From contig CAKQRZ010000001.1 in NCBI GenBank assembly GCA_934271715.1, positions 18,819-82,818 on the forward strand: 64,000 nucleotides of DNA, in the 5' to 3' direction. The translations under genes and the position numbers were made by a program. This DNA comes from an uncultured Alphaproteobacteria bacterium. Lineage in GTDB: Bacteria > Pseudomonadota > Alphaproteobacteria > RF32 > CAG-239. The notes under the pieces were generated by a model. It made no database searches. It saw only the letters and a list, made by a program, of their open reading frames with translations, and was not told where the DNA came from. How positions within the stretch are numbered: position 1 is the stretch's first letter; every line of letters begins with the position of its first letter. Positions 1-64,000 of this stretch are shown here, in pieces.

Positions 1-162
1 ATAAAACTGGCTACAACTAAAGTTAATCATCTTCAAAACCTGTTAGTTAACGGCGGCAGTATAGGCAGTTATAATGAAGAAGTAACCTTGACCAAAGCAG
101 CAGACGCATGTAATAAAGGTTTAAATAATAAAGTTAATTTCAGTATTAAAGGTTTTTAATAA
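1..162 (+). CDS. Partial CDS (3' end only) of a hypothetical protein. The frame is open from the window edge to a TAA stop at 160-162.
   Basis: Frame 1 is open (IKLATTKVNHLQNLLVNGGSIGSYNEEVTLTKAADACNKGLNNKVNFSIKGF*). It lies immediately upstream of pilin gene 179..778. Confidence 0.3.
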
Positions 163-178
163 GTTAGGAGATTTTGAA

Positions 179-778
179 ATGAATACGGCAAATGAAAATG
201 GTCGCAGTATGATAGAAATGCTGGGCGTTCTGGCAATTATCGGCGTGCTGAGCGTCGGCGGTTTCAGCATGGTTAATAAAATGCAGACTTCTTATGAAAT
301 CAATCAGGTTTTAGACGCCGCCGGCGAGCTGGCAACCCGCACCCGCAATGTGATGCGCAACTATGATTTGGATGATGACAACAGCTCCAAAAACACTTCT
401 ATGAATGAATATCTGCTAAAAGCCAAAGCGGTGCCGGATGTATTTCTAAATTCGGGCGAATTTGAAGTCGGCGATGTAACCTATAACGTGCAGTATTTGG
501 GCGACAGCGTTACCTTTGTGGTGCAGGTGCAGAATCTGACCGAAGAAATGTGCATGCAAATGGTAACAACCAACTGGGGCGGACCAGGCACCAGCGGATT
601 TTTAGGCATGTCGGTTGACGATAGCGCAAATTCGGTTAATGAGGCTATAAAAAACAAAAGTTCGGGTTCTGCCACCGTTGCTCTTATCGGCAGCGCAGAC
701 CATCCGGCGCCTATGGGCATCGGTTCGGCAGCCACGGCTTGCGGCGATGGAAAAACTGTTAACCTGTCATTTAGATAA
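179..778 (+). CDS. Type IV pilin / pseudopilin-like protein with a canonical short leader (MNTANENG|RSMIEML)
   Basis: RBS aggag lies 7 nt upstream of the ATG. The N-terminus has a prepilin cleavage/methylation motif: Gly at -1, Glu at +5, then a hydrophobic helix LGVLAIIGVLSVGG that is shared with seven other genes in the window. Confidence 0.8.
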   Translation: MNTANENGRSMIEMLGVLAIIGVLSVGGFSMVNKMQTSYEINQVLDAAGELATRTRNVMRNYDLDDDNSSKNTSMNEYLLKAKAVPDVFLNSGEFEVGDVTYNVQYLGDSVTFVVQVQNLTEEMCMQMVTTNWGGPGTSGFLGMSVDDSANSVNEAIKNKSSGSATVALIGSADHPAPMGIGSAATACGDGKTVNLSFR

Positions 779-797
779 TCTAACAAAGTGAGGCTGC

Positions 798-2282
798 ATG
801 CTAAAGTTAAAACATATACCGGTTCAGTCTTTCGGCGAAAATATTGCCTATATACATAAAAACTGCGCGCTGTACAAGGTTGACGACCTGAAAAAGGCCA
901 CTCGTCTGGAAATTCATAAAGGCAGCAAAACTATTTATGCGTTTTTGCAGATTGTTGCCGAAGACGGAGTGCTGGCAGATGATGAAATCGGGCTTAATGA
1001 CGAAGCTTTTTCCGCGCTCAATATGTCGGAGGGAACAGAAGTTCATGTCAGCTTAGCGGCGCCGTCCGAAAGCACAAAAGCTCTGCACCGCAAGATATCC
1101 GGTGATGTCTTGACTTCCGGCGAATATGCGACAATTATCGGCGATATTGCGGCCGGACGCTATTCTAAGGCTGATATAGCCGCCTTTTTAGTGGCTTGCT
1201 CGTCTTCAATGAGTGCTACGGAGCTGGTTTCTTTTACCGAAGCTCTGGTTACTAAAAAAGTTTTGCATTGGGATGAAAAAAGCATGGTCGTAGACCAGCA
1301 TTGCTTGGGCGGCGTGCCTGCCGATAAGACTGATTTAGTGGTTTTGGCAATTACGGCGGCGTATGGTTTGCCTATGGCTAAGCCAAGCATCCGCTCGCTG
1401 ACCTCCTGCGCCGGCGTGGCTGATACTATGGGTGTTTTGACCGAGGTTGACTATAACGCGGCAAAATTTCAGAAATTTGTGCGGGCTAACAACGGAGCAA
1501 TCGTAAACTATGACGCTATGGAAGAAACAAAAGTCAACCACTTGCTGCATGATGTGCGCAGCCAGCTGGGCATCAACCAAAATGAGCTGGTTATAGCCTC
1601 TATTCTGGCGATGATGATTTCTGCCGGAGTCAGCCATTTAGTGCTGGATATTCCGGTCGGCGCTAATGCGCGGGTGCGTTCGGCTAATGAGGCAATCCGT
1701 ATCCGCAAGCAGGTTGAATATGTCGGCGATATGCTGGGAATTTCGGTTGACGCGGTGGTTACCGACGGCAGCGAGCCGGTCGGCAGCGGTATTGGGGCGG
1801 TTTTAGAAGCCCGCGATGTACTGAAAATTTTGCAAAACGCGGCAGATGCTCCGATAGACCTCCGCGAAAAGTCTCTGTTTTTGGCGGGGCGGGTGCTTGA
1901 ATTTGATCCGCAGCTGAGGGGCGGGCAGGGCTATGCCGTTGCCAAAGAAATTTTGGAAAGCGGTCGCGCTTTTGAAGCCTTTCAAAAAATTATTTCCGCT
2001 CAAGGGGCAAAGCAAATGCCGGAGCTGGGGCAGTATGTGCGCGAAGTTGTGGCGCCGTATGACGGTGTTGTCAGCGCCATAAACAATGTGACAATCAATA
2101 AAATAGGCGTATATGCCGGCGCCACTCAATGTCTGGGTTCCGGTTTGGACTTAAAAAAGAAAACCGGCGACCGTGTAAAAGCCGGCGAAGTTCTTTACAC
2201 CATCTATTCCTGCAATGCTGCGGATTTTGACGTTGTTTCGCAGCTGGTGGAAGTGGATAGCGGCTATTCTATAGACATATAG
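798..2282 (+). CDS. Thymidine phosphorylase family protein (long roughly 500-aa form, AMP/pyrimidine-nucleoside phosphorylase-like)
   Basis: 494 aa. Its architecture parallels deoA at 62665..63975: a glycosyltransferase-family-3-like core (HCLGGVPADKTDLVVLAITAAYGLPMAKPSIRSLTSCAGVADTMG) followed by a C-terminal PYNP-like domain. Confidence 0.55.
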   Translation: MLKLKHIPVQSFGENIAYIHKNCALYKVDDLKKATRLEIHKGSKTIYAFLQIVAEDGVLADDEIGLNDEAFSALNMSEGTEVHVSLAAPSESTKALHRKISGDVLTSGEYATIIGDIAAGRYSKADIAAFLVACSSSMSATELVSFTEALVTKKVLHWDEKSMVVDQHCLGGVPADKTDLVVLAITAAYGLPMAKPSIRSLTSCAGVADTMGVLTEVDYNAAKFQKFVRANNGAIVNYDAMEETKVNHLLHDVRSQLGINQNELVIASILAMMISAGVSHLVLDIPVGANARVRSANEAIRIRKQVEYVGDMLGISVDAVVTDGSEPVGSGIGAVLEARDVLKILQNAADAPIDLREKSLFLAGRVLEFDPQLRGGQGYAVAKEILESGRAFEAFQKIISAQGAKQMPELGQYVREVVAPYDGVVSAINNVTINKIGVYAGATQCLGSGLDLKKKTGDRVKAGEVLYTIYSCNAADFDVVSQLVEVDSGYSIDI

Positions 2283-2426
2283 CTTAGCGCAACATGTCTA
2301 ACGGCACATCTAAAGGCAACTTACGTTCATTCAGAAAATTCATGTACTATTATGTGCACTAGGATTTTCTCTGCGTTGGAGATAGATTTTATTTATCTGA
2401 TTTCTATGCAGTAGATAAAAATATAT

Positions 2427-2846
2427 CTATAGTGTATAAAATTTTTTTTCGGCAGGAGAAAATGTTTTTGAAGAACAGATTGAATATTTTACTTTTGTCT
2501 GAATAGCTTCAGGCAGAGTGCCAATTATTTTAAATTTTCCATTATTATACAACTCGTTAATTTGTTGCTTTTCAATTTTTTGCATACCGCTTTTACCGCA
2601 ATGAATGCAGCAATTTTTAGTTAATTCTTCAGGCCAATCTTTTGTTGATAACTCTACAACTGAGGCTGCATCATATCTTGCGCGCAGTTTTACTTTTTCT
2701 ACTTTTGAAGTAATGTATAAATATTCCATTGTTTCGGCGTTTACCATTATAATTAAGCGATGCTCTTTATCGCTGCCTATGGGGAAGAGCGCCTTGTAAA
2801 CTTTCCATCTGTCCAATGGAATCATCTTAAATGGCAAATCAATCAA
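2427..2846 (-). CDS. Hypothetical protein. It is the downstream partner of a Panacea-domain gene, overlapping it by 8 nt, and is a candidate toxin.
   Basis: 139-aa ORF that overlaps 2839..3441 by 8 nt in the same orientation. I recognise no family. Confidence 0.4.
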   Translation of the reverse strand: MIDLPFKMIPLDRWKVYKALFPIGSDKEHRLIIMVNAETMEYLYITSKVEKVKLRARYDAASVVELSTKDWPEELTKNCCIHCGKSGMQKIEKQQINELYNNGKFKIIGTLPEAIQTKVKYSICSSKTFSPAEKKFYTL

Positions 2847-3441
2847 TTTTATCTCTTAACGCATTTAAAAAATCTTCGTCCATGGTAAATACATCGTCAT
2901 GCAAGCCTTTTGTTTTAGATTTTTCTAAAGTATCAGGGTTTAGTAAAAAGTCTTTTTCATCCATTAAAAAACGATTTCCATCAACACCCAATTTTTTCTC
3001 AAATTTTTTCCATTCTGGGTAATCATGTGAAATATCACTCAAATCAAATTGGCAGAACTTTCCAAAATTTGAAATAGAAAAATCCAAAGCTTCTTTAAAA
3101 CTTTCTGAAAGTTCATCATCACTTTGTGGTTTAATATAAACAGAATATTCATCAAGACTTTCAACGTCTTTTAATAAATTTGCATCCGAAACTGCTGCAC
3201 ACTCAGGCAATTTATTATTCATAATGTCTTTAGCAGCAGAGGCAACAGGTCCGTTTTTCATTGCGTAATAAGAATCATCAGAAGCTAAGCATCCATAATG
3301 CCGCATATGATAACGATCTGCAAAGAATAAAATTTTTAAAAAATACATAACAGTTTGCTTGCTGTTGTTTGTAGCAGGAGCATGGTTTTGAATATAAAAA
3401 AGCGCTTGCAAAATTTTGCGCATAGAAATTGTATAAGACAT
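2839..3441 (-). CDS. Panacea-domain (DUF4065, SocA-like) antitoxin-like protein
   Basis: The N-terminus KILQALFYIQNHAPATNNSKQTVMYFLKILFFADRYHMRHYGCLASDDSYYAMKNGPVASAAKDIM resembles the DUF4065/Panacea signature (KLQKLLYYAQ...GPV). The C-terminus is acidic. Confidence 0.5.
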   Translation of the reverse strand: MSYTISMRKILQALFYIQNHAPATNNSKQTVMYFLKILFFADRYHMRHYGCLASDDSYYAMKNGPVASAAKDIMNNKLPECAAVSDANLLKDVESLDEYSVYIKPQSDDELSESFKEALDFSISNFGKFCQFDLSDISHDYPEWKKFEKKLGVDGNRFLMDEKDFLLNPDTLEKSKTKGLHDDVFTMDEDFLNALRDKID

Positions 3442-3522
3442 TTTTCTTCCTTTTCTTTTTTTATTATATATTATTTTTATATAAAAATCAATATGTTTTG
3501 TATTTGCTTGTTTTTTACATCA

Positions 3523-4308
3523 TTATTCCATTTCTACAGTAACTGAGCAGCTTTCGGTTGCGCCTGTGCATTTTTTGCAAACTTCATTGATTTGCTGAGG
3601 GGTAATGCTTGTTAAACACTGTTTATTAGAATCCTTGCAATATTTGTCGCCATACCAATAATTTGCGGAGTCATTATTACCTTTGCCGGAGCGCCATACA
3701 CCGGTAAATCTGATAAAGCTGTGCAATGGCGTAAAAACATTAGCCATGATTTCTTCGCAGAATTTTGAAGAAAATGCCGGAGTTGTGGCAGCTCCGTCTG
3801 CGTCATAGTTTGCACCGCCTATTTCTATGCTGAATACAACTCTGTTCCAGCGGGAAAATAAAGCGCTGTTGTTGCCGTAAGCATCTAAAAAAGATGTGTT
3901 GTGATATGCGGCGGCGTTTTGTTCTATAGGCCAATTATCAGGGACTAAGCCTAAGGCTTGTATGGTATCAGCTATGCCGTATACATCGCCTCCGGAATTT
4001 AGTTTTTTAAAGTCTGAAAGATGTTCTACTAACCCCTGCACAAGCTGGTTATATTCTCCGACTGCCTTGGTTAGCTTAAATTTTTCCATGGCTTTGGAAT
4101 AACCTGCGATTCCGCCGACTGATAATACGCCGATAATCGCCAGAACGCCGAGCATTTCTATCATACTCCGCCCGGATTGAGAATAAGCACTTACTCTGCG
4201 TCCCCGGCACCAGTCATTCTTGGGTTTATCCCAAGAATCTTCTCTCAACCAACACTTATGCAATAATAAGGCTAATTTATTGACTAGGTTAGGGACTCGC
4301 TGCAACAA
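3523..4308 (-). CDS. Type IV pilin-like protein with an A-module 5' region. The pilin frame is open upstream to 4506, and the ATG at 4515-4517 is 2 nt out of frame.
   Basis: Mature N-terminus ...SQSG|RSMIEMLGVLAIIGVLSVGGIAGYSKAMEKFK. The C-terminal Cys-rich tail is CKKCTGATESCSVTVEME. The annotated start at 4308 is a TTG artefact of the ORF track. Confidence 0.75.
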   Translation of the reverse strand: MLQRVPNLVNKLALLLHKCWLREDSWDKPKNDWCRGRRVSAYSQSGRSMIEMLGVLAIIGVLSVGGIAGYSKAMEKFKLTKAVGEYNQLVQGLVEHLSDFKKLNSGGDVYGIADTIQALGLVPDNWPIEQNAAAYHNTSFLDAYGNNSALFSRWNRVVFSIEIGGANYDADGAATTPAFSSKFCEEIMANVFTPLHSFIRFTGVWRSGKGNNDSANYWYGDKYCKDSNKQCLTSITPQQINEVCKKCTGATESCSVTVEME

Positions 4309-4480
4309 GATTCTAGGTACAAGACCTAGAATGACTGGTGCTTGAGGCGCTAGCTTAGTGCCGTCTGTTATTTTAGTTTTTACTGTATTATTTCCGAAAG
4401 TGTTATTTTTTCTACCAAACCCTGCAAAAATGTGCTGAACAGCAGAAAAAGTGCCTTTAATCAGATGTTTAGGGTTTGCA

Positions 4481-4494
4481 GAGAGAGAGAGAGA
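4481..4494. repeat. (GA)7/(CT)7 dinucleotide tract between the A-module ATG and the pilin reading frame
   Basis: Direct reading: gca gagagagagagaga cc. The ATG frame reads MKNKLFKGLSLSLQTLNI* and the pilin frame is shifted by +2. Confidence 0.9.
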
Positions 4495-4553
4495 CCTTTG
4501 AATAGCTTATTTTTCATATTTCTTTCCTCTTAAATTATGTTGTTTACACTCCA

Positions 4554-4584
4554 ATTCTATAACAGGCACGCTCAATATGTCAAT
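4554..4584 (-). promoter_or_regulatory. Sigma70-like promoter of A-module (TTGACA-N18-TAGAAT)
   Basis: On the minus strand: TTGACAtattgagcgtgcctgttaTAGAAT, then about 35 nt, the RBS aagaggaaag and the ATG at 4517. The promoter is conserved in module copies at 26.6 kb, 39.1 kb and 55.07 kb. Confidence 0.55.
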
Positions 4585-4603
4585 CTTAAATATTGGCGGA
4601 ATA

Positions 4604-5479
4604 TTAAATTCCGCAGCCTTCTTTTTTACGGTCTTCGCGTTTGCGCAAAATTTCCAAATCTCGGTCGGTGGCAATTTTATTCAAAATTGTTTTCACAACG
4701 CAGTCAATTTCTTTGCCCTCGCGGTAGTCGGCGGCCAAAGCAAAGTTTACGCGGTTGTCTTTCAGCAGCTTAACGGCCTTTTCTTTGTGATGGCTGCGGG
4801 GTTTATAAACCGCAATCGCCGTGCCGTTATGTTCTTTTACCATGCGCATTGACGGAATATCGGTCAGCCCGTCGCCGAAATAAATAATGCGGCTGAACGG
4901 GATGCGGCGCTTATCGTCCGGAGTGTAGTCATTTACGGCCTTGTCTTCAAATTTGCCCAAACCTTTATTGATTTTAGAAAGATACTGCACCTTGCCGGAA
5001 TAATTAACCACGCGCGCCGGCCAAACCGGCAAGCCCTCATCGTTATAGGCAAAAGCGCAGCCGTAGACGTCTTTGAAAAACTTGCGGATGCTGCAGCCCT
5101 CAATAATTTCTTCATAGCCGGAAGAAATTATATAATGCTCAATATCCAGCCCCAGAGTTTTACCGTAGGCGTTGATACGCTCAAACCACTCGTTCACGCC
5201 TTTGAAAAAAACAATAAACTCGCCGCAGCAGAACATATTTTCTTTGGTCAGTTTCAGGCCGGTTTCTTCCGCCGTTTTTTTAAAGTAATACATGCTTCCG
5301 GTCACTTGATCCACGCCGTTTGCCTCTGACCAAGCGTTAGCCTCTTTCCAAAAATTTTCCGGTTTCATTCCCAATTCAGGAATCAAAAAATAATCCTGCA
5401 TATAAGTTGTACTTAGCGTTTCATCAAAATCATAAGCAAACGCCACTTTTGTTCTCTTCATCTTTAATCCCTCTTGCAT
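4604..5479 (-). CDS. HAD-superfamily hydrolase
   Basis: Motif I is AYDFDETLS (DxDxT) and motif IV is FGDGLTD. Confidence 0.6.
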
Positions 5480-5545
5480 TTTCTAAAATTATACAGTAAA
5501 ACAAACTTATTAAAAAACATTAAAGAGAAAGAAGGATTTAAAATT

Positions 5546-6904
5546 ATGGTAGCAACTTCTATGGACCAGCTGGTTTCTTTGTGCAAAAGAAGAGGTTTTA
5601 TTTTTCAAAACGCCGATATTTACGGCGGTATGCAAGGCGTTTATGATTACGGTCCGCTCGGTGTGGAACTCAAAAATAACCTAAAAGCCGCTTGGTGGCG
5701 CGCTATGGTTTATGAACGCGACGACGTAGAGGGTTTGGACGCCGCTATTTTAACTAACCGCAAAGTTTTGAAATATTCCGGTCACGAAGATACTTTTTCT
5801 GACCCGATGGTTGATTGCAAAAAGTGCAAAGGCCGTTTTCGTGCAGACCAAATCGGCGGCAAATGTCCTGTTTGCGGTTCAACCGATTTAACCGAGCCGC
5901 GTCCGTTTAACCTGATGTTTAAAACTCAGGTCGGGCCGGTGGAAAGCGATGAAAATATTGCCTATCTGCGTCCGGAAACTGCTCAGGCTATTTTTACGCA
6001 GTTCAAAAATGTGGTAGATTCCACTTCTCGCAAACTGCCTTTCGGTATTGCGCAAATCGGCAAGTCTTTTCGCAATGAGATTACTCCGCGTAACTTTATT
6101 TTCCGCGTGCGTGAGTTTGAGCAAGCCGAATTGGAATATTTTGTTGCGCCGGGTACCGATATGGAATGGCATGAAAAGTGGAAAGAAACCCGTATTCAAT
6201 GGTGGCTGGATCAAGGCTTGGTTAAAGAGCACATGAATATCTATAAAACTCCGGATGACGATTTAGCACACTACGCCAAAGCCTGCTATGATATTGAATA
6301 TCAATTCCCGCATGGTATGGAAGAGCTGGAGGGTATTGCCAACCGCCGCGACTATGATTTGGGGAATCACACCAAAAATCAAGGCGAGTTTCAGCTTGAG
6401 GCTCATTGTCACGCTAATCCGGATTCTACCACAAAATTGTGCATTCAAGATGAAAACGGTAAATGGGTGATTCCATTTGTGATTGAACCTTCTATGGGCG
6501 TTGACCGCGGTGTTCTGGCAGTGTTGACAGAGGCTTATACCGAAGAAGATTTGGGCGATGGCAACAGCCGTGTTGTTTTGAAGCTCAAAAAGCATTTGGC
6601 TCCGATTAAAGTGGCGATTATTCCGCTGAAAAAGAATAACGAGCAAATTATGGCTAAATGCCATGAGCTGAAAAAACAGCTGATGAAACTGGGTATCGGC
6701 CGCGTGGCTTTGGAAAACACCGGCAACATCGGCAAGGCTTACCGCCGCCATGATGAAGTAGGTACGCCGCTGTGCTTGACTGTTGACTTTGAAACTATTG
6801 AACAGCAGCCGGAAAGCGTAACTTTGCGCGACCGCGACACCATGGAGCAAATCCGTGTTAATACCGCTGATTTAGCTGATTATCTGCGCAACTACTTTTT
6901 ATAA
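5546..6904 (+). CDS. glyQS: Glycine--tRNA ligase (class II homodimeric type)
   Basis: N-terminus [51 protein letters not shown]. The start at 5546 has a GGA RBS. The ORF-track start at 5474 is an upstream extension. Confidence 0.85.
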
Positions 6905-7008
6905 GCGATAGGCAGATTTAAGCAAAAGGTTTGGAGCAAAATCCAAGCCTTTTTTATTGCTTTAAATTGGGGCGGCAATGACTATCTTTGAATAAAAAGG
7001 AGGTCAAA

Positions 7009-7320
7009 ATGCGTTTTATTAAGCCGATAAACTTAAATGAAAAGTCGTTTATTTTGGATGTGCGTTTGCCGGAAGAGCGAGCGGTGGAAGAGCTGGGGCT
7101 GCCGCATGTAAATCAGGATTTAGAAAATCTGAATCCGCTGGAATTTATCAAAGAAAATAACATTAAAAAAGACCAGATTATCAATATTTTGTGTTCGTCG
7201 GGCGGCAGGGCGTCGCAGGCAGCGGAAATGTTTGAAAAAGCCGGCTTTAAAAATGTGGCGGTTATTATCGGCGGGCTGGTGGAAGCTGAATACGAGGGGC
7301 TGCCGATTATCCGCCATTAA
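7009..7320 (+). CDS. Rhodanese-like domain protein
   Basis: RBS aaaaaggagg precedes the ATG at 7009. The active-site-like motif CSSGGRASQAAE (Cx4R) is present. Confidence 0.6.
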   Translation: MRFIKPINLNEKSFILDVRLPEERAVEELGLPHVNQDLENLNPLEFIKENNIKKDQIINILCSSGGRASQAAEMFEKAGFKNVAVIIGGLVEAEYEGLPIIRH

Positions 7321-7370
7321 GGCTTGCGTTTTGCGCGGCTTGTGCTATAGTTCCGGCAAAGGAGAAAATT

Positions 7371-8000
7371 ATGCCGGATTGGAAAATTGAAGACGGACAC
7401 CGCGGTTTGATTTGCGGAATTGACGAGGCGGGGCGAGGCCCTTGGGCGGGGCCGGTGGTGGCCGGAGCGGCGGTGTTTTTAACGCGTGAAGTCAGCCCGG
7501 AACTGTTAGCGCAGCTTAATGATTCTAAAAAACTTTCAGCTAAAAAAAGAGAATATTTGTATGAACTTTTGCGGCAGGAAGAGCAAGCCGGACATATTTT
7601 GTGCGGCATAGGCGAGGCGAGTGCGGCGGAGATAGACGAGCTGAATATTTTGCAGGCGACATTTATGGCAATGCGCCGCGCGGTGGAAAATTTGCCGCAA
7701 AAACCGGATATCGCGCTGATAGACGGCAACCGGTTGCCTAAGGATTTTCCGTGTGCTAATGAATGTTTTATCGGCGGCGACGGGCGCTCATATTCTATTG
7801 CCGCGGCCAGTATTTTAGCCAAAGTTTACCGTGACCGGCTGATGAGCGAGATGGCAAAGCAGTATCCGCATTACGGCTTTGAAAAAAACGCCGGTTACGG
7901 CACTAAAGCGCATATAGAAGGCTTGCGGCAATATGGAGTGACGCCGCAGCATCGGCGCAGCTATCGCCCGATTAAAGAGTTTTTAGCAACCGGAAAATAA
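7371..8000 (+). CDS. rnhB: Ribonuclease HII
   Basis: GIDEAGRGPWAGPVVAGA and IDGNRLP motifs. Confidence 0.85.
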   Translation: MPDWKIEDGHRGLICGIDEAGRGPWAGPVVAGAAVFLTREVSPELLAQLNDSKKLSAKKREYLYELLRQEEQAGHILCGIGEASAAEIDELNILQATFMAMRRAVENLPQKPDIALIDGNRLPKDFPCANECFIGGDGRSYSIAAASILAKVYRDRLMSEMAKQYPHYGFEKNAGYGTKAHIEGLRQYGVTPQHRRSYRPIKEFLATGK

Positions 8001-8124
8001 ATCCGGCTTGCATTTTGCAATAAAGTGCAGTATAAAGCTTTTTGTGTGAAATGGAGTTGTACACAAGTTGTACACTAACTGATTGGAAAATTATTAAGTC
8101 ATTGTTTTTACTAACAATATTGTT

Positions 8125-8201
8125 GCAGGCGTAGCTCATCAGGATAGAGCGACTTCCTCCTAAGAAGTAGGCAGGCGGTTCGAGTCCGCCCGCTTGTACC
8201 A
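8125..8201 (+). tRNA. tRNA-Arg (anticodon CCT)
   Basis: Cloverleaf: D-stem GCTC/GAGC, anticodon stem ACTTC/GAAGT with loop ctCCTaa, T-arm GGCGG-TTCGAGT-CCGCC, and a 3' ACCA. The acceptor stem has two G-U pairs. Confidence 0.75.
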
Positions 8202-8365
8202 TTTAGCTTTTCCGCCCTTTCATTTAGTTGAGTTGTATATATTACCATACCATGGTTACCATGCAGTGGCTTTTTCCATTAAGGCATTTTTTATAAGCTT
8301 CATCAATTTCCGTCAATGTCATATTTATAAAATATGCAAAATCAAAGCATAGGAAAAGCCGGAAA

Positions 8366-8541
8366 TGTGTAAAAAAAACGACCGTTTAAAAGGGACAGTT
8401 TTTAGGCTGTTTTTAGTAATGTATCACGGTTTGCTGCAAAATGCAATAACATAATAATTTTGCGTTATTTTTTTCATAATTTTGCAACATTTCAGCAGCT
8501 TGTTTTGAGTGTGTAAAAATAACGGTCGTTTTTTTTACACA
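8366..8541 (+). repeat. B-module element bounded by 21-bp perfect inverted repeats (tgtgtaaaaaaaacgaccgtt ... aacggtcgttttttttacaca), copy 1
   Basis: Inverted repeats at 8366-8386 and 8521-8541. It is followed by taataggaggaataagATG and the conserved 18 codons. Similar copies lie at 26687-26862 and 55125-55300; the inverted repeats are identical in all three, while the internal segment diverges. Confidence 0.8.
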
Positions 8542-8557
8542 TAATAGGAGGAATAAG

Positions 8558-10195
8558 ATGTTGAAGAGTATGAATTTTTTAAGAGGAAAGAGCAGGGAAA
8601 GAGTAAGTGGAGGCGGCACTTCCGTTTGCAGCGTCATTCTTCGCCGGTACTCCCAGCTGGAAGTACCATGGCGGAGAATCCATAACGTCATTGCGCATGC
8701 AATGTCAGTATGCGTTGCCGTTGGCAACAAAGTCATGGATACTCGTCTGCCACAGCCTGCGGGGTGTGGCGACAAGTATGACGTTTCGGGTCGGTGCCGG
8801 GGACGAGGGGTTAGTGCATTTAGCACCTTTACTATTAAAGCAATGTCAATATTAGCATTTCTTTGCTTATTCGCAACCGCGGCGGAGGCGAAGATTTGCT
8901 TTTTGCCGGACGGCAGCTGCGGCACTAGTAAAACAACCGGATTTAAGCAGAATCCAAACGGAAGCGGATGTATGTATAAATCGGAAGCTGAAGCCCGAAA
9001 CGGCTTAGGCGCCTGCGAAACCACATATAAGCAAAACATGTGCTATTATCGGCGCTGCAAGACTGAAGACAATAATATATTTGCAGACGAGGCAAGCTGC
9101 AAAAAGAAAGCCAAAGCAGATAATTTAATCTGCGTAAGCTGCGGCGGCTGCTATAAAGTTACGCCGAAAACATGCCCGAGTGGGTACACGGCAGGCTTAA
9201 CCGCCTGCGCAGAAAAAGCAGGCTATACGGCAAGTTATTCAAGCAACGGCTATGTAGGATATAGCGTCTGCGGCAAGTGCAAATATACCATAAAATCATG
9301 TGAAAGCGGCTATACTGTGGGCTTGGCCAGCTGTCCGGAAAAACAAGGTTATACTTCTAACTATTCCAGAAACGGAGTTTCCGGCGAGCAGGTCTGCGGC
9401 AAGTGCGACTACACGGCAAAGAGCTGTGCCGGAGGTTATACAGCGGGTCTGACAAGCTGCAGCGAGCGCCAAGGCTACACAGCAAGTTTAGTCAGCAATG
9501 GCTATGCCGGGGAGTTGGCTTGCGGAAAATGCAGTTATACGGCAAAAAGCTGTGCCGGAGGTTATACAGCAGGTCTGACAAGCTGCAGCGAACGGCGCGG
9601 CTATAATGCAAGCTATGCCAGCAACGGGTATGCCGGTGAGAAAATTTGCGGAAAATGCGACTATACGGCAAGAACTTGCCCAGATGGATATTCTACAAGA
9701 TATAGCAGCGTCAGCGCCTGCGGAAAAACAGGAAGTAACGGCTGGAATTATTATACTAATGGCTATTCAGGGGAAGCTGTGTGCGGGCAATGTAAAAGTA
9801 AAGCCTGTCCTAATGGGTATACTTGTACGTATTCTAGTAATATCAAGGCTCCTTGTAATAAAAGTATGGGATGTCCAGGCGATAGTGGGTATTATATTTA
9901 TGGTGGTATATTGGAACTAGGCTGGAGTAATGGATGTTTTGAGCGAGGGTATTATGTATATGTTATCTCTAATCGTTGCGGAGACGGGGTATGTGTCAGC
10001 AAATATGCAGCACGCACATGTCCTAGTGGTACAATGTTAAGAGATAGTGTAGATAATATTTATATATATTGCCAAAATAAAAATGCTACATCTTTTTGGG
10101 ATAAATATAATTGGTCGGCAAGGGCTGCAAAAGATGCAAACGGAGATACAGTTTGTTCAGGTTCAGAAATATGTATGGAATGCTATAAAAAATAA
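8558..10195 (+). CDS. Cys-rich tandem-repeat secreted protein with a B-module N-terminal extension. The signal-peptide-like MSILAFLCLFATAAEA starts at 8822.
   Basis: The ATG at 8558 (RBS aggagg) reads the conserved MLKSMNFLRGKSRERVSGGG and runs in frame, with no stop, into a signal peptide and five roughly 42-aa repeats of the form K.C..GYTAGLTSC.E..GYTAS..SNGYAGE..CGKC.YTA. At DNA level the repeats have a 126-bp period (9416-9541 and 9542-9667 are near-identical). Confidence 0.6.
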   Translation: MLKSMNFLRGKSRERVSGGGTSVCSVILRRYSQLEVPWRRIHNVIAHAMSVCVAVGNKVMDTRLPQPAGCGDKYDVSGRCRGRGVSAFSTFTIKAMSILAFLCLFATAAEAKICFLPDGSCGTSKTTGFKQNPNGSGCMYKSEAEARNGLGACETTYKQNMCYYRRCKTEDNNIFADEASCKKKAKADNLICVSCGGCYKVTPKTCPSGYTAGLTACAEKAGYTASYSSNGYVGYSVCGKCKYTIKSCESGYTVGLASCPEKQGYTSNYSRNGVSGEQVCGKCDYTAKSCAGGYTAGLTSCSERQGYTASLVSNGYAGELACGKCSYTAKSCAGGYTAGLTSCSERRGYNASYASNGYAGEKICGKCDYTARTCPDGYSTRYSSVSACGKTGSNGWNYYTNGYSGEAVCGQCKSKACPNGYTCTYSSNIKAPCNKSMGCPGDSGYYIYGGILELGWSNGCFERGYYVYVISNRCGDGVCVSKYAARTCPSGTMLRDSVDNIYIYCQNKNATSFWDKYNWSARAAKDANGDTVCSGSEICMECYKK

Positions 10196-10250
10196 TCCTT
10201 ATAAGGAGGTGATGGAAAACATAAAATAAATAAAAAAATCCTAATTATAT

Positions 10251-10285
10251 CTGCACTCTGCCGCACCCCAATGCGGCGGAGTGTT
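10251..10285 (+). terminator. Rho-independent terminator
   Basis: cactctgccgca-cccca-atgcggcggagtg followed by ttttgg. Confidence 0.6.
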
Positions 10286-10331
10286 TTGGTTGGGGAAGGG
10301 GATAAATAAAATGTTAGGCTTTCTGCGGGCA

Positions 10332-10368
10332 AAAAAGAAACCGCCTTAAAAAATAAGACGGTTTCTAA
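10332..10368 (-). terminator. Rho-independent terminator of pepF
   Basis: Stem agaaaccg/cggtttct with a T-run on the minus strand. Confidence 0.55.
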
Positions 10369-10373
10369 TTAGT

Positions 10374-12146
10374 TTATCTTTCTTTTGAGATTTGTGCATA
10401 AAGCTGCTCAAGTTCAGAAAGATATTCAGCCCCCAGATTCAAGCCTTTCTGCCAAAAATCCGGTTTTGAAGCGTCAACGCCGAAATGCGCCAAGGCTTCG
10501 CGGTAGTTTTCTACACCGCCGCGGCGCAGCATCTGCATATACTTTTCCGCGAATCCGTCTACTGTTCCCTTGAGATAAATCTCATACAGCGTATTGACTA
10601 CGCAGCAGGCAAAGCAATAGGAATAGACATAGAACGGATATTGGAAAAAGTGCAGAATTCCCGCCCACATCGGTGCTAAATCGGAAGTGTCAATGCCGTC
10701 TCCCAGATAGGCTTTCATATCCTGAAGCCACCATTTTTCAAGCTGGTCGGCCGAAACTTCTCCTTTGAGGCGTTTCTCGGCGGCATAGCTTTCAAAACAA
10801 TGAAAAGCAATCTGCCGGTAAGCGGTGGCAATCATATCTTCAAGATGTGCTGCCAGCAGGCAAAAGCGCTCTTTCGGAGTTTTGGCCTTTTTCAGCAGCA
10901 AGTTGAACACCAGCTGTTCGGCAAAAATAGAAGCCGTCTCGGCCTGAGCGCAGGCTTTGCGGCGTCCGAGTTCGCCTTGTTCTTTGCTCAAATACTCATG
11001 CACCGCGTGTCCAAGCTCGTGCGCCATAGTGATGACGCTGCCGGTAGTTCCCGTAAAGTTAAGGAAAACCATCGGCATGGCATCGCCGGCCATTTCTATG
11101 CAGTAAGCCCCGCTGTCTTTACCCTTGTAAGGATAGTAGTCAATCAAATTTTCATCAAAGAATCTTTGAGCGATGCGGGCAAATTCCGGAGAAAAAGCCG
11201 TAAATGCTTCAAGCACCAAGTCTTTGGCTTGTTCTATGGTGTAGGTTTGAGTTTCAGCCTCTGCGGCAAACGGATATGGCGCAACTCGGTCCCAGTAGGA
11301 AATCTGCTCAGCTCCGAAAGCCTTGGCTTTCAGCTTGTAATAGCGCTGTGAAACGGCGATGTTGTTGGCAAGCACCGTGTCAACCAGATTATTCAAATCG
11401 GCAGCCACAATGTTATTTTCTAACACGGATTGTTCTTCCGGATAGTCGTAGTTATGCCATTGAGAGTCAATCTGGCGTCCGCGAAGCAAAGCGTTGTAAA
11501 TCAGCGTAAAAACTGAGCGCTTTTCAGCGTATTTCTTAGACAGAGCCGCACCGGCTAAATGTCGTATATCGGCATCGGCAGAACTCAGCAGAGCCAAAGC
11601 GCCGCCCTCGGTGTATTTTTTGCCGCGGACTTTGAATGTCATCGCCGCGCGGGTTTCGTCATAAAGGCGAATCCAATACTGCGTTACGCTGTTCTCATCT
11701 TCAAACAGCTGCTGGAGCTTGGTTTCAATGGTGTGCTTCTTGAAACGGCGGATTTGCTTGAGCCAAGCAAAAGTACCGGCCGGTAGAACTGTCTGCAATT
11801 CCGTCAAATTGATATTTTCGCCGGTTTTGAGCCAGTTAACAAAAAACACCAGCTGTTTTTCCAAAGCGCCGGTTTGGTCGCAGACATTCTGATAAAACGC
11901 CGAAATTTTGCCGTCGTTCAGACTGGTGGAATGCAAAAGATAAGCATAGTCATTTACTCTGCCGGCGTCAATCTGCAGCTGAATATAGCGCTTTAAGGCT
12001 GTATCAATAGCCGGTGCAGAAAGTTCGCGCAGGCGGTATTCGTAAAAAACACGAAAATCTTTTACATCCTGCATAACTAGTTCCATAGTTTTTTCGGCCA
12101 TAGACTGAGATGCGAAAACCACATTTAAATTCCAATTTTTATTCAT
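10374..12146 (-). CDS. pepF: Oligoendopeptidase F (M3B family), paralog 1
   Basis: HELGHAVH zinc motif. Length is 590 aa. Confidence 0.8.
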   Translation of the reverse strand: MNKNWNLNVVFASQSMAEKTMELVMQDVKDFRVFYEYRLRELSAPAIDTALKRYIQLQIDAGRVNDYAYLLHSTSLNDGKISAFYQNVCDQTGALEKQLVFFVNWLKTGENINLTELQTVLPAGTFAWLKQIRRFKKHTIETKLQQLFEDENSVTQYWIRLYDETRAAMTFKVRGKKYTEGGALALLSSADADIRHLAGAALSKKYAEKRSVFTLIYNALLRGRQIDSQWHNYDYPEEQSVLENNIVAADLNNLVDTVLANNIAVSQRYYKLKAKAFGAEQISYWDRVAPYPFAAEAETQTYTIEQAKDLVLEAFTAFSPEFARIAQRFFDENLIDYYPYKGKDSGAYCIEMAGDAMPMVFLNFTGTTGSVITMAHELGHAVHEYLSKEQGELGRRKACAQAETASIFAEQLVFNLLLKKAKTPKERFCLLAAHLEDMIATAYRQIAFHCFESYAAEKRLKGEVSADQLEKWWLQDMKAYLGDGIDTSDLAPMWAGILHFFQYPFYVYSYCFACCVVNTLYEIYLKGTVDGFAEKYMQMLRRGGVENYREALAHFGVDASKPDFWQKGLNLGAEYLSELEQLYAQISKER

Positions 12147-12572
12147 AATCGTAAAAGTTAAAAATAAAACATAAAAAAATTCTTACAAAAGGCAGAGTAG
12201 TGCATTTTTTGTCTAAAGTCAAGTTTTATAAGCAAAAATGTCATAGCAAATATTAAACTTGACTTGAAGATATTTATTTTCTACTATTTACATAGCTTGA
12301 AATAAAGTTCAAGTCAGCGCCTTATGTGGTGCGGAGTTTCAAAGGCTCTTTTTTACATCACGGTGTTAGGATATAACATCGTTAAATTGTCAGCTGCGCA
12401 AAACAGCTCGCAATAAATATATCCCCGATTGTAGCAATATGGTCGGGGAGCTTTTAGCGTATGTTCAGGGCTTTGCTCAAAGGCTAAAAGAATCATTTTG
12501 ATGTAGTGATCTTTGTACTCTCCGACCACCTTTTTCAGGTGGTTTAATTTTATTTTCAGGAAAGGAAAAATT

Positions 12573-13151
12573 ATGTCACTAAAACATAACATATTATATA
12601 GTTCGCTGTTGCTTCTTGGTGCTTGCGGTACAATTTTCAGCGGCTCATCACAAACAATCACATTTGATTCTAACATAAAAGAAAATATAGACATTTATGC
12701 AAACGGAGCTTTAGTCTGCACAAAAACTCCTTGCGTTGTAGATATTGACAGAGGCTCCGCGCCTTTGACAATTATCGCCAAAGCCAAAGGCTATGAAGAT
12801 TCTGTAATGCAAGATAAAGCCAAAATCAATACGGTCTCTTGGGGAAATTTGCTGAGTGTTTATAGCTGGACTACAGATTTTGCCACCAGTTCAATGTGGA
12901 AATATTCCGAAAGCGGCGTTTACATCAATATGCGCAAAAAAGATATGACCACGGCTGAACTGAATAAGTATAACCATGACGCCAAAATCAAAGCTTTTGC
13001 TTTATATAATTTTGCTGAACTTAAGTTGGAAAATCCGGAATATACTGAAGCTTTGCAAGTTTTGGCTTCTAAAAATCAACATGATTTAAATAATGTTATT
13101 CAACGCTCTGATACAGAGGTTGAATTGGCAAATAATTTGACTAATTCTTAA
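12573..13151 (+). CDS. Lipoprotein, function unknown
   Basis: RBS aggaaaggaaaaatt precedes the ATG. Signal peptide and lipobox: MSLKHNILYSSLLLLGAC. Confidence 0.55.
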   Translation: MSLKHNILYSSLLLLGACGTIFSGSSQTITFDSNIKENIDIYANGALVCTKTPCVVDIDRGSAPLTIIAKAKGYEDSVMQDKAKINTVSWGNLLSVYSWTTDFATSSMWKYSESGVYINMRKKDMTTAELNKYNHDAKIKAFALYNFAELKLENPEYTEALQVLASKNQHDLNNVIQRSDTEVELANNLTNS

Positions 13152-13166
13152 AATATGCTTTATACA

Positions 13167-13205
13167 AAAAGAGAGAAAGTCCGTTTAGAATTTTCTCTCT
13201 TTTTT
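13167..13205. terminator. Bidirectional rho-independent terminator
   Basis: aaaagagagaaagtccgtttagaattttctctctttttt. It lies between convergent genes. Confidence 0.65.
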
Positions 13206-13220
13206 CATTGCTGCTAAAAT

Positions 13221-14360
13221 TTATTTAAACAAGTCTTTTATGCGGTCAAAAAAGCTTTTCAGCTCCGGCTGGCACGAATCGTCTTTATTTTCGGCGCGGA
13301 AAGCCTCAATCAATTCTTTCTGTTTAGCGTTAAGCTTGGTCGGAATAATTACTTTCGTGCTGACATACAAATCGCCGCGGCGTTCCGAATCATAAAGGTG
13401 CATGCCTTGACCTTTGACTTTTATCAGGGTGTCGTTTTGAGTGCCGGCCGGAACTTCTACTTTAACTTTTGTCCCGTCAATCGCCGGAATTTCCACCGTG
13501 CCGCCCAAAATAGCGCAGCTGACAGAGATTGGAATCGCCGTGTATAAATCATCACCGTGACGTTCATAGAGTTTATGCGGCTCAACCACGATACCAACAT
13601 ACAAGTCACCGTTTTCACCGCCATGCACACCGGCCATGCCCTCGCCGGCAACGCGGATACGCATATTACTTTCAATACCGGCTTTAATATTTATTTTCAG
13701 CTTTTTATTGATTTTAACCTGACCGGCGCCGCGGCAATCCGGACAAGGCTCTTTAATCACACGCCCTGTGCCTTTGCAGTTTGGACATGTGGTTTCAAAA
13801 ACAAAAAATCCGCCTTGCTGAGTGCGGACTTTGCCGCTGCCTTTGCAAGTCGGGCAAACTTCCGGCTCTTTGCCGTCTTTAGTGCCGTGGCCGTGACAGG
13901 TTTCACATTCTTTGGTAGTCGGAATAACAATTTCTTTTTCCACGCCGTTAAAAGCTTCTTCCAGCGTGATATTCAGATTATAGCGCAGGTCGCTGCCGCG
14001 CTGGCTGTAGGAGCGCTGACGTCCGGCGTTTCCGCCCATAAACTCCGAGAAAATATCGTTAAACACATCGGCAAACCCGCCGCCGCTAAAGTCAAATCCG
14101 CCGCCAAACGGATTGCCTCCGCCCATTCCGCCGCCGGTAAATGCGTTTTTGCCGTATTGATCATAAGCCGCGCGTTTTTGCTCGTCTTTCAAAACCTCAT
14201 ACGCTTCATTTATTTGTTTAAACTTTTGTTCAGCCTCTTTATTATCAGGATTTCTATCCGGATGATATTTCATCGCTTGTTTTCTAAATGCTTTTTTAAT
14301 TTCATCAGCGCTGGCTGTCGTACTCACTTCCAGCAGGTCATAATATTCTGTTTCAACCAT
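13221..14360 (-). CDS. dnaJ: Chaperone DnaJ
   Basis: J-domain (YYDLLEV...HPDRNP), a G/F-rich region, and four CxxCxGxG zinc-finger repeats. Confidence 0.9.
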
Positions 14361-14496
14361 TTTTCTCGTCCAAAAATTTCATATACCATCTACTTAGTTT
14401 TTTTATTTGCCGAATGCAAGACTAAAACAAAATCTTACACGATTTTAAAGCAAAAACAGCTCTGAAAATCAATTTCAGAACTGTTTTTTGCAATTA

Positions 14497-15204
14497 TCAC
14501 TCAGAATCCGCCTCACGCAAATCAGCTGCAATCTGATTATCAATTTTTATCTTTTCCAACCCATCCAGAAACTGCCCCTTCTTTTCAGGAAGTTTCATAG
14601 CTAAGACCGGATAGACAAATTTTTCCTCTATTGTATTGTCACCAAACAAGGCGTCATCTGTCATCCAATAGGGACTTGCTTCTTTCCAAAAGTCCAGCCA
14701 AACATAATAGAGACAATCCGCAGTGCTGAACGCATCGCTGCGAACTGTTTTATGCAGTTTTATGCAGGCGTCATCAATTTTTTTCTGCGACTTTGCCACC
14801 TTTAAATGCTGAAAACTGTCATACATGCAAATTTTTGAGTTAGGTTTTATTGTGTAATTATTCTTATACTCGATAAATTCAGCAATAAAACTCTCGGTTT
14901 GCCGAAACGTAAAAATTTTCACCATCTTATCATATAAGACCTGCCGCACCAAAGAATCCGGCATCTGGCAAAACTCGTTAAAGAATTTGATATATTTCAA
15001 AGCCTCTGAATAGAGCATTCTTTTTGCCTGAACAAAAATGTCGCCATAAACAACACCTAAGCTCGTATCCACCAACTCAACGACGGCTTTAACTTTTTTA
15101 TCTGCAATTAAATCAGCTGAAAAAGTATCGTCGTCATACCAAAACATACCGGCTTTAATTTTCGGGATGTTTTTCTGCGAAAATTTAATAATATTGTTTG
15201 TCAT
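14497..15204 (-). CDS. Hypothetical protein located between dnaK and dnaJ
   Basis: 235-aa ORF in the same orientation. I recognise no motifs. Confidence 0.4.
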   Translation of the reverse strand: MTNNIIKFSQKNIPKIKAGMFWYDDDTFSADLIADKKVKAVVELVDTSLGVVYGDIFVQAKRMLYSEALKYIKFFNEFCQMPDSLVRQVLYDKMVKIFTFRQTESFIAEFIEYKNNYTIKPNSKICMYDSFQHLKVAKSQKKIDDACIKLHKTVRSDAFSTADCLYYVWLDFWKEASPYWMTDDALFGDNTIEEKFVYPVLAMKLPEKKGQFLDGLEKIKIDNQIAADLREADSE

Positions 15205-15325
15205 AAAAATTAAGAATTAAAAATTTAACATCTAACTTGAGTATATGTTTTTCAGGATAAATGTCAATAAGCAAAAAAATATCCGTTTCATTACTGAAAC
15301 GGATATTTTCTTTGACAAAGCAACG

Positions 15326-17242
15326 TTATTTAACTTCTTCAAAATCAGCATCAACCACGTTGTCATCTTTCTTTGGCTGTTCGCCAGAAGCCGCACCGGT
15401 ATCAGCACCCTGTGCCGCACCTTGAGCGCCTTGAGCCTGCTGTGTTTTATACATAGCTTCGCCCAGTTTCATAGAAGCCTGCATCAAAGCGTCGGTCTTA
15501 GACTTCAAGTCTTCAAGGTCTTCTTTTTCCATGCTGGCTTTTACGGCATCAACAGCGGCTGTAATGCTGTTTTTATCAGCTTCGGCAACCTTGTCGCCAA
15601 ATTCCTTCAAGTTCTTTTCAACTTCATGAACCAGACTTTCGGCACGGTTTTTAGCATCTACCAATTCTTTTTGCTTTTTATCTGCTTCGGCATTGGCTTC
15701 GGCGTCTTTAACCATTTGGTCAATTTCGGCATCGCTCAAACCGCCGGAAGCTTGAATACGAATGGCTTGCTCTTTGTTGGTAGCCTTATCTTTGGCCGAT
15801 ACGTTTACAATACCATTGGCGTCAATATCAAAAGTTACCTCAATTTGCGGCATACCACGCGGTGCAGGCGGAATACCTACCAAATCAAACTGACCAAGCA
15901 ATTTGTTGTGTGCGGCAATTTCACGCTCGCCCTGGAACACTCTGATTGTCACAGCGGTTTGCCCATCTTCGGCCGTAGAGAATACTTGAGATTTTCTGGT
16001 CGGAATAGTAGTGTTACGGTCAATCAAACGAGTAAACACGCCGCCCAAAGTTTCAATACCCAAAGACAATGGGGTAACATCCAACAGCAACACGTCTTTG
16101 ACATCGCCCATCAAAACACCGCCTTGAATAGCAGCACCGACAGCCACAACTTCATCAGGGTTTACGCCTTTATGAGGCTCACGTCCGAAAATTTCTTTAA
16201 CTTTTTCTTGAACTTTCGGCATACGAGTCATACCGCCGACCAAAATAACTTCGCTGATGTCGCTGGCTTTTAATCCGGCGTCTGCCAAAGCTTTCTGGCA
16301 AGGAATAGCGGTTTTTTCAATCAAATCGTCAACCAAAGATTCCAATTTAGCGCGGGTCAATTTGATGTTCAAGTGTTTAGGACCTGTTGAATCCGCAGTA
16401 ATAAACGGCAAGTTGATTTCAGTTTGAGTTGTTGAAGACAATTCAATTTTAGCTTTTTCGGCAGCCTCTTTCAAACGTTGTAAAGCAAGTCTGTCGCCGC
16501 GCAGGTCAATGCCGTTTTCTTTTTTGAACTCATCAGCCAAATAGTTGACAATACGTTGGTCAAAGTCTTCACCGCCCAAGAACGTATCGCCGTTTGTGGC
16601 TTTAACTTCAAACACGCCGTCGCCGATTTCCAAAATGGAAACATCAAATGTACCGCCGCCGAGGTCATAAACCACGATTGTGCCGGAAGCTTTTTTATCC
16701 ATACCATAAGCCAAAGCAGCAGCTGTCGGCTCGTTGATGATACGCAGAACTTCCAATCCGGCAATTTTACCGGCATCCTTAGTAGCCTGACGCTGTGAGT
16801 CATTGAAGTAAGCCGGAACCGTAATAACAGCTTTTTCTACTTTCTCGCCCAAATAGCTCTCGGCATATTCTTTAATTTTTTGCAAAACGATAGCAGAAAT
16901 TTGAGACGGAGCATATTTTTGTCCTTTAACTTCTACCCAAGCATCGCCGTTGTCGCCCGGAATAATTTTAAACGGACAATGTTCCTTAAATTTTTCTACT
17001 TCCGGCGAATCATAACGACGGCCAATCAATCTTTTAATAGCAAACAAGGTATTTTCCGGATTGGTAACAGCCTGACGCTTTGCCGGATAGCCGACCAAAC
17101 GTTCTGTATCTGTAAAAGCAACCATAGACGGCGTTGTGCGCGCGCCTTCGGAGTTTTCCAAAACTTTTGCGTCTTTGCCTTCCATAACGGCAAAGCAAGA
17201 GTTTGTTGTACCGAGGTCAATACCTATAACTTTATTACTCAT
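15326..17242 (-). CDS. dnaK: Chaperone DnaK (Hsp70)
   Basis: N-terminus [19 protein letters not shown]. An RBS ggagga precedes the start at 17242. The ORF-track start at 17305 is an upstream extension. Confidence 0.9.
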
Positions 17243-17402
17243 AATTTTAAATCCTCCTTTTTCATTTCTAAAAATGTATATAGGGAGCGATTTTTGCCTA
17301 TGCAAGAGCGGGCAGTATTTTTTTGAAAAAATTTTAATAAAGCCGTTTTAAAAATAAAAAGACACCCTTTCTGCCAAAACAGAGAGGGTGCCTGATAAAA
17401 GA

Positions 17403-18500
17403 TTACTTAACGGTGCGTTTGAGAACTTCAAGCAGCAGACAGGTGTTAAAGCTTGCGTCGGTGCTGTGGTTTTTCAAATACATTTCCACATAGTCAAAGC
17501 GGCAATTATTAACCCATTGCATCAGCACAGAATTTTTGAGTTTCTGATACTGAGCCAAAAGCTGCATTTCTTCATGGACATTGCGCTTAAACAAAGCCTC
17601 AACAACTTCATCGCTCAAAGAGTTCTGCTGCTTTATAAGGCGCTTAATTTCGTCCATATCGCCTTTAGCAACAACCGCCAGCTGAGCTTGTTCGCAAAGT
17701 TCGCTGTTGTTTTCAAGCAAACTCATCACGGCGCTGTGGCTGAAATTCTTGATGATTTCCAGCTGGAGCTTATCAGGAATATCATTGTTATAGATATAGT
17801 CATCCAGCATGTCTATGTCATCAGCATAGCGGTGCAGATATTTCCAAGCTAACTCATCGTGCAAACGATTATTTTCGGCCAGATAGCTGCTGGCTTTTTC
17901 ATAGCCGCTGATGATAATCGTTTCAAGGATGGAGTTTGGAACAGCAATATTATGATTCTGCAGCTGCAGCATCATGGCGATTTCATCGTCATTGACGCGG
18001 TTGATAAGCAGACGCATCTGTGCTTCAGTAAGCCTAAGGCTGTTCACATTCAGAACTTCCATCATTTGAAAATGGGTGAAATTCAGCAAAATATAGTTCA
18101 TATCTTCCTCAGATATTTCACCTTTTTGCAGCAAACTTAAAAGAGCTTTAAAGTGTCCTTGCCGAATAATATCTGCAGCCGGAACATCATGGTTGTTTTG
18201 GCACAGCAGAGATATTTCATAGCTCTGATTGCGGTCAATTATAAGCTGTTTCAGCTTGCGGGTGGCGATAACTTTGTTTTTAAGCAAAGCCTCAATTTCC
18301 TTGGCGTCTCCTCTTTTTATCAAAGCTTCCTGCGCCTTGGCCGGAAAATCAAAACGGTATTCGGTTTTCAATCGCTCCATGATGTGTTCATGATTGCCGT
18401 TCAAGACAAGATAATAGCCGTTTACCTCAAGGCGGGTCAGGATAAAAGTAAAGAATTTTACCAGAAACGCCCAGAATCTTTTAAATAAATTTGTAACCAT
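17403..18500 (-). CDS. Hypothetical alpha-helical repeat protein, paralog of 18623..19849
   Basis: Contains about 8 degenerate repeats of roughly 28 aa with the core (I/L)(I/V).(R/K)G...E(I/M)..LL. The family is not recognised. Confidence 0.45.
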   Translation of the reverse strand: MVTNLFKRFWAFLVKFFTFILTRLEVNGYYLVLNGNHEHIMERLKTEYRFDFPAKAQEALIKRGDAKEIEALLKNKVIATRKLKQLIIDRNQSYEISLLCQNNHDVPAADIIRQGHFKALLSLLQKGEISEEDMNYILLNFTHFQMMEVLNVNSLRLTEAQMRLLINRVNDDEIAMMLQLQNHNIAVPNSILETIIISGYEKASSYLAENNRLHDELAWKYLHRYADDIDMLDDYIYNNDIPDKLQLEIIKNFSHSAVMSLLENNSELCEQAQLAVVAKGDMDEIKRLIKQQNSLSDEVVEALFKRNVHEEMQLLAQYQKLKNSVLMQWVNNCRFDYVEMYLKNHSTDASFNTCLLLEVLKRTVK

Positions 18501-18622
18501 AAATATAAGTATTAAAGTTAATAATAAAATTTCAGCCTAAACTATACATTAAAAGGTAAATTTTGTCAATAATATAAAAAAACTTCCGCCGCATAAAATC
18601 GGAGGAAGTTTTTTTGCTTAGT

Positions 18623-19849
18623 TCAGCGATGGGCTTTCATATACTTTGTCAGCAAATAGAAAGTCGGATTGTTCGGCACGCAGCGGGCGTAATTTTCCAG
18701 CAAATCATAGCGCTGTAAGTCTATCAGCTTATAGATATGGGCGTCGCTGATGTTTTTGCCGTCAATCAAAGCCTTGATTTCCTGCCCGACGTTGCGGCGC
18801 AAGATTTCGTCAACCGTATAGTCCGAAACCTTATAAATCCGCGCCAGACTGGAAATCTCATCTTTAGAGCCGCGGGTAAGAATTTGTTTTTCAAACCATT
18901 CCTGCTTATTCCAATGTTTCAGCAGATGAGGCAGCTGGCCGGTGTGGCGCAGCAAAGCGAGAACTAATAATTCATCGCCTTTTTCCAGAACAGCCGCAAC
19001 GACTTTTTCCGTAATCGGAGAGTAGCCGCGGCAATCAAGGTTAATAAACTTTGCGGCGCAAGAGTACAATTCAAGGTCAATCAAATGAACAATACCTTTT
19101 TCGGTGGCCAGAAAATCATTTTCTATAAACGCTTTAATCTCTTCCAGATTTCCGCGGAAAATAATTTTGTCACGGTCTTCAGGACTCAAATGAACCGGCG
19201 AGTTGCATTTTATTGACTGCATCAGAGCCATAATTGCCTCATGATGTCCGCAATCAATTATTTGAGAAACGCTTTCCTGCCTTTGCAAGCCGGACTTAAT
19301 TGCCAAAGTTTGTTCAGCAGCTTTGCCGCGGGCAACGAGTGATTGTTCCAGCTCTTTAGAAACAGTAATATTCTTTGTTAGGAGAATTTCTATCTCGTCC
19401 TCAACACCTCTTTCAACAATGATGTTAGCAATCTCGGCAGAAATGCTTTGACAAAGGAGCAATGCTTTTATTTCATCGCTGATGTTTCGCTTAACAATCA
19501 TATTCTTCAGTTTCTCAGAAACTTTCTGGTTATACAGCAATAATCTGATACAGTCGCTGTTGCCTTGCTGCACAATCATTTCCGCAGCTTTGCCGCAAAC
19601 AGACTGATGTGAAATCATATCTAAAGTCTCGGCAGGCAGCTGTTCTATTAAAAGAACTTGGTTTGCGTCGCTCAGGGTGCGTTTTCTGACAAAATAGCCT
19701 CTTAACTCAGCTTCATTATAGCGTAAAATAAGAGCCTTCTGCATTTTTTCCGAAAAATCATAGTCAGAATCCAGCAGCTGAAAAACTTCATCTACAGTAC
19801 CTTTTTGCACTAGCTTTGCAAAGCGGTTATTAAAATAATTCCAAAACAT
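18623..19849 (-). CDS. Hypothetical alpha-helical repeat protein, paralog of 17403..18500
   Basis: Same repeat core, for example MIVKRNISDEIKALLL, IIVERGVEDEIEILL, QILTRGSKDEISSLA and EILRRNVGQEIKALI. Confidence 0.45.
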   Translation of the reverse strand: MFWNYFNNRFAKLVQKGTVDEVFQLLDSDYDFSEKMQKALILRYNEAELRGYFVRKRTLSDANQVLLIEQLPAETLDMISHQSVCGKAAEMIVQQGNSDCIRLLLYNQKVSEKLKNMIVKRNISDEIKALLLCQSISAEIANIIVERGVEDEIEILLTKNITVSKELEQSLVARGKAAEQTLAIKSGLQRQESVSQIIDCGHHEAIMALMQSIKCNSPVHLSPEDRDKIIFRGNLEEIKAFIENDFLATEKGIVHLIDLELYSCAAKFINLDCRGYSPITEKVVAAVLEKGDELLVLALLRHTGQLPHLLKHWNKQEWFEKQILTRGSKDEISSLARIYKVSDYTVDEILRRNVGQEIKALIDGKNISDAHIYKLIDLQRYDLLENYARCVPNNPTFYLLTKYMKAHR

Positions 19850-19935
19850 AATGATAAAATTTTAGTGAAACAATAATAAAAAAAACACAGCCATTATATA
19901 TCATGACTGTGCTTTTTTGTCAAGCTAATGTTTGT

Positions 19936-22080
19936 CTAAATTATGCCGATAAGATTTTGCTTTATGTTTTCGGCAGCGTCCAAGCGGTAATAGTTTTTGT
20001 TAGAGACATTCTGCGGATAGTATTCAGAAATGCCCAAAGCAAAAATATTGGCCTGCTGGTTGATAAAATCACGGCTCAGGTTGATGGCGTCGGCGCTGGA
20101 AATCAGATATTCCTTAAAGCTGCCGATAGAATCTTTAGCCTCGTTTACAAAATTGTTGTGCTGGTTAAAGATAAACGAAAACTTGAAGATTGTGGCTATC
20201 ATGGCAATCAGCAAAAACGAGGTTATGCCGCCGATGTAAATGCTGCAAAAAAGCCAAACAAAAAACAGCGCGGCTAAGGCAAACAGCTTAAACGGCAGAC
20301 CGACAAGCATATGCTTGAATCTGTGGCACAAAATCCAGATATAAAAAGCAAAAAGCAAACTGCAGGAAAGCATGATAATCAGGCTTTGCGCCATGTTGGT
20401 GCTGATATTGGCAATAAAAATTTCGGTCAGAATCAGCATAGCGGTGCTGAACAGAACATAGCTGATGTTTTGCAAAAGACGGTATTTTTTTATTTGTTTT
20501 TTAATGCCTTTTTCAAAAATACGCTTAGCTTTTTTCAGTTTCAGATTGTTGGACGCATTAACTTCAAGCTGTGTTGTTTTTTTAGAAAACAGCTGACCCA
20601 GCGCCTTTTTTTCTATTTTAGTAAGCTTGCTGTTTTTGAGGCTTTTGGCGGCCAAAAAGCAGCGTCCGCCGTCGCAAACCAGGTCTATGGCGTTTTTGCG
20701 GTACAAATCCAAAAGCTGCGCTACATAGGCGATACGGTCAAATTTGCCGATAGCAATGCTGCGGGCAAGCGCGCCGCTGTATGACGGCTTGTATTTGTTT
20801 CTGCGTTCTTTTTTCAGCCCGAAAAGCGATAGGATAAAGGAAATTAAAATCGCGGCAAAACCGGCTCCGGCATAAATAATATTGCCCCAGTCGGTTAAAA
20901 ATAAGGTAATGTTTTTGTCGTAATCTTTTATAAATACGCTGCGGCTCATCACGGTAATCACATCCATTTTTTCGCCGTTCAGCAAAGGCGTAACGTTTGA
21001 AAACGCCAAAACGTTTTTAGCCAGATTAAACACATTGGTTCTTTGATTGGTTGCATTATCGCTGCTGCCGACCAGCGGCATGGCGTCGCGGAAAGAATGT
21101 CCCTCCGGCAGCGTAACAATGGCGTTGGCCGAAGTTATAAAGGCGTTGAGCGGACGTCCGGTCAGGCTCCAGTCCATAAATACTTTATTTCCGGCGGTTT
21201 GCAGCTTGTTGTTAACCATATAGCTGAATTTATAGGTATAAACCCCGGGTTCCAGCTGCTGGTTATATTTAGGCTTCAGCAAAATATTGCTGCCGTTTTC
21301 TTCTGCGGTGTAGGGAACTTTGGTGTTGTTTACAGTCACCTCATCCAAAATAAGCTCTATGCGGTGGCCGCGTTTGCCCTGATAATAGGTGTATTTAGGA
21401 AAAACGCGCTCCAAGCCTTTGGCAAATTTTTTGCCGTTGGCGACAATGGTTATAGTGTCTTCAACTTTGATATAGCCGTTAGACTGAATATCTATATAGC
21501 TCAAAAAATATGGAATATGTTCCAGTGCCGGAGCCAAAATTTTACGTCCGTTCGGCAGGGTTACGCTCACGGTTGGAATACGCTCTTCCTGCGGCATGGC
21601 TTGAGTCTGTTGCTGAGCTTTTACAAAAAAGCGCGTGGCCGAGCGGGCGGCTTGCTCTTCCTGTGAAGCGGCGCTGTTTTCGGCCTGCGGCTCGTCTTTT
21701 TTGTCATTTTGGTGCAGAGCTTTTAAGGTTTCTTCATAAATTTTTTCAAAAGTGCTTTTACTTTCTTCTTTTTGGCGGTCATAAAATTCCGGAGGCGGCA
21801 CCACGCTGGAAGAGGACGCTTTATCCCATTGCGTGCTTTCATCCATTTTCATTTTAGCGGTTTCTTCAAATCTTTTTTTAAAGAATTCGCGGACGGCTTC
21901 TTCATCATTCGGGTCCGGCATTCCGGGCGGCAAAGCCAGCGGGTCTTTCGGCTGTTCGTGATTTTTTGCCTGCTGCGCCTCAAATTCCGGCAGTCCGGCC
22001 AGCGGAATTACCGAAGCGGCGGCAGATTCTGCCAGACAGCCTAACGCCAAAATAAAAGCAAATGAAAAAAATCTATTCAT
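19936..22080 (-). CDS. Membrane protein: signal peptide, a large extracytoplasmic domain, then a C-terminal multi-TM region (DUF2207-like architecture)
   Basis: N-terminal MNRFFSFAFILALGCLAESAAA. Hydrophobic segments lie around aa 400-420 and aa 540-660. Confidence 0.4.
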   Translation of the reverse strand: MNRFFSFAFILALGCLAESAAASVIPLAGLPEFEAQQAKNHEQPKDPLALPPGMPDPNDEEAVREFFKKRFEETAKMKMDESTQWDKASSSSVVPPPEFYDRQKEESKSTFEKIYEETLKALHQNDKKDEPQAENSAASQEEQAARSATRFFVKAQQQTQAMPQEERIPTVSVTLPNGRKILAPALEHIPYFLSYIDIQSNGYIKVEDTITIVANGKKFAKGLERVFPKYTYYQGKRGHRIELILDEVTVNNTKVPYTAEENGSNILLKPKYNQQLEPGVYTYKFSYMVNNKLQTAGNKVFMDWSLTGRPLNAFITSANAIVTLPEGHSFRDAMPLVGSSDNATNQRTNVFNLAKNVLAFSNVTPLLNGEKMDVITVMSRSVFIKDYDKNITLFLTDWGNIIYAGAGFAAILISFILSLFGLKKERRNKYKPSYSGALARSIAIGKFDRIAYVAQLLDLYRKNAIDLVCDGGRCFLAAKSLKNSKLTKIEKKALGQLFSKKTTQLEVNASNNLKLKKAKRIFEKGIKKQIKKYRLLQNISYVLFSTAMLILTEIFIANISTNMAQSLIIMLSCSLLFAFYIWILCHRFKHMLVGLPFKLFALAALFFVWLFCSIYIGGITSFLLIAMIATIFKFSFIFNQHNNFVNEAKDSIGSFKEYLISSADAINLSRDFINQQANIFALGISEYYPQNVSNKNYYRLDAAENIKQNLIGII

Positions 22081-22164
22081 AAAATGCGTCCTTCGTGTTT
22101 ACAAATTAAATAGTTTTGTTTAATATAACGGCTAAAGATTAAAAAAGTTATAAGGAGACATCCC

Positions 22165-22890
22165 ATGAAACAAAAAGTTGCAGCAGTTATTTTGGGCGCC
22201 GGAAAAGGCACCCGCATGCATTCGGATAAACCGAAAGTTTTGATGCCGGTTTGCGGAAAATCTATGATTAAGCGTATTATTGATACGCTGGAAAGCATTC
22301 CGGTTGATGAAATTGTTACGGTAATTTCTCCGGACGGCAAAGACGTGGCTAAAGAGGTTGCGCCGTATCCTACCTGCGTGCAGGAATTGCAGCTCGGCAC
22401 CGGACACGCCGTAAACTGCGCCAAGGATTTCTTGAAAGATTTTGACGGCACGGTTTTAGTGATTTTCGGCGATACTCCGCTGATTACCCGCCGCACTTAT
22501 GAACGCGCCATAGAAAAAGTTGAAAGCGGCTATGCCGTTGTGGTGCTGGGTTTCCGCCCGAAAGACGCCGCCCGCTACGGACGCTTGGTTATGGACGGCG
22601 ACGAGCTTGACCGCATTGTGGAATTTAAAGACGCCACAGACGCCGAAAAAGCTATTGATTTTTGCAATTCAGGGTTTATGTCTTTCAGCGGCAGGCACCT
22701 GTTTTCTATTCTGTCAAAAATCGGCAATAAAAACGCTTCCGGCGAATTTTATTTGACAGACGCGGTTGCGGTTGCCAAGCAAATGGGGCTGAAATGCACG
22801 GCGTTTGAGAGCGATGCCGAAGAAGTTGCCAGCGCCAACACCTTAGAAGAATTGGCTCAGTTGGAAGAATTTTGCCGAAAGAACAGTTAA
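22165..22890 (+). CDS. Sugar-phosphate nucleotidyltransferase (GlmU N-terminal-like domain only)
   Basis: N-terminus AAVILGAGKGTRMHSDKPKVL and the motif LVIFGDTPLI. There is no LbH acetyltransferase domain. Confidence 0.55.
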   Translation: MKQKVAAVILGAGKGTRMHSDKPKVLMPVCGKSMIKRIIDTLESIPVDEIVTVISPDGKDVAKEVAPYPTCVQELQLGTGHAVNCAKDFLKDFDGTVLVIFGDTPLITRRTYERAIEKVESGYAVVVLGFRPKDAARYGRLVMDGDELDRIVEFKDATDAEKAIDFCNSGFMSFSGRHLFSILSKIGNKNASGEFYLTDAVAVAKQMGLKCTAFESDAEEVASANTLEELAQLEEFCRKNS

Positions 22891-23582
22891 TGGAACGCTT
22901 TTTTAAGTTATTGTACTATTATTGCTTGGGACTGCTGGTGTTTGTCACGGTTTATATGGTGGCAATGCTGGCGGCTGCGCCGAAAAACGACGCCTTAAAC
23001 CGCGGCTTTATTCCCTGCACGCGTGATTTTGTAACCAAGGTTTCGGACTGCGGACGCGGCGAACTGAGCTGTATGGCAGCCGGAATCTGGCAAGATACAA
23101 AATGCAATCTGTATGTTATTTTTGACGGGGCAGGGGCTTGGCTGCGCGGCAAACAGCCGACGCCGTGGGCAAACTATTTGTTTGAACCAAAAAGCGAAGC
23201 CGAAATTGATACCGAAAATCAATATATCGGCGTGATCAGTCAGGATGTCGGAGTTTTGGAAGCGCAGCGGCAGTTCATGGAAAATCGCCAGAAAGAGCTG
23301 GAAGAGGCTAAGCACCGCAGCTTGAATCTGGATAAAAATGTTCTGCCGGCCGATGACGCGGAGCCAAACGGCAAGTATGATACAAAAGAAGAAGCGGAAC
23401 CGGCTCAGCCGGATGAAAATTCTGATATTGACGAGGAAGCGTTTTTAGAGGATTTTGAACCGGAGGCGGAAAATGCTCAGAAAGCTGAAACTCCGGTTTC
23501 GGAAAATGAAAAAACTAAGGCTTTGCTGAAACAAAATGCTCAAAAAAGCACAGAGAAAAAAGGAGAAATAAATGACAAATAA
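22890..23582 (+). CDS. Hypothetical membrane-anchored protein with an acidic C-terminal tail
   Basis: N-terminal TM segment (LLYYYCLGLLVFVTVYMVAMLAAA) and a D/E-rich C-terminus. Confidence 0.35.
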   Translation: MERFFKLLYYYCLGLLVFVTVYMVAMLAAAPKNDALNRGFIPCTRDFVTKVSDCGRGELSCMAAGIWQDTKCNLYVIFDGAGAWLRGKQPTPWANYLFEPKSEAEIDTENQYIGVISQDVGVLEAQRQFMENRQKELEEAKHRSLNLDKNVLPADDAEPNGKYDTKEEAEPAQPDENSDIDEEAFLEDFEPEAENAQKAETPVSENEKTKALLKQNAQKSTEKKGEINDK

Positions 23583-25353
23583 AATGCCGGCCTGGGACTT
23601 AAGCGACTACTATACAAGTATTGAAGACCCGAAAATTGCTGCAGATTTGGAAGAATACCGCCAAGGCACGGAAGAATTTGCCAAACGCTATAAAGGCAGA
23701 TTGGCGGAATTGTCAGCTGAAGAATTTTTGACAGCGGCAAAAGATATTGAACGCCGCTCCAAAATCGCCAGTCGTTTGGGCGGGTTTGCCTACCTTAATA
23801 TGGTTACGCAGATGAAAAATGTGGAAGCCGTGGCGTTTTATCAGGATATTCAGGAAAAACTGACGGATTACTGCAAGCCGGCAATTTTCTTTTCGCTGGA
23901 ATTTAACGCTTTGCCGGATGCAAAAATAGACGAATGGCTGCAAAATAAAGATGTGGCGTTCTATAAATATTGGATAAAGCGTATGCGCAAGTTTAAAGAT
24001 TATGAGCTTTCGGAGCCTGTGGAAGAAATTTTGGTTGAAAAATCTTTGACTTCTTCCGAAGCTTGGGTGCGTTTGTATGAAGAAACATCTTCCCGCTTGG
24101 TGTATACGGTTGACGGTCAAGAATATAACGATGCCGAACTTTCTAAACTGATGCTGGATAAAGACCCGAAAATCCGCGAAAAAGCCGGTAAAGAGCTGAA
24201 CCGTGTTTTGAAAGAAAACGGACATCTCATGACCTTTATTTATAATATGGTGATGAAAGATAAAGCCATTGAAGATGAAAAACGTGGCTTTAAAACTCCG
24301 GTTTCTTCCCGCAACTTAAGCGAGGATGTCAGCGATGAAACAGTTGAAGTTTTGGCGCAGACCGTGAAAAAGCACTATAAAGATATTTCTGAGCGTTTTT
24401 ATAAGCTTAAGGCAAAATGGCTCGGAGTTGAAAAAATTGCCTATTGGGACCGAAACGCTCCTCTGCCGTTTGCCGATGACACCACATACAGCTGGGACGA
24501 GGCGGTGCAGATTGTGCTGAATGCCTATAAAGAATTTTCGCCGAAGCTGTACAATATCGCTAAAGATTTCTTTGACCACAACTGGATAGACGTTCCGCCT
24601 CGTGACGGCAAGCGCAGCGGCGCTTTCTGCAGCGGACCGATTAGCGATGAGCACCCTTATTTGATGCTGAATTTTGTGGGCAAGCAGAATGATGTTTTGA
24701 CTTTGGCGCATGAGCTGGGACACGGCTGCCATCATCAGCTGCGTTTGAAAAACGGCGAGCTGAATGAGCATTCGCGCATGACTTCAGAGGAAGTGGCTTC
24801 GGTGTTTGGGGAAATGATGGTGTTCCAGTCCATGCTGCGCAATTTGAAAGACGACAAAGCTAAACTGTGCCTCATTGCTTCTAAAGTCGGCGATATGATT
24901 AACACCGCCATTCGTCAGATTGCTTTTCACTTTTTTGAAACCCGCGCCCATGATGAGCGTAAAAACGGCGAGGTTTCGGAAGAGCGTCTGTGCGAAATCT
25001 GGCTGGAAGAAATGCGCGACAGTTTGGGCGAATATGTGGAAGTAACCGATGACAGCAAGCATATTTGGTCTATGGTCGGACACTTCTTCTTCCTGCCATT
25101 CTATGTTTACGCCTATTCATTTGCCGATTGTTTTGTAAACTCGTTGTATCAGGTCAGCCAATCCGGCAAGGTGGAAAATTTTGCCGACAAATATTTGGAT
25201 ATGCTTTCTAAAACTGCATTGGAAGACTATGACAAGATTTTGGCTCCGTTTGGTTTAAATCCGAACAGTCCGGATTTTTGGGAATATGGTCTATCCCTGA
25301 TTTCATCGTATATTGATATGTTGGAAGAGCTGGATAGAAAAATAGACTGGTAA
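23572..25353 (+). CDS. pepF: Oligoendopeptidase F (M3B family), paralog 2
   Basis: HELGHGCHH motif. Collinear similarity to 10374..12146. Confidence 0.8.
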   Translation: MTNKMPAWDLSDYYTSIEDPKIAADLEEYRQGTEEFAKRYKGRLAELSAEEFLTAAKDIERRSKIASRLGGFAYLNMVTQMKNVEAVAFYQDIQEKLTDYCKPAIFFSLEFNALPDAKIDEWLQNKDVAFYKYWIKRMRKFKDYELSEPVEEILVEKSLTSSEAWVRLYEETSSRLVYTVDGQEYNDAELSKLMLDKDPKIREKAGKELNRVLKENGHLMTFIYNMVMKDKAIEDEKRGFKTPVSSRNLSEDVSDETVEVLAQTVKKHYKDISERFYKLKAKWLGVEKIAYWDRNAPLPFADDTTYSWDEAVQIVLNAYKEFSPKLYNIAKDFFDHNWIDVPPRDGKRSGAFCSGPISDEHPYLMLNFVGKQNDVLTLAHELGHGCHHQLRLKNGELNEHSRMTSEEVASVFGEMMVFQSMLRNLKDDKAKLCLIASKVGDMINTAIRQIAFHFFETRAHDERKNGEVSEERLCEIWLEEMRDSLGEYVEVTDDSKHIWSMVGHFFFLPFYVYAYSFADCFVNSLYQVSQSGKVENFADKYLDMLSKTALEDYDKILAPFGLNPNSPDFWEYGLSLISSYIDMLEELDRKIDW

Positions 25354-25610
25354 ACTCGTCTAATGCAGAAACTCGCCTAATGGCTTTCTGCTGGTAAGAT
25401 TTTTTCTTATGTACTAGTTTGTACACCGCGAAAAAATCTTACTTCGCATTAAGCTCATTATCCGAGTTTCTGCATGCTTGTACCGGTTGTGCTTGTGTAC
25501 CTCGTTGTATACTGCGAAAAAATCTTCGTATTAGCCTCATTATCCGCATTGCTTGACAGAGTGTGCTATTTAAAACCACGCCCCGTAAGGAGGTAAATAA
25601 TATTAGCCAA

Positions 25611-26339
25611 TTAAAATGTCAATACAACGGCACAGGCATCATCTTTAGCACATCCGGAACAATATTTGTTTATATCAGATAAAGATAATTGATTAAAACA
25701 TTTTTTATCGGCACCGTTGCAATAACTATCCCCATAAAAAGCGACAGCTATAGGAAATATCAAAACATATTTTAAGGATGAGTGTAAAGGAGTTGCTATA
25801 TTTTGCACAAACTTTTCACATAAGCTATGAGAAAAATTTGCAGATACAGATTTTCCATCCTCATTTGTTACCCAGCCGCCTAGGTACATATCAAATACTA
25901 AGTCATTGCTGCGAAGGTAAATATTGAAATAATTGCCTAAATTGTCGTGTAAATATGGCCATTCAGGCGGAAGCAGATTTATATTTCTAAAAAATTCATT
26001 AAAATGTGTGCCATTTTTTTGTTTTTTTATGTATTGCAGGTGTTCTGTTATGCCAAAAAGTATATGAGAATAACCATCAATAGCTTTATTGATTTTGTAT
26101 TGCTCCATAGCTTTGGAATATCCGGCAATCCCGCCCACGCTCAACACGCCGATAATGGCCAGCACGCCAAGCATTTCTATCATACTGCGGCCGGATTGAG
26201 AAAAAGTACCATACCTGCGTCCCCAGCACCCATCATTCTTTGGTTTATCCCAAGAATCTTGTGTGAACCAGCTTTTATTTAATAATAAGGCTAATTTGTT
26301 GACTAGGTTAGAGACTCGTTGCCACAAGATTCTAGGCAC
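25611..26339 (-). CDS. Type IV pilin-like protein with an A-module 5' region. The frame is open upstream to about 26576, and the ATG at 26585-26587 is out of frame.
   Basis: ...YGTFSQSG|RSMIEMLGVLAIIGVLSVGGIAGYSKAMEQYK. The C-terminal tail is CSGCAKDDACAVVLTF. Confidence 0.75.
   Translation of the reverse strand: MPRILWQRVSNLVNKLALLLNKSWFTQDSWDKPKNDGCWGRRYGTFSQSGRSMIEMLGVLAIIGVLSVGGIAGYSKAMEQYKINKAIDGYSHILFGITEHLQYIKKQKNGTHFNEFFRNINLLPPEWPYLHDNLGNYFNIYLRSNDLVFDMYLGGWVTNEDGKSVSANFSHSLCEKFVQNIATPLHSSLKYVLIFPIAVAFYGDSYCNGADKKCFNQLSLSDINKYCSGCAKDDACAVVLTF
26164..26291. repeat. 128-bp inverted repeat, left arm. It is 127/128 identical to 27023-27150 in inverse orientation.
   Basis: The reverse complement of 26164-26291 equals 27023-27150 except for one C/T difference. 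The arm covers the pilin leader/N-terminus coding region of both divergent genes. Confidence 0.9.
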
Positions 26340-26550
26340 AAGGCCTAGAATGACAGGTACTAGAGGCGCAGACTTAGTGTTGGTTAATAGATTGCTTCGC
26401 TTTGCTCGCAGTGACGGCAGAGCAAGAGGCGAGCCTGTTAGTTTTGTTCTTAATGCGTTATTACCGAAAGTATCATTTTTTCTGCCAAATCCTGTAAAAA
26501 CGTGCTGAACGGCAGAAAAAGCGCCTTTAATCAGATGTTCAGGATTTGCA

Positions 26551-26564
26551 GAGAGAGAGAGAGA
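26551..26564. repeat. (GA)7/(CT)7 tract of the A-module
   Basis: Direct reading. The ATG frame reads MKNKQSKGLSLSLQILNI*. Confidence 0.9.
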
Positions 26565-26624
26565 CCTTTGGATTGCTTATTTTTCATCTTTCTTTCCTCT
26601 ATATTTAAGTTATTTTATACCTTT

Positions 26625-26654
26625 ATTCTACAACAGCCTCACTCCATAAGTCAA
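26625..26654 (-). promoter_or_regulatory. Sigma70-like promoter of the A-module (TTGACT-N18-TAGAAT)
   Basis: Minus strand: TTGACTtatggagtgaggctgttgTAGAAT. Confidence 0.55.
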
Positions 26655-26686
26655 CCGTAAAATCAAAGCATTGGAAGAATCGGAAG

Positions 26687-26862
26687 TGTGTAAAAAAAAC
26701 GACCGTTTAAAATGGACAGTTTTTAGGCTGTTTTTAGTAATGTAGCAGAGGTTGTTAAAATTTGCAATAACTTTTTATATTTGCGATGTTTTTTGCGGTT
26801 TTATAAAAATTTACAGCGTCTTGTTTTGAGTGTGTAAAAATAACGGTCGTTTTTTTTACACA
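26687..26862 (+). repeat. B-module IR-bounded element, copy 2
   Basis: Inverted repeats at 26687-26707 and 26842-26862, followed by taataggaggaataagATG at 26879. Confidence 0.8.
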
Positions 26863-26878
26863 TAATAGGAGGAATAAG

Positions 26879-27760
26879 ATGTTTAAGAGTATAGAATTTT
26901 TAAGAGGAAAGAGCAGGGGGAGAGTAGGTGGATGCGGTGGACTCTCGCCTCTAGCACCAGTCATTCTAGGTCTTGTACATAGAATCCTATTGCAACAAAT
27001 CTCTAACCCAGTCAATAAATTTGCCTTATTATTAAATAAAAGCTGGTTCACACAAGATTCTTGGGATAAACCAAAGAATGATGGGTGTTGGGGACGCAGG
27101 TATGGTACTTTTTCTCAATCCGGCCGCAGTATGATAGAAATGCTTGGCGTATTAGCTATAGTAGCTGTTCTCTCAGTCGGCGGGATTGCTGGATATTCCA
27201 AAGCTATGGAAAAGTGGAAAGAAAATAAAGTCATCGGCGAATACAGTTACTTAATACAGGGAATTATAGAGCATTTGAGCGACTTTGAAAAACTGAAAGA
27301 CGAGGAAGTCCGCTATGATTTATTGCCGACCTTAGCGGCAATGAATTTGCTCCCCGGCAACTGGAAAAATACAGACGAATATGAAGGGCATAAAAATGTA
27401 TCAGATACCTTAGGCAATACTTTGTCTGTTTTCAGCCGCAGCGACAGAGTGGTTATGACTATATTGTTTGGCGCTAGTTCGGTTTCCGAAAGCGGAGATA
27501 CCGTTTCGCAAACTTTTTCCGGACAATTATGCAAAGCATTTTGGCAAAATATTTTAGTTCCCTTACATAATCAAATTTATTATGCAGGAGTTTATCGCAG
27601 TAAATATTATGAGCGTGCAAATTATTATTTTAATGATAAATATTGCGGCGGCAAAAATCAATGCTTCAGTGAAATCAAATTGAATGATATAGAAAGAATA
27701 TGCAGCGCCTGCGCTTCCGGGGAAGAATATTGCGTGCTTACTTGGGAGTTTGATTATTAG
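26879..27760 (+). CDS. Type IV pilin-like protein with a B-module N-terminal extension, in frame
   Basis: MFKSIEFLRGKSRGRVGG...(81 aa)...SQSG|RSMIEMLGVLAIVAVLSVGGIAGYSKAMEKWK. The C-terminal tail is CSACASGEEYCVLTWEFDY. Confidence 0.75.
   Translation: MFKSIEFLRGKSRGRVGGCGGLSPLAPVILGLVHRILLQQISNPVNKFALLLNKSWFTQDSWDKPKNDGCWGRRYGTFSQSGRSMIEMLGVLAIVAVLSVGGIAGYSKAMEKWKENKVIGEYSYLIQGIIEHLSDFEKLKDEEVRYDLLPTLAAMNLLPGNWKNTDEYEGHKNVSDTLGNTLSVFSRSDRVVMTILFGASSVSESGDTVSQTFSGQLCKAFWQNILVPLHNQIYYAGVYRSKYYERANYYFNDKYCGGKNQCFSEIKLNDIERICSACASGEEYCVLTWEFDY
27023..27150. repeat. 128-bp inverted repeat, right arm
   Basis: See 26164-26291. Confidence 0.9.
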
Positions 27761-27990
27761 AATGTAAAAAAGCCGGATTCAAATTAATGAAACCGGCACT
27801 TACTCTCGGAAACTCGGATAATGAGGCTAATACGCATTAACTTTTTTGCGCCGTGTACAAACTAGTACACAATAGACTAGCAGAAACTCGTATAGCGGGC
27901 GTAGATGCGACGGAATTTTTAAGCGACGTGTACACAATAGTACACAAGCGCAAAAATCCCTAGCAGATACCAGCTAGACGAGTTTCTTCA

Positions 27991-28533
27991 CTAATAAAAA
28001 TAGTAGCGGGCGCCGATTGTAAATTCCTTGCTGTTGTTATAGGCGTCGCCGTCAGCCAAAGAATAGCGGTACATTGCGCGGAAACCCCATTCCGGAGTCG
28101 GGTTAATTTCTCCGCCGATACCCAGACGCAGGGCGTTTGCCGTATCTTTGTCGTTTTTGCCGTTGTATTTTAAGTTAGAAGTAATACGTCCGTAACCGAC
28201 AGAACCTAAAATCGTAGCGTCAGAAACATTGTACATATCAACCAAAACATCGGCGCCATAGCCATAAAAACGGCTGCGGGCTACGTTTGAACCTAAAACT
28301 TTCTTTTCTTGTGCAGAGCGTTCGGTAAAAAATTCTATTGAGCCATAATCAACAAATTTTACACCGGCGGTCAGGCTGCCCAAATCATAGTTATCAGCGT
28401 GAGTATTTTCATATCTGCCTTTTAAATTCGGTGTCATATTAACATAATCAAAGCCGACATACGGGCGGAATTCTCCGGCATTGGCGGAAACAGCGGCCAG
28501 CAGACCGGCGGCAATCAACAAATATTTTTTCAT
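27991..28533 (-). CDS. Outer-membrane beta-barrel protein (OmpW/Opa-like small porin family)
   Basis: Signal peptide MKKYLLIAAGLLAAVSANA. Alternating amphipathic strands and a C-terminal ...YYFY. Confidence 0.55.
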   Translation of the reverse strand: MKKYLLIAAGLLAAVSANAGEFRPYVGFDYVNMTPNLKGRYENTHADNYDLGSLTAGVKFVDYGSIEFFTERSAQEKKVLGSNVARSRFYGYGADVLVDMYNVSDATILGSVGYGRITSNLKYNGKNDKDTANALRLGIGGEINPTPEWGFRAMYRYSLADGDAYNNSKEFTIGARYYFY

Positions 28534-28616
28534 TTTGCATTCTCCTTTTAATCTATTATCGCTTTTATACGACACAATTTATGACTGAAAGGTTAATACA
28601 TACTTTTTTTGTTATT

Positions 28617-31325
28617 TTAGTGTGCGGAAGCCCAAGTGTCGCCGATACCGGTTTCCACCACCATTTTTACGGCGGTATTGGCGACATCTTCCATAATTTT
28701 CTGCAGCAAAGCCGCGGTTTGTCCGGCGTGTTCGGCCTTGACTTCAAGCACCAGTTCATCATGTACTTGCAGCAATAGACGCCCATCCAGCTGATGTTCC
28801 TGCATGGCTTGATAAACCTTTTGCATCGCCAGTTTTACGATGTCCGCCGCACCGCCCTGTATCGGCGCGTTAATCGCTGCCCGCTCGGCAAACGAAACAA
28901 TGCGGTGATTTTTGTCGTTGATTCCCAGCACGGCGCATTTACGCCCCAGCGGCGTCAGCACATAGCCGTGGCTGCGGGCAAAAGCTATGGTCTTTTCCAT
29001 ATAGGTTTTGACTTCCGGCATCGCGGCAAAATACGAATCTATATATTGCTTGGCAATTTCTTTAGTGGTGCCGATTTGCTTGGCTAAGCCAAACTGAGAG
29101 ATTCCGTAAACAATTCCGAAATTTATGGCCTTGGCGCGGTTGCGGTGTTCTCGGTCAACTTCTTCCGGCTTCAGCCCAAACACCCGGGCAGCTGTAGCGG
29201 CGTGAATATCCACACCGGCGGCAAAGGCTTCTTTGAGGGCTTTAACATCGGCAACCGACGCCAGCAGACGCAGCTCCATCTGGCTATAGTCCGCCGCCAC
29301 AATTTTATAGCCCTTGCGCGCCACAAAGCAGGCGCGGATTTTACGCCCGATTTCCGAGCGGTTCGGAATATTCTGCAAATTCGGATTAGATGACGCCAAA
29401 CGCCCCGTATTCACTACCGTTTGCGAAAAAGTGGTATGCACGCGGTTGTTTTGGTCTTTTACTTCCAGCAGGGCGGTGGTGTAGGTAGATTTGAGCTTGG
29501 CATAGCTGCGCCATTCCAAAATATTGGCGGCGATTTCGTGTTCTTCCGCCAGCTGTTCCAAAACTTCGGCGCTGGTGTTATAGTTGCCTGTTCCCGCCGT
29601 TTTTTTCGCCCCGCTGAAACCCAGCTTGTCAAAAAGAACTTCGCCGATTTGCTTGGGCGAACTTAGGTTGAAAGTTGTGCCGGCCAGCGCAAAAATCTCG
29701 TTTTCACATTGGCTCATCTGGCGGGCAAACTCATCGTTTAGTTCTGCCATGCAGTTTTCGTCAATAACAATCCCTTCATCTTCCATTTTCAGCAGCACCT
29801 GAATCAGGCGGCGGTCAAGCATTTCATAAACATACATTTTGCGCTCGTGAAACAGGCTGTCTTTCAAAATGTGATAAAGCCGCAAAGCATAGTCTGCGCT
29901 TTCATAAACATAATTGCCGTATTCTTCATTAAAAAAGTCTATTTTTTTGATTTTCTGCGTCAGTTTCGGCAGGGCGATTTTTTTATCCAGCAGCATATCG
30001 CTCAAAACCTGCAATGTATGTTCGTGCAGCGAGCTGTCCACATCATACGACATAACAGCGGCATCGTGATACGGCCACAAATCCAGCTGTTTGCCGCAAA
30101 TTTTATCTAAATAATGCCATTGTGTTTTTAAGTCTAGGGCAATTTTAAGGATATTTTTGTTTTCCATAACTGAAAGCAAAAATTTTTTAACCGTTTCATT
30201 ATCCAGCTGCGAATATTCGTGATGGGCAAACAAATCAGCTTCGCCCGCTACTTGCGGAATCGGTAGATAGCAGGTGCTGTTTTCGGCGGTGCAGATGCTC
30301 AGGGCTTCCGGTTCAACACCGTTATGCAGAACCTGAAAACTGAATTGCTGCGCGGTGCAGATTTCCTGATACAACGCCTTTAAATCATCGCGGTTTTGAA
30401 TTTTAAAGTAGCGCGCCGGTTCTTCTTTTTTAGCCGCTGCCGGAGCGCCGCCCAAGGCGCAGCAGCGCTCTTCAATCCATTTCTGCAGCTTAGGCAGAAT
30501 GCTCTTAAAGCCAAGCTCGTTGACAAAGTTAATTAAGGTTGCGGCATCCGGCGCCTGACACTTAAAATCTTCAAGCGGATGTTCAACCGGAACGTCATCT
30601 TTAAGCGTTACTAATTTCAGCGAAAGCTCGGCCGATTCCTTATTTTGCATTACCAGTTCGCGGCGTTTGGTCTGTTTGATGTTTTCGGCATTATCCAGCA
30701 CGCCCTGCAGCGAGCCGTACAAATTAACCAGCTCCGCCGCCGTTTTGGGACCAATTCCCGGAATCCCCGGAATATTATCTATTTTATCGCCGGAAAGCGC
30801 CTGCACGTCAATAACCTTATCCGGATAAACGCCGAATTTTTCATGCACGTCATCCGGCGTAAAAAAGCGGTCTTTCATACCGTCATAAAATTCCACATGC
30901 GGGCGAATAAGCTGCATAAGGTCTTTATCCGCCGACACCACAACAGCGTCATGGCCGGCTTCTACCGCCTGTTTGGCATAGGTGGCAATCAGGTCGTCCG
31001 CTTCATAGCCCTCTTGCAGAATGCACGGCAGATTCAGCTTTTCTACAGTTTTATAAATCAGTTCAAACTGCGGAATTAAAAGTTCCGGAATCTCGGCGCG
31101 CGTTGCTTTGTAATCGGCAAAAAAATTGTTGCGGAAGTTTTTGCGCTTGGCGTCAAACAGCACTACGCAGTAATCGCAGGGAATAGCCTTTATCAGCCGC
31201 ATGAACATTGTCAAAAAGCCGTATACAGCGTTGACCGGCGTGCCGTCCGGCGCCGTCATGGTCGGCAAGGCGTAAAATGCTCTGAAAATATATCCTGAAC
31301 CGTCAATCAAACAAACTTTTGCCAT
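28617..31325 (-). CDS. polA: DNA polymerase I
   Basis: 5'-3' exonuclease N-terminus (MAKVCLIDGSGYIFRAFYALP), a 3'-5' exonuclease-like middle region, and the polymerase motifs DYSQIELR and QVHDELVLE. Confidence 0.9.
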   Translation of the reverse strand: MAKVCLIDGSGYIFRAFYALPTMTAPDGTPVNAVYGFLTMFMRLIKAIPCDYCVVLFDAKRKNFRNNFFADYKATRAEIPELLIPQFELIYKTVEKLNLPCILQEGYEADDLIATYAKQAVEAGHDAVVVSADKDLMQLIRPHVEFYDGMKDRFFTPDDVHEKFGVYPDKVIDVQALSGDKIDNIPGIPGIGPKTAAELVNLYGSLQGVLDNAENIKQTKRRELVMQNKESAELSLKLVTLKDDVPVEHPLEDFKCQAPDAATLINFVNELGFKSILPKLQKWIEERCCALGGAPAAAKKEEPARYFKIQNRDDLKALYQEICTAQQFSFQVLHNGVEPEALSICTAENSTCYLPIPQVAGEADLFAHHEYSQLDNETVKKFLLSVMENKNILKIALDLKTQWHYLDKICGKQLDLWPYHDAAVMSYDVDSSLHEHTLQVLSDMLLDKKIALPKLTQKIKKIDFFNEEYGNYVYESADYALRLYHILKDSLFHERKMYVYEMLDRRLIQVLLKMEDEGIVIDENCMAELNDEFARQMSQCENEIFALAGTTFNLSSPKQIGEVLFDKLGFSGAKKTAGTGNYNTSAEVLEQLAEEHEIAANILEWRSYAKLKSTYTTALLEVKDQNNRVHTTFSQTVVNTGRLASSNPNLQNIPNRSEIGRKIRACFVARKGYKIVAADYSQMELRLLASVADVKALKEAFAAGVDIHAATAARVFGLKPEEVDREHRNRAKAINFGIVYGISQFGLAKQIGTTKEIAKQYIDSYFAAMPEVKTYMEKTIAFARSHGYVLTPLGRKCAVLGINDKNHRIVSFAERAAINAPIQGGAADIVKLAMQKVYQAMQEHQLDGRLLLQVHDELVLEVKAEHAGQTAALLQKIMEDVANTAVKMVVETGIGDTWASAH

Positions 31326-31479
31326 TTTTATTTTCTCCTTGTCCGTCAATATAGCGGCTTTTTAAGCATTCGCCAAGCATTAAAAATTTTTCTTTGCGCT
31401 TTTGTTTATAAAAACTTCTTTAACTTATTTTATATATAGTGCAGGCTAAGAGATTTTGGACTGAAAATGAGAGAATAAA

Positions 31480-33549
31480 ATGCCGCAAAACGTAAAACAA
31501 AAAATCCGCCGCAAACTCAAAAAAGGTTTGGTAATTTTAGAAGATACCGTGCGCAAAACCAAAGCGAAAAGCGCTGCCAAAAAGAAATCGGCGCCTAAGA
31601 AAAAACGCTCGTCAAAAAAGAAAAAAGGCGGTTCTTCGCTATGGAAAGTTTTGTTTATTCTCGGCTTGTGGCTGGGACTGTTTTTGTTTATTGCTGTCGG
31701 CTCTTATGTGGCGTATTGCTACTTTACCATGCCGGATATTGCCAAGGCCGTGGCGCAGACACGCCAGCCGTCAACCACGATTATGGCAGAAAACGGCAGT
31801 GATATCGCTTCATTCGGCAATGTCTATGCTGAAGTGATATATCCGGATAATCTGCCGAAAAATTTGACCAACGCCATTATTGCCACCGAAGACCGCCGCT
31901 TTTACAAACACTTCGGCTTTGATGTCTGGGGCTTTGGGCGCGCCATGGTTACCAATCTGTTCCGCGGCCGCTATGCTCAAGGCGCCTCCACTATTACGCA
32001 GCAGGTGGCGAAAAACATCTTTTTAACGCCGAACAAAAATATTAAACGTAAAGTTCAGGAGCTGCTGCTGGCATTTTGGCTGGAAAATAAGCTGACGAAA
32101 AATCAGATTATGGCGCTGTATTTGAACCGTGTATACTTTGGCTCCGGCACCTATGGCGCGGAAGCGGCCGCCAACTGGTATTTCAATAAAAGCGCCGGCG
32201 ATTTAAACCTGCGCGAGGCGGCGATTTTGGCGGGCATGCTTAAAGCCCCGAACAGCTACAACCCGATTTTAAACCGTGAAAAATCGCTGGAACGCGCCAA
32301 TGTGGTTCTGCACAATATGCTGGAATGCGATTATATAAATCAAAAGCAATACGCTTCCGCCAAAACTTTGCCTGTCAGCAACGGCCAGCAATACCGCGTC
32401 AGCGGCGGCAAGCACTTTGCTCAATATGTTTATGACGAAGTCAACAGCTATATCGGCGAACGTTCGGTTGATATAAATGTTATGACAACTCTGGACCAAA
32501 AACTGCAGGAAAGCGCCGAAAAAATCCTGCGTTCGCATATTTGGGGCGCTAAAGGCAAAAACGTCAGCGAGGGCGCGGTTGTGGTTATAGACTACAGCGG
32601 TGCTATTAAAGCCATGGTCGGCGGCATGGATTATAACCGCAGCCAATTTAACCGCGCGGTGCAGGCTATCCGCCAATCAGGCTCGGCGTTCAAGCCTTTT
32701 GTTTATCTCACGGCTTTGCAATACGGCTTTGCGCTGGATAGTATGGTTAATGACGCACCGCTCAAAATCGGCAAATGGCAGCCGTCAAATTACAGCAAGC
32801 GCTATTACGGCAATGTTACTTTGGATTTTGCCCTCACCCATTCACTAAACGTGGCGACAGCGGCGCTTTCTAAGGAACTGTATCTAAAGGATATTGCCGC
32901 CAACGCCCGCAAAATGGGTATCAGCACCAAGCTAAACTTGACTCCGTCCATGGTTTTGGGAACAAACGGCGTTAAAGTATTAGATATGGCGGCAGCATAC
33001 GCCGTGCTGGCTAACGGAGGCTATGCGGTTTGGCCGCATGCAATTAACGAGATTTCCAGCAAAGACGGCCATCAGCTTTATGTGCGCCAGCCTGACAAGC
33101 AAAAGCAGATTATCGCCGGCAATATTGTTAAGCAAATGGCGCAGATGCTAAGTCACGTTATTACCCGCGGTACCGGTAAAAAAGCGCAGCTTCCGTATTT
33201 TGCCGCCGGAAAAACCGGAACCACGCAAAACTACCGCGACGCTTGGTTTGTGGGCTGGGCCGGCGGCTATGTGGCGGCGGTTTGGGTCGGCAACGACAAC
33301 GAAAAGCCGATGAATAAAGTCGGCGGCGGCACTATTCCGGCGGAAATTTGGCACGATGTAATGCTGGCGGCGCACAATATCAGACCGCTTTCCGATGAAA
33401 CTGACGACATCGGCGCGCTGATTGATGACAATGCTTCAGCTGACAGTATCGGCGACTTGATAGAGGAAGAAGATTTAGCCGACGAACCGAAGGTAAAAAC
33501 TAAGTCATCTCCCTCTACTTTAGAGGGCTTGCTGGACAGCATTTTTTAG
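31480..33549 (+). CDS. Penicillin-binding protein 1A family (bifunctional transglycosylase/transpeptidase)
   Basis: N-terminal TM segment. GT51 motifs EDRRFYKH and GASTITQQ. Transpeptidase motifs SGSAFKP and KTGTT. Confidence 0.85.
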   Translation: MPQNVKQKIRRKLKKGLVILEDTVRKTKAKSAAKKKSAPKKKRSSKKKKGGSSLWKVLFILGLWLGLFLFIAVGSYVAYCYFTMPDIAKAVAQTRQPSTTIMAENGSDIASFGNVYAEVIYPDNLPKNLTNAIIATEDRRFYKHFGFDVWGFGRAMVTNLFRGRYAQGASTITQQVAKNIFLTPNKNIKRKVQELLLAFWLENKLTKNQIMALYLNRVYFGSGTYGAEAAANWYFNKSAGDLNLREAAILAGMLKAPNSYNPILNREKSLERANVVLHNMLECDYINQKQYASAKTLPVSNGQQYRVSGGKHFAQYVYDEVNSYIGERSVDINVMTTLDQKLQESAEKILRSHIWGAKGKNVSEGAVVVIDYSGAIKAMVGGMDYNRSQFNRAVQAIRQSGSAFKPFVYLTALQYGFALDSMVNDAPLKIGKWQPSNYSKRYYGNVTLDFALTHSLNVATAALSKELYLKDIAANARKMGISTKLNLTPSMVLGTNGVKVLDMAAAYAVLANGGYAVWPHAINEISSKDGHQLYVRQPDKQKQIIAGNIVKQMAQMLSHVITRGTGKKAQLPYFAAGKTGTTQNYRDAWFVGWAGGYVAAVWVGNDNEKPMNKVGGGTIPAEIWHDVMLAAHNIRPLSDETDDIGALIDDNASADSIGDLIEEEDLADEPKVKTKSSPSTLEGLLDSIF

Positions 33550-33612
33550 TTTGCTATTGTGCAAAATTTTTTATAATATTGCTAAAAGTATTATTTATGA
33601 AGAGAAATAAAA

Positions 33613-34200
33613 ATGAAAAAATATATTTTGGCTATTGCCCTGTTTATATCAGCCTGCTTACCGGCTTATGCCGACAGCACTGCTAAAATGGGCGAAGACT
33701 GGCAGAAAATTTCAATTTACGATGTGAAAAATCCGGCTGTTTTGTTTGGCGAAGATTGGGCAGCCTTGGCTTCCGGTAATAAAGACAGCCTGAACGCTAT
33801 GACTATCGGCTGGGGACAATTCGGTATGCTGTGGGGGCGTCCTATTGTTACGGTTTATGTGGCACCGGAAAGATATACCAATGAATTTATGCAGAAAAAT
33901 GAATATTTTACGGTTATCGGTTTTCCTAAAGCTAAAAAAGAAGCTTTAACCTATATCGGTTCCCATTCCGGACGCGACGGCGATAAACTGAAAGCGGCTG
34001 GCTTGACTCCTGAATTTACAGATTTAGGCAACCCGATTTTCAAAGAGGGAAATCTAGCCATTGAATGCAAAATAATTTATAAAGAAAGTTTTAAGCCGGA
34101 ACTTATGGATGAAAAAGCCAAAGCTTTTTATGAAAGAACCAAACTTTCTCCGCATGTTGCTTATATCGGCGAAGTCATCAACGTTTGGCAAAAGAAGTAA
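33613..34200 (+). CDS. Flavin reductase-like (FMN-binding split-barrel) lipoprotein
   Basis: Signal/lipobox ALFISAC. Motif NAMTIGWGQFGMLWGRPIV. Confidence 0.5.
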   Translation: MKKYILAIALFISACLPAYADSTAKMGEDWQKISIYDVKNPAVLFGEDWAALASGNKDSLNAMTIGWGQFGMLWGRPIVTVYVAPERYTNEFMQKNEYFTVIGFPKAKKEALTYIGSHSGRDGDKLKAAGLTPEFTDLGNPIFKEGNLAIECKIIYKESFKPELMDEKAKAFYERTKLSPHVAYIGEVINVWQKK

Positions 34201-34263
34201 TGGAGAGCAGCTAAACACCCCGTGTCAACCGAAAATGACTTGCGTTTTAGAATATGTATCCGG

Positions 34264-34524
34264 TTACAAAGTATGTGTGTGCGTGCCGGTTGCAGCTAGC
34301 AAAACTATTTTATTATCCTTAATTTGATAAATTAAAATCCAGTCCGGTTCAATATGCAAATCGCGGTAGCCTTGCCAATTATGTTTCAGCGGGTGGTCTT
34401 TATATTGCGGAGGTATTGCTTCTTCAGTTTCTAACATTTTTAATATGGTGTGCAATTTACCCATATTTTTACCTTGTTTTTTACATAATTTATAATCTCG
34501 TAAAAAAACGATTGGAATATTCAA
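34264..34524 (-). CDS. yafQ: Type II toxin YafQ (RelE/ParE superfamily)
   Basis: HPLKHNWQGYRDLHIEPDWILIYQIKDNKIVLLAATGTHTHTL closely matches the YafQ consensus. Confidence 0.75.
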   Translation of the reverse strand: MNIPIVFLRDYKLCKKQGKNMGKLHTILKMLETEEAIPPQYKDHPLKHNWQGYRDLHIEPDWILIYQIKDNKIVLLAATGTHTHTL

Positions 34525-34534
34525 ATGTCCGCAC

Positions 34535-34834
34535 TTAATTATCCTTTTCTAAGTCAGCTATTAACTCTTCTGCACTATTGAACGGACCGTGAATGCGTCC
34601 GGCTTTTATGTCATCTTCAGAATCAGCAACTGCTTGGGCAATAAATTCATCTTCTGCCGGAAGTTTAGGCTGAAAAGGCAAAGCGCGGCTGTGAATAATT
34701 TGATTTACCATCATTCTTACGGCGTCATTAAGTGTTATGCCAAGCTGCTTTAAAATTTCTTCAGCCTGTTTTTTGCTTTTTGCGTCTACGCGCGCTTGAA
34801 TCATTGCATTCATATCTTTTGTTCCTCTGCTCAT
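34535..34834 (-). CDS. dinJ: Antitoxin DinJ (RelB family)
   Basis: NAMIQARVDAKSKKQAEEILKQLGITLNDAVRMMVNQIIHSRALPF. It lies immediately upstream of yafQ. Confidence 0.7.
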   Translation of the reverse strand: MSRGTKDMNAMIQARVDAKSKKQAEEILKQLGITLNDAVRMMVNQIIHSRALPFQPKLPAEDEFIAQAVADSEDDIKAGRIHGPFNSAEELIADLEKDN

Positions 34835-34974
34835 TTTACTGCCTCTATATTATTATAAAATTATTTATAAGTCAATAATAATATAATAATATAAGACGAG
34901 ATAACAACTTTAAATAAAACAAAAAATACCGGCTGATATTTTTAACAGCCGGTATTTTTTAGAGGTTCTGCGTA

Positions 34975-36213
34975 CTAGAATTTGTACTGATACTGCAGGG
35001 CGTACATGTTGCTGTAGCTTTTGTATTTTGCGTTAGCGTCATGTTCCGGAGAATTCCAAACTTTGCCGTGCATCATAAACAGATGAGCATAGCCTAAGTC
35101 AAACTGATGATTTCCGGTTGCATAGCTTACGCCGAAAGATGTCCACAAACGGTCGGTATCAGGAATACGGTTTGTACGGTAGGTGTTGTTTGGAACCGGA
35201 GATTGATCCCAAGCGATACCGGCGCGCAAAGTCCAGTTGTCATTCAGGTAATAGTCTTGTCCTAAAGCAAAATTCCAAGCGTCTTTCCAGCGATAGTCAA
35301 CATCAAGATTGCCGTTTTTAATCGGAGCAGTCGTGCTGGCCGGAAATACATAAAAACGATGCCATTGCGTATATTTAACGGTTGCGGTTGTACCCCATTT
35401 TTCACCAAACTTGTGATAACCGGATAAAATCCAGCTTGCCGGAAGTTCCGGGTCAGAAACAGAATCATAACGGCCGAATATATTTCCTAACGGGGTGTAA
35501 TAAGTCACATCGTGGTCGCCTGTGGTGCGCTGAGTGCTCTTAAAACGATAGGATAAACCGATTCTGGTGTTTTCGTTAAATTCGTACATTGCACCCAAAT
35601 TCATTGTTCCCGCCCAGCCGGAAACCTTAAAATCACTGTAACCGATGCGGCTGCCGGTAAGAGGATTATTTAAATTTGAAGTAAGTTTACCTTTAATATA
35701 GCGTAAAATTCCGCTTATGCCTAAAGATAAATGATTGTCCAATTTATAAGCGGCGGAAAGATTGGTGTCAATCACTTCCAGTTCCGAACGGCGGACACCG
35801 GTTGCTCCGTTGGCCACAAAGCCGTCATGATTGTAACGGGTAGCCAAACCAAACGGCACATAGACGCCTGCGCCTAAAAACAGTTTGTCGTTGACATTAT
35901 ATTGCCCAAACATACTCGGCAGCGGAATCATAAAATCCATATCTGTTTTTTTACCGGCCGTATTGCCAACACCGCGGATTTTAGAAGCAACCTCGGTCAT
36001 TGTCAAACCGGCTTGCATACCTGAGCGTTTCATTAAAGTCATACCGGCAGGATTGTACCCCAAAGCCGAATAATCATCTCCGGCGACACCGATTCCGGCG
36101 AAAGAACGCCCCAAATTGGTTACGGAAAATTCATTTAATTGATAGCCTGCGGCATTAGCGTTACCAGCGCTTGCCAATAATGCCACAGCAGCAGCTACGG
36201 ATATTTTTTTCAT
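34975..36213 (-). CDS. fadL: Outer-membrane long-chain fatty acid / hydrophobic compound transporter (FadL/OmpP1 family)
   Basis: Signal peptide. N-terminal AAGYQLNEFSVTNLGRSFAG. C-terminal aromatic ...YQYKF. Confidence 0.7.
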   Translation of the reverse strand: MKKISVAAAVALLASAGNANAAGYQLNEFSVTNLGRSFAGIGVAGDDYSALGYNPAGMTLMKRSGMQAGLTMTEVASKIRGVGNTAGKKTDMDFMIPLPSMFGQYNVNDKLFLGAGVYVPFGLATRYNHDGFVANGATGVRRSELEVIDTNLSAAYKLDNHLSLGISGILRYIKGKLTSNLNNPLTGSRIGYSDFKVSGWAGTMNLGAMYEFNENTRIGLSYRFKSTQRTTGDHDVTYYTPLGNIFGRYDSVSDPELPASWILSGYHKFGEKWGTTATVKYTQWHRFYVFPASTTAPIKNGNLDVDYRWKDAWNFALGQDYYLNDNWTLRAGIAWDQSPVPNNTYRTNRIPDTDRLWTSFGVSYATGNHQFDLGYAHLFMMHGKVWNSPEHDANAKYKSYSNMYALQYQYKF

Positions 36214-36468
36214 AACAGTTCCTTTATAAAATTTGATTACTGCCTATACGTTTACCATATTATGACAGTATCGTAAACCCTTGCAACCCGACAATTTATA
36301 GTTTCTCTCAAGATACTAATATATATTTTGGGGGATATAGCTAAAAAATATCTTGATTTAACTGTGGATAACTGAAATATTTATCCTGAAGCTATAGGTT
36401 TAACAAAAATTTAAGATAAAACATACTATGTCTTAAAGTATTAACAATTTAGTGATTGAGGAAAGAAA

Positions 36469-37422
36469 ATGGCAACAGTAAATGATACAGAATTTTCGGA
36501 TATTTATATTATTCCGGATGGCACGGCCTACATTTGGGGGCGTCAGACACCAAGCGGATTGATTCAGGTTCAACCGGATGATTATGATGAATTTTTGCAA
36601 CAAGTTATGAATACATATGACGGTCATAATCCAAGTTATCAAGTAAAATTTAAAGGTTTGAACTACCGTGTTGAAAGAACCGTAACGCTGGAAGGACAGC
36701 AATACTGCGCCCGTAAAATGCCTCACTCTGTGCCGGATATTAACAAACTTGGTATAGAAGAACATTTGCTCAAATACTTAAAATCACTAAGCGGCGCTCC
36801 CGGACTTATTTTGCTTGCCGGTACAACCGGTTCCGGTAAAACCACCACTCTATCAGCTTTGCTGCGTGAATTTTTGATTCGCGACGGCGGCTATGCTTTT
36901 ACGCTGGAAGACCCGGTGGAAATGCCGCTGGACGGCACTTATCATACGGTAAACGGCGAGCTTGGCATTTGCAAACAGATGACGCCTCCGGGAGGTTCTT
37001 GGGAAGCCGGTCTGAAATCAATGCTGCGTTCTAAGCCGCGTTATGTATATCTGGGTGAGATTCGTGACCCTGAAATTGCCTCTGAAGCTTTGCGTGCAGC
37101 TATTTCAGGCCACCTTGTTATGTCCACAATTCACGCCAGCACCGTTACTGATGCTATTCAGTCTATTGTAAAATACGCCGCGGCAACCGGTATTTCCGAA
37201 GAAATGGCCTATGACTTGGTGGGCAACGGTATTTTGGCGGTGCTGCACCAAAGCTTGGTCGGCGTTCCTAAGCGCGCTAAAATTGAATATGTGTTTGCTA
37301 ATCCGGACGGCTCTAAAGGCGACCAAGTGCGCGGTATTATCAAAAGCGGCAAGATGAACTTGTCTACCACGATTGAAACTCAGCGCATTCGTTTGTCACG
37401 CGGCGTGCCGTTGTTTGAATAA
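36469..37422 (+). CDS. PilT/PilU-family secretion ATPase (type IV pilus retraction ATPase-like), short form
   Basis: Walker A GTTGSGKTTT, Asp box TLEDPVE, Walker B YVYLGEIRD and His box HLVMSTIHA. At 317 aa it is shorter than canonical PilT. Confidence 0.65.
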   Translation: MATVNDTEFSDIYIIPDGTAYIWGRQTPSGLIQVQPDDYDEFLQQVMNTYDGHNPSYQVKFKGLNYRVERTVTLEGQQYCARKMPHSVPDINKLGIEEHLLKYLKSLSGAPGLILLAGTTGSGKTTTLSALLREFLIRDGGYAFTLEDPVEMPLDGTYHTVNGELGICKQMTPPGGSWEAGLKSMLRSKPRYVYLGEIRDPEIASEALRAAISGHLVMSTIHASTVTDAIQSIVKYAAATGISEEMAYDLVGNGILAVLHQSLVGVPKRAKIEYVFANPDGSKGDQVRGIIKSGKMNLSTTIETQRIRLSRGVPLFE

Positions 37423-37550
37423 GCAATCCGCAGGAATTATGCAAAAAGCTGCTCTTTTCAGGGCAGTTTTTTTATAATATTTACTTTTTTTCAATATATT
37501 TTCGGTATCTTAGCAAAAAATGTTGGTTTTATTGTTAGAGGATTAAAAAA

Positions 37551-38144
37551 ATGACAGAGCAAACACCGCAAACCGATGAATTGAATCCGGAAAGCCTGCT
37601 GGAAAAAGCAAAAACCGTTGGGGCTTTAGTTAAAGAAAAAAAATATTTCAGAGCCGTTAAAGAAATTTTTGTTCTTTTGATTGCCGTTTATAAAAAATAT
37701 ATTAAAGGCAAATATGTTTCCGTAAAAGGCAAAAAAGTTCCTTTGATTGCCGTTATTTTGGTGGTATTGGCCGGCGGCTGGGCTGCAATTCCGTCGGATA
37801 ACACAGCAGCGGTAGAAGATAAAGCTCCGGTTGCCGAAGAAGCTAAAAAAGCCGAAGATGTTAAGGAAAAAGAAGATGTTAACACTTATGATAAAGACGG
37901 TGTCAAAGTTTATGGCTTAGTAAAATGCGAAAACGCAATTTGCGGCTATTTGGAAAACGACAGCGAAAATGATATTTCGCGCATTTTGATTTCGGTAACC
38001 TTTAATGATAAGTCCGGCGCGGTTATTTATGAGGGCGGTGCAGAGGCTACGGCCATGGTTGCCAAAAGCCGCAGCCGTTTTCAAATTCCGGCAGACGGCG
38101 AATTTGACAGTTTTCATTTAACCGATGTCACAGTAGAAAGATAG
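37551..38144 (+). CDS. Hypothetical membrane protein
   Basis: TM segment VPLIAVILVVLAGGWAAIP. An RBS is present. Confidence 0.4.
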   Translation: MTEQTPQTDELNPESLLEKAKTVGALVKEKKYFRAVKEIFVLLIAVYKKYIKGKYVSVKGKKVPLIAVILVVLAGGWAAIPSDNTAAVEDKAPVAEEAKKAEDVKEKEDVNTYDKDGVKVYGLVKCENAICGYLENDSENDISRILISVTFNDKSGAVIYEGGAEATAMVAKSRSRFQIPADGEFDSFHLTDVTVER

Positions 38145-38166
38145 TTTTATCTGCTTATTAAAAAAA

Positions 38167-38197
38167 ATCCCTGAAGCTGTTGTTTCAGGGATTTTTT
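38167..38197. terminator. Bidirectional rho-independent terminator
   Basis: atccctgaagctgttgtttcagggat followed by ttttt. Confidence 0.65.
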
Positions 38198-38209
38198 AGT
38201 TTATAAAGC

Positions 38210-38890
38210 CTAAGGCCAGAGATGAATGGAATAGTGCGCCGCACCGCTGCTTTTAGACAATATGTGGCAGCGTTTTTGAATATCGCTCAGTTTGGCGTCG
38301 GCTAAATCTGTATAGTTAAATAGTATAGCATCATTCACCCCTTCTCCAAAATTTTGCCTAAAATTTGATTTCTTAATTTCCAGTGCTACCGGTTGGATTG
38401 CTAAGACTAAATTGCGGCAAAATTCTTCATTATCCTGCGGCAGATAGGCGTCTTTATTAGCCATAAAATATATTTCCATAACATAATATTTACAGTCTTT
38501 CATATTATATTTATGGATTTCTATATGGTTTCCGCTTTTATCATAAATGGCGTTATTTTCAAAAGTTGTTCCCTCCGGCAGATATCCAAGGTCATTAACT
38601 AAATATGTGATATTTTGAAAGTCTCCTAAATTGCTGCCGAGTTTGGGCTTGATTTCTATCATTGCATGAATAAGTTCTGTAATCATATTGCGCTGAATGT
38701 TTGATTTCCACATATTCATAGCTTTAGAATATCCGGCAATCCCTCCAACAGACAGAACAGCTATTATCGCCAATACACCCAGCATTTCTATCATACTTCT
38801 TCCAAAAAAATTTGCGCCTCTGCCGCCAGTCATCCTAGGCCGTGACGCACGGTCTGTGCCTAGGATCTTGTCGCACCAAGGGCGGTGCAA
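38210..38890 (-). CDS. Type IV pilin-like protein with an A-module 5' region. The frame is open upstream to about 39056, and there is an internal in-frame ATG (leader MTGGRGANFFG).
   Basis: ...RPRMTGGRGANFFG|RSMIEMLGVLAIIAVLSVGGIAGYSKAMNMWK. The C-terminus contains Cys. Confidence 0.75.
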   Translation of the reverse strand: MHRPWCDKILGTDRASRPRMTGGRGANFFGRSMIEMLGVLAIIAVLSVGGIAGYSKAMNMWKSNIQRNMITELIHAMIEIKPKLGSNLGDFQNITYLVNDLGYLPEGTTFENNAIYDKSGNHIEIHKYNMKDCKYYVMEIYFMANKDAYLPQDNEEFCRNLVLAIQPVALEIKKSNFRQNFGEGVNDAILFNYTDLADAKLSDIQKRCHILSKSSGAAHYSIHLWP

Positions 38891-39029
38891 ACCCTCTCCC
38901 TCAAGGGGCGAGGTTGTTAGTTTACTTCTTAATGCGTTATTACCGAAAGTGTTATTTTTTCTGCCAAACTCTGTAAAAACGTACTGAACGGCAGAAAAAG
39001 CGCCTTTAATCAGATGTTCAGGATTTGCA

Positions 39030-39045
39030 GAGAGAGAGATAGAGA
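39030..39045. repeat. Interrupted CT/GA tract of an A-module: (GA)5-TA-GAGA, 16 nt
   Basis: gca gagagagagatagaga cc. It is 2 nt longer than the other four copies and is still out of frame. Confidence 0.9.
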
Positions 39046-39105
39046 CCTTTGGATTGCTTATTTTTCATCTTTCTTTCCTCTTATTTTAAGTTATTTTACA
39101 TTTTT

Positions 39106-39135
39106 ATTCTATACCAGCCGCACTCCATAAGTCAA
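39106..39135 (-). promoter_or_regulatory. Sigma70-like promoter of an A-module (TTGACT-N16/18-TAGAAT)
   Basis: Minus strand: TTGACTtatggagtgcggctggtaTAGAAT. Confidence 0.5.
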
Positions 39136-39145
39136 CCATAAAAAA

Positions 39146-39176
39146 GCAAGGATTTTGTCCTTGCTTTTTTTGATAA
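39146..39176. terminator. Bidirectional terminator hairpin
   Basis: aaaagcaaggattttgtccttgctttttt. Confidence 0.6.
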
Positions 39177-39188
39177 AACAGTCTGATT

Positions 39189-39797
39189 CTATTTTCTGCG
39201 GCTGGCAGATGAAGAGCTTGCCTTTTCAGACTTCTTATTAAATTTAAATAAGTTCTCGCTTAATTTTTTATCTTGTTCCGCATCAAATAAAGAAATTGTA
39301 ACTTCAATATTTTGCTGGTCAATAACTTTCCATTGCTTTAAGCGGAACGGCGCATTGTCAAAAATTAAAGTAATCGGCTTAACTCCCGGAGAGTTCGGCA
39401 TTTCTACCGTAACAGAAGTTTGACCGCTGTCTTTATAAAAATCGGTAACTTTCAGATTTTTGCCGTCAAATTTGATTTTGTTGCTCAAAATCATGGTCGC
39501 CGGAATATCTTTATAGTCTATGTTGGTAATTTGATCCAGCTCTTTATCATTATAAATGATATATTCGCCGTTGCCGACAATCAAAAGCGGATCCGGAGCA
39601 GTATATTCCATACGGATTTTGCTTGGCTTTTCAATATAGATTTTGCCTTCGGCCGAACCGCCGTTGCTGGACATCTGCACAAAATTTGCTTCTAAGGTGC
39701 TGATGTTGTTCAAATAGCTTTCAATTTTGCCGAGGTCGGCATTTTCAGCATGAGCAGAACCGGCAATCAGCAGAGCAGCGAACAAAAGTTTTTTCAT
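39189..39797 (-). CDS. lolA: Outer-membrane lipoprotein carrier protein LolA
   Basis: Signal peptide, then LEANFVQMSSNGG...GKIYIEKPSKIRMEY. Confidence 0.7.
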   Translation of the reverse strand: MKKLLFAALLIAGSAHAENADLGKIESYLNNISTLEANFVQMSSNGGSAEGKIYIEKPSKIRMEYTAPDPLLIVGNGEYIIYNDKELDQITNIDYKDIPATMILSNKIKFDGKNLKVTDFYKDSGQTSVTVEMPNSPGVKPITLIFDNAPFRLKQWKVIDQQNIEVTISLFDAEQDKKLSENLFKFNKKSEKASSSSASRRK

Positions 39798-39826
39798 TTT
39801 ACAATTCCTTTACCAAAAAGGGAAAA

Positions 39827-40366
39827 CTACCATTTTTCCCAATGAACTTTTTGCGGGTTATAGCGGCTGGCTGCAGGCTGTTTAGGCTCTTCGGCCGGCA
39901 CGCCCATCGGAATAATGGCAACCGGGCGCATGTTAGCCGGAATATGCAGTTTTTCCTGCAGATTCTCAATAATTACCGGCATTGGAGCAGCGCCGCAAAA
40001 ACATGCGCCGTAGCCCAAAGCATGAGCCGCCAGCAGCACGCCGTAAGCGGCAATAGTGCCGTCAACATCGGCATACGACCATTTTTCATTTTCTTTATCG
40101 CGGTGAAAGGCTTCATCGGTGTTGCTGCAGACAATGATGGCGCAGGAGGCGTTTTTAGCAAACGATGTCCACGGCTGAATTGTGCGCAGAGAAGCTAATT
40201 TTTCAGCATCTTCAATTACTAAAAATTCCCACGGCTGCTTATTGTGGGCAGACGGCGAATATGAAACGGCATCTAAAATTTTTTCTATATCTTCATGCGG
40301 AATTTTTTTGGTTGTGTCATATAAACGAACCGAACGGCGGGTTTTCAGACCTTCTAACAATTCCAT
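39827..40366 (-). CDS. Nitroreductase family protein
   Basis: LKTRRSVRLYD...SPSAHNKQPWEFLVI. Confidence 0.7.
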   Translation of the reverse strand: MELLEGLKTRRSVRLYDTTKKIPHEDIEKILDAVSYSPSAHNKQPWEFLVIEDAEKLASLRTIQPWTSFAKNASCAIIVCSNTDEAFHRDKENEKWSYADVDGTIAAYGVLLAAHALGYGACFCGAAPMPVIIENLQEKLHIPANMRPVAIIPMGVPAEEPKQPAASRYNPQKVHWEKW

Positions 40367-40382
40367 TTTTTTCTCCTTAATA

Positions 40383-40982
40383 TTAGTTAACAACGCGGCG
40401 CAGGCTGTCAATATGCGGTAAAACATAGTGTTCTATCAGCATATTGATTGATTTAGCCGCCATTTTATCACATTGAATAATTGCGTCAAAAACATTTTTA
40501 TTGCTTTTTTCGGGGCTGATTTTGCCGACCAGCGAGCGGTATACCTCAGCCAGCTGAGTCAGAGAATCTATCACTTCGGCAATATAAGCCGGCACTTTGA
40601 TATCTTCTTTGCCGCCCCAAAAGCCCTCTACAAAACCGAGCTCCAGCTCATTGTAGCGGTCTTCGCAGACGGTTATAAGGTCGTCTGCCGGCTCTATGCG
40701 CGGCAAAACAATGCTGTTGGCCGAAACCAGCTCAAACATTTCATCCCATAACCCCATGAAAAATTTAAAGAACAGTTCGGCTTCGTTTTTAGTTTCCAGA
40801 CGCGGCGCCAGATTATTCTGCCAAAAAGAGGCTATTACGTCGGTCGGGCGCAGCTCGCTGTTGGGGCTGCAGACAGCACCGGCAAAACGCAGCTTTACTA
40901 CCTCTAAGGGAGTAGGGCAATTATAGTGTTCCAAAAATTTTTTGAACTTATCATCACCAATATATTTATTTTCGCTTTTCAT
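40383..40982 (-). CDS. Hypothetical protein
   Basis: 199-aa ORF with no recognised motif. Confidence 0.35.
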   Translation of the reverse strand: MKSENKYIGDDKFKKFLEHYNCPTPLEVVKLRFAGAVCSPNSELRPTDVIASFWQNNLAPRLETKNEAELFFKFFMGLWDEMFELVSANSIVLPRIEPADDLITVCEDRYNELELGFVEGFWGGKEDIKVPAYIAEVIDSLTQLAEVYRSLVGKISPEKSNKNVFDAIIQCDKMAAKSINMLIEHYVLPHIDSLRRVVN

Positions 40983-41028
40983 TTTAATATTCTTTGTATA
41001 TTATACCTTTTACTGAAAGTATAATTTA

Positions 41029-41397
41029 ATGGAGTTTTTTAAATTGTCTAGTCTAAAATTTGCAATAAGCACGATATTTATGCTGAGTTTGTGCGGATGC
41101 AGTCTTTTAAATCCCTATATTGACCGCCGCCGCAACCCCGGAGTTCAGGATGCGGCCTTGCTGTACAGCGGTCCCTCAAAGCCGGAAGCCCCTGTGGTCT
41201 GCTATAACGGTTTATGGAGCAGCGATGAGGAATTACAAGAACTTGCCACGGCAGAGTGTATTAAACAAGGGACAGGAGACTATGCGGAATTTTTGCAAAA
41301 AACTCATCTGGACGGCAAATTGCTGCTGCCAAGCCATGCTTATTATAAATGTGTAAATAAAAAAGGAATAAAAAATGAATCTTCAACCGGAAAATAA
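41029..41397 (+). CDS. Small lipoprotein
   Basis: Lipobox MLSLCGCSL. Confidence 0.4.
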   Translation: MEFFKLSSLKFAISTIFMLSLCGCSLLNPYIDRRRNPGVQDAALLYSGPSKPEAPVVCYNGLWSSDEELQELATAECIKQGTGDYAEFLQKTHLDGKLLLPSHAYYKCVNKKGIKNESSTGK

Positions 41398-43126
41398 ATT
41401 AAATGCTGACTTAACAAAGATTTTTGAAAAATTGGGCTTAGACACCCGTTTTGCGGCCGTAAAAGTCTCCGACCGCGCCGATTTAAGCGATTTTCAATGC
41501 AACGGTGCATTGGCGCTGGCGAAAATTGCCCATAAAAATCCGCGGGAAATAGCTCAGGCGATTGCTGATGAGTTGAAAAACTGTCCGGAAATTATCGCTG
41601 TTTCGGTTGACGGACCGGGCTTTATCAATATTAAACTGACTAATGATTTTATTGCCGAAACTATGGATAAAATGGCGGCGGATGAGCGTCTGGGCTGCGG
41701 CATGATTGAGAATCCGCATAAGGTGGTTTTGGATTTCGGCGGTCCGAATGTGGCTAAGGAAATGCACGTCGGACACCTGCGTTCCGGTGTTATCGGCGAG
41801 AGTATTCAGCGCATAGAGCGTTTTGCCGGCAATGAAGTTGTTTCGGATGTTCACTTGGGCGACTGGGGAACGCCGATGGGAATGATTTTGGCGGAAATTA
41901 TTCATCAGGACGGCGATTTATCCAAAGTAAACAGCTATAATATTGAAGAAATTACAGTTTTTTATAAAAAAGCCAATATCCGCTGCAAAGAAGATGAAGC
42001 CGCCAAAGAAACCGCGCGCAAAATTACCGCCGCTTTGCAAGAGGGCAATCCGGAATATCGCAAGGCTTGGCAGCATTTGCGCAGCGAATCGGTAAACGCC
42101 ATTAAAAAGAACTATGAGCAGCTGGATGTGCATTTTGATTTGTGGTGGGGCGAAAGCGACGCTCATGAAACTTGCGGCGAGATTGTAAAGCTTGCCCGCG
42201 AAAAAGGTATTTCTGAGGTTGACAACGGGGCGGAAATTATCCGTCTGGAAGAGGGCAATAAGCCGAAACCGCCAGTAATTTTGATTAAGTCCGACGGCGG
42301 CTACACTTATCACACTACCGACATTGCCACCATTAAAATGCGGGTTGACCAGCTGCAGGCGCAAGAAATTGTTTATTTTACCGACAGCCGCCAAGCCCTG
42401 CACTTTGAACAGGTTTTTGAGGGTGTGGCTAAACTGGGTATTGCGCCGAATGTTGAGCTGGAGCATATCGTATTCGGCACGGTCAACGGCGCGGACGGCA
42501 AGCCGTTCAAAACCCGCGACGGCGGCGTGATGAATCTGGAAACTTTAATTGAAATGTCAAAGGATAAAGTGCGTCAATCTCTGCCGAAAGCCGGAGAAGT
42601 TGCCGGTTACGGCGAAGCAGAAATTGAAAAGCTGGTTTCGCAGATTGCCGTTGCCGCCATTAAGTTCCAAGATTTGAAAAATACCATTGCTTCCGGCTAT
42701 GTGTTTGAGCTGGAAGACTTTGCTAAGTTTGAGGGCAAAACCGGCCCGTATATTCAATACGCCGTCGCCCGCATTAACTCTATTTTGCGCAAGGCCAAGG
42801 CTAATAATCTGACTGCCGGCAAAGTTATTTTGCAAGCTAACGAAGAGCGGGTTTTGGCTTTGAAATTGGCGCAGGTGCATAGTGTGGTAATGCGCGCATT
42901 AAAAGACAAAGAACCGAGCATTATCGCCGACTATGCCTACACTTTGGCGCAAACATTCAGCACATTTTACAACGCTTGCCCGATTATGACTGCCAAAACG
43001 CAAGAGCTGGCGGCCTCTCGTTTGAAAATGGCTAAGCTGGTGCGCGACGTGCTGACCTTAATGCTGTATTTATTGGGTATTGAAGCACCGGAAGTTATGC
43101 TGAAAGCCGCAAATCAAGGAGAATAA
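41375..43126 (+). CDS. argS: Arginine--tRNA ligase
   Basis: 583 aa. HIGH-like HVGHLRSG. Class I tRNA-synthetase architecture with a DALR-like C-terminus. Confidence 0.85.
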   Translation: MNLQPENKLNADLTKIFEKLGLDTRFAAVKVSDRADLSDFQCNGALALAKIAHKNPREIAQAIADELKNCPEIIAVSVDGPGFINIKLTNDFIAETMDKMAADERLGCGMIENPHKVVLDFGGPNVAKEMHVGHLRSGVIGESIQRIERFAGNEVVSDVHLGDWGTPMGMILAEIIHQDGDLSKVNSYNIEEITVFYKKANIRCKEDEAAKETARKITAALQEGNPEYRKAWQHLRSESVNAIKKNYEQLDVHFDLWWGESDAHETCGEIVKLAREKGISEVDNGAEIIRLEEGNKPKPPVILIKSDGGYTYHTTDIATIKMRVDQLQAQEIVYFTDSRQALHFEQVFEGVAKLGIAPNVELEHIVFGTVNGADGKPFKTRDGGVMNLETLIEMSKDKVRQSLPKAGEVAGYGEAEIEKLVSQIAVAAIKFQDLKNTIASGYVFELEDFAKFEGKTGPYIQYAVARINSILRKAKANNLTAGKVILQANEERVLALKLAQVHSVVMRALKDKEPSIIADYAYTLAQTFSTFYNACPIMTAKTQELAASRLKMAKLVRDVLTLMLYLLGIEAPEVMLKAANQGE

Positions 43127-43127
43127 A

Positions 43128-44345
43128 ATGGAAAAAACATCAACACAAACGCCGGAAAAATTGCACGATGAAAATTATTGGCTGATGATTTTAGCCTATT
43201 TTTCCGCTTTTTTAATCGGCTTGGGAATTATCGCTTTGGTTGCCGCCAACTGGGAACAAATTCCAAACAATGTAAAACTTGGCGGCGCAATAGTTTTGAT
43301 GATAGCCAACGCTTCTGCGGTGATACTATCTATAAAATTCAAAAAAAACATACTGACTCAAGTGCTGTGCGGAGTGTTCGCCGCTTTGATTATGGCGGTA
43401 ATCGGACTGATTGGGCAAATATTCCAACTGCGTTCAGATGTCAGCGGAGCTTGCCTGTTGTGGGCGGTATGCGCTTGGCCGCTGTTTTTAATCACGCCGC
43501 GTCTGCTCTGGCTTTGGATACCACTGCTTTTTGTCGGCACAAAATCATTCACGCTCTATAACACTTTTGCTGAAGATATATTGATAATTGACAGAGGCTG
43601 GAGCTACACTACAGCAAACTGTATCTGCAGCCTGACTGTTTTTTATGGTCTAATATTTGCCTATGAACTTTGGATGATTTACGCCAAACCGGCAAATAAA
43701 ACCGTAGAACGTCCGCTGCGTTTTTATTGCGGAACTTTGCTGCTGTCGGCCGCTCCGCTAAGCTGCCGTCCCTTGTTTACCAATGTTGCTTTTGCGGATA
43801 TTCCGTGGTCAACTATTGCTCTGTCTTCTTACGGATATATTTTAGCGGCGTTTCTTATTTATGCCTTAAACCGCAAACACCGCAGAGTTAGCTTTATGCC
43901 TTTGTTTTTACTAGGATTTGTGGTTGAAAGCGTACTGCTAAAACTGGGAATTCTTCAAGACAATGTGGAATCTGTTTTGGCGCTGACTAGCTTGTTGCTG
44001 ATGTGGGGCTACGCTTATTATCACAAAATGCCGCGTTTCAGATATTTGACTTTGTTCGCGCTGTTGGTGTGGTTCTTTGCCACTTTCAGCTGGGATGTAT
44101 TCAATCTTGTTCCGTCTTTGCTTATTTGCGCGGCTTTGGCTGTTTACGCCTATCTGAACAACAGCCGCCGCTTGTTTAATGTTGCGGTGTTGGCGGCGGT
44201 TATCCGTCTGCTTTACTATTATGCCGACGCAAGCAATTTAACCTATTTAGGAATATATCTTATTGGCTCCGGCTTACTGCTGCTGGCAACGATTTTTGCT
44301 CTGGTTAAATATGGTAAGTTATTGTGGGAGAAAAAACATGACTAA
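43128..44345 (+). CDS. Multi-pass membrane protein (DUF2157-like)
   Basis: About 11 predicted TM helices. It overlaps the GDYXXLXY gene by 8 nt. Confidence 0.45.
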   Translation: MEKTSTQTPEKLHDENYWLMILAYFSAFLIGLGIIALVAANWEQIPNNVKLGGAIVLMIANASAVILSIKFKKNILTQVLCGVFAALIMAVIGLIGQIFQLRSDVSGACLLWAVCAWPLFLITPRLLWLWIPLLFVGTKSFTLYNTFAEDILIIDRGWSYTTANCICSLTVFYGLIFAYELWMIYAKPANKTVERPLRFYCGTLLLSAAPLSCRPLFTNVAFADIPWSTIALSSYGYILAAFLIYALNRKHRRVSFMPLFLLGFVVESVLLKLGILQDNVESVLALTSLLLMWGYAYYHKMPRFRYLTLFALLVWFFATFSWDVFNLVPSLLICAALAVYAYLNNSRRLFNVAVLAAVIRLLYYYADASNLTYLGIYLIGSGLLLLATIFALVKYGKLLWEKKHD

Positions 44346-44742
44346 ATTTGCTAAAATCTGCGCTGTTTTATTGTTTGTGCCGGTTGTAATTTTGTCGGTG
44401 TATATGCTGCGGCTGACATATTTAACCCATTTTGAAAAAGTGGAAATTGCGGTAAAAGGCTATGACCCCAAAGACTTTTTTTCCGGTTATTATGTCGCTC
44501 TGCAGCCGAATTGGCAAAAAACCGATTGTTCACAATTTGTCGGCAATACTTGCCCTAAAAAAGAATTTGCCGAAGTTTATTCTTTTTATGTAAAAGAAGA
44601 CAATGCCAGAAAGTTGGAAAAAGCCATTGCTGCTAAAAATGTGGTGCTGGAATTTTCATATCAATCCGGTTATCAGCCATTGATTACAAACTTAAAAATA
44701 GACGGCGTGTCTTATAAAGATTATCTGAAAGAAGAAAACTGA
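44338..44742 (+). CDS. GDYXXLXY domain protein
   Basis: KGYDPKDFFSGYYVAL matches the GDYxxLxY signature. An N-terminal TM segment is present. Confidence 0.55.
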   Translation: MTKFAKICAVLLFVPVVILSVYMLRLTYLTHFEKVEIAVKGYDPKDFFSGYYVALQPNWQKTDCSQFVGNTCPKKEFAEVYSFYVKEDNARKLEKAIAAKNVVLEFSYQSGYQPLITNLKIDGVSYKDYLKEEN

Positions 44743-44824
44743 AAATATTTCTGGACAAATATGGAATTTTAGACTAAATTAAAAGGCATAGAATTATATT
44801 TATGTCTTTTAATTTTTATGCCTT

Positions 44825-45037
44825 ATGAAAAAGTTTTTATTCTTTTTGTTTGCTGCTATCGGTATTTGTACTTTGAGCAGCTGCGGCAGTATTGGTATTG
44901 AGTGGATTGATACTGATTATTATAACGGATATTACAATAATCCTTACGGCACGGTAATCTACTACAACTCTCCGGTTGTGACAAGATACACATATCCGTT
45001 GCCGCCGCCACCGCCGCCAAGATACCGCTATCGTTGA
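44825..45037 (+). CDS. Small lipoprotein with a C-terminal PPPPPP tract
   Basis: MKKFLFFLFAAIGICTLSSCGS. Contains a Y/N-rich region. Confidence 0.45.
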   Translation: MKKFLFFLFAAIGICTLSSCGSIGIEWIDTDYYNGYYNNPYGTVIYYNSPVVTRYTYPLPPPPPPRYRYR

Positions 45038-45043
45038 AGTAAA

Positions 45044-45075
45044 AAAACGCTTTCTTAATTAAGAAGGCGTTTTTC
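45044..45075. terminator. Palindromic terminator
   Basis: aaacgctttcttaattaagaaggcgttttt. Confidence 0.6.
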
Positions 45076-45095
45076 TTATATAAGTATGGCTATGT

Positions 45096-45929
45096 TTAAA
45101 AAGTCATAACAATATGGCACCACGGAGATTTATCTGTACAAGATTTACACATCTCATCAATTTTATTTAAGGTAAGTTCGTTAAGACATTTATTTTCTCC
45201 GCCGCAATAATTGTCTCCATAATATGCGTAGTCCGAAGCCACCGTATGACGATAAAAACTGACATAATATAGGGCGCTATGCAAAGGTTTCATTACATTA
45301 TTGTATAGAGCTCGGCAATATTCAAGATTAGTTTTGTCCGGCAGAATTATACCCTTTTGTTGGTCAATAATACCTATTTCAAAAACCAAATGGCCGTTGC
45401 GAACAAAAGGCCAAACCCAATGATTTTGGGAATCAATAAGCGTAAGTCCCGAATTAGACCATGTTGTTGGAGTTAAATTTGCAGCAATGGCAAATTCAGT
45501 TAAATAGAGCTGAGAACCGTTTGAATTTAATTTTTCATAGTCTGGCAGATGCTCAATCAATCCGGTAATAAAATAAGTGTATTCTTCTATAATTTTATTG
45601 ACCTTAAATTTTTCCATTGCTTTGGAATATCCGGCGATGCCGCCGACTGATAGAACACCAATAATCGCCAGAACGCCCAGCATTTCAATCATTGACCGAC
45701 CGGCTGAAACCGCGTATAGCGGCGCATCTAAAGCAGTTTTACGCTGTCTCAAAAAATTCATGTACCTCCAATGTACACTAGGATTTTTTTCGCAGCTAGA
45801 AACCACTTTATCTACACCACTCTCCGCAGTTTCGAGGAGTTTTGAGGTGTATTGACGCACGACATCCAAACCCTTAAATGTGATGTTGTTTCTTTCGGCG
45901 TCATTGCGAGGAGTGTAACGACGAAGCAA
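45096..45929 (-). CDS. Type IV pilin-like protein with an A-module 5' region. The frame is open upstream to 46082, and the ATG at 46091-46093 is out of frame.
   Basis: ...YAVSAG|RSMIEMLGVLAIIGVLSVGGIAGYSKAMEKFK. An internal in-frame M would give a 21-aa leader. The C-terminal tail is CKSCTDKSPWCHIVMTF. Confidence 0.75.
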   Translation of the reverse strand: MLRRYTPRNDAERNNITFKGLDVVRQYTSKLLETAESGVDKVVSSCEKNPSVHWRYMNFLRQRKTALDAPLYAVSAGRSMIEMLGVLAIIGVLSVGGIAGYSKAMEKFKVNKIIEEYTYFITGLIEHLPDYEKLNSNGSQLYLTEFAIAANLTPTTWSNSGLTLIDSQNHWVWPFVRNGHLVFEIGIIDQQKGIILPDKTNLEYCRALYNNVMKPLHSALYYVSFYRHTVASDYAYYGDNYCGGENKCLNELTLNKIDEMCKSCTDKSPWCHIVMTF

Positions 45930-46056
45930 TCCAGAACCCTTTATAGAGTAGCTACTGAATGTGTTTTTTCCGAATGTGTGATTTTTTGCGCCGAACTCTG
46001 CAGAAACACGCTGAGCGGCGAAAAATGCGCCTTTAATCAGATGTTTAGGATTTGCA

Positions 46057-46070
46057 GAGAGAGAGAGAGA
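46057..46070. repeat. (GA)7/(CT)7 tract of an A-module
   Basis: Direct reading. The ATG frame reads MKNKLFKGLSLSLQILNI*. The pilin frame reads ...SLSLSANPKHLIKGAFFAAQRVSAEFG... Confidence 0.9.
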
Positions 46071-46251
46071 CCTTTGAATAGCTTATTTTTCATCTTTCTT
46101 TCCTCTTATTTTAAGTTAACTACGACATTTATTTTAACTAAATAAAACCGGAAAGTAAAGATAATTTTGGTATCGTCATGCGTTGTTTTAAGTGTCAGTA
46201 AAAACAGTAAAAGCCTGTCTTTTATAAGACAGGCTTTTAAAAAGGATTTGT

Positions 46252-47148
46252 TTAGATAGCTACATCCAAAGCATTGCTTAAGCAGGTTGCATAGCGTTCG
46301 CGTTCGGCAAAACGCTCAAATTCGCGGGGATAGTCGTTAACCACAGCCTTGAACTGATTTTCCATTAACGCTATAGTGCCGAAACAATCTTCCTGCATCA
46401 AGAAATCCAGCCCCAGCGGATGAATCGCAAAAATACGGAAGTTTGCCGTATCGTCTGGAGATTCTGCCGTAGAGTTCAGATATTCCTGCATGTCTTTGGC
46501 CGGAATCAGCGCTGCCCAGCGGCAAATAACGTTTTTCACTTTCGGAGCAGCTGTGCTCATGTCAAACTTATTAAGAAAATGAATGACATAGTAGCTTTTT
46601 CCTTCATCAACCAGCGTTTCAATTTCGCCGCAATGCAAAAGAGTTTCGTCAGACGCATCGCGGCGCAGCTGCTGTATCGGGAAAATTCCTTTCCAAGATT
46701 CGGCTGTCAGCACCGTAGACTTGCGGGCGATGTCAAAGGCGCTCAGCTTGTCCGGATGCTGGGCTGCAAAGCAGCGCCACCAATCGTAAAGCAGTTTGTC
46801 TGCACCGTCATCAGTATCAGCCTCCGTTTTGCCGGATAACTGCATAAAACAGCGCAAAAGCTGATTCCACTCACGCACATCATCTGCCGAAGCCAGCTGC
46901 TGCGGGATGGCGTTATGCTGAAAAATCAGATTTTCAACACAAGCAGCGGCAGCCGGAACCGGGTGTTGCTTCTTCATGCGCTTGTACATGCCAACCAACA
47001 CTTTGAGCGCCGGAACAGTCAATTTTTGCTCACAAGAACAAAAATCTGCGAGTACCTGCCATTTACGGGTGCAGCTGATAGACTTAAGGTGTGCCAAAGA
47101 TGCATCGTTAACCTTAGATTTGCTAAAAACTTTTGAATCCATACACAA
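46252..47148 (-). CDS. Hypothetical protein
   Basis: 298-aa ORF. Confidence 0.35.
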   Translation of the reverse strand: MCMDSKVFSKSKVNDASLAHLKSISCTRKWQVLADFCSCEQKLTVPALKVLVGMYKRMKKQHPVPAAAACVENLIFQHNAIPQQLASADDVREWNQLLRCFMQLSGKTEADTDDGADKLLYDWWRCFAAQHPDKLSAFDIARKSTVLTAESWKGIFPIQQLRRDASDETLLHCGEIETLVDEGKSYYVIHFLNKFDMSTAAPKVKNVICRWAALIPAKDMQEYLNSTAESPDDTANFRIFAIHPLGLDFLMQEDCFGTIALMENQFKAVVNDYPREFERFAERERYATCLSNALDVAI

Positions 47149-47227
47149 AAATATTAAATGAGTGAATAATTAAAATTTGCCTCAATATAATATATTTTGT
47201 ATTTTCTGTCAACTTTATAATAAAAAA

Positions 47228-47542
47228 TTATTCATCGTCCAAAATGATAAACTCATCATCGCCGATAACGTTTAAAACGGCGCGGGCGCGCTCGTCCAGC
47301 AAGTCTAAATCCAGATTAGAAGAGGAGAGAAGCTTTACTTTCTGCTCCCAGTTTTGGCGCTGCTTATCATAATTTTCATTAACTTTTTCGGCCTCTGCCA
47401 CTTTATCCATTAAATACATATAACGGAAAAAGCCGCGGTCGCCTTTAATGGCAAAATATGTGAAATATGAAAATAAGGCCATTAGCAGCACAATAAAGCC
47501 GGAGCTTTTACATTTGGCAACTATATATGACCAGAATCCCAT
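47228..47542 (-). CDS. Septum formation initiator (FtsB/DivIC-like)
   Basis: N-terminal TM segment followed by a coiled coil. Length is 104 aa. Confidence 0.5.
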   Translation of the reverse strand: MGFWSYIVAKCKSSGFIVLLMALFSYFTYFAIKGDRGFFRYMYLMDKVAEAEKVNENYDKQRQNWEQKVKLLSSSNLDLDLLDERARAVLNVIGDDEFIILDDE

Positions 47543-47625
47543 TTTTTCCTCGTTTCACTATTATAGATTTCGCTGTTTTTGTAATTAGAACCTATCTTAG
47601 TTAAAAAAAAGTTAGTTTCAGCAGC

Positions 47626-48345
47626 TTAATAAAAATTTTCTGTAGTCTTTAGAAAACGGCTGTTTTTGTTGTCTATCAGCTTTCCGTCTTTCAGGCTGAC
47701 GACTCTGTCCATTTTGTTCGCTAAATCAATATTATGCGTGGCAATCAGCGCCGAAAGTCCGGTTTCTTTCACCACTTCCAGCAAAGTTAAAAAAACATTG
47801 TCTGAAGTGTTGGGGTCAAGATTCCCGGTCGGTTCATCCGCCAAAAGCAGCTTCGGAGTGTTTGCCAGCGCGCGGGCAATCGCGACTCGCTGCTGTTCGC
47901 CGCCGGAAAGCTCTGCCGGACGGTGATGCTCCCGCTCGTTCAGCCCCAAACGCTGCAGCAGCCACATGGCTTTGTCGCGGGCTTCTTTATACTTAACTCC
48001 GGCAATCAGCTGCGGAATAATCACATTTTCGGCTGCGTCAAAATCCGGCAGCAGGTTATGATACTGATAAACAAAGCCTAAATAGTCGCGGCGCAGGGCT
48101 GTGCGGACATTATCGGAATTTCCGGTGCAGTTTTCGCCGTCAATATAAACTTCTCCCTCGGTCGGATTTTCAAGCAAGCCGGCAATCTGCAGCAGGGTGG
48201 ATTTTCCAGAGCCGGACGGACCGATTAAAGCCACTACTTCTTTAGGGCGGATTTCTAAGTTTACATCTTTCAAAACTTCAAGAATTTCATTGCCCTGTCT
48301 GAAAGTTTTGTTAATATTTTTTAGGGTTAAGGTTGTATTATTCAT
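47626..48345 (-). CDS. lolD: Lipoprotein-releasing ABC transporter ATP-binding protein
   Basis: Walker A GPSGSGKST, signature LSGGEQQRVAIARAL, Walker B LLLADEPTGNLD. Confidence 0.8.
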   Translation of the reverse strand: MNNTTLTLKNINKTFRQGNEILEVLKDVNLEIRPKEVVALIGPSGSGKSTLLQIAGLLENPTEGEVYIDGENCTGNSDNVRTALRRDYLGFVYQYHNLLPDFDAAENVIIPQLIAGVKYKEARDKAMWLLQRLGLNEREHHRPAELSGGEQQRVAIARALANTPKLLLADEPTGNLDPNTSDNVFLTLLEVVKETGLSALIATHNIDLANKMDRVVSLKDGKLIDNKNSRFLKTTENFY

Positions 48346-49582
48346 AGCGCAAAGCCTCCGACGGGTCTAATTTTGCAGCGCGGTAAGCCGGATATAAGGT
48401 TGCTAAAAACGACAGCACCAGCGTCAGCACTACCACCAAAGTTACTTCCATAGCGTCTACTTTTGCCGGCAGCTGCGATAAAAAGTAAATTTCGGCCGAA
48501 AACAAATCGCGTCCGGAAATTGTCTGCAGAAATTGGCGGATATTTTCTATATTATCGCAAAACAGCAAGCCCAAGGCAACGCCGATGCCCGTCCCGACAA
48601 AGCCGATAAACGCGCCGTCCAGACAGAATATGCGCATAATCATGCCGCGGGTTGCCCCCATGGTGCGCAGCACCGCCACATCGCGGCTTTTGTCTTTTAC
48701 CAGCATGATTAAGCCGGTGATAATATTAAACGCCGCCACTAAAATAATCAGCGTTAAAATCAAAAACATCACATTGCGTTCCACGTCAAGCGCGTTGAAA
48801 AACGCCGAATTTGATTGTTTCCAATCATAAACATAGGCGTCCAGACTCACGCTTTTTTCAATGACCGCCCGCAGCTTCGGCAGTTCGTTTTCATTATGCA
48901 GGCTGACATCTATCACGGTTGCCGAATCTTTAAGCCCGAAATATTTCTGTGCAGCTTCCAGCGGCATAAAAATGTAGTTGGCGTCATATTCATACATGCC
49001 CATGCTGAAAGTGCCGATAACCGGATAAGATTTGATTCTCGGAACGGAGCCGAAAGCCGTAACTTTGCCGTTCGGCGATATAAGCGTGATTTCATCGCCC
49101 ACAAAAACTCCAAGCTTATTAGCCAGCTTGTCGCCCAAAACCACGACATCGCCCTCAAAACCCTCTATATCCATGTGGGCAAAGCCGTCGCGCATAACTT
49201 TCTTTTTTAAGATATCATTTTTTTCTATACCGCGGACCATGGCGCCCTCGGCTCCGCGCGGAGATGACACCAGCAGCTGTTTTTCTATCAGCGGCAGCGC
49301 AATATCTATGCCGTCTATGCTTTCCAGCGCCGTGACGGCTTTTTTGTAGTTGTTAAACGGAAAACCCGCCGAAGCCACAATGGAAATATGTCCGTTAATG
49401 CCCAAAATACGGTTTAAAAGCTCGGCCTTAAAACCGTTCATTACCGACATAACAATAATCAAAGTCGCCACGCCTAAAGCGATTCCCGTAAAAGCAAAGC
49501 CGGTAATTACCGAAATAAAGCCCTCTTTGCGCTTTGCCCGCAGATACCGCCAAGCAGCTAAACGTTCAAATTTAGAAAACAA
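48338..49582 (-). CDS. Lipoprotein-releasing system permease (LolC/LolE, FtsX-like)
   Basis: A likely TTG start at 49582 sits 6 nt after aaggag. The protein has 4 TM segments plus a periplasmic domain, and its stop overlaps the lolD start. Confidence 0.7.
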   Translation of the reverse strand: MFSKFERLAAWRYLRAKRKEGFISVITGFAFTGIALGVATLIIVMSVMNGFKAELLNRILGINGHISIVASAGFPFNNYKKAVTALESIDGIDIALPLIEKQLLVSSPRGAEGAMVRGIEKNDILKKKVMRDGFAHMDIEGFEGDVVVLGDKLANKLGVFVGDEITLISPNGKVTAFGSVPRIKSYPVIGTFSMGMYEYDANYIFMPLEAAQKYFGLKDSATVIDVSLHNENELPKLRAVIEKSVSLDAYVYDWKQSNSAFFNALDVERNVMFLILTLIILVAAFNIITGLIMLVKDKSRDVAVLRTMGATRGMIMRIFCLDGAFIGFVGTGIGVALGLLFCDNIENIRQFLQTISGRDLFSAEIYFLSQLPAKVDAMEVTLVVVLTLVLSFLATLYPAYRAAKLDPSEALRYE

Positions 49583-49673
49583 AATACATCTCCTTATATT
49601 TTTGTTGAATGTAGCCAAAAGCAATGAGTTTTGCAACTTTTTCAAAAGGATATGCACAAGGATAATCGGCGGG

Positions 49674-50666
49674 CTATAATCCGGTTTTTTGATTTAATTT
49701 CAGAATATCAACTACCGAAAAAACAGTATAAAACTGCTCAAAAACCCGAAAAATTTTCTTTTTGTTGACATTGCTGCGGAAAAATGAACAAGCTTCAAAC
49801 ATATCTTGGCCGGTCGGAATCGCCAGCAGCAGCTGATTGTTGTTAAAGCTGAACTGAATAGATTTTCCGCCGTAAAGCTCAGACAGTTTCAGCATCCGTT
49901 CCATAAACGCCGTTGTCAGCAAATAGCGGGCTTCTATTTGGTCGGAAGAATAAACCTCAAACAAATCTTCAAAATACATATCCTCCAGCTTGACGCGCTC
50001 CAAGCCGGAAATATGCTTAAACATATTGAAAATGCCGCGGTCTTTCAGCACCACGGTGCGTCCTTTGAAGTTTTTGTTCATAGTCAGCAAAATGCAAATA
50101 CCCTTAAATATGTTTTTTTTGCGGCTGCGGCTTGATGAGGCAGCATTGCCGAATTTTTCATCAAACTCGGTGTACACAATTTTTTTTTGCAGCAGTTCTT
50201 CCGAAATAGTAACAGCTACGTCTTTATAACTGCCGCAAAAATAATCATCGCCTTTATGAATATTAAATTTGCCGAATAAATCAGAGTTACGCAGCAAATC
50301 ATCGGGCAAATGCTGTTCGTTATGATAAGAAAAAGTGCCGAAAAATCCGGCAAAATCCGCCATGATTGTGTTTTTAGCTTTCTTTTTATATAGATAAATC
50401 GGTCCGCGCAGCGTCAAAATAACAAAGCCGGAAGCGCACAGAATCGCACCGATATCTACAGTATTGTCATCAGGCAGCGTTAAAATAGCCCAGATGACCA
50501 GCGGATAAAAGATAAGCGCCAGCAAAAGCAATATGACAAACATCAAAAAATAGCGGCGGCGGATTTTGTCGTTTTCCTGCAGCTTAGGCAGCAGCACGCT
50601 TTCATAATAGGCTTCAAAAGTTGCCTTTTGCTTGATAAAATTTTCATCTTCCGCCGGCTTAAACAT
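49674..50666 (-). CDS. DUF3137-like membrane protein, paralog 1
   Basis: Two N-terminal TM helices. Paralogous to 50667..51578. It lies downstream of lemA. Confidence 0.4.
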   Translation of the reverse strand: MFKPAEDENFIKQKATFEAYYESVLLPKLQENDKIRRRYFLMFVILLLLALIFYPLVIWAILTLPDDNTVDIGAILCASGFVILTLRGPIYLYKKKAKNTIMADFAGFFGTFSYHNEQHLPDDLLRNSDLFGKFNIHKGDDYFCGSYKDVAVTISEELLQKKIVYTEFDEKFGNAASSSRSRKKNIFKGICILLTMNKNFKGRTVVLKDRGIFNMFKHISGLERVKLEDMYFEDLFEVYSSDQIEARYLLTTAFMERMLKLSELYGGKSIQFSFNNNQLLLAIPTGQDMFEACSFFRSNVNKKKIFRVFEQFYTVFSVVDILKLNQKTGL

Positions 50667-51578
50667 TTATCTTGCCGCCTCTGTCAAAGCCTCGGCCACT
50701 CCCAGCATATTAAACAGTTTTTCAATTTGCTGATGAGTTTGCTCAAACTGTTTTTCCGTACCGGCCGACTTCCACATGTTGTCATTCGGCTCATAGAAAA
50801 AATGACCGTTCTGCAAGAAAATATACAGCTGATTCTGCGATATTTTCAAATAAACTTTGCTGGCTTTAAATTCATCGCGCAGGTTTAAGACATTTTCAAA
50901 CAAAGCGGCGCAGATTACATAGTTTTTAGCGGCGTCGTTGTCGGAAAATGTATAAAAATAGTTGGCGGCCGGAATAGAGGACTGATATTTATCTAAATCC
51001 ATGTATTTTTTTTGCTTAAAAAATCCGCCTTTTTCAAACATCATAACCATGCCGTTCAGCGTATGCTGCAAAGTATAGCTAATCAGCAGGCCGCCTCCGG
51101 TTCTGCGCTTTTTATTTTTGCCGCTGTTTTTTAAAAAAACGAGATTCTGCAGCTCTAAATTTCCGTTGCTGCCGGTTATATCAAACTGCTGGACGGTTTC
51201 GTCATACTCAGGCAGAAAATCCGCCTTAATATTTGCAGTTTCGTTATGGCAGTTTTGCCAATTGCCGTAAAATTTGATAAATTCATCTAAAATAAACAGA
51301 TGCTTGCTTTTGGCGCGGCGGGCTAAAAAATATAAAACAGCTGCCGACATCAGCACCAAAATGGTTAGCTGTTCCCAAGAAAACGGCTTGCCGTTTATTA
51401 AATGGTTAAACAGCACAATCAAAATATTGGCGCAGTTGGCAAAAAGCAAAATCCCGAAATAAAGCCAGAATTTGCTTCTGAAAGTTTGGCGGCGCTTGTT
51501 TTCTTCTTGCAGCAGCGGACTGATGTTTTGCTTTAAAAAGTTCTGCAATTCTTCTTGCTTATTATTTTCTTCTGTCAT
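50667..51578 (-). CDS. DUF3137-like membrane protein, paralog 2
   Basis: Same architecture. Its stop abuts the start of the next gene. Confidence 0.4.
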   Translation of the reverse strand: MTEENNKQEELQNFLKQNISPLLQEENKRRQTFRSKFWLYFGILLFANCANILIVLFNHLINGKPFSWEQLTILVLMSAAVLYFLARRAKSKHLFILDEFIKFYGNWQNCHNETANIKADFLPEYDETVQQFDITGSNGNLELQNLVFLKNSGKNKKRRTGGGLLISYTLQHTLNGMVMMFEKGGFFKQKKYMDLDKYQSSIPAANYFYTFSDNDAAKNYVICAALFENVLNLRDEFKASKVYLKISQNQLYIFLQNGHFFYEPNDNMWKSAGTEKQFEQTHQQIEKLFNMLGVAEALTEAAR

Positions 51579-51587
51579 AACAAACCT

Positions 51588-52169
51588 TTATTTAAAATAG
51601 TCGCTGCTGTTAACCGGCTTTCTTTCTGCCTCGCTGATTTCAAAAAACGGCGTATCTTTATAGTTTACGCCAACCATGGCGGCAACAATATTTCCCGGAA
51701 AAATCTCGGCAGCGTTTTTCAGGCGGTTAACATTGGAGTTGTAAAAGCGGCGGGCGGCCGAAATATGCTCCTCCACCTCATTCATGCTCTGCATGGCGGC
51801 TATCATGGTTTGGTTAGACTTTAAGTCCGGATAATTTTCCAGCGATACTTTGAAGTCATTAAGCTTTTGATTAAGCAGACTTTCTAGCTCCATTTTTTCT
51901 TTAGGAGCGCCGGCAAAAGTATTAGCCATGGCTTTGGTGCGCAGTTCCGTCAGCTCTGTCATCAAAGATTTTTCGTGTTCCATAAATTTTGCCGCCATCT
52001 GCAGCATATTCGGAATCAGGTCATAGCGTTTTTTCAGCTGCACATCAATATCCGCCGCCGATTCTTTGACTTTGTTGCGGACCGAAATCAAGCGCACATA
52101 CTGGGCGTAAAACAAAATAACGACAGCGATTCCGCCGATTATCCACGGATTAGACCAATCTATTTCCAT
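51588..52169 (-). CDS. lemA: LemA family protein
   Basis: N-terminal TM segment, then ...YVRLISVRNKVKESAADIDVQLKKRYDLIPNM. Confidence 0.7.
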   Translation of the reverse strand: MEIDWSNPWIIGGIAVVILFYAQYVRLISVRNKVKESAADIDVQLKKRYDLIPNMLQMAAKFMEHEKSLMTELTELRTKAMANTFAGAPKEKMELESLLNQKLNDFKVSLENYPDLKSNQTMIAAMQSMNEVEEHISAARRFYNSNVNRLKNAAEIFPGNIVAAMVGVNYKDTPFFEISEAERKPVNSSDYFK

Positions 52170-52298
52170 AATTTTCTCCTGTTTATTGTTTTTTATAGAT
52201 CTTAACGCCTTAATCTTAAAAAATCCCTAAAAATTTTGATTGCAGCTCTTGCAGAGCCAGCGATTTTGTGATATCTTTATAAATAAGGAGAAAATGTT

Positions 52299-52655
52299 AT
52301 GGAAAATTCGCAAAGAAATCCGATGTTTGAACGCCGCATTCAAAAACTGCTGAAAAAGATGAACCGCCTCAACAAGATTTACCGCCAGCAGATGCATGAG
52401 CAGAAAGCTCAGGAAAATAACCGGCAAAATACAGAGCAGAAACACTATCAGCCTAAGGCTAAAAGAGAAATCAGCCGCGCCGATTTGCTGAACGGTCTGC
52501 GTATGGGGCAGTCTTATGCCATGCAGCGCAAATTGCTGGAGCGTTTGAGCAATACCCGCAGCGAGCGCCAGCTTCCGCCGAAAGAACGCGAGCGTATGCG
52601 CGAACGTACCCGCGAGCGTCTGCGTCAGCGCGAAAGAGACGGCTATACTCGCTGA
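52299..52655 (+). CDS. Hypothetical Arg/Glu-rich protein
   Basis: ERERMRERTRERLRQRERD at the C-terminus. Its status as a real gene is uncertain. Confidence 0.3.
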   Translation: MENSQRNPMFERRIQKLLKKMNRLNKIYRQQMHEQKAQENNRQNTEQKHYQPKAKREISRADLLNGLRMGQSYAMQRKLLERLSNTRSERQLPPKERERMRERTRERLRQRERDGYTR

Positions 52656-52739
52656 TTTTTCAGTTTTCAATACTTGACAAAATTTATTTTTTTTTATACA
52701 AAGACAGTTAAATCATAATTATTATTTAAATTTTTTTGT

Positions 52740-53234
52740 ATGGATAATATTTTTCATTTGATTCATGTTAATGCGTTTGATGAGTTAAACGAGATTGTGT
52801 TTAACAAAAAATTGTCAGCGAACTGTTTCAGAGGCTATGCCTCTTGTTTGAGCAGCGAAGAAGAAAAATTTCTGATTCAGAAATTTTTAGAGACTAAAGG
52901 CGAGGATTGGTTTGCTTTTATCAAAAAGTACATCGGTCATTTTCCGCTTTCATCTGACGCGGTATTGCTTTTGCTTGAAAATTCTGCAAACAGCGAGATT
53001 AAAACGCTTTTGGCAGAAGAGTGGAAAAAGTACGGTGCTTGCGAAAAAGAAAGCTTGGCTTTTTGTGACAGACTTCATGGTCAAAATGAGATTGATGAGA
53101 ACTTGCTGGCTGTTTTCTGCGACAGCGCCCGTCTGGCTTATGATGATGCAGCTTATAAGCTTTCGCTTATAGACAGCAAATGGAGTGAACGTTACATAAA
53201 CGCTTCTAAGCGCTACATGCAAAACACGCATTAA
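52740..53234 (+). CDS. Hypothetical protein
   Basis: 164-aa ORF. Confidence 0.3.
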   Translation: MDNIFHLIHVNAFDELNEIVFNKKLSANCFRGYASCLSSEEEKFLIQKFLETKGEDWFAFIKKYIGHFPLSSDAVLLLLENSANSEIKTLLAEEWKKYGACEKESLAFCDRLHGQNEIDENLLAVFCDSARLAYDDAAYKLSLIDSKWSERYINASKRYMQNTH

Positions 53235-53370
53235 GTAAGAAAATGCCCTGACTGTTAGATGGTCAAGGGCATTTTTGTTGCAGAATTATGACATTTTGGC
53301 CTCATTTTATAAAAATATTTGCACTTTTTTTAATTCAATGATACTTTTAGTAATTAAAGCGGAGGCTGAA

Positions 53371-53811
53371 ATGCGAAATTTATATAATGCAGTTCCTTTA
53401 ACCGATGAACAAAAAATTTCATACATTCGCGTGCTGGCATATTTAGCCAAAGCCGACCGCAATCCGGCGTATATTGAACGCGATTTTATGGGCAAAATGT
53501 TTGACCGGATGAAACTTTCCGTCGATGTTTTGAAAAAAATTTATATTCCGCGCAATAATGAAGAGCTTTACCGCGCCCTGATGCCGATTTGCACGCGGGC
53601 GATTGCCATAGATTTGCTGCATTGCCTGTGGTTTGCCGCATCGGTTAACACCATTATCTCGGATGAAGAAATCATGATTATCCGCAAAATAGCCCAGATT
53701 CTCCGCATTGATAATGATACTTTGCTGAATATTCATCACTTTGTGACCGATGAAATTATGTTTTTGCAGCATGCCCGCGAGGTTTTGGAAGCAGATGACA
53801 TCCGCTGCTGA
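53371..53811 (+). CDS. TerB-like (tellurite-resistance TerB / DjlA N-domain-like) protein
   Basis: RBS ggagg. Motif SYIRVLAYLAKADRNPAYIERDFM...LLHCLWFAASVNTIISDEE. Confidence 0.45.
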   Translation: MRNLYNAVPLTDEQKISYIRVLAYLAKADRNPAYIERDFMGKMFDRMKLSVDVLKKIYIPRNNEELYRALMPICTRAIAIDLLHCLWFAASVNTIISDEEIMIIRKIAQILRIDNDTLLNIHHFVTDEIMFLQHAREVLEADDIRC

Positions 53812-53918
53812 TTTATGAATATAATAAAAAGGCTCTAAATATAAATTTTCGCACAAAAAGAAAAAAAGTTGTTGCAAATAAAAATATTATGTTTTATACA
53901 ATACCTACATTGTTGATA

Positions 53919-53995
53919 TGCGTGCGTAGCTCAGTTGGCTAGAGCAACTGACTCTTAATCAGTGGGTCCAGGGTTCAAATCCCTGCGCGCGTACC
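53919..53995 (+). tRNA. tRNA-Lys (anticodon CTT)
   Basis: D-stem GCTC/GAGC, anticodon stem ACTGA/TCAGT with loop ctCTTaa, T-arm CAGGG-TTCAAAT-CCCTG, and a 3' ACCA. Confidence 0.75.
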
Positions 53996-54012
53996 AATAA
54001 CAAAGTAACAAA

Positions 54013-54037
54013 GAAACTCCCTTATGGGAGTTTTTTT
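54013..54037 (+). terminator. Terminator hairpin after tRNA-Lys
   Basis: aaactcccttatgggagttt followed by ttttt. Confidence 0.6.
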
Positions 54038-54177
54038 GTTATATGCGCAGTAATGGAAAGAATCCAGAGAAAAGGGGGCAACAATGACGAGAGGCGGACG
54101 GGAGTACGCCGGTAAGCGTCTGCGAGTAAGGACGCAGCGGCGAGAGAAATGAAGCCAATCCCTGCGCGAAACATAAA

Positions 54178-54804
54178 TCATACATTATTATCAAAAAGGA
54201 TTTGAATTAAACAGTAATCGTCTTTGCAGATTTTACAAGCTTCGCTGACTTCCGGCAAATTATAATCTTCTCTTACGCATTCAGCAACAGCATAATCTGC
54301 CGGTCTGGCATTTCCGCAGATTCTATAATCCCAACTGCTGCATGTTCCGCTGCACAATACTATAGTCCAAATAATATCAGTATAAACCGGCAATAAATGG
54401 AATAATTCGCGGCAGTTATATTCGGCTATACTGTTTGGCAATATTTCAAATTGTAAATTTAAACGAGTGTAAATATCATAAGGTTTCATAGTAACAGATA
54501 CTCTGTTTCTAAACAAATCTCTGTTATCATCATCTAACAAGCCTTGAGGCACAATGCCGATTTCTTTTAAGGTGGGCAGAATGTCTTCACTGCGTTTTCC
54601 ATATTGTTTTTCTAATTTATATGTATCTTTGATGTTAAAAATCAGCTCTTCTACTTGCTGAATCCATTTATCTTGCTTCCACTTCTCCATAACCTTGGAA
54701 TAACCGGCGATTCCACCTACTGATAATATACCAACAATCGCCAGAACTCCGAGCATTTCAATCATGCTTCTCCCTAAGAAATTTGCGCTTCTAGCACTCG
54801 TCAT
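54178..54804 (-). CDS. Type IV pilin-like protein with an A-module 5' region. The frame is open upstream to about 55014, and an in-frame ATG gives the short leader MTSARSANFLG.
   Basis: MTSARSANFLG|RSMIEMLGVLAIVGILSVGGIAGYSKVMEKWK. The C-terminal tail is CKICKDDYCLIQILFDNNV. Confidence 0.75.
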   Translation of the reverse strand: MTSARSANFLGRSMIEMLGVLAIVGILSVGGIAGYSKVMEKWKQDKWIQQVEELIFNIKDTYKLEKQYGKRSEDILPTLKEIGIVPQGLLDDDNRDLFRNRVSVTMKPYDIYTRLNLQFEILPNSIAEYNCRELFHLLPVYTDIIWTIVLCSGTCSSWDYRICGNARPADYAVAECVREDYNLPEVSEACKICKDDYCLIQILFDNNV

Positions 54805-54988
54805 ACTAGGCCCTGTGCCTAGTATCTTGTGGCACCAAGGGCGGTGTAATCCATCGCCCCGTGAGGGAGAGGTTATTATTTTTGTTCTTAATGCGTTATT
54901 TCCGAAAGTATCATTTTTTCTGCCAAACCCTGCAAAAACGTGCTGAACAGCAGAAAAAGTGCCTTTAATCAGATGTTCAGGATTTGCA

Positions 54989-55002
54989 GAGAGAGAGAGA
55001 GA
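54989..55002. repeat. (GA)7/(CT)7 tract of an A-module
   Basis: Direct reading. Confidence 0.9.
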
Positions 55003-55062
55003 CCTTTGCTTAGCTTATTTTTCATCTTTCTTTCCTCTTATTTTAAGTTAATTTACATCTTT

Positions 55063-55092
55063 ATTCTACACCAGCCATACTCCATAAGTCAA
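55063..55092 (-). promoter_or_regulatory. Sigma70-like promoter of an A-module (TTGACT-N18-TAGAAT)
   Basis: Minus strand: TTGACTtatggagtatggctggtgTAGAAT. Confidence 0.55.
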
Positions 55093-55124
55093 CCGTAAAA
55101 TCAAAGCGTTGGAAGAGGCGGAAG

Positions 55125-55300
55125 TGTGTAAAAAAAACGACCGTTTAAAAGGGACAGTTTTTAGGCTGTTTTTAGTAATGTAACAGAGGTTGCTAAAATT
55201 TGCAATAACTTTTTATATTTGCGATGTTTTTTGCAGATTTGTGAGACTTTTCAGCGTCTTGTTTATAGTGTGTAAAAATAACGGTCGTTTTTTTTACACA
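55125..55300 (+). repeat. B-module IR-bounded element, copy 3
   Basis: Inverted repeats at 55125-55145 and 55280-55300. An internal putative promoter TTGCTA-N18-TATATT lies at 55209-55238. Confidence 0.8.
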
Positions 55301-55316
55301 TAATAGGAGGAATAAG

Positions 55317-56084
55317 ATGTTGAAGAGTATAGAATTTTTAAGAGGAAAGAGCAGGGGAAGAGTAGGTGGATTGCTTCGCTGCACTCGCAATGACGGTGCA
55401 GGTAACGGCGAGGGATTGCACCGCCCTGGGTGCGACAAGATCCTAGGCACAGACTGTGCGTCACGGCCTAGGATGACTGGTGGCAGAGGCGCAAATTACT
55501 TTGGCCGCAGTATGATAGAAATGCTGGGAGTTCTCGCAATTATCGGAGTGCTGAGTGTCGGCGGAATTGCCGGATATTCTAAAGCTATGATGATGTGGAA
55601 AGTTGATAAATGGAGTGCCGGGTTAATTCAAATGATGCAGGAAGCGCAAACTCTGTATTTGAATCAAAAATCATTCGGCGATACTGTGAAAATTATCACT
55701 CCTCAGCTGGTAGATACCGGAGTTATTCCGCAGGGAATGCTGGATGAAAATTACCGCGATATGTTCGGCAATCGGCTTACTGTTTTAACTCGTTATTGGG
55801 ATGTGTTTGGACTTCGCCTGAATGTTTATCATGAAATGCCTGCCGGTAAAGACGCGGTGGAATGCTGTAAAAAGCTATATGAGATGGGACAGCAGTTTCC
55901 CAGCAACTGGGTAGTAGTAACTGAAAATTTCGGCTATTCAGTCTGCGGCAGAGCGGCGCCGGATAGTTATGTGCAGGCGATGGGCTGTCAGCCTTATAGT
56001 TTAGCTAAGGTCGCAGAACTGTGCAAAAATTGCGAAACCAATAACTGCAATATAATATTTTTATTGGATAATACTAAATATTAA
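55317..56084 (+). CDS. Type IV pilin-like protein with a B-module N-terminal extension
   Basis: MLKSIEFLRGKSRGRVGG...RPRMTGGRGANYFG|RSMIEMLGVLAIIGVLSVGGIAGYSKAMMMWK. The C-terminal tail is CKNCETNNCNIIFLLDNTKY. Confidence 0.75.
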   Translation: MLKSIEFLRGKSRGRVGGLLRCTRNDGAGNGEGLHRPGCDKILGTDCASRPRMTGGRGANYFGRSMIEMLGVLAIIGVLSVGGIAGYSKAMMMWKVDKWSAGLIQMMQEAQTLYLNQKSFGDTVKIITPQLVDTGVIPQGMLDENYRDMFGNRLTVLTRYWDVFGLRLNVYHEMPAGKDAVECCKKLYEMGQQFPSNWVVVTENFGYSVCGRAAPDSYVQAMGCQPYSLAKVAELCKNCETNNCNIIFLLDNTKY

Positions 56085-56098
56085 AAAGATAAAGAAAA

Positions 56099-56120
56099 AC
56101 GCCCTGAAAAGGGCGTTTAA
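56099..56120. terminator. Bidirectional terminator
   Basis: aaacgccctgaaaagggcgttt. Confidence 0.65.
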
Positions 56121-56138
56121 AATTTATAGCGGCAAATA

Positions 56139-57029
56139 TTAAATATCCATTGTGTCCAGCAGTTCGCGGGTATAAGCGCGTAGCTCGCCGCTGTTCATCA
56201 GACTCAGTTTAATATTGGAACGCTGCAGGTCGGCATTAGTTCCGCAGTCAAAGCGCATGCCTTTGCACAATACGCCGTAAATCGGCATTCCGCGCAAGGC
56301 TGCCAAGTTCAGCGCATCGGTCAGATTGATTTCTCCGTTTGTGCCTTTGGTAACTTCCGGCAGAATATCCAAAACTTCATTAGGGATAATGTACGGTCCC
56401 ATAGAAGCGTAGTTGGACGGCACTTCTTCAAGTTTCGGCTTTTCTATTAAACCGGTGGCTCTGACAACATTGCCGTCGCGCTTAGCGCCGACTAAAGCGC
56501 CGTAACGCACCATGTCTTGACGCGGACATTCCATAATGTTTTCTACAATGCCGCCTTTCTGCTCATAGACTTCGCTCAGCTGCTTCAAAACGCCGTCGCC
56601 GTGCAGATTGATATAAACATCATCAACCCACATTACGGCAAAATCGCGCTTGCCGATAATGTCTTTAGCCATTAAAATCGCATGGCCGTTGCCTTTAGGC
56701 TCGCTTTGGCAGGCAAAAGAAAACTTCATCCCCGCCGGAATAATCTTGCGGACGGTTTCCAATAAATCAAGCTTATTTTTTTCTTTCAGATGCGCTTCCA
56801 ATTCCGGAGCCGGAGCATAATATTTTTCAAACATATGCTTGCAGGCGTCATCACTGTAAATAAAAACAATTTCTTTAATTCCGGCTTCGGCGCAGCTGTC
56901 TACGGCGTATTGAATTACCGGAATGTTATCCAAGGTCATAAAGCCTTTATGCAAAACTTTGGTTGTCGGCAAATTGCGGGTAGACAAACCGGCGACCGGC
57001 AACACGCAAACTTCTGGTTTTCTGTTCAT
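56139..57029 (-). CDS. galU: UTP--glucose-1-phosphate uridylyltransferase
   Basis: N-terminus VLPVAGLSTRNLPTTKVLHKGFMTL... Length is 296 aa. Confidence 0.8.
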   Translation of the reverse strand: MNRKPEVCVLPVAGLSTRNLPTTKVLHKGFMTLDNIPVIQYAVDSCAEAGIKEIVFIYSDDACKHMFEKYYAPAPELEAHLKEKNKLDLLETVRKIIPAGMKFSFACQSEPKGNGHAILMAKDIIGKRDFAVMWVDDVYINLHGDGVLKQLSEVYEQKGGIVENIMECPRQDMVRYGALVGAKRDGNVVRATGLIEKPKLEEVPSNYASMGPYIIPNEVLDILPEVTKGTNGEINLTDALNLAALRGMPIYGVLCKGMRFDCGTNADLQRSNIKLSLMNSGELRAYTRELLDTMDI

Positions 57030-57099
57030 TTTACATCTCCATAATTATTATATACGGCTAATGTAGCACATTAAAAATATTTAACAAGCCTTGATTTTT

Positions 57100-60000
57100 T
57101 TATTTCACAACTATTGTGCCGGACGGTTTCTGCATGGCTCCCTCGGCTTCTTTCAGCAGACCGCCGGAAGTTTGAGCGCCGCTCTGAACCTTTTCTTCAT
57201 AAGATTTTTTTATGGTTCCGCTGACGCTGCCGCCGGATGTTTCTTCGGTAATTTTACGCAGAGTAGGGCGGTTATTCCCCTGCGGCTGGATTTTTACCGT
57301 TTGCTCCAGAGCGCCGTCGTCAATGTGGTTTTGCTTTACGTCCACAACCGGCAAAGCCTGCTCATTCGGCTGAGTTTCGGCAGCCGGAACCGGTGCTTGC
57401 GGATTATCTTTTGCTTTATCGGTATTTTCATCAGAATCCGGAAACTCGCCGTTTTCAAGCATTTCTTGTTCTTTTTGCTTTCTCTTTTTCTCTTCATAAA
57501 TTTTTTGCTGTTCGCTGATGATATCGTCAAGCAGAGCGGATGTTGATTTATAAAGGCCTTTCATGGTTTTATTATTGTCAGCATAAGCCTGCAGCAGCCG
57601 GCGCAGCTCGGCGGTTTTCTGCTCTAAAACCGGAATATTATCCTGCAGGGCTTTAGCTTCATCAATTTTTTGGCTGATAACGTCATACTGAGCATTTTGT
57701 GCGTCGTTCTGCTCGTTGAGGCTGGTTTGATAATTTTTTATATCTTCATTTTGCATCATGAATTGCGTGGCTTCAATTTTCAGCAGAGAATCAAATTTTT
57801 CCTGCAGCATTTTTTGATAGTCAGCAACCAGTTCGGCGCGTTTTTTATCATAATTTTCCACATCCTCGCCAATGCGGGCAAAACGGGCTGTTACATCTGT
57901 TTTATAATCGTTGTCTATATCATCCTGCCAGTTTTGCAGCTCTTGCTCAACTTCGGCGCAATATGTGTTTATGCCGCTGACATCATCCGCCGTAAAGTCC
58001 GGCAGGTGGGCTTTGCCTTTCATATTATCCAAAGTCTTGTTAATTTCGGCAATTCTATCCAGTTTTTGCTGATATTTGGCAGTATAAATCTCATCATCGC
58101 TGTTTTTCTGATGTTCTTCCAGCTGCGGAATATAGCCGTTAACCGAGGATGAAACCGAGGTTACATAGTTCTGCGCTTCCGCCATATTCTGGTTCAAAAT
58201 TCGGGTTTGCTCGGCTTTGCGGGCTTGTTCGGCAGCTTCTAGCTCTTCCCAATGCGCATCATATTTACGGGCGACGCTTTCAACATTGATATCCAACGCC
58301 GGTTTGTTGATTAAGCCGGATAGGCTGAATGTAAACGGCGGAATATTTTCCGGCTCCGACAATGTTACTGTAAAGTCGCTGTTCATTTTCCAATCAGAGA
58401 AGTTTACAAGACCGTTGACATCAAGCTGCGCGCTGTCATTCTGCATAACAAAATTTTCAAATTTCCAGCTGCCGCGTTCGGCATTGATTTTGCCTGAAAA
58501 TTCCGGAAATTTGGTTTCGCCGGACTGCAGGTTGTCGCGGATAACCTGAAACAGTCCTTTAGAATACTGGCGTTTGGCTAAATCTTCTTCAATAGCGGCA
58601 AAGTTAAAGCCGTAGACTTTAACATCATCTGCCTTAAAGCTGATGCTGCCGGTATAATTATTGACAAAGTCACTGACCGAAGCCGCCGGCATTTCAAAGT
58701 TGCCGGTTAAGGTCATGGTACCGGAGGCAAAGCCGTAAACGCTGCCGCCGGCATTGGCTAAATCTATATCGGACACCTGCAGGTTGCCTTTGACAATAGT
58801 GTCTTGAATGTAGTTAATCAGCAGATTGCCGTTGATTTTTTGATTATCCGCCGTCATGTTCAAATTATTCAGCTGCATGACGTTTTCGGAATTTAGGATT
58901 TTTACGCTCAAATCTTTAAAGGAATTGCCCTGATATGAAACTTTTGCCGCAGTTAAATTTATATCCAGATACAAATTGCGGTAAATATCAAAAATAAAGG
59001 TGTCGGCGTTCAGGTTAGGGCGCTGCAAAAAGTTATTTTCTTGCTGTCGGTTAATGGCCGGAACATTCTTAGAAGTTTGAATTTCCAGCAAGTTTTCCAG
59101 ATTTAAGTCATCGGCGCTTAGGTCTGCCGCTACTTTATAGGTATTTTTGCCGACCGTTACTTCGCCGCTGCCCTGATAGGTTACAATGCCCCACAGGCAG
59201 GAGGTTTGGTCAAACTTCCAGTTTTGGCTGTCTCCGCTTAAAAAGCCGTTGCAGTTGAGGGCACCGCGGGTGGCCGGAGTAAGCTTAAAACTGCCGCCGA
59301 CATTGTTGGCAAATTCGCCGAAGTTTGTAGTTTTAATATCTAATTTGCCGTCAAAGCCGAAATTTTCATCTTGCTTGACAAGTCCGTCGTATTCCAGCTT
59401 TACCTCATCGGCAATGCCTTTGGCTTTCAGCGTTCCCTCATGCAGATTGCCGTTATAGGTTCCGGAGGCTTCAAAATCGGCAGCCTTAAAAATTTTCCAA
59501 TCCGGCCACGGCAGTTTCAGCGAGTTTTTGACTTCGCTCATATTGGAAGAGCGGATATCAAAATTTAAATCCTTAAATCCGATATCCAAACTGCCTAAAT
59601 TGTTTACTTCAGTATTCAGCTTAAAATTGGTATTCAGCAGGTCTTCGCCGGAAAGTTCCGTAACATGCACAATTCCGTTTTTGGCTTCGGCCTTTAAAGT
59701 AACATTGTTAAGGCTGTTTTTGCGGAAAGTCAGGTTGTCGCTATGCAAATCGGCGTTGATGTTCAGCCACTTTAAAAAGCTCAGGCTTTGGATATCGCTT
59801 TTCAGATTGCCCATAAAGTTCTGTTCTTTTTCATTTTCCGGCAGATAGTTGTCCAAGTTCAGCTTGTCGCTGTTCAGATGCAGTTCATAAAAATTGCCTT
59901 TATCGTTAAAAGTGACACCGGCCACACCGCCGATATTCATTTTATCCATGGCAAATTTTATGTCGTTTACCGAAACTGCGTTGTTGTTGCCGCTCAGGTT

Positions 60001-61365
60001 GAATGAAGCCGCCGCATTGCGGTAGGTTGCCTGCGTGTAGGACTGCAGCTTAAGCCCTAAGCTGTTCAAAAACGGCAGAAAATCTTTGCTGTCTACCGAA
60101 ACTTTTACAAAATACTGCGGCGATTTTTTCTCTTCTACCAAGCTGCCTTCCATGGTTAAAACCGTGTTTCCGGCGCAGGCGGCATAAAATTCGTCCAGCG
60201 AAAGCGTGTTGTCTATCCAGCTGCCTTTCAGGCTGACGCTTTCCAAAGCGCCGGTGTCGCTGTTGTTTAACACCACGCGTTCCGAACTGATGTCGGCGTC
60301 TATATTGATATTCAGGTCAGGCTTATAAACGCTGCCTTTGGCTTTAAAGTTTTTGTATTCGGCTTTCAAAATAGAAAGCAGCGGGCGCAAATCCAGATTA
60401 ACCAGCTGATATTTCAGGCTGACGGTGCGGTTTTTGCCTTGTTCGGCATGCAATGGAATAACCATATTGCCCGAACCCTCCATTAAATTATCATATTTAA
60501 TGATAAAGCTGGAAAGTTTTATTTGCTTGTCGTCAGTTTCTATGCCGACGGAAAACTGCAGCGGAACATTATAAACATTGTCCAGAATCTGCATATCGGT
60601 CAAAACATTGGCAAAGTCGGCCGTCTGTTTGGAACCGCCGCTGAAATCGCCTTTATAATATTGCTCGTTCGGCATATACACGCCGTCAAAACGCAGAAAA
60701 CTTTCAGATTTCGGGTGGGTAATGGCAAAGTTTACCGGAACATCCGACAAACCGGAAAAGCTGCCCAGACTCAGCGCCAAGCCGAAATGGTCTTGATTTT
60801 TGATAAAGTTGCCGTCCAAACGATATGGTCCGGCCAAGGTTTCAGCCTGGATATCGGCATTAAACTGCGAAAGGTCAAATTTTATATTTTCCGTCGGATT
60901 TTCAAAGTGAACCAGCGCATTTTGAATATTCAGGCTCTGCAGGCGGGTGTTTTTATCCGAATCGCTGAAAGAAGTTTTGCTATAGTTTTTCCAGTTAACA
61001 GCTCCTTGGTCGTCCACATTTACCCAAACTTCGGCGCCGATAAGCGAAAGCGAGCGGATGTCCGGCGCGCCTTTCAGCAGCGACTGCAAAGAAACTTCGG
61101 TATTTAAATTGTCTATGGTTGCCAGCACCTCTGAAGAGCGGTTAGGGTTGATAATTTTGACATTTTTCGCGCTTAAAGTCGGCTGCGGCAGCAGCTCAAC
61201 GCTTATCGGACCGGAAAATTCAATTTTTTTGCCGGTGATTTCCGAAAATTTATCGGCAATTTCTTGGCGGTGCGTGTTCCAGTCCATCATTGAAACATAG
61301 GCTGTCAAACCGCCGCCAGCTACTAAGCAAATTCCCAAAAATATCAAAATTATTTTTTTAAACAA
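57100..61365 (-). CDS. AsmA/TamB-like giant envelope protein (1421 aa)
   Basis: N-terminal TM anchor (IILIFLGICLVAGGGLTAYV) followed by a long beta-rich body. The C-terminal third is a coiled-coil, Q/E-rich region. Confidence 0.5.
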   Translation of the reverse strand: MFKKIILIFLGICLVAGGGLTAYVSMMDWNTHRQEIADKFSEITGKKIEFSGPISVELLPQPTLSAKNVKIINPNRSSEVLATIDNLNTEVSLQSLLKGAPDIRSLSLIGAEVWVNVDDQGAVNWKNYSKTSFSDSDKNTRLQSLNIQNALVHFENPTENIKFDLSQFNADIQAETLAGPYRLDGNFIKNQDHFGLALSLGSFSGLSDVPVNFAITHPKSESFLRFDGVYMPNEQYYKGDFSGGSKQTADFANVLTDMQILDNVYNVPLQFSVGIETDDKQIKLSSFIIKYDNLMEGSGNMVIPLHAEQGKNRTVSLKYQLVNLDLRPLLSILKAEYKNFKAKGSVYKPDLNINIDADISSERVVLNNSDTGALESVSLKGSWIDNTLSLDEFYAACAGNTVLTMEGSLVEEKKSPQYFVKVSVDSKDFLPFLNSLGLKLQSYTQATYRNAAASFNLSGNNNAVSVNDIKFAMDKMNIGGVAGVTFNDKGNFYELHLNSDKLNLDNYLPENEKEQNFMGNLKSDIQSLSFLKWLNINADLHSDNLTFRKNSLNNVTLKAEAKNGIVHVTELSGEDLLNTNFKLNTEVNNLGSLDIGFKDLNFDIRSSNMSEVKNSLKLPWPDWKIFKAADFEASGTYNGNLHEGTLKAKGIADEVKLEYDGLVKQDENFGFDGKLDIKTTNFGEFANNVGGSFKLTPATRGALNCNGFLSGDSQNWKFDQTSCLWGIVTYQGSGEVTVGKNTYKVAADLSADDLNLENLLEIQTSKNVPAINRQQENNFLQRPNLNADTFIFDIYRNLYLDINLTAAKVSYQGNSFKDLSVKILNSENVMQLNNLNMTADNQKINGNLLINYIQDTIVKGNLQVSDIDLANAGGSVYGFASGTMTLTGNFEMPAASVSDFVNNYTGSISFKADDVKVYGFNFAAIEEDLAKRQYSKGLFQVIRDNLQSGETKFPEFSGKINAERGSWKFENFVMQNDSAQLDVNGLVNFSDWKMNSDFTVTLSEPENIPPFTFSLSGLINKPALDINVESVARKYDAHWEELEAAEQARKAEQTRILNQNMAEAQNYVTSVSSSVNGYIPQLEEHQKNSDDEIYTAKYQQKLDRIAEINKTLDNMKGKAHLPDFTADDVSGINTYCAEVEQELQNWQDDIDNDYKTDVTARFARIGEDVENYDKKRAELVADYQKMLQEKFDSLLKIEATQFMMQNEDIKNYQTSLNEQNDAQNAQYDVISQKIDEAKALQDNIPVLEQKTAELRRLLQAYADNNKTMKGLYKSTSALLDDIISEQQKIYEEKKRKQKEQEMLENGEFPDSDENTDKAKDNPQAPVPAAETQPNEQALPVVDVKQNHIDDGALEQTVKIQPQGNNRPTLRKITEETSGGSVSGTIKKSYEEKVQSGAQTSGGLLKEAEGAMQKPSGTIVVK

Positions 61366-61460
61366 CGTTTTTCTCCCACCGGATATAAAGATAAACTTGA
61401 CTTTTAGTGTATATTATCCCTACAATAAATCAATATTTTTTTATTATACGGGGTAAAACT

Positions 61461-61865
61461 ATGGAAAACACCAAAAAACTGTTAGAATCCGCGGCTTCCT
61501 GCCGCCTTAAGGCCTATGCGCCATATTCGCATTTTCTGGTCGGAGCGGCGATTTTAAGCGCTAACGGCAAAATTTTTTGCGGCTGCAATGTGGAAAATGC
61601 TTCTTATCCCTGCGGAACCTGCGCCGAAGCCGGTGCAATTTCTGCCATGGTTGCCGGTGGAGAAACTAAAATAAGCCGGATTTTGGTGATAGCCGACACA
61701 AAGCAGATTCTGCCTTGCGGCAACTGCCTGCAAAAAATTCTGGAGTTCGGCGATGAAAATACTTTAGTTATCAGCGCTGATTTATCCGGCATAGTTAAAA
61801 CCTACAAGCTTTATGAGCTTTTGCCGAATTTTTTCAAAGCTGGAGATATGAATAATGCTGAATAA
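61461..61865 (+). CDS. cdd: Cytidine deaminase
   Basis: Zinc-binding motif CAE...PCGTCAEAGAI..(PCGNC). Confidence 0.8.
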   Translation: MENTKKLLESAASCRLKAYAPYSHFLVGAAILSANGKIFCGCNVENASYPCGTCAEAGAISAMVAGGETKISRILVIADTKQILPCGNCLQKILEFGDENTLVISADLSGIVKTYKLYELLPNFFKAGDMNNAE

Positions 61866-62652
61866 CTCGTTAAATTATATAAAACAGCAGCTTAACGGGT
61901 TTATCCCAGATACTGCTTTAATTTTAGGCTCCGGACTGGACGGCGTCAGCCAAGCGATAGAAAATCCGCTGTATATAAATTATGCTGATATTCCGGATTT
62001 TCCACGGACGACGGTTGCCGGCCATAAAGGTCGTTTTGCCATCGGAAAAATCGGAAAACACCATGTTATTTGCATGGAGGGGCGTTTTCATTTGTATGAG
62101 GGAATCGCTCCGCAGCTGATTGATGAAGTTATTTCTCTGCTGGCGGCTTTGGAAGTTAAGCAGCTGATTATTACCAATGCCGCCGGTTCGCTGGATGTTA
62201 ATATGCCGGCGGGCAGCCTGATGCTGATAAAAGACCACATCAATTTCAGCGGGCGCAACCCGTTGACCGGACCGCATGAAGAACCGTATTTTCCGGATAT
62301 GAGCAATGCCTATGACGCCGAAACCCGTGAAATTATTAAAAATTTGGCGGCAGAACAGCAGACCGAGCTGTTTGAGGGCGTGTATCTGATTGCCATGGGA
62401 CCGAACTATGAAACTCCGAGCGAAGTTAAAATGTTTAGAATGTTCGGCGCTGATGCGGTCGGCATGTCTACGGTGCCGGAGGTTATATCGGCTGTGCATA
62501 AGGGCTTAAAGGTTTTGGCCTTTTCGGTTATTTCCAACTTGGGAACCGGACTTACCGCGGAAGTGCAAAATCATCAGGAAGTGCTGGCTCAGGTGGAAAA
62601 ATCATCGCAGAAGCTGGAAAAATTACTCAAAACTTATTTACAACAATATTAA
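61855..62652 (+). CDS. Purine nucleoside phosphorylase (PNP/MTAP family, inosine/guanosine type)
   Basis: GSGLDG...HKGRFAIGKIGKHHVICMEGRFHLYEG...MGPNYETPSE...GADAVGMSTVPE. Confidence 0.8.
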   Translation: MLNNSLNYIKQQLNGFIPDTALILGSGLDGVSQAIENPLYINYADIPDFPRTTVAGHKGRFAIGKIGKHHVICMEGRFHLYEGIAPQLIDEVISLLAALEVKQLIITNAAGSLDVNMPAGSLMLIKDHINFSGRNPLTGPHEEPYFPDMSNAYDAETREIIKNLAAEQQTELFEGVYLIAMGPNYETPSEVKMFRMFGADAVGMSTVPEVISAVHKGLKVLAFSVISNLGTGLTAEVQNHQEVLAQVEKSSQKLEKLLKTYLQQY

Positions 62653-62664
62653 GGAGATTGTCGC

Positions 62665-63975
62665 ATGATACCTCAGGAAATTATCCGCCGCAAGCGCAAT
62701 AAAGAAACTTTGGCACCGGAAGAAATCCGGAGCTTTATTAACGGCATGGCGCATAAAGAAGTGGCGGATATACAAGTTGCAGCGCTGACTATGGCGATTT
62801 TTTTGAACGGATTCAATGCCGCCGAAACTACGGCTTTGACTTTGGCTATGCGCGATTCCGGAGATATTCTGAACTGGGACGGCTACGACAAGCCGATAGT
62901 GGATAAGCATTCCAGCGGCGGCGTCGGCGACAAAGTGAGCCTTATGCTGGCTCCGCTTTTGGCGGTCTGCGATGTTTATGTGCCGATGATTGCCGGACGC
63001 GGCTTGGGGCATACTGGCGGCACGATTGATAAGCTGGAGGCGATTTCCGGCTATAATACTCAGGCGGATATAGATTTATTTAAAAAGACTGTAAAAAATG
63101 TGGGCTGCGCCATTATCGGGCAAACTGCAAATTTAGCTCCGGCCGATAAAAAAATTTACGCTATCCGCGATGTCTGCAGCACCGTGGAATCCATTCCTTT
63201 AATTACCGCTTCCATACTTTCTAAAAAACTGGCTGCCGGCTTGCAGTATCTGGTAATGGATTTAAAGTGCGGCAACGGTGCTTTTATGGGCAATTTTGAC
63301 GATGCAAAAGCGTTGGCGCAGTCTATTGTAGATGTGGCAAATCAGGCCGGTACCAAAACCCGCGCTGTTTTGACGGATATGAATCAGGTTTTGGGTTGGT
63401 CGGCGGGCAACGCGGTGGAAATCCGCGAAGCTTTGGATTATTTGAAAAATCAAAATATCAATATTCGTTTGGATATAATCACTAAAGAGCTGGGGGCGGA
63501 GCTGCTGCTGCAATGCGGGCGCTGCAAAACTTTTAACGAAGCTTTAGAACTGCTGAATAAAGCACAGGCTTCCGGCGCGGCTTTGGAAAAATTCGGACAG
63601 ATGGTTACAGCCTTGGGCGGTTCGCCGGAGTTTGCGGAAAATCCGGAAAAATATCTGCCGCAGGCAAAATATCAAAAGCCGGTATACGCCGAAACCGACG
63701 GCTATGTCTGCGGAATGGATACCCGTGCAGTCGGCGTCAGCATTATAAAGCTGCACGGCGGACGTACGGTTCCGGATCAAAAGCTGAATCTGGCTACCGG
63801 ATATACGGAATTTGCCCAAATCGGCGATGCAGCAGAGGCCGGACGCACTCCGCTGGCGGTTGTGCATTATGACGATGAAGCGGAGTATGAAGCCGCCAAG
63901 CAAGATTTGCTGGCCGCTATTGAAATCCGTGAGAAGCAGCCGCCGGTGCATAATCCGATTCTGATGAAAATCTAG
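62665..63975 (+). CDS. deoA: Thymidine / pyrimidine-nucleoside phosphorylase
   Basis: DKHSSGGVGDKVSLMLAPLLAVCDVYVPMIAGRGLGHTGGTIDKLE...SIPLITASILSKKLA. Confidence 0.85.
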   Translation: MIPQEIIRRKRNKETLAPEEIRSFINGMAHKEVADIQVAALTMAIFLNGFNAAETTALTLAMRDSGDILNWDGYDKPIVDKHSSGGVGDKVSLMLAPLLAVCDVYVPMIAGRGLGHTGGTIDKLEAISGYNTQADIDLFKKTVKNVGCAIIGQTANLAPADKKIYAIRDVCSTVESIPLITASILSKKLAAGLQYLVMDLKCGNGAFMGNFDDAKALAQSIVDVANQAGTKTRAVLTDMNQVLGWSAGNAVEIREALDYLKNQNINIRLDIITKELGAELLLQCGRCKTFNEALELLNKAQASGAALEKFGQMVTALGGSPEFAENPEKYLPQAKYQKPVYAETDGYVCGMDTRAVGVSIIKLHGGRTVPDQKLNLATGYTEFAQIGDAAEAGRTPLAVVHYDDEAEYEAAKQDLLAAIEIREKQPPVHNPILMKI

Positions 63976-64000
63976 CCTGCTCAGGTATGCACATAGTCGC

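Follow-up and report, generated by a model that had tools for sequence, protein, structure and literature searches.

Probable phase-variable expression of a dispersed family of type IVb-like prepilin genes from portable 5' cassettes in an uncultured gut alphaproteobacterium

Introduction

The opa genes of Neisseria carry a (CTCTT)n repeat in the region that encodes the signal peptide, and the Helicobacter pylori genes sabA and hopZ contain CT dinucleotide repeats in their 5' coding regions. Described inversion systems include the pilin inversion of Moraxella (Piv) and the sap inversion of Campylobacter fetus, while fimS of E. coli and the invertons of Bacteroides are invertible promoters. CT dinucleotide repeats are also found in the 5' coding region of H. 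pylori oipA (PMC10564699). In the pil1 locus of Streptococcus gallolyticus, transcription attenuation acts via a leader peptide, and the pilus genes have a separate start (PMC3894217).

Here we analyse a stretch of 64,000 nucleotides (the window) from an uncultured alphaproteobacterium of the human gut, which probably encodes type IVb-like prepilins in a multigene family scattered along this DNA. Like Neisseria opa, the family is a dispersed set of surface-protein genes in which each copy has its own promoter.

Results

The initial annotation listed eight pilin-like open reading frames. All eight were confirmed, and each carries the residues G-R-S-M-I-E-M-L-G-V-L-A-I. This shared N-terminus is present throughout, but in the gene at 179..778 (plus strand) the similarity stops after ...LSVGG, and its body is unrelated to those of the other seven. 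As proposed, this gene is the only window member with an ordinary short leader: it has its own SD (AGGAG) and ATG, which the other seven lack, and an 8-residue leader (MNTANENG) followed by RSMIEM. The remaining pilin bodies, counted from Gly-1 to the stop codon, are located at 3523..4173 (body 1), 25611..26192 (body 2), 38210..38803 (body 4), 45096..45701 (body 5) and 54178..54774 (body 6) on the minus strand, and at 27122..27760 (body 3) and 55503..56084 (body 7) on the plus strand. The TTG and GTG starts that had been listed are merely the first possible codons after a stop and not real starts. A CxxC...C tail, originally attributed to all eight genes, occurs in six of them but is missing from 179..778 and from 38210..38890 (body 4). 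Two pairs are indeed arranged head to head, 25611..26339 (minus) with 26879..27760 (plus) and 54178..54804 (minus) with 55317..56084 (plus), and the neighbouring genes are housekeeping genes, in line with the scattered distribution described before.

The family displays the pilin traits Gly-1, Glu+5 and a hydrophobic helix, and both Gly-1 and Glu+5 are invariant in the family alignment. One member was modelled with AlphaFold (pLDDT 83), and over about 150 residues its closest structural neighbours were CofA and TcpA, both type IVb pilins. Matches to the N_methyl and TIGR02532 profiles were found, but with 10-16 bits all remained below the curated cut-offs (21.2 bits for Pfam N_methyl, 16.3 bits for TIGR02532). 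Foldseek and a PDB sequence profile gave no pilin match. Position +1 holds Arg or Lys, which is atypical for prepilins, and the family includes relatives with classical leaders of 7-8 residues. The sole machinery-type gene within the window encodes a PilT/ComGA-like ATPase of the type IV filament superfamily (36469..37422, plus strand), which scored below the threshold of every subfamily; neither a prepilin peptidase nor assembly platform genes were found within the window. Alignment and model suggest that the family members are probably type IVb-like prepilins with a pilin-like fold, and we infer that they assemble into filaments.

Near Gly-1, seven of the genes possess neither a start codon nor a ribosome-binding site of their own; instead, a cassette further upstream is joined to each in frame. 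The earlier observation of upstream DNA without stops in the pilin frame held: the eight spacers contain no stops in the gene frame versus 52 and 62 in the other sense frames, and the probability of an open frame under shuffling was 0.0005-0.026 per spacer. Window spacers comprise 60-130 codons of short palindromic repeat units without stops (e.g., spacer 1 at 4174..4479 and spacer 2 at 26193..26549, both on the minus strand); elsewhere they reach up to about 300 codons. Among 78 distinct family genes in the fetched loci, 62 have long leaders, with an open stretch of 36-312 codons upstream; an ATG with SD within 30 codons of Gly-1 is present in only 14 of them. All 16 genes with short open regions have an ATG with SD 6-14 codons upstream. 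The Gly-Arg-Ser before the helix is kept despite multi-base synonymous changes (Arg as CGC, AGA or CGG; Ser as AGT, AGC or TCA), and therefore translation must begin upstream of Gly-1. The spacer repeat units had 116 matches in 818 kb, of which 101 precede a pilin start by at most 1 kb; the remainder are at the ends of contigs or belong to three further leaders. Together, cassette peptide and spacer would form an unusually long cytoplasmic prepilin leader, which a prepilin peptidase would presumably remove between Gly and Arg. To our knowledge, leaders of 60-300 residues far exceed any documented prepilin leader.

Cassette A consists of a promoter, an SD, an ATG and a (CT)n tract, in this order. 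It precedes five genes, as annotated, with ATGs at 4517 (A1), 26587 (A2), 39068 (A3), 46093 (A4) and 55025 (A5), all on the minus strand. Its description as a promoter with a (CT)n switch was correct in its components, but the tract is located in the coding region, 8 codons past the ATG, and not in the promoter. Cassette A1 (4480..4583) has the promoter TTGACA-18-TAGAAT at 4583-4554, an SD and (CT)7 at 4493-4480; its ATG precedes the MIEM ATG (4164) by 353 nt (frame 2). Cassette A2 (26550..26654) has TTGACT-18-TAGAAT at 26654-26625 and (CT)7 at 26563-26550. Cassette A3, which together with spacer 4 occupies 38804..39135, has its promoter at 39135-39106 and an interrupted tract at 39044-39029 (CTCTATCTCTCTCTCT; frame 1, equivalent to n = 8). 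Spacer 5 and A4 (45702..46093) include (CT)7 at 46069-46056 and promoter hexamers that are partly deleted, and spacer 6 and A5 (54775..55092) include a promoter at 55092-55063 and (CT)7 at 55001-54988. All five copies are OFF, each one repeat unit from ON.

Of 53 complete A copies in gut metagenomes, 51 have an open frame from the tract into the pilin; many of these loci come from related strains, so that this and the other counts are not fully independent. One ON-phase allele (L009) and one OFF-phase allele (L039) have a stop in the spacer. The 51 copies have 36 distinct leader lengths and 45 distinct pilin C-termini. Their ATG was in frame in the four copies with n = 6, in frame +2 in the 37 copies with n = 7 and in frame +1 in the ten copies with n = 8. 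Hence, 47 of the 51 alleles were OFF, and n = 7 was strongly favoured, which could mean that the tract is less mutable than assumed. The n = 6 alleles, including P0133, P0176 and P0243, are full-length fusions with open reading frames of 268-343 aa that start with MKNKLFKGLSLSANPKHLIKG, and ON-phase fragments with (CT)6, (CT)9 and (CT)12 were present as well. If n is a multiple of 3 (6, 9, 12), the ATG would stand in the pilin frame and the gene would be ON; with n = 7 or 8, translation would end after 16-18 codons and the gene would be OFF. Tract length sets the frame, and therefore slipped-strand mispairing would switch each gene independently. Judged from these frames, cassette A is likely to act as a translational phase switch, with repeat-tract variation of the opa/oipA type.

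Cassette B lacks a repeat tract. Its promoter is enclosed in an element of 176 bp that perfect inverted repeats of 21 bp delimit, and an SD and an ATG come after the element. Such an element with an in-frame ATG had been assigned to two pilin genes, and we recovered both (ATGs at 26879 and 55317, plus strand). The first element (26687..26862, repeats TGTGTAAAAAAAACGACCGTT and AACGGTCGTTTTTTTTACACA) contains a promoter-like site, TTGTTA-18-TATATT, at 26752-26781, which is directed toward the B ATG. This ATG, with the SD AGGAGG upstream, opens spacer 3 (26879..27121), which is stop-free in the pilin frame. The second element (55125..55300; left repeat 55125-55145, right repeat 55280-55300, promoter-like site 55190-55219) is followed by the B ATG of spacer 7 (55317..55502), likewise stop-free in the pilin frame. 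The B ATG was in the pilin frame in all 15 complete copies upstream of pilin genes. A third element (8366..8541, plus strand; repeats 8366-8386 and 8521-8541) lies within a B repeat at 8338-8611 that the initial annotation overlooked, and precedes a gene that is not a pilin gene (8558..10195, plus strand). Here the ATG at 8558 is in frame, via a 95-codon stop-free spacer (8558-8842), with a Cys-rich repeat protein that begins with an internal Sec-type signal peptide, MSILAFLCLFATAAEA. Module B is not strictly dedicated to pilins, because this one Cys-rich secreted protein gene is also B-driven. The inverted repeats could be recombinase sites or operators; no inverted form of the element was found among 18 copies.

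Strains differed in both tracts and modules. At the locus of 45096..45929, recognized by an identical 296-aa neighbour, n is 7 in the window, L097, L098 and L100 and 8 in L101, and two different spacer mosaics occur among the strains. An ON allele of the same pilin (body 5) was found in another strain (P0133, same 90% cluster; (CT)6, 335 aa), matched by its pilin sequence. From these differences between assemblies we infer that switching would also occur within a population. The proposed interchangeability of the modules was evident for two pilin bodies. The body at 45096-45701 is preceded by A in the window but has B in front of it in P0003/L003 (98% identity, at least 24 contigs), while most strains have B, and L111 has A (n = 8), upstream of the body at 55503-56084. 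Moreover, the partner gene across the IR element varies between strains, and several loci have cassettes, spacer units and the initial ~100 nt of the pilin sequence in common. Homologous recombination between loci probably reassorts cassettes, spacers and pilin bodies, and rearranges the chromosome at these sites.

Discussion

Every test run supported the initial proposal of programmed surface variation that is built on pilin scaffolds and uses two 5' modules interchangeably. The sequences themselves show the frame logic, the polymorphic tracts, ON alleles, exchange of modules and a pilin-like fold, and we consider a switchable pilin family with portable cassettes the best explanation, with a good chance of being correct. 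A portable 5' cassette would supply promoter, SD and ATG, and the pilin would be made as a translational fusion. If so, cells would vary which surface fibres they make.

The proteins might instead be bitopic membrane proteins that stay uncleaved and form no filaments, with a cytoplasmic N-tail, one TM helix and a periplasmic head. This would suit the unusual Arg or Lys at +1, the sub-threshold HMM matches, the absence of peptidase and platform genes from the window and the unprecedented length of the 'leaders', but it is unlikely in view of the invariant Gly-1 and Glu+5, the classical 7-8-residue leaders of some family members and a fold closest to type IVb pilins over ~150 residues. This alternative touches protein identity only; the switch logic would hold either way. 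For cassette B, a site-specific recombinase may flip the 176-bp promoter element, which would turn the B-side gene off and, in head-to-head pairs, redirect transcription to the A-side. We regard such inversion as possible but doubtful. The perfect 21-bp inverted repeats surround a promoter-like site, invertible promoters typically have this size and layout, the element is strongly conserved (134-nt interior, A8/T8), it lies between two A cassettes in L061, and contigs often end at it. Yet all 17 copies with an SD-ATG flank share a single internal orientation, no recombinase gene lies near any window copy, and contig breaks are expected at any repeat.

It is very unlikely that the A reading frame is a regulatory uORF whose (CT)n-set length governs transcription or mRNA stability, with the pilin initiated separately. 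For n = 7 or 8, the ORF of the cassette does end after 16-18 codons and just before a conserved segment, a precedent exists in the pil1 switch of S. gallolyticus (PMC3894217), and polarity from premature termination would probably deepen the OFF state. Such attenuation has no need for a spacer that is stop-free in the pilin phase over 36 different lengths, however; 48 of the 62 long-leader genes lack an ATG with SD within 30 codons of Gly-1, and a search for a terminator-like site and for conserved RNA structure found neither. Still less probable is that the long-leader copies are unexpressed in place and serve as pilS-like donors to a few expression loci with ordinary leaders. The copies clearly recombine, A copies are mostly OFF and short-leader members exist, but every copy has its own promoter-like site, strong SD and ATG, complete ON alleles exist, B-type copies are in frame, and silent cassettes would not need open spacers. 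Finally, n = 7 alleles might be expressed at a low level through ribosomal frameshifting or transcriptional slippage on (CU)7 instead of DNA switching. The predominance of n = 7 (37/51) and the ability of a tRNA on CUC or UCU to re-pair two bases along the repeat would fit, but n = 8 alleles require a different shift, genuine n = 6 alleles of the same pilin exist, and neither a canonical slippery heptamer nor a stimulatory structure was found when looked for; we give recoding hardly any credence.

The preferred reading of a switchable pilin family can be set against several known systems. The type IVb pilins TcpA of V. cholerae, CofA of ETEC and PilS of S. Typhi have no significant sequence similarity to the family and have leaders of about 15-30 residues instead of 60-300; the family differs further in its Arg or Lys at +1 and in genes scattered among housekeeping genes without a pilus operon. 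As in Moraxella (Piv) and C. fetus (sap), opposed family members have conserved 5' ends, and rearrangement puts another variable body behind a given expression signal. In contrast to those systems, a dedicated invertase and a defined invertible segment are not evident, and the exchanges occur between strains and resemble general homologous recombination at dispersed loci. Cassette B shares with fimS and the Bacteroides invertons a promoter-sized element (176 bp) with perfect inverted repeats directly 5' of a surface-protein gene, but it has one orientation in 17 copies and no recombinase nearby, and therefore we do not claim it as an invertible promoter. In S. gallolyticus pil1, a short repeat tract likewise lies in an upstream ORF and makes pilus expression stochastic (PMC3894217), whereas this family has its upstream ORF joined in phase to the pilin. 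H. pylori oipA shares the (CT)n tract, its 5' coding position and the in- and out-of-frame logic via slipped-strand mispairing; oipA, sabA and hopZ are single-copy outer-membrane protein genes with the tract inside an ordinary signal peptide, and lack the portable cassette, the long spacer and the pilin. Neisseria opa likewise has a repeat tract between ATG and mature protein, copies that switch frame independently, most copies OFF per genome and recombination between copies. Unlike opa, with its beta-barrel proteins, the present family combines a dinucleotide repeat with prepilin-like proteins, a long repeat-built spacer between tract and signal sequence, and a second, tract-less cassette that is used interchangeably.

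Pilin family

All eight ORFs of the initial annotation (179..778, 3523..4308, 25611..26339, 26879..27760, 38210..38890, 45096..45929, 54178..54804 and 55317..56084) were present, and each contained the sequence G-R-S-M-I-E-M-L-G-V-L-A-I. The proposed Gly-1/Glu+5 prepilin signature was confirmed, with Gly before R-S-M-I-E-M in all eight genes and an invariant Glu+5 in the alignment. Of the N-terminus described as common to all eight, seven genes were alike through ...GGIAGYSKAM, whereas gene 179-778 resembled them only over the first ~21 mature residues. Likewise, the CxxC...C tail attributed to every gene occurred in six of the eight but was lacking in two. Gene 179-778 was indeed the only one with an ordinary leader (8 residues, preceded by its own Shine-Dalgarno sequence, SD). 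As described, the genes were scattered among housekeeping genes (neighbours were tRNA synthetases, DnaJ, PolA, PBP1, LolA, nucleoside phosphorylases and others), and two gene pairs were arranged head to head.

The seven long-leader genes and their homologues form one family with a mean column identity of 32% and conserved cysteines, in which Gly-1 was nearly invariant among 43 aligned members. The hydrophobic N-terminal helix has the sequence RSMIEMLGVLAIIGVLSVGGIAGY. The structure predicted for one family member has a helix at residues 4-49 and the 'lollipop' fold, i.e. a long N-terminal helix on a beta-sheet head. In class III signal peptides, Gly or Ala ends the leader directly before the hydrophobic segment, which comprises ~20-25 mainly hydrophobic residues, forms an N-terminal helix and often has Glu+5 (PMC10191384). 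Since Gly-1, Glu+5 and the classical 7-8-residue leaders of many relatives (e.g. MKQNQFG and MKIKNQQG, each ending at the predicted cleavage site) fit this description, we file the proteins as type IVb-like prepilins; comparisons on pilin identity included CofB and TcpB. Arg or Lys at +1 and the long leaders are atypical for pilins.

The pilin models named for checking the family, N_methyl (PF07963) and TIGR02532, gave weak matches of 10-16 bits, but all stayed under the cut-offs of 21.2 and 16.3. TIGR02532 matched 10 of the 43 members at E<=0.05, none of them above its cut-off, and models of prepilin-peptidase-dependent proteins matched about half of the 43 weakly. The only type IV filament machinery gene within the window encodes a PilT/ComGA-like ATPase (36469-37422). 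Presumably, the leader is cleaved by prepilin peptidase and the mature protein assembled into filaments.

Identical or near-identical proteins and contigs came from human-gut metagenomes, including Hadza samples, and the MAGs with matching proteins are named 'Alphaproteobacteria bacterium' at NCBI. The family has at least 7,943 matches in a protein database clustered at 90%; at 50% identity it comprises at least 5,660 representatives with E<=1e-3, of which 4,095 had E<=1e-10. It is without a Pfam entry, none of the best 120 of the at least 7,943 matches had a precomputed Pfam domain, and most members are annotated as 'hypothetical'. At one fetched locus (L080, 226 onward), an A cassette with n=8 (OFF) and a spacer lead into a pilin N-terminus, Gly-1 followed by HSMIEMLGILAI..., that is fused to >700 residues of Gly-rich repeats (GGIVG, GGLVGYN) resembling beta-helix adhesins. 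This gene looks like a modular 'giant pilin'.

Cassette A and its repeat tract

A consensus of cassette A was built from 62 distinct copies. It contains a promoter-like site (TTGACT-18-TAGAAT), a ribosome-binding site (AGAGGAAAGAAAG) and a coding start that reads ATG AAA AAT AAG, three more codons and GGT, followed by the (CT)n tract. The tract begins 24 nt past the cassette ATG, and thus lies inside the ORF and upstream of the mature protein. Behind it, GCA AAT CCT... opens a conserved stretch of ~35 residues (ANPEHLIKGAFSAVQH...). An apparent hairpin past the tract (TTTTTCTGCC...GGCAGAAAAA) was dropped as a candidate, because RNAalifold on 52 distinct copies of the conserved post-tract stretch gave no consensus structure.

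In the window, the ATG was out of frame in all five A copies: four had (CT)7 and an offset of 2, and one had an interrupted 8-unit tract and an offset of 1. Loss of one unit from (CT)7, or gain of one by the 8-unit tract, would fuse the ATG to the pilin. Scanning of metagenomes yielded 87 loci, with 53 complete A copies including those of the window. The frame was open from the tract into a pilin in 51 of these 53, with 36 different leader lengths (54-303 residues) and 45 distinct C-termini. The idea that (CT)n acts as a switch was supported by the reading frame, which followed n in all 51 pilin-reaching copies: n=6 was in frame (4 copies), n=7 had offset 2 (37 copies) and n=8 had offset 1 (10 copies).

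Each n=6 allele forms a complete ORF of 268-343 aa that starts with MKNKLFKGLSLSANPKHLIKG. Additional ON alleles were found among the database proteins (P0133, P0176 and P0243), and ON-phase fragments occurred with (CT)6, (CT)9 and (CT)12. The hypothetical ON peptide as a protein query retrieved only six short fragments; full-length ON alleles sit within the 90% clusters. For pilin 45096-45929, a different assembly contains an ON allele with (CT)6 (P0133, 335 aa), assigned by membership of the same 90% cluster. Beside an identical 296-aa neighbour gene, other strains had n=7 or n=8 and two different spacer mosaics. On the sequences compared, this pattern is the signature of repeat-tract translational phase variation. 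We infer from assembly consensus sequences that the tracts would also switch within a population.

Compared with the other A copies, a ~13-nt deletion has removed the TTGACT...TAGAAT hexamers from the A cassette of pilin 45096-45929 (45702-46200, minus strand), which may be transcriptionally weak even when in frame.

Cassette B

Repeat-family analysis and alignment gave three copies of cassette B in the window. Its left part consists of ~30 nt of conserved flank and a 176-bp element, of which the ends are perfect 21-bp inverted repeats (TGTGTAAAAAAAACGACCGTT / AACGGTCGTTTTTTTTACACA) around a 134-nt interior. To the right of the element, TAATAGGAGGAATAAG is followed by ATG TTG AAG AGT..., encoding MLKSIEFLRGKSRG. 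The top promoter-like site in the element (TTGTTA-18-TATATT, 9 of 12 matches) is directed to this ATG. An inverted-repeat-bounded module with an in-frame ATG had been proposed, and the ATG was indeed in frame with the pilin in all 15 complete copies before pilin genes.

The modules had also been regarded as dedicated to pilins. This holds only in part: B occurs mainly before pilins, but it is not exclusive to them, because a Cys-rich gene (8558-10195, plus strand) and its orthologue at locus L063 also use B, in frame. The Cys-rich ORF has 545 codons starting at the B-cassette ATG, with a 95-codon spacer built of repeats, a Sec-type signal peptide and a body of ~450 residues of Cys-rich tandem repeats (...CxxGYTAGLTSC...GYxASYxSNGYxGExxCGKCxYT...). 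It had no Pfam or NCBIfam match, and the L063 orthologue has the same layout. In the window overall, two pilins (26879-27760 and 55317-56084) and the Cys-rich protein have an in-frame B start. Another five pilins are OFF, in each case a single repeat unit short of or beyond the ON state, and 179-778 is conventional.

Perfect 21-bp inverted repeats flanking a promoter-like site beside a regulated gene would be expected of an invertible promoter (inverton). However, among 18 distinct elements, all 17 with an SD-ATG flank shared one orientation, a comparison whose power is limited, since an assembly shows the majority state alone; the 18th (L061) lies between two A cassettes. No inverted B element was found in the window, one related genome or ~90 metagenome loci, and no recombinase gene occurs within the 64-kb window, although a cognate recombinase could be encoded elsewhere in the genome. 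The ~290-aa neighbours considered as recombinases are a HAD hydrolase, a nucleotidyl transferase and a protein without assigned identity. On these copies, an inverton is unsupported and less likely than not.

In a scan of the genome collection, the pattern of right inverted repeat and SD matched only one genome. This sole GTDB representative with an exact B-cassette match (CAVKTH01, loci L005-L007) is titled 'Bacteroidaceae bacterium', carries cassettes and pilin genes otherwise found in MAGs named Alphaproteobacteria, and has contigs that begin or end exactly at cassettes. The bin is probably mislabelled or mixed.

Stop-free, probably translated spacers

The upstream DNA had been described as open in the pilin frame. 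From cassette to gene, the seven long-leader genes and one further gene together had no stop codons in the gene frame versus 52 and 62 in the other two sense frames, in full agreement with that description. By shuffling, the chance of an open frame was 0.0005-0.026 per upstream region. The Gly-Arg-Ser codons before the helix differed between copies by multi-base synonymous changes, so translation must already be running there.

Among 78 distinct family genes from all fetched loci, 16 had 7-23 open codons upstream, and all 16 had an ATG with SD 6-14 codons before Gly-1. The other 62 had 36-312 open codons upstream, and an ATG with SD lay <=30 codons away in only 14 of them. These two groups imply that some members are ordinary prepilin genes and others rely on a start codon far upstream.

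Each spacer is a mosaic of short palindromic units, the order and number of which vary between copies and strains. One unit (GATTGCTTCG...CGCAATGAC) is translated as LLRRYTPRNDA, or as SLRAKRSN in the other orientation; the palindromic units TTCTAGG...CCTAGAA, TTCTTGGG...CCCAAGAA and ATCCTAGG...CCTAGGAT were also found. Within the window, the units are confined to leaders of cassette-driven genes. Across related loci totalling 818 kb, the units had 116 matches, of which 101 were no more than 1 kb ahead of a pilin start. The remaining 15 fell at the ends of contigs, in the leaders of two variant pilins (L080 and L087) or in that of the Cys-rich gene. A stop-free translated spacer should be harmless, because the prepilin leader or pre-Sec region would stay in the cytoplasm and be cut off.

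At locus L008, an IS110-family (DEDD) transposase gene (2715-3647) is inserted into the spacer immediately behind an A cassette with (CT)6 (ON phase) and parts this cassette from a short-leader pilin gene. IS110-type elements target palindromic repeats. Further leader starts that are absent from the window (among them MLENGKMGLLRRVFEVIFGHNVINRHF... and MYKNFENVKNK..., in P0045, P0061, P0062, P0066, P0074 and others) suggest that the family as a whole uses cassettes of more than two types.

Module exchange between strains

Protein P0003, found on at least 24 contigs, is 98% identical to window pilin 45096-45929, yet starts with the B peptide. Its locus (L003) corresponds to window 52312-55370 (A, inverted-repeat element, B) joined to window 45707-42101 in reverse. 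Similarly, most strains have the pilin body 55503-56084 behind B, but L111 has it behind an A cassette with n=8. The partner across the inverted-repeat element is a 54178-type pilin in a window-type strain (L110), another pilin beside the rplS operon in L108, and a GmrSD gene in L107 and L109. In L099, a DNA-methylase insertion follows the 296-aa gene.

One simple reciprocal inversion could relate L003 to the window. However, the second junction that it predicts was not found, and the one present on the same contig (L107) disagrees with it. The rearrangements go beyond such an inversion: GmrSD and methylase genes are inserted, and partner genes differ. Judged by these junctions, recombination hot spots describe the loci better than a single, defined invertible segment would. 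Storage of silent pilin cassettes (pilS type), which would lack a promoter, ribosome-binding site and start codon, is unlikely, every long-leader copy being tied to a cassette with a promoter-like site, SD and ATG. For the hot spots, defence-type genes lie directly beside cassettes in L099, L107, L109 and L111 (GmrSD, a DNA methylase with two unknown genes, and DUF5677), and the pilin loci may double as sites of integration or rearrangement.

Flanking features

Rfam identified only two tRNA genes in the whole window, both beside cassette loci. One (8125-8198) precedes the third B cassette repeat by ~140 nt, and the other (53920-53993) lies ~185 nt past the 3' end of pilin 54178-54804. A terminator scan found none around the head-to-head locus. 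At their 3' ends, the two pilin genes of this pair have conserved flanks (25389-25526 and 27791-27872) that are inverted relative to each other (82 nt, 78% complementary), possibly as a shared terminator; a tandem duplication (25389-25440 / 25475-25526) contains AAGATTTTTTC...GAAAAAATCTT. Directly downstream of pilin 3523-4308, the minus strand (2427-3441) contains an antitoxin gene with a SocA/Panacea domain (2839-3441), overlapped by a 139-aa ORF that had no family match; the two are possibly a toxin-antitoxin pair.

Discussion

The frame logic, tract polymorphism, module exchange and fold are documented here. In the mechanism that we consider likely, each A-type gene would be an independent stochastic switch, its state set by tract length, B-type genes would be translatable whenever their own promoter is active, and recombination would reshuffle cassettes, spacers and pilin bodies. 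Beyond this, we tentatively propose, with slightly less than even confidence, an undescribed gene build for secreted proteins: a portable promoter-SD-ATG cassette with or without a tract switch, a long disposable translated spacer and the signal sequence of a surface protein. In this build, evolution would have kept the palindromic, MITE-like spacer units free of stops whichever way round they lie. Together with the signal sequence, the entire N-terminal extension would be lost, via prepilin peptidase or, for the Cys-rich protein, signal peptidase. Because the extension would be discarded, any frame-preserving recombination in shared units would give a working gene, and cassettes, switches and bodies could therefore be freely reshuffled across the thousands of family members of gut Alphaproteobacteria.

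The family appears to provide a common human-gut alphaproteobacterial lineage with pilus subunits or adhesins in a combinatorial repertoire. Should the long translated spacers be real, they would widen the range of possible prepilin leaders and show repeat elements domesticated as in-frame linkers that make gene parts exchangeable. In practice, gene callers mis-start cassette-driven pilin genes and assemblies break at cassettes. Tract lengths read directly from metagenomes could record whether surface expression is ON or OFF in vivo.

A few cultured pathogens (such as Neisseria, Helicobacter and Mycoplasma) have well-studied phase-variable surface families, which are, to our knowledge, hardly known in uncultured gut commensals. 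Neisseria opa is subject to repeat-tract translational phase variation. The same holds for H. pylori oipA (PMC10564699). The searchable literature yielded no description of a switchable long-leader pilin system. The principle of the repeat-tract switch is already known. What is new is that a huge prepilin family of uncultured gut Alphaproteobacteria uses it, that leaders of 60-300 residues consist of stop-free repeat units, and that two start cassettes are interchangeable.

Follow-up and report, generated by a model that had tools for sequence, protein, structure and literature searches.

In Helicobacter pylori, genes for outer-membrane proteins (sabA, sabB and hopZ) have CT dinucleotide repeats at their 5′ ends, and in Neisseria the opa genes have repeats of the pentamer CTCTT in the region coding for the signal peptide, with few loci being ON at once. 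The pilS copies of Neisseria have no promoter, start codon or conserved N-terminal coding region, and NIME/Correia repeats are found around the pil loci. The leaders of type IVb pilins (CofA, TcpA, BfpA and the PilS of Salmonella/R64) are about 13–30 residues long. At the Campylobacter fetus sap locus a promoter inverts between oppositely oriented sapA homologues via their conserved 5′ regions. Switching by a 5′ CT repeat has been described for H. pylori oipA (PMC10564699), and precedents for palindromic repeats are provided by the REP, REPIN and BIME elements and by the Rickettsia palindromic elements (RPE), which are in frame within protein-coding genes (PMC10969869).

The pilin-like genes considered here are in a 64-kb stretch of DNA (the window, meaning the whole of the stretch analysed) and at related loci elsewhere. 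Like H. pylori oipA/hopH, they have a CT tract a few codons after the start, inside an N-terminal secretion leader, where it sets the ON or OFF frame, and, as in H. pylori, there are several paralogous surface-protein genes each with its own tract. Unlike in H. pylori, the cargo is pilin-like, there are tens of copies per genome, nearly all of them OFF, and between the tract and the predicted cleavage site is a repeat mosaic of 54 to 300+ codons. The likeness to Neisseria opa is that of a multi-copy surface family of complete loci, each apparently switched independently by a pyrimidine repeat in the leader, though the opa repeat is a pentamer, rather than the dinucleotide found here, and is in a signal peptide of ordinary length with no palindromic mosaic. 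As with Neisseria pilE/pilS, there are many scattered variant pilin copies, small associated repeats and signs of possible inter-copy exchange, but unlike pilS the copies of the type here called A have a promoter-like site, a start and an N-terminus, and their repeats are inside the reading frame.

With the RPE and REP/REPIN/BIME elements the family shares short palindromes that have GTCAT as their conserved head and stems kept by compensation, some of them paired as inverted doublets; within ORFs they are tolerated only where orientation and phase leave the frame open. Unlike those elements, they are confined here to the presumed cleavable N-terminal leader of cassette-driven secreted proteins, in which they form concatenated mosaics, the remainder of the 64 kb being free of them, and no RAYT-type transposase was seen among the window ORFs. 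The family differs from type IVb pilins in leader length (62–128 residues in the A and B copies of the window and up to ~316 elsewhere), in having Arg at +1 and in its sub-threshold scores with prepilin models. Divergent variant genes that share extended inverted homology at their 5′ ends (285-nt arms) on either side of a promoter segment, and a contig with a swapped junction, recall C. fetus sap, but here there are two different cassettes and not one promoter, and the swap is known from a short, possibly chimeric contig.

The gene at 3523..4517 and its relatives

The long leader that the first-pass annotation reported at 3523..4517 is a real feature, but the interval is a whole minus-strand gene and not a leader alone (Table 1). 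From its ATG to the Gly of the cleavage motif is 344 nts, and the part of the leader termed module X is translated as APVILGLVPRILLQ...DSWDKPKNDW. All A copies have a TTGAC(A/T)-18-TAGAAT promoter-like site, AAGAGGAAAG, an ATG and the full RSMIEML... N-terminus. In the data as a whole there are 68 complete genes of A type and 13 of B type, and one metagenome-assembled genome, from an uncultured human-gut alphaproteobacterium, has tens of A blocks. The two B copies, with ATGs at 26879 and 55317 in frame from AGGAGG-ATG, had been missed at first pass.

Table 1. Features of the pilin-like gene at 3523..4517 and of related genes in the window (the arrow marks the predicted cleavage position)
Feature	Position	Strand	Remarks
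Pilin-like gene	3523..4517	-	ATG 4517–4515, stop 3525–3523
Sigma-70-like promoter TTGACA-18-TAGAAT, A cassette	4554..4583	-	11/12 matches
Shine Dalgarno aagaggaaag	4522..4531	-	4 nts 5′ of ATG; from reading of the sequence; kept in all A copies
18-codon out-of-frame ORF, MKNKLFKGLSLSLQTLNI then stop	4461..4517	-	product of the ATG 4517 start with (CT)7
T(CT)7 tract, candidate slipped-strand switch	4480..4494	-	15 nts; in frame if 13 or 19 nts
Open leader, pilin frame	4174..4506	-	111 codons; conserved A block to ~4387, then variable mosaic
REPIN-like module X	4187..4361	-	inverted GTCAT-hairpin repeats, arms 4307–4361 and 4187–4241, 65-nt spacer
Prepilin-type cleavage motif G↓RSMIEML	4153..4173	-	Gly −1 codon 4173–4171, Glu at +5
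Mature pilin-like protein and stop	3523..4170	-	long N-terminal helix and beta sheet, four conserved Cys
A copy c26192	25611..26587	-	15-nt tract, out of frame; 128 open codons; promoter site equivalent to 4554..4583 at 26654–26625
A copy c38803	38210..39068	-	interrupted 17-nt tract, off by 1; 87 open codons
A copy c45701	45096..46093	-	15-nt tract, OFF; 127 open codons
A copy c54774	54178..55025	-	15-nt tract, out of frame; 80 open codons
B copy c27122	26879..27760	+	AGGAGG-ATG in frame; 81-residue leader MFKSIEFLRGKSRGRVGG... with module X
B copy c55503	55317..56084	+	in-frame ATG (55317); 62-residue leader
B cassette and 95-codon leader in frame with non-pilin Cys-rich repeat protein	8338..10195	+	protein 8558–10195
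Family member with ordinary 8-residue leader, MNTANENG↓RSMIEML	179..778	+	own Shine Dalgarno; baseline form
Divergent A/B pair	26084..27230		285-nt inverted arms 26084–26368 / 26946–27230, 86% complementary

The sequence following the leaders has the marks of a class III signal, with Gly at −1, Glu at +5 and ~20 hydrophobic residues (G↓RSMIEMLGVLAIIGVLSVGGIAG), and an alignment of 34 members shows no variation at G, R, S, E, M, L, G, V and L. The fold is that of a pilin, in which a long alpha helix at the N-terminus packs against a beta sheet. Profile scores are below threshold (15.9 bits against a cut-off of 21.2 for PF07963, and that only for the 179–778 member, and 12.4–14.6 against 16.3 bits for TIGR02532), and the best of the weak profile matches are all to pilin or pseudopilin families. 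Class III leaders are short and basic, of about 5–30 residues; those of the A and B copies are longer and only the 179–778 member, with 8, is in this range. Cleavage is predicted to be at the Gly. Against this are the atypical Arg at +1, the sub-threshold prepilin models and the failure to find a prepilin peptidase gene in the window. Pfam scans of ~55 window ORFs, looking for a nearby recombinase or type IV pilus operon, turned up neither a recombinase nor a prepilin peptidase nor PilB/C/Q, but only a small T2SSE-family ATPase (36469–37422). Leaders of 60–300 residues are not known to be processed by a prepilin peptidase, and literature searches on unusually long prepilin leaders, on RSMIEML and on pili in RF32 Alphaproteobacteria gave nothing relevant.

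The Cys-rich repeat protein that follows the B cassette at 8338 has a Sec-like signal peptide from an ATG at 8844 that is without a Shine Dalgarno sequence. Since the same type of leader thus precedes the Sec-type signal peptide of a non-pilin protein, it is not specific to prepilin peptidase.

Reading frame and conservation of the leaders

In all five A copies of the window the pilin frame upstream of G↓RSMIEML is open, as the first-pass annotation had it, and the block SLSLSANP(K/E)HLIKG...FGNN (the A block) was found in 5/5; the length of 135–150 codons given with these claims was too high, above all for the copy at 3523..4517 (Table 1). The openness goes far beyond chance: in 38 leaders with 2839 codons the pilin frame has 0 stops, whereas the two other forward frames have 163 and 232 and the three reverse frames 96, 89 and 189. 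Taking the window and 94 related loci together, leader length (90–909 nts, with ~45 distinct values) is divisible by 3 in 76 of 77, which is 38/38 leaders from the window and genome loci plus 38/39 from metagenome contigs, these last 38 being in frame and open. Near-identical pilin bodies (95–100% identity) have leaders that differ by 63, 123, 132, 180 or 192 nts, always a multiple of 3. Elsewhere gene callers start B copies at MLKSMNFL..., giving leaders of up to ~268 residues.

In-frame ATGs 10–21 codons before the Gly, noted at first pass in four copies, do exist, but in 3/4 they are the ...ATGAC heads of inverted GTCAT-hairpin repeats and none has a Shine Dalgarno sequence, and as starts they were rejected. 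The ATG of c45701 (YMNF) was not traced to the ATGAC head of a GTCAT hairpin. The commonest type of leader has no ATG anywhere after the CT tract. Because frame and length are conserved across leaders, and because of the in-frame SD-ATG of the B copies and of the intact MKNK...G↓RSMIEML ORFs that have 13-nt tracts, the sequence evidence supports the leader being kept as an ORF continuous with that of the pilin and translated when the gene is expressed. Of the translated pro-region originally proposed, the continuous ORF is what stands; a functional peptide domain is not supported. A lack of codon periodicity had itself been named as counting against that proposal, and none was found in the A block, where heterozygosity at the three codon positions is 2.9/4.1/3.9 (5.0/3.9/14.2 in the pilin N-terminus) and dN/dS is 0.46, versus 0.84 and 0.42 in the wrong frames and 0.08 for the pilin N-terminus. 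It follows that the peptide sequence is not what is conserved. The middle of module X does have a weak third-position excess, which would allow for a degree of constraint on the peptide. Leaders are basic throughout the family, with a mean net charge of ~+7, and AF2 gives the leader a pLDDT of <50 along its whole length. There was no match in the leader to any known protein domain in Pfam or NCBIfam, nor to any Rfam family beyond chance matches to miRNA hairpins.

For the GTCAT hairpin, GTC-ATTCTAGGY-CTTGT-RCCTAGAAT, 98% of cells are paired and 5/9 pairs have changed on both sides; in 500 shuffles neither the pairing nor the covariation score was ever equalled, and the number of pairs changed on both sides was equalled once. 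The covariation in amino acids between ILGLVPRI and ILCLVHRI follows base pairing of the DNA hairpin and not protein chemistry. Module X folds as one long hairpin (z = −3.2), and its 3′ arm has a TTGGG/CCCAA stem; from reading of the sequence, a 3′ arm that was the perfect reverse complement of the 5′ one would bring TAG into frame. The stability of the B-copy leader as a whole is unremarkable (z = +0.4), and there is a conserved AT-rich stem-loop 5′ of the B Shine Dalgarno.

All copies of leader modules in the 64 kb are inside 8 leader ORFs, with none elsewhere in the window. They have in common with REP/REPIN elements a short imperfect palindrome, a conserved head, compensated stems and an inverted doublet (4187–4241 / 4307–4361). 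The extragenic dispersed location and cognate RAYT transposase of such elements were not seen within the window, and no Y1-transposase domain is present among the window ORFs scanned. The in-frame position of the palindromic repeats within protein-coding sequence is that of RPE.

The CT tract and exchange of cassettes

The T(CT)n tract starts at codon 8–9 after the ATG of the A cassette. In the window, 5/5 A starts are out of frame with the pilin (the offset is 2 nts in four and 1 nt in one), so that these copies, as assembled, are untranslatable from their own start and their expression would need a changed number of CT repeats. The out-of-frame SD-ATG upstream of the tract, present in all five, had been missed at first pass.

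Tracts of 15 nts predominate (n = 68), the others being of 17 nts (n = 17), 13 nts (n = 6) and 9 nts (n = 1), and the offset of the ATG to the pilin frame is −1 in 68 copies, +1 in 17 and 0 in 6. A tract of 13 or 19 nts (6 or 9 CT) puts the start in frame, and one of 15 or 17 nts (7 or 8 CT) puts it out. In-frame forms of 19 nts are P0123 and P0127, which start MKNKLFKGLSLSLSANP, and ORFs intact from SD-ATG to pilin with tracts of 13 nts are present in L039, L042 and L074. Three pairs of orthologues with body identity of at least 95% (L002/L074, L050/L067 and c45701/L039) differ by one CT unit, twice as 15 vs 13 nts and once as 15 vs 17 nts; L039, the 99.4%-identical orthologue of c45701, has a 13-nt tract (ON) and a leader shorter by 192 nts. 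An apparent orthologue in L046 was due to mis-pairing of two adjacent genes and was left out. A protein-database search with the in-frame A leader yielded 7 short proteins only, which show (CT)9 forms; it did not retrieve the full-length ON proteins seen in DNA, presumably due to a word-index limit.

By analogy with H. pylori oipA the tract fits slipped-strand phase variation: it is a repeat in the 5′ coding region that sets the frame, and there is whole-unit polymorphism both among copies and among orthologous alleles. Switching may thus occur within populations; the tract data are all from consensus assemblies, in which no within-population heterogeneity was seen. Two observations speak against switching, one being that the OFF state accounts for ~93% of tracts and a single length, 15 nts, for 75%, the other that (CT)6–9 is at the short end for efficient slippage. 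The predominance of one OFF length might be due to a fixed ancestral sequence and not to active switching.

Cassettes are also found on different bodies. In L095 the c27122 body is headed by an A cassette, and in L096 the c26192 body is headed by a B cassette, the crossover falling within the shared arm (L096 may be an assembly chimera, because it is a 939-nt metagenome contig with its junction in a ~125-nt exact repeat). The arms of the divergent A/B pair in the window enclose a 577-nt double promoter/start cassette, a candidate segment for cassette exchange, and recombination would be the means of such swaps. The alternative raised at first pass, that these are silent pilS-like cassettes with their conserved 5′ DNA as homology, fares differently in its two parts. 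The defining features of pilS fail because every copy has a promoter-like site, Shine Dalgarno, ATG and conserved pilin N-terminus, whereas conserved 5′ DNA as homology for recombination fits the L095 and L096 swaps. The B cassette was also considered as an invertible promoter, as 21-nt repeats (TGTGTAAAAAAAACGACCGTT / AACGGTCGTTTTTTTTACACA) resembled inverton ends; this was rejected, the internal orientation being the same in 15/15 copies and the 'inverted' repeat being the 3′ half of the local stem-loop before the Shine Dalgarno.

Explanations for the long leader

Probably, though with considerable room for doubt, these are type IVb-pilin-like genes with a portable cassette, a CT switch and an in-frame REP-like leader mosaic that acts as a platform at the DNA or RNA level. 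Each gene is headed by a portable 5′ expression cassette. In cassette A, comprising promoter, Shine Dalgarno, ATG and T(CT)n, slipped-strand mispairing would set the start ON with 6 or 9 CT units and OFF with 7 or 8, while cassette B has an in-frame ATG and no repeat tract. The interval from cassette to G↓RSMIEML is a mosaic of REP/REPIN-like palindromic modules of 54 to >300 codons, and, as the sole ribosome entry site is at the 5′ end, ribosomes would have to read through it, with only those module arrangements surviving that are stop-free and divisible by 3 in length. The leader peptide is basic and probably lacks structure, and there would be little if any constraint on its amino acids, for which reason its conserved nucleotide sequence is best read as acting in DNA or RNA, that is as a phase switch and as repeated homology for the remodelling and exchange of leaders and cassettes between pilin bodies. 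Presumably the leader stays on the cytoplasmic side and is discarded when prepilin peptidase cuts (or signal peptidase in the case of the Cys-rich protein), which would explain why insertions are tolerated at this position.

A functional pro-peptide might be a chaperone acting within the molecule, a domain for sorting or for delaying assembly, or a signal released into the cytoplasm, and the frame would then be kept open by the need for the peptide. The strict conservation of frame, the recognisability of the A block at the amino-acid level across genomes, the third-position excess in module X and the uniformly basic character of the leader are in its favour. However, the A block has no codon periodicity and a dN/dS indistinguishable from that of the wrong-frame controls, the ILGLVPRI/ILCLVHRI covariation tracks hairpin pairing, AF2 confidence is low across the whole leader, the leaders of near-identical pilins differ from one another by entire modules (54 to >300 codons), the 179–778 member works with 8 residues and the same leader fronts an unrelated secreted protein, all of which make a pro-peptide quite unlikely. 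The compensatory changes that maintain the hairpins, the long hairpin of module X and the stem-loop before the B Shine Dalgarno could instead point to an element of the mRNA (for stability, RNase III processing or structure-gated translation), with the (CT)7 alleles expressed via ribosomal or transcriptional slippage. A programmed shift would require a constant offset, and the offset between ATG and pilin varies (−1, +1 and 0), which counts against expression by slippage; a role in RNA only also leaves unexplained the single stop-free frame and the lengths divisible by 3, the B-copy leader, taken over its full length, shows no unusual stability and Rfam families are unmatched. We consider this highly improbable.

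With all five A copies of the window and ~93% of all A copies out of frame, with one body found behind different cassettes (L095 and L096) and with divergent A/B pairs joined by long inverted arms, the A copies might be essentially a silent reservoir, as with pilS, unexpressed where they stand and supplying segments by gene conversion or inversion to a few expressed sites (the B cassettes or 179–778); this supply would be what keeps their leaders and bodies in frame. A pure donor, however, needs neither the near-consensus promoter-like site nor the strong Shine Dalgarno and ATG that are in every A copy, in-frame A copies with intact ORFs exist, the differences of one CT unit between orthologues are a signature of local switching, the conserved N-terminal coding region is present, unlike in pilS, and donor-to-recipient mosaicism inside pilin bodies was not demonstrated; a reservoir is unlikely.

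To return to the platform, a fuller form of it is put forward tentatively, as possible but somewhat doubtful. This is that the cleavable leader is a translation-tolerant platform for recombination and switching, giving portable homology by which cassettes are exchanged or inverted among dozens of bodies. The REP-like hairpin mosaic would owe its retention in frame solely to its later removal, and mosaic and conserved pilin N-terminus would together be the homology; A would be CT-switched and B constitutive, and other secreted proteins would be served too. If this is true, leaders of up to ~300 residues would far exceed in length all others cut by a prepilin peptidase.

For annotation, it matters that gene callers at present place the starts of these genes at internal codons chosen arbitrarily, or report them as 'hypothetical proteins' of 250–480 residues. 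If the preferred explanation is correct, the tolerated length of type IV pilin leaders is extended about ten-fold, and a cleaved signal region is a clear natural safe site for palindromic repeat DNA inside genes. Common uncultured Alphaproteobacteria of the human gut would then vary their surface via a very large pilin repertoire, under the same kind of CT-repeat switch as is used by gastric and mucosal pathogens.

Gene unit and open leader frame

The interval 3523..4517, minus strand, is one whole gene unit, in which a leader (the open stretch between the 5′ cassette and the G|RSMIEML motif) precedes a pilin-like body. Eight genes in the window bear that motif. A copies have a cassette of promoter-like site, Shine Dalgarno, ATG and T(CT)n tract, and B copies an in-frame AGGAGG-ATG without the repeat tract.

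Features of the gene at 3523-4517 and of the genes in the window that bear its motif
Feature	Position	Strand	Remarks
Promoter-like site TTGACA-18-TAGAAT	4583-4554	minus	near-consensus
Shine Dalgarno aagaggaaag	4531-4522	minus	strong
Start ATG	4517	minus	
T(CT)7 tract	4494-4480	minus	
Module X	4187-4361		REPIN-like; two inverted GTCAT-head hairpins, 65-nt spacer between; clearest case
Gly codon of G|RSMIEML	4173-4171	minus	after long open stretch
Stop codon	3525-3523	minus	end of 215-residue pilin-like body
Family member	179-778		ordinary 8-residue leader
Five A copies	Gly codons 4173, 26192, 38803, 45701, 54774	all minus	
Two B copies	27122, 55503	plus	

Though the first-pass annotation gave the leader as 135-150 codons, which is too high (the pilin frame of this copy is open for 111 codons before the Gly, and those of the other four A copies for 128, 87, 127 and 80), its description was otherwise right, and the conserved block SLSLSANP(K/E)HLIKG...FGNN is indeed there. 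Directly downstream of the gene is a SocA/Panacea-domain antitoxin-like gene (2839-3441, minus), overlapped by a 139-aa ORF without a match; the two (2427-3441, minus) may be a toxin-antitoxin pair.

Related DNA was fetched with a 26-nt piece of the conserved A block as query. Four gut MAGs, labelled as uncultured Alphaproteobacteria but for one mislabelled Bacteroidaceae, gave a first set of 41 stretches, and a second set consists of 53 metagenome contigs. Leader length was measured blind to frame, by matching DNA patterns only, between a fixed A/B-block codon and that of the Gly; it is divisible by 3 in 38 of 38 leaders of the first set. Their 2839 pilin-frame codons contain no stop; the other two forward frames have 163 and 232, and the three reverse frames 96, 89 and 189. 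Of the 39 leaders in the second set, 38 are open and in frame, the exception, L061, being frameshifted. About 45 distinct lengths span 90-909 nt, and bodies 95-100% identical carry leaders whose lengths differ by 63 to 192 nt, each difference a multiple of 3. From the divisible lengths and the stop-free pilin frame it follows that selection acts on the open frame; nucleotide identity would not by itself produce it, a point already made earlier.

A few decayed A-cassette copies occur among the loci: L061 (7990-8330) has its frameshift between leader and pilin, the leaders of L012 and L044 end in a stop, L088 has lost the cleavage motif by deletion, and L022 is a cassette remnant with no gene behind it. 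CAVKTH01, titled 'Bacteroidaceae bacterium', has ~14 A-cassette pilin loci (L003, L007-L009, L015, L018 and others) of the kind typical of alphaproteobacterial MAGs, and is probably a mislabelled or contaminated bin. At many loci of both sets, A-block matches lie less than 50 nt from a contig end; the repeats evidently break short-read assemblies, so per-genome copy numbers are underestimates.

Start site and CT tract

Missed in the first pass was the position of the start: in the A copies just one ATG has a ribosome-binding site, and it comes before the CT tract and lies in another frame than the pilin. The offset is 2 nt in four window copies (15-nt tract) and 1 nt in c38803, whose 17-nt tract is interrupted; this start encodes just MKNKLFKGLSLSLQTLNI before a stop, and all five are OFF as assembled. 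Over all loci, three-quarters of copies (68) have a 15-nt tract, the others having 17 nt (17 copies), 13 nt (6) or 9 nt (1). A 13-nt tract brings the ATG into frame, and an intact ORF then runs from MKNKLFKGLSLSANPKHLIKG... via G|RSMIEML to the pilin end (L039, L042, L074), while two database proteins that begin MKNKLFKGLSLSLSANP are the 19-nt in-frame form, with nine CT units. When 122 complete pilin genes were clustered at at least 95% body identity, orthologous alleles in three clusters differed by one CT unit (15 versus 13 nt in L002/L074 and in window c45701/L039, 15 versus 17 nt in L050/L067). In these consensus assemblies this is the pattern that a slipped-strand contingency switch would leave. 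The offset between ATG and pilin varies among copies, which makes a fixed programmed frameshift improbable. The tract can be likened to the CTCTT repeats of Neisseria opa. It also matches the pattern of CT repeats in the 5′ region of Helicobacter pylori oipA (PMC10564699).

The B copies need no switch, their AGGAGG-ATG (26879 and 55317) being in frame with the pilin, with leaders of 81 and 62 residues. Gene predictions for hundreds of database homologues begin at MLKSMNFL..., the leaders being as long as ~268 residues (P0045). Directly before the B-cassette Shine Dalgarno is a conserved AT-rich stem-loop, TGTGTAAAAATAACGGTCGTTTTTTTTACACA, whose 5′ half is repeated in direct orientation ~145 nt upstream (26687-26863, also 8366-8542 and 55125-55301). 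An inverton inside the B cassette was suspected and rejected, since 15 of 15 copies have the same orientation.

Leader composition and constraint

Beyond the conserved A/B block, a limited repertoire of modules makes up the leader as a mosaic in which their number and order vary; many of the modules are at the DNA level small palindromes with a GTCAT head. Module X folds as one long hairpin. Copies of its 5′ hairpin, gathered via an anchor outside the hairpin as a guard against circular selection, are 98% paired, and in 5 of 9 pairs both partners have changed; of 500 shuffles none came up to the pairing or covariation score observed, and 1 came up to the number of pairs with such double changes. 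The amino-acid covariation ILGLVPRI/ILCLVHRI is simply this base pairing. The 3′ arm stem is TTGGG/CCCAA; were this arm the 5′ arm's exact reverse complement, a TAG would, as read from the sequence, fall in the reading frame, and the arms therefore appear to have been adjusted so that the frame stays open. Of the in-frame ATGs listed earlier close to the cleavage site in four copies, three (all but that of c45701) trace to the ATGAC heads of inverted hairpins.

All 46 blastn matches among window leader sequences fall inside the eight leader regions, none being found elsewhere in the 64 kb, and Rfam, Pfam and NCBIfam gave no family, domain or model match to the leader. The only hint of a module outside a leader, which may be chance, is 2296-2347 (after the stop of ORF 798-2282), 75% identical over 52 nt to a HWRYMNFLRQRK module at 45714-45765 in the c45701 leader.

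The codon periodicity suggested earlier as a check is not seen in the A block, where heterozygosity by position is flat (2.9/4.1/3.9, 39 distinct copies) and dN/dS, 0.46, is no better than the 0.84 and 0.42 of the wrong frames. The positive control, the pilin N-terminus of the same loci, gives 5.0/3.9/14.2 and a dN/dS of 0.08, versus ~2 in wrong frames. The middle of module X has a weak third-position excess. When the protein is modelled with AlphaFold from 34 family members, the leader (residues 1-83) has pLDDT <50 and the remainder is confident; averaged over leaders, net charge is ~+7. What is conserved on these comparisons is the frame, the nucleotide sequence and the hairpins, not the amino-acid sequence, so that the leader reads as a translated spacer. 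The earlier idea of a translated leader holds in that the frame is kept open for reading from an upstream start, but not in the sense of a conserved pro-domain.

Use of the B cassette (promoter, Shine Dalgarno, ATG) is not confined to pilins: with 95 codons of repeat-mosaic leader, built from modules of the same types, it heads a non-pilin ORF, 8558-10195 (8338-10195, plus). This ORF encodes a Cys-rich tandem-repeat protein of 545 aa, with no Pfam or NCBIfam match; an internal ATG (8844) that lacks a ribosome-binding site opens its Sec-like signal peptide, MSILAFLCLFATAAEA. In both the pilin and this protein the extension is N-terminal to a cleavable hydrophobic segment; we infer that it would therefore stay cytoplasmic and be removed, which would be why this one position tolerates repeat insertions.

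Pilin identity, possible cassette exchange and proposed model

Gly -1 and Glu +5, followed by a hydrophobic helix, are invariant, scores against curated prepilin models fall a little short of threshold, the Arg at +1 is atypical and a Foldseek search found nothing; the protein is therefore called type IVb-pilin-like, and we infer cleavage at the Gly. CofB, PilM and TcpB are the names set under this question of identity. No prepilin peptidase gene is present in the window, and no literature on this uncultured gut alphaproteobacterium was found. A small T2SSE-family secretion ATPase (317 aa, Pfam PF00437, E 2e-32; 36469-37422, plus) adjoins c38803; apart from it, no gene for pilus or secretion machinery was detected in the window.

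The A/B copies 26192/27122 and 54774/55503 are divergent pairs, each with one intergenic block common to its two copies. In the former, 285-nt inverted arms (module X and the pilin N-terminus), 86% complementary, surround 577 nt. Contig L095, which comes from another sample, joins an A cassette (17-nt tract) to the c27122 body (99.6% identical), and downstream of that body are the same OMP and polA genes. In contig L096 the B cassette precedes the c26192 body (100% identical), with the crossover inside a ~125-nt stretch identical in both arms. Both fit recombination or inversion via leader homology, though L096, a contig of only 939 nt, could be an assembly chimera. Recombination or inversion through such homology operates in the C. 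fetus sap system, to which these pairs can be likened. No recombinase gene is present in the window. The 3′ flanks of the 26192/27122 pair (25407-25488 and 27791-27872) are mutual inverted repeats (82 nt, 78%), and L095 has the same 64 nt after the c27122 body, so the pilin genes seem to carry a common 3′ module too.

The leader is real and statistically solid. In the best-supported model, portable 5′ expression cassettes (type A switched by the number of CT repeats, type B constitutive) would drive translation of a mosaic of REP-like DNA whose amino-acid sequence is subject to little or no constraint. With its only start upstream, the mosaic would have to remain in frame, and the whole extension would be removed at the cleavage site. 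The alternative raised earlier, of pilS-like silent copies, fails on its defining features because promoter, Shine Dalgarno, ATG and N-terminal coding region are all present in the A copies, though its 5′ homology for recombination has some support from the cassettes of L095 and L096; a mainly silent reservoir is given a lower probability than the three-part model. So is a functional pro-peptide, with which the open frame would agree and the flat periodicity of the A block would not, and so is an RNA-level role for the hairpins, whose pairing is conserved in a mosaic that also keeps its frame. For the three-part model the separate principles, simple-repeat phase variation and in-frame palindromic elements, are known; their combination, in a very large pilin family with cleavable repeat-DNA leaders of up to ~300 residues, is new.

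Follow-up and report, generated by a model that had tools for sequence, protein, structure and literature searches.

The window analysed here, a stretch of 64,000 nucleotides from an uncultured Alphaproteobacteria bacterium (GCA_934271715.1, CAKQRZ010000001.1:18819-82818), contains five copies of a conserved block, the A cassette, in which a CT repeat stands between an ATG and a pilin reading frame with which that ATG is out of register. This raises the question of whether the repeat is a slipped-strand switch, as a preliminary description of the DNA proposed, or whether the pilins are translated by some other route or are silent. We examined the layout and frame relations of the five copies, compared them with related cassettes in public genomes and metagenomes, and weighed the alternatives against the same evidence.

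All five copies lie on the minus strand, each ahead of a type IVb-like pilin gene; in this respect the preliminary description needs a correction of strand. Alignment of the five regions gives a single order: a promoter-like site, a 5' untranslated region of approximately 37 nt, the ribosome-binding site (RBS) AAGAGGAAAG, the ATG and the CT tract. The start reads ATG AAA AAT AAG NNN NNN AAA GGT, immediately followed by the tract, and downstream of the tract approximately 130 nt are conserved, succeeded by a variable spacer and then by the pilin start G↓RSMIEMLGVLAIIGVLSVGG (the arrow marks the predicted cleavage site). The ATGs begin at 4517, 26587, 39068, 46093 and 55025 (minus strand), each preceded by AAGAGGAAAG. 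A sigma-70-like promoter, TTGAC(A/T)-18-TAGAAT, matches the consensus at 10 to 11 of 12 positions in four copies and is weaker in the 46-kb copy; the promoter-to-ATG spacing of the 4.5-kb copy is the same as in the 26.5-, 39- and 55-kb copies. The segment AACATCTGATTAAAGG, in which the short frame read from the ATG stops, is identical across the five.

In the 4.5-kb copy (minus strand, as are all coordinates in this paragraph), the promoter-like TTGACA-18-TAGAAT (11/12 consensus matches) occupies 4554-4583, the RBS AGAGGAAAG 4522-4530 and the ATG 4515-4517. The OFF-state frame, MKNKLFKGLSLSLQTLNI and a stop, runs over 4461-4517 and includes the (CT)7 tract at 4480-4493 (14 nt, an OFF length; 12 or 18 nt would be ON by frame). 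The pilin reading frame spans 3523-4506, with a stop-free leader of 111 codons (4174-4506), the G(-1) codon at 4171-4173, the mature type IVb-like pilin (RSMIEML...) at 3526-4170 and the stop at 3523-3525. The 26.5-kb copy has its promoter-like TTGACT-18-TAGAAT at 26625-26654, its OFF-state frame (MKNKQSKGLSLSLQILNI and a stop, from the ATG) at 26531-26587, (CT)7 at 26550-26563, and a pilin frame at 25611-26576 (128-codon open leader plus pilin; G codon 26190-26192). In the 55-kb copy the corresponding positions are 55063-55092 (TTGACT-18-TAGAAT), 54969-55025 (MKNKLSKGLSLSLQILNI and a stop, from the ATG), 54988-55001 for (CT)7, and 54178-55014 for the pilin frame (80-codon open leader plus pilin; G codon 54772-54774). 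The 46-kb copy has lost the canonical -35 region and retains a weaker promoter-like site, TTTACT-17-TAAAAT, at 46131-46159; its OFF-state frame (MKNKLFKGLSLSLQILNI and a stop, from the ATG) lies at 46037-46093, (CT)7 at 46056-46069 and the pilin frame at 45096-46082 (127-codon open leader plus pilin; G codon 45699-45701). The 39-kb copy, with TTGACT-18-TAGAAT at 39106-39135, carries an interrupted 16-nt tract, CTCTATCTCTCTCTCT, at 39029-39044, which leaves it OFF in the other wrong frame, and the gain of one CT unit would turn it ON; its OFF-state frame (MKNKQSKGLYLSLCKS and a stop, from the ATG) covers 39018-39068 and its pilin frame 38210-39064 (87-codon open leader plus pilin; G codon 38801-38803). 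The tract thus lies between the ATG and the pilin frame as had been described, as (CT)7 in four copies and in the interrupted 16-nt form in the fifth. Its position in the 4.5-kb copy falls within the interval originally given, and the other four had each been placed 1 nt too high. A 12-mer search of the 64 kb returned 15 overlapping matches against 0.05 expected, and no dinucleotide repeat of five or more units was found in the window besides the cassette tracts; because these tracts are its sole dinucleotide simple-sequence repeats (SSRs), a chance origin is disfavoured.

Read from the ATG, the frame is MKNK(L/Q)(F/S)KGLSLSLQ(T/I)LNI and a stop (18 codons) in four copies and ends after 16 codons in the 39-kb copy. 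The OFF state claimed for all five copies is borne out, and the claimed length of 18 codons applies to four of them. Relative to the ATG, the pilin frame is shifted by +2 in four copies and by +1 in the 39-kb copy; past a TAA/TGA that separates the ATG from the tract, it is free of stops as far as G↓RSMIEML. Stops are frequent in both remaining frames. The stop-free stretch measures 111, 128, 87, 127 and 80 codons in the 4.5-, 26.5-, 39-, 46- and 55-kb copies, respectively; the +2-shifted open frame into G↓RSMIEML had therefore been correctly recognized for four copies, and its length, put at about 135-150 codons, overestimated (80-128 codons measured). The tract starts 24 nt past the A of the ATG, and the repeat (uninterrupted in four copies) is thus within the 5' coding region. 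Because of this 24-nt separation, the pilin is in frame only when the tract length is divisible by three (6, 9 or 12 CT units). Of the ON lengths listed previously (12, 15 and 18 nt), 12 and 18 are arithmetically right and are matched by natural alleles, and 15 is unreachable by slippage of CT units. Each of the five window loci, all OFF, is one CT unit from ON. In every window copy both OFF frames end soon after the tract (7 or 8 units give a stop 2-6 codons past it); the early stop is retained in the (CT)8 frame because a G/A polymorphism in CCTRAAC yields either TGA or TAA.

The genes behind these starts encode type IVb-like pilins with a class III signal peptide. G↓RSMIEMLGVLAIIGVLSVGG is invariant in eight pilin genes of the window, which have glycine at -1, glutamate at +5 and a hydrophobic stretch of approximately 20 residues at the N-terminus. 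An alignment of the eight sequences shows a common N-terminus, G↓RSMIEMLGVLAI...LSVGG, variable heads and two invariant Cys columns (in the first sequence, C139 and C199), and the fold is that of a pilin, with a long N-terminal helix packed on a beta-sheet head. Profile scores are borderline (TIGR02532, 16.0 bits against a cut-off of 16.3; Pfam N_methyl, 15.9 against 21.2), and the PDB contains no sequence match for these pilins. Identity to the type IVb pilins CofA, TcpA and Salmonella Typhi PilS is only 13-14%, and the first mature residue here is Arg.

We then searched public contigs for the RBS-ATG and the conserved AACATCTGATTAAAGG, allowing any tract in between, which yielded 31 stretches from GTDB species genomes and 39 from metagenome contigs. 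Including those of the window, the resulting 78 cassettes comprise 58 with 14 nt, (CT)7; 16 with 16 nt, (CT)8; and 4 with 12 nt, (CT)6. When the (CT)9 alleles described below are added (78+ cassettes), tract length changes by whole CT units only (6, 7, 8 or 9). Genomes contain approximately 13-20 cassettes each. Among single assemblies, CAKQDU01 has 20 (one (CT)6, 18 (CT)7 and one (CT)8), ERZ1034855 has 15 (one (CT)6, 14 (CT)7 and no (CT)8), CAVKTH01 has 13 (no (CT)6, seven (CT)7, five (CT)8 and one unresolved) and SAMEA3663093 has nine (no (CT)6, three (CT)7 and six (CT)8), the unresolved count being zero in all but CAVKTH01. The unresolved cassette, L022, has a run of N at 1738-1756, exactly the tract position, and was set aside as uninformative; the run may reflect masking or the failure of an assembler at a heterogeneous tract. 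The frame offset between ATG and pilin tracks tract length in 45 of the 46 cassettes with an identifiable downstream pilin start.

Alleles in the ON frame occur naturally. Two (CT)6 cassettes, L032 and L056, are readable over their full length and give complete, uninterrupted open reading frames (ORFs) of 268 and 278 residues, which begin with MKNKLFKGLSLSANP..., include G↓RSMIEML and end at the stop of the pilin. Used as a protein query, the ON form of the leader retrieved predicted proteins starting with MKNKLFKGLSLSANP, which corresponds to (CT)6, and with MKNKLFKGLSLSLSANP, which corresponds to (CT)9. The (CT)9 alleles are those of L071, L072 and L073 and of predicted proteins P0001, P0016 and P0017; for two predicted proteins (CT)9 was confirmed at the DNA level. 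For P0010 (MKISYSKVSLSLSANP...), a protein from a more divergent relative, the protein sequence implies that the frame is reached through an A-run shorter by 1 nt combined with (CT)8. Loss of one or gain of two CT units had been predicted to fuse the ATG to the pilin, and the (CT)6 and (CT)9 alleles, which are in frame with the ATG, match that prediction. The preliminary description had also named related genomes as the place to look for differences in tract length; with 6, 7, 8 and 9 units found there, (CT)7 is not invariant.

Some cassettes have other contexts, as seen with L072 (1443-1842), L073 (40-381) and protein P0007. A cassettes also precede non-pilin genes; an in-frame (CT)9 cassette ends 20 nt before a gene for a 165-residue protein (N-terminal hydrophobic segment; present on eight contigs) that adjoins an autotransporter gene; and in one predicted protein the A leader is fused to the C-terminus of a thymidine-phosphorylase-like protein.

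The cleanest view of tract change comes from one orthologous locus in two samples, L038 (ERZ1034855) and L051 (SAMEA3663093), which carry (CT)7 and (CT)8, respectively, on near-identical flanks. Upstream, the two agree at all of 256 nt; downstream, identity is 99.3% over 400 nt (three substitutions in 650 nt overall), and their pilin genes match at 99.7% of 1,548 nt. Strict flank identity left two orthologous pairs, of which this one differs in its tract; differing pairs accepted under looser identity are mosaics with replaced leaders or promoters and were rejected as clean evidence. L071, from another Hadza sample, occupies the position of the 4.5-kb window copy (the same HAD-family and GlyRS neighbours and the same promoter) and has (CT)9; because the sequence downstream of the tract is replaced there, it is a mosaic and the comparison is unclean. 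Its in-frame (CT)9 cassette (1501-1815) leads into a degenerate, truncated pilin of 104 residues with E instead of G at -1. Across a MAFFT alignment of 72 cassettes from the RBS to +140, 20 deviate in length at the tract, and the sole indel elsewhere in these approximately 140 nt is a single 6-nt in-frame deletion. The tract is the only indel hotspot of the cassette.

If the ATG is the pilin start in ON alleles, then the whole stretch up to the cleavage site must be translated. Counted from the ATG, A-cassette leaders would be 66-230 residues long, unlike a short basic leader of about 6-30 residues, with spacers of 55-216 codons among 46 distinct leaders. Type IVb leaders typically have 15-30 residues, so those of the A cassette are far longer; to our knowledge, they are far beyond any prepilin leader known. 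In 45 of 46 leaders the pilin frame passes through the tract without a stop. A set of 46 distinct leaders with an open frame amounts to 4,877 codons, with 284 and 423 stops in the two other frames, and because this set was filtered for an open frame the figure of 45/46 is the unbiased measure of openness. The open leader frame is under selection. Variable sites in the conserved post-tract leader fall evenly on the three codon positions (17/18/20, no third-position excess), and for this reason we rejected a conserved protein-level role for the leader peptide; the even distribution indicates a read-through spacer that is selected only for frame and absence of stops. A riboswitch or other described RNA element in the leader is ruled out by Rfam, which in the whole window reports two tRNAs only and no known RNA family in the leaders.

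The variable spacers are made of palindromic, REP-like units (window 4187-4361 and 26226-26368; loci L001-L070), for example GTCATTCTAGG-loop-CCTAGAATC, GGATTGCTTCGC..GCTCGCAATGAC and GTCACTGCGAGCAAAGCGAAGCAATC. They are always inserted with the pilin frame kept open, and read as VILGLVPRI, GLLRVARND or SLRAKRSNL.

A second block, the B cassette, lends independent support to translation of these leaders. It occurs in the window at 8362-8560, 26683-26881 and 55121-55319 (plus strand), where perfect inverted repeats of 24-26 bp (AAGTGTGT-A8-CGACCGTT ... AACGGTCG-T8-ACACAC) flank a 134-bp segment with a promoter-like site; downstream follow a strong RBS, TAGGAGGAAT, and an ATG (MFKGIEFFKGKSRG... 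or MLKSIEFLRGKSRG...). This ATG is in frame with the pilins at 26879-27760 and 55317-56084, and in 14 of 14 readable pilin-linked copies an open frame of 30-81 codons leads from it into G↓RSMIEML. With the B ATG in frame through the leader in all 14, long translated leaders are normal for this pilin family, and only the A ATG is out of frame. Leaders of the B type and of genes with their own start have 29-32 residues in most copies. The B layout resembles an invertible promoter; the orientation of the inner segment is the same in all 15 copies, and we therefore do not take inversion as shown. The A/T runs of the cassette are 8 nt long in nearly all copies. One B cassette is fused in frame to a non-pilin ORF of 545 residues (8558-10195, plus strand), which has no Pfam or NCBIfam match and contains a 126-nt tandem repeat (2.2 copies) at 9395-9671.

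Taken together, these sequence comparisons make it probable that the A cassette is a slipped-strand CT switch that turns translation of pilin genes on and off. The contingency-switch reading of the preliminary description is supported, all that such a switch predicts for the sequence being borne out, by variation in whole units only, the 45/46 agreement between frame and tract length, the in-frame (CT)6 and (CT)9 alleles, the L038/L051 pair, the indel hotspot at the tract and the B-cassette leaders. In the mechanism that we propose, the A cassette would be a portable expression cassette consisting of a constitutive sigma-70-type promoter, a short 5' untranslated region, a strong RBS, the ATG, (CT)n and a leader portion of approximately 130 nt, which a variable stop-free spacer would connect with a type IVb-like pilin at its G↓RSMIEML cleavage site. 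CT units would be gained or lost by slipped-strand mispairing as the DNA is replicated. With 6 or 9 units the ATG would be in frame and yield a prepilin with a long cytoplasmic leader (at least 66 residues), itself the substrate of a prepilin peptidase; with 7 or 8 units translation would end 2-6 codons past the tract and no pilin would be made. ON alleles would presumably give rise to assembled pilin, and switching may be frequent and reversible within a population, its likely purpose being stochastic or antigenic variation across the approximately 20 pilin loci of each genome in the gut.

An alternative that we consider unlikely treats the 16-18 codons read from the ATG as a genuine regulatory upstream ORF (uORF). 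Pilin synthesis would begin at an internal start close to the cleavage site, or ribosomes would reinitiate on a CTG overlapping the stop of the uORF in ATCTGATT, and differences in CT number would be neutral or at most modulatory. The prevalence of (CT)7 (58 of 78 cassettes), the invariance of the stop region in the five window copies and the lack of amino-acid-level constraint on the leader are all consistent with it. So is an in-frame ATG at -10 (MTGGRGANFFG↓RS) or TTG at -12/-14 (LLRVARND..G↓RS) in several leader types, which could give a leader of conventional length regardless of the tract. However, these candidate starts have no good Shine-Dalgarno sequence, and several leaders (L038/L051, L030 and the 26.5-kb window copy) lack any in-frame start in the 19-57 codons next to the cleavage site. 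Were the leader untranslated, an open frame in 45 of 46 leaders, when the alternative frames contain hundreds of stops, would have no explanation; in B cassettes the ATG always reads in frame across the same spacers; and (CT)8 alleles end the uORF elsewhere, so that it is not conserved as a unit. Less probable again is that the A-module pilins are silent or decaying storage copies for recombination, like Neisseria pilS, inactivated by the frameshift. That all five window copies are OFF, that pilin bodies move between loci (L064 and L024, discussed below) and that the pilin at L071 is truncated would fit such a role, but a consensus promoter, RBS, ATG and one-frame stop-free leader would not be kept in silent copies, the inactivating change always consists of whole CT units at a single site, and in-frame alleles with complete ORFs exist.

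Least probable, by a little, is expression of the (CT)7 alleles as they stand, by way of a programmed frameshift of the ribosome or slippage of RNA polymerase at the CU repeat. The striking uniformity of (CT)7 among paralogous copies and the CUCUCU tract directly before the frame junction speak for it, yet (CT)7 would require a -1/+2 shift and (CT)8 a +1 shift, and both occur, even at one orthologous locus, whereas (CT)6 and (CT)9 need no shift at all. The leader has neither an X XXY YYZ slippery heptamer nor an Rfam frameshift element, so the tract does not have the make-up of a frameshift site, and we know transcriptional slippage from long homopolymers only, not from dinucleotide tracts. 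Against the slipped-strand switch itself stand the unconstrained amino-acid sequence of the leader, the internal ATG or TTG of some leaders, leader lengths beyond those known, and the prevalence of one OFF length: (CT)7 makes up 74% of cassettes, and ON alleles 4/78 (approximately 5%) against one-third expected under free drift, where tract states are assembly consensus only and one clean orthologous pair differs in length. Because (CT)7 dominates and ON alleles are rare, either most loci are held OFF by selection or bias, or the cassettes are homogenized by recombination.

Exchange between loci is suggested by a pilin variable region that is common to L064 and L024 (99.3% identical over 450 nt). 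In L064 (plus strand, pilin at approximately 11680) an A cassette precedes it; in L024, from another strain (minus strand, reverse-complement offset of the pilin start 3908), it occupies another place in the chromosome and is preceded by an RBS and ATG of its own and a 29-residue leader (MMNQNQFGRLCSQFAPDANELPADGVQYG↓RS). Since the same region sits at different sites behind different starts, pilin bodies appear to have been exchanged between loci. Within the window, a 285-nt inverted repeat (26084-26368 and 26946-27230, 86% complementary) covers the 5' ends and leaders of a divergent pilin pair, and its arms bracket a 577-nt block in which an A and a B cassette stand back to back; if the arms recombined, each of the two pilins would receive the cassette of the other.

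These features can be combined into a broader picture, which we offer tentatively and hold to be possible but somewhat short of an even chance: the CT switch would be one layer of a genome-wide combinatorial system of pilus variation, comprising some 20 or more type IVb-like pilins, A and B cassettes, body exchange and the longest leaders known. Every pilin would lie behind a portable cassette, either A (with its (CT)n switch) or B (with its inverton-like promoter), and leaders of 66-230 residues would have been built up from palindromic repeat units inserted in frame, which would be tolerated since cleavage removes the leader.

The switch itself is of a type already known. CT repeats in the 5' coding region mediate slipped-strand ON/OFF switching of oipA (hopH), sabA, sabB and hopZ in Helicobacter pylori (PMC10564699, PMC2715451). 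The A cassette is like these switches in its CT unit, in its position just after the start codon, where it encodes LSLSL, and in being a device shared by several paralogous surface-protein genes. It differs from them in that the H. pylori tracts lie in the Sec signal peptide of beta-barrel adhesins, whereas here the tract lies at the start of a very long class III prepilin leader; the proteins are non-homologous, the host is an alphaproteobacterium rather than an epsilonproteobacterium, and the promoter-ATG-tract-leader block is one conserved cassette repeated approximately 13-20 times per genome. The opa family of Neisseria has 11 phase-variable genes in a gonococcal strain (PMC11868660). Like opa, the present system is a multigene family with a pyrimidine repeat in the leader-coding region; unlike opa, it has a dimer rather than a pentamer as its unit, encodes pilins rather than outer-membrane adhesins, has approximately twice as many loci and shows no homology. 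In opa the repeat is (CTCTT)n in the signal-peptide-coding region, and the copies are constitutively transcribed, independently switched and mostly OFF.

Among type IV pili, those of Neisseria vary in expression or identity by localized hypermutation or recombination (PMC11868660). The exchange of pilin bodies hinted at here is like that of pilE/pilS, and in contrast to pilC, a homopolymer case in a tip or assembly protein, we find a dinucleotide repeat in the pilin structural genes. The tract of pilC, whose product is a tip or assembly protein, is poly-G; pilE/pilS variation proceeds by recombination, and that in Moraxella bovis by Piv inversion. We know of no other major-pilin structural genes that are switched by a coding dinucleotide repeat, and our literature searches found no account of this CT-switched pilin system, returning the H. 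pylori and Neisseria analogues only. With a mechanism of the oipA/sabA and opa type, what is unusual is the number of loci, approximately 13-20 per genome, and the very long prepilin leaders.

SSR phase variation has been described chiefly in a small number of cultured pathogens, such as Neisseria, Haemophilus, Helicobacter and Campylobacter. The present system provides a clear case at the sequence level in an uncultured human-gut commensal alphaproteobacterium, with approximately 13-20 pilin loci per genome that would be independently switchable, which would imply strong diversifying, immune or phage pressure on the surface pili of this lineage. The CT count at each locus is a ready marker of population heterogeneity in metagenomic reads. 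For annotation there is a warning, in that these pilin genes are prone to mis-calls or pseudogene labels, and the very long translated leaders bear on the range of substrates that prepilin peptidases accept.

The lineage consists of human-gut metagenome-assembled genomes labelled "uncultured Alphaproteobacteria", from Hadza samples and other cohorts; those with cassettes include CAKQDU01 and CAKQLF01 (both Hadza), CAAGHP01 and CAVKTH01 (a bin labelled Bacteroidaceae). The pilin genes of the window occur singly or as divergent pairs amid housekeeping genes (dnaK, dnaJ, polA, argS, glyS and a class A PBP gene). A PilT/GspE-family ATPase at 36469-37422 is the only pilus-machinery gene of the window, and no recombinase or prepilin peptidase was found among its scanned ORFs. 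One pilin paralogue (179-778, plus strand) has a conventional short leader, MNTANENG↓RSMIEML; its upstream sequence, of which the window includes 178 nt, contains neither an A nor a B cassette. The 4.5-kb pilin gene is immediately followed by a SocA/Panacea-domain antitoxin-like gene (2839-3441, minus strand; Pfam E-value 2e-19), the end of which is overlapped by a 139-residue ORF at 2427-2846.
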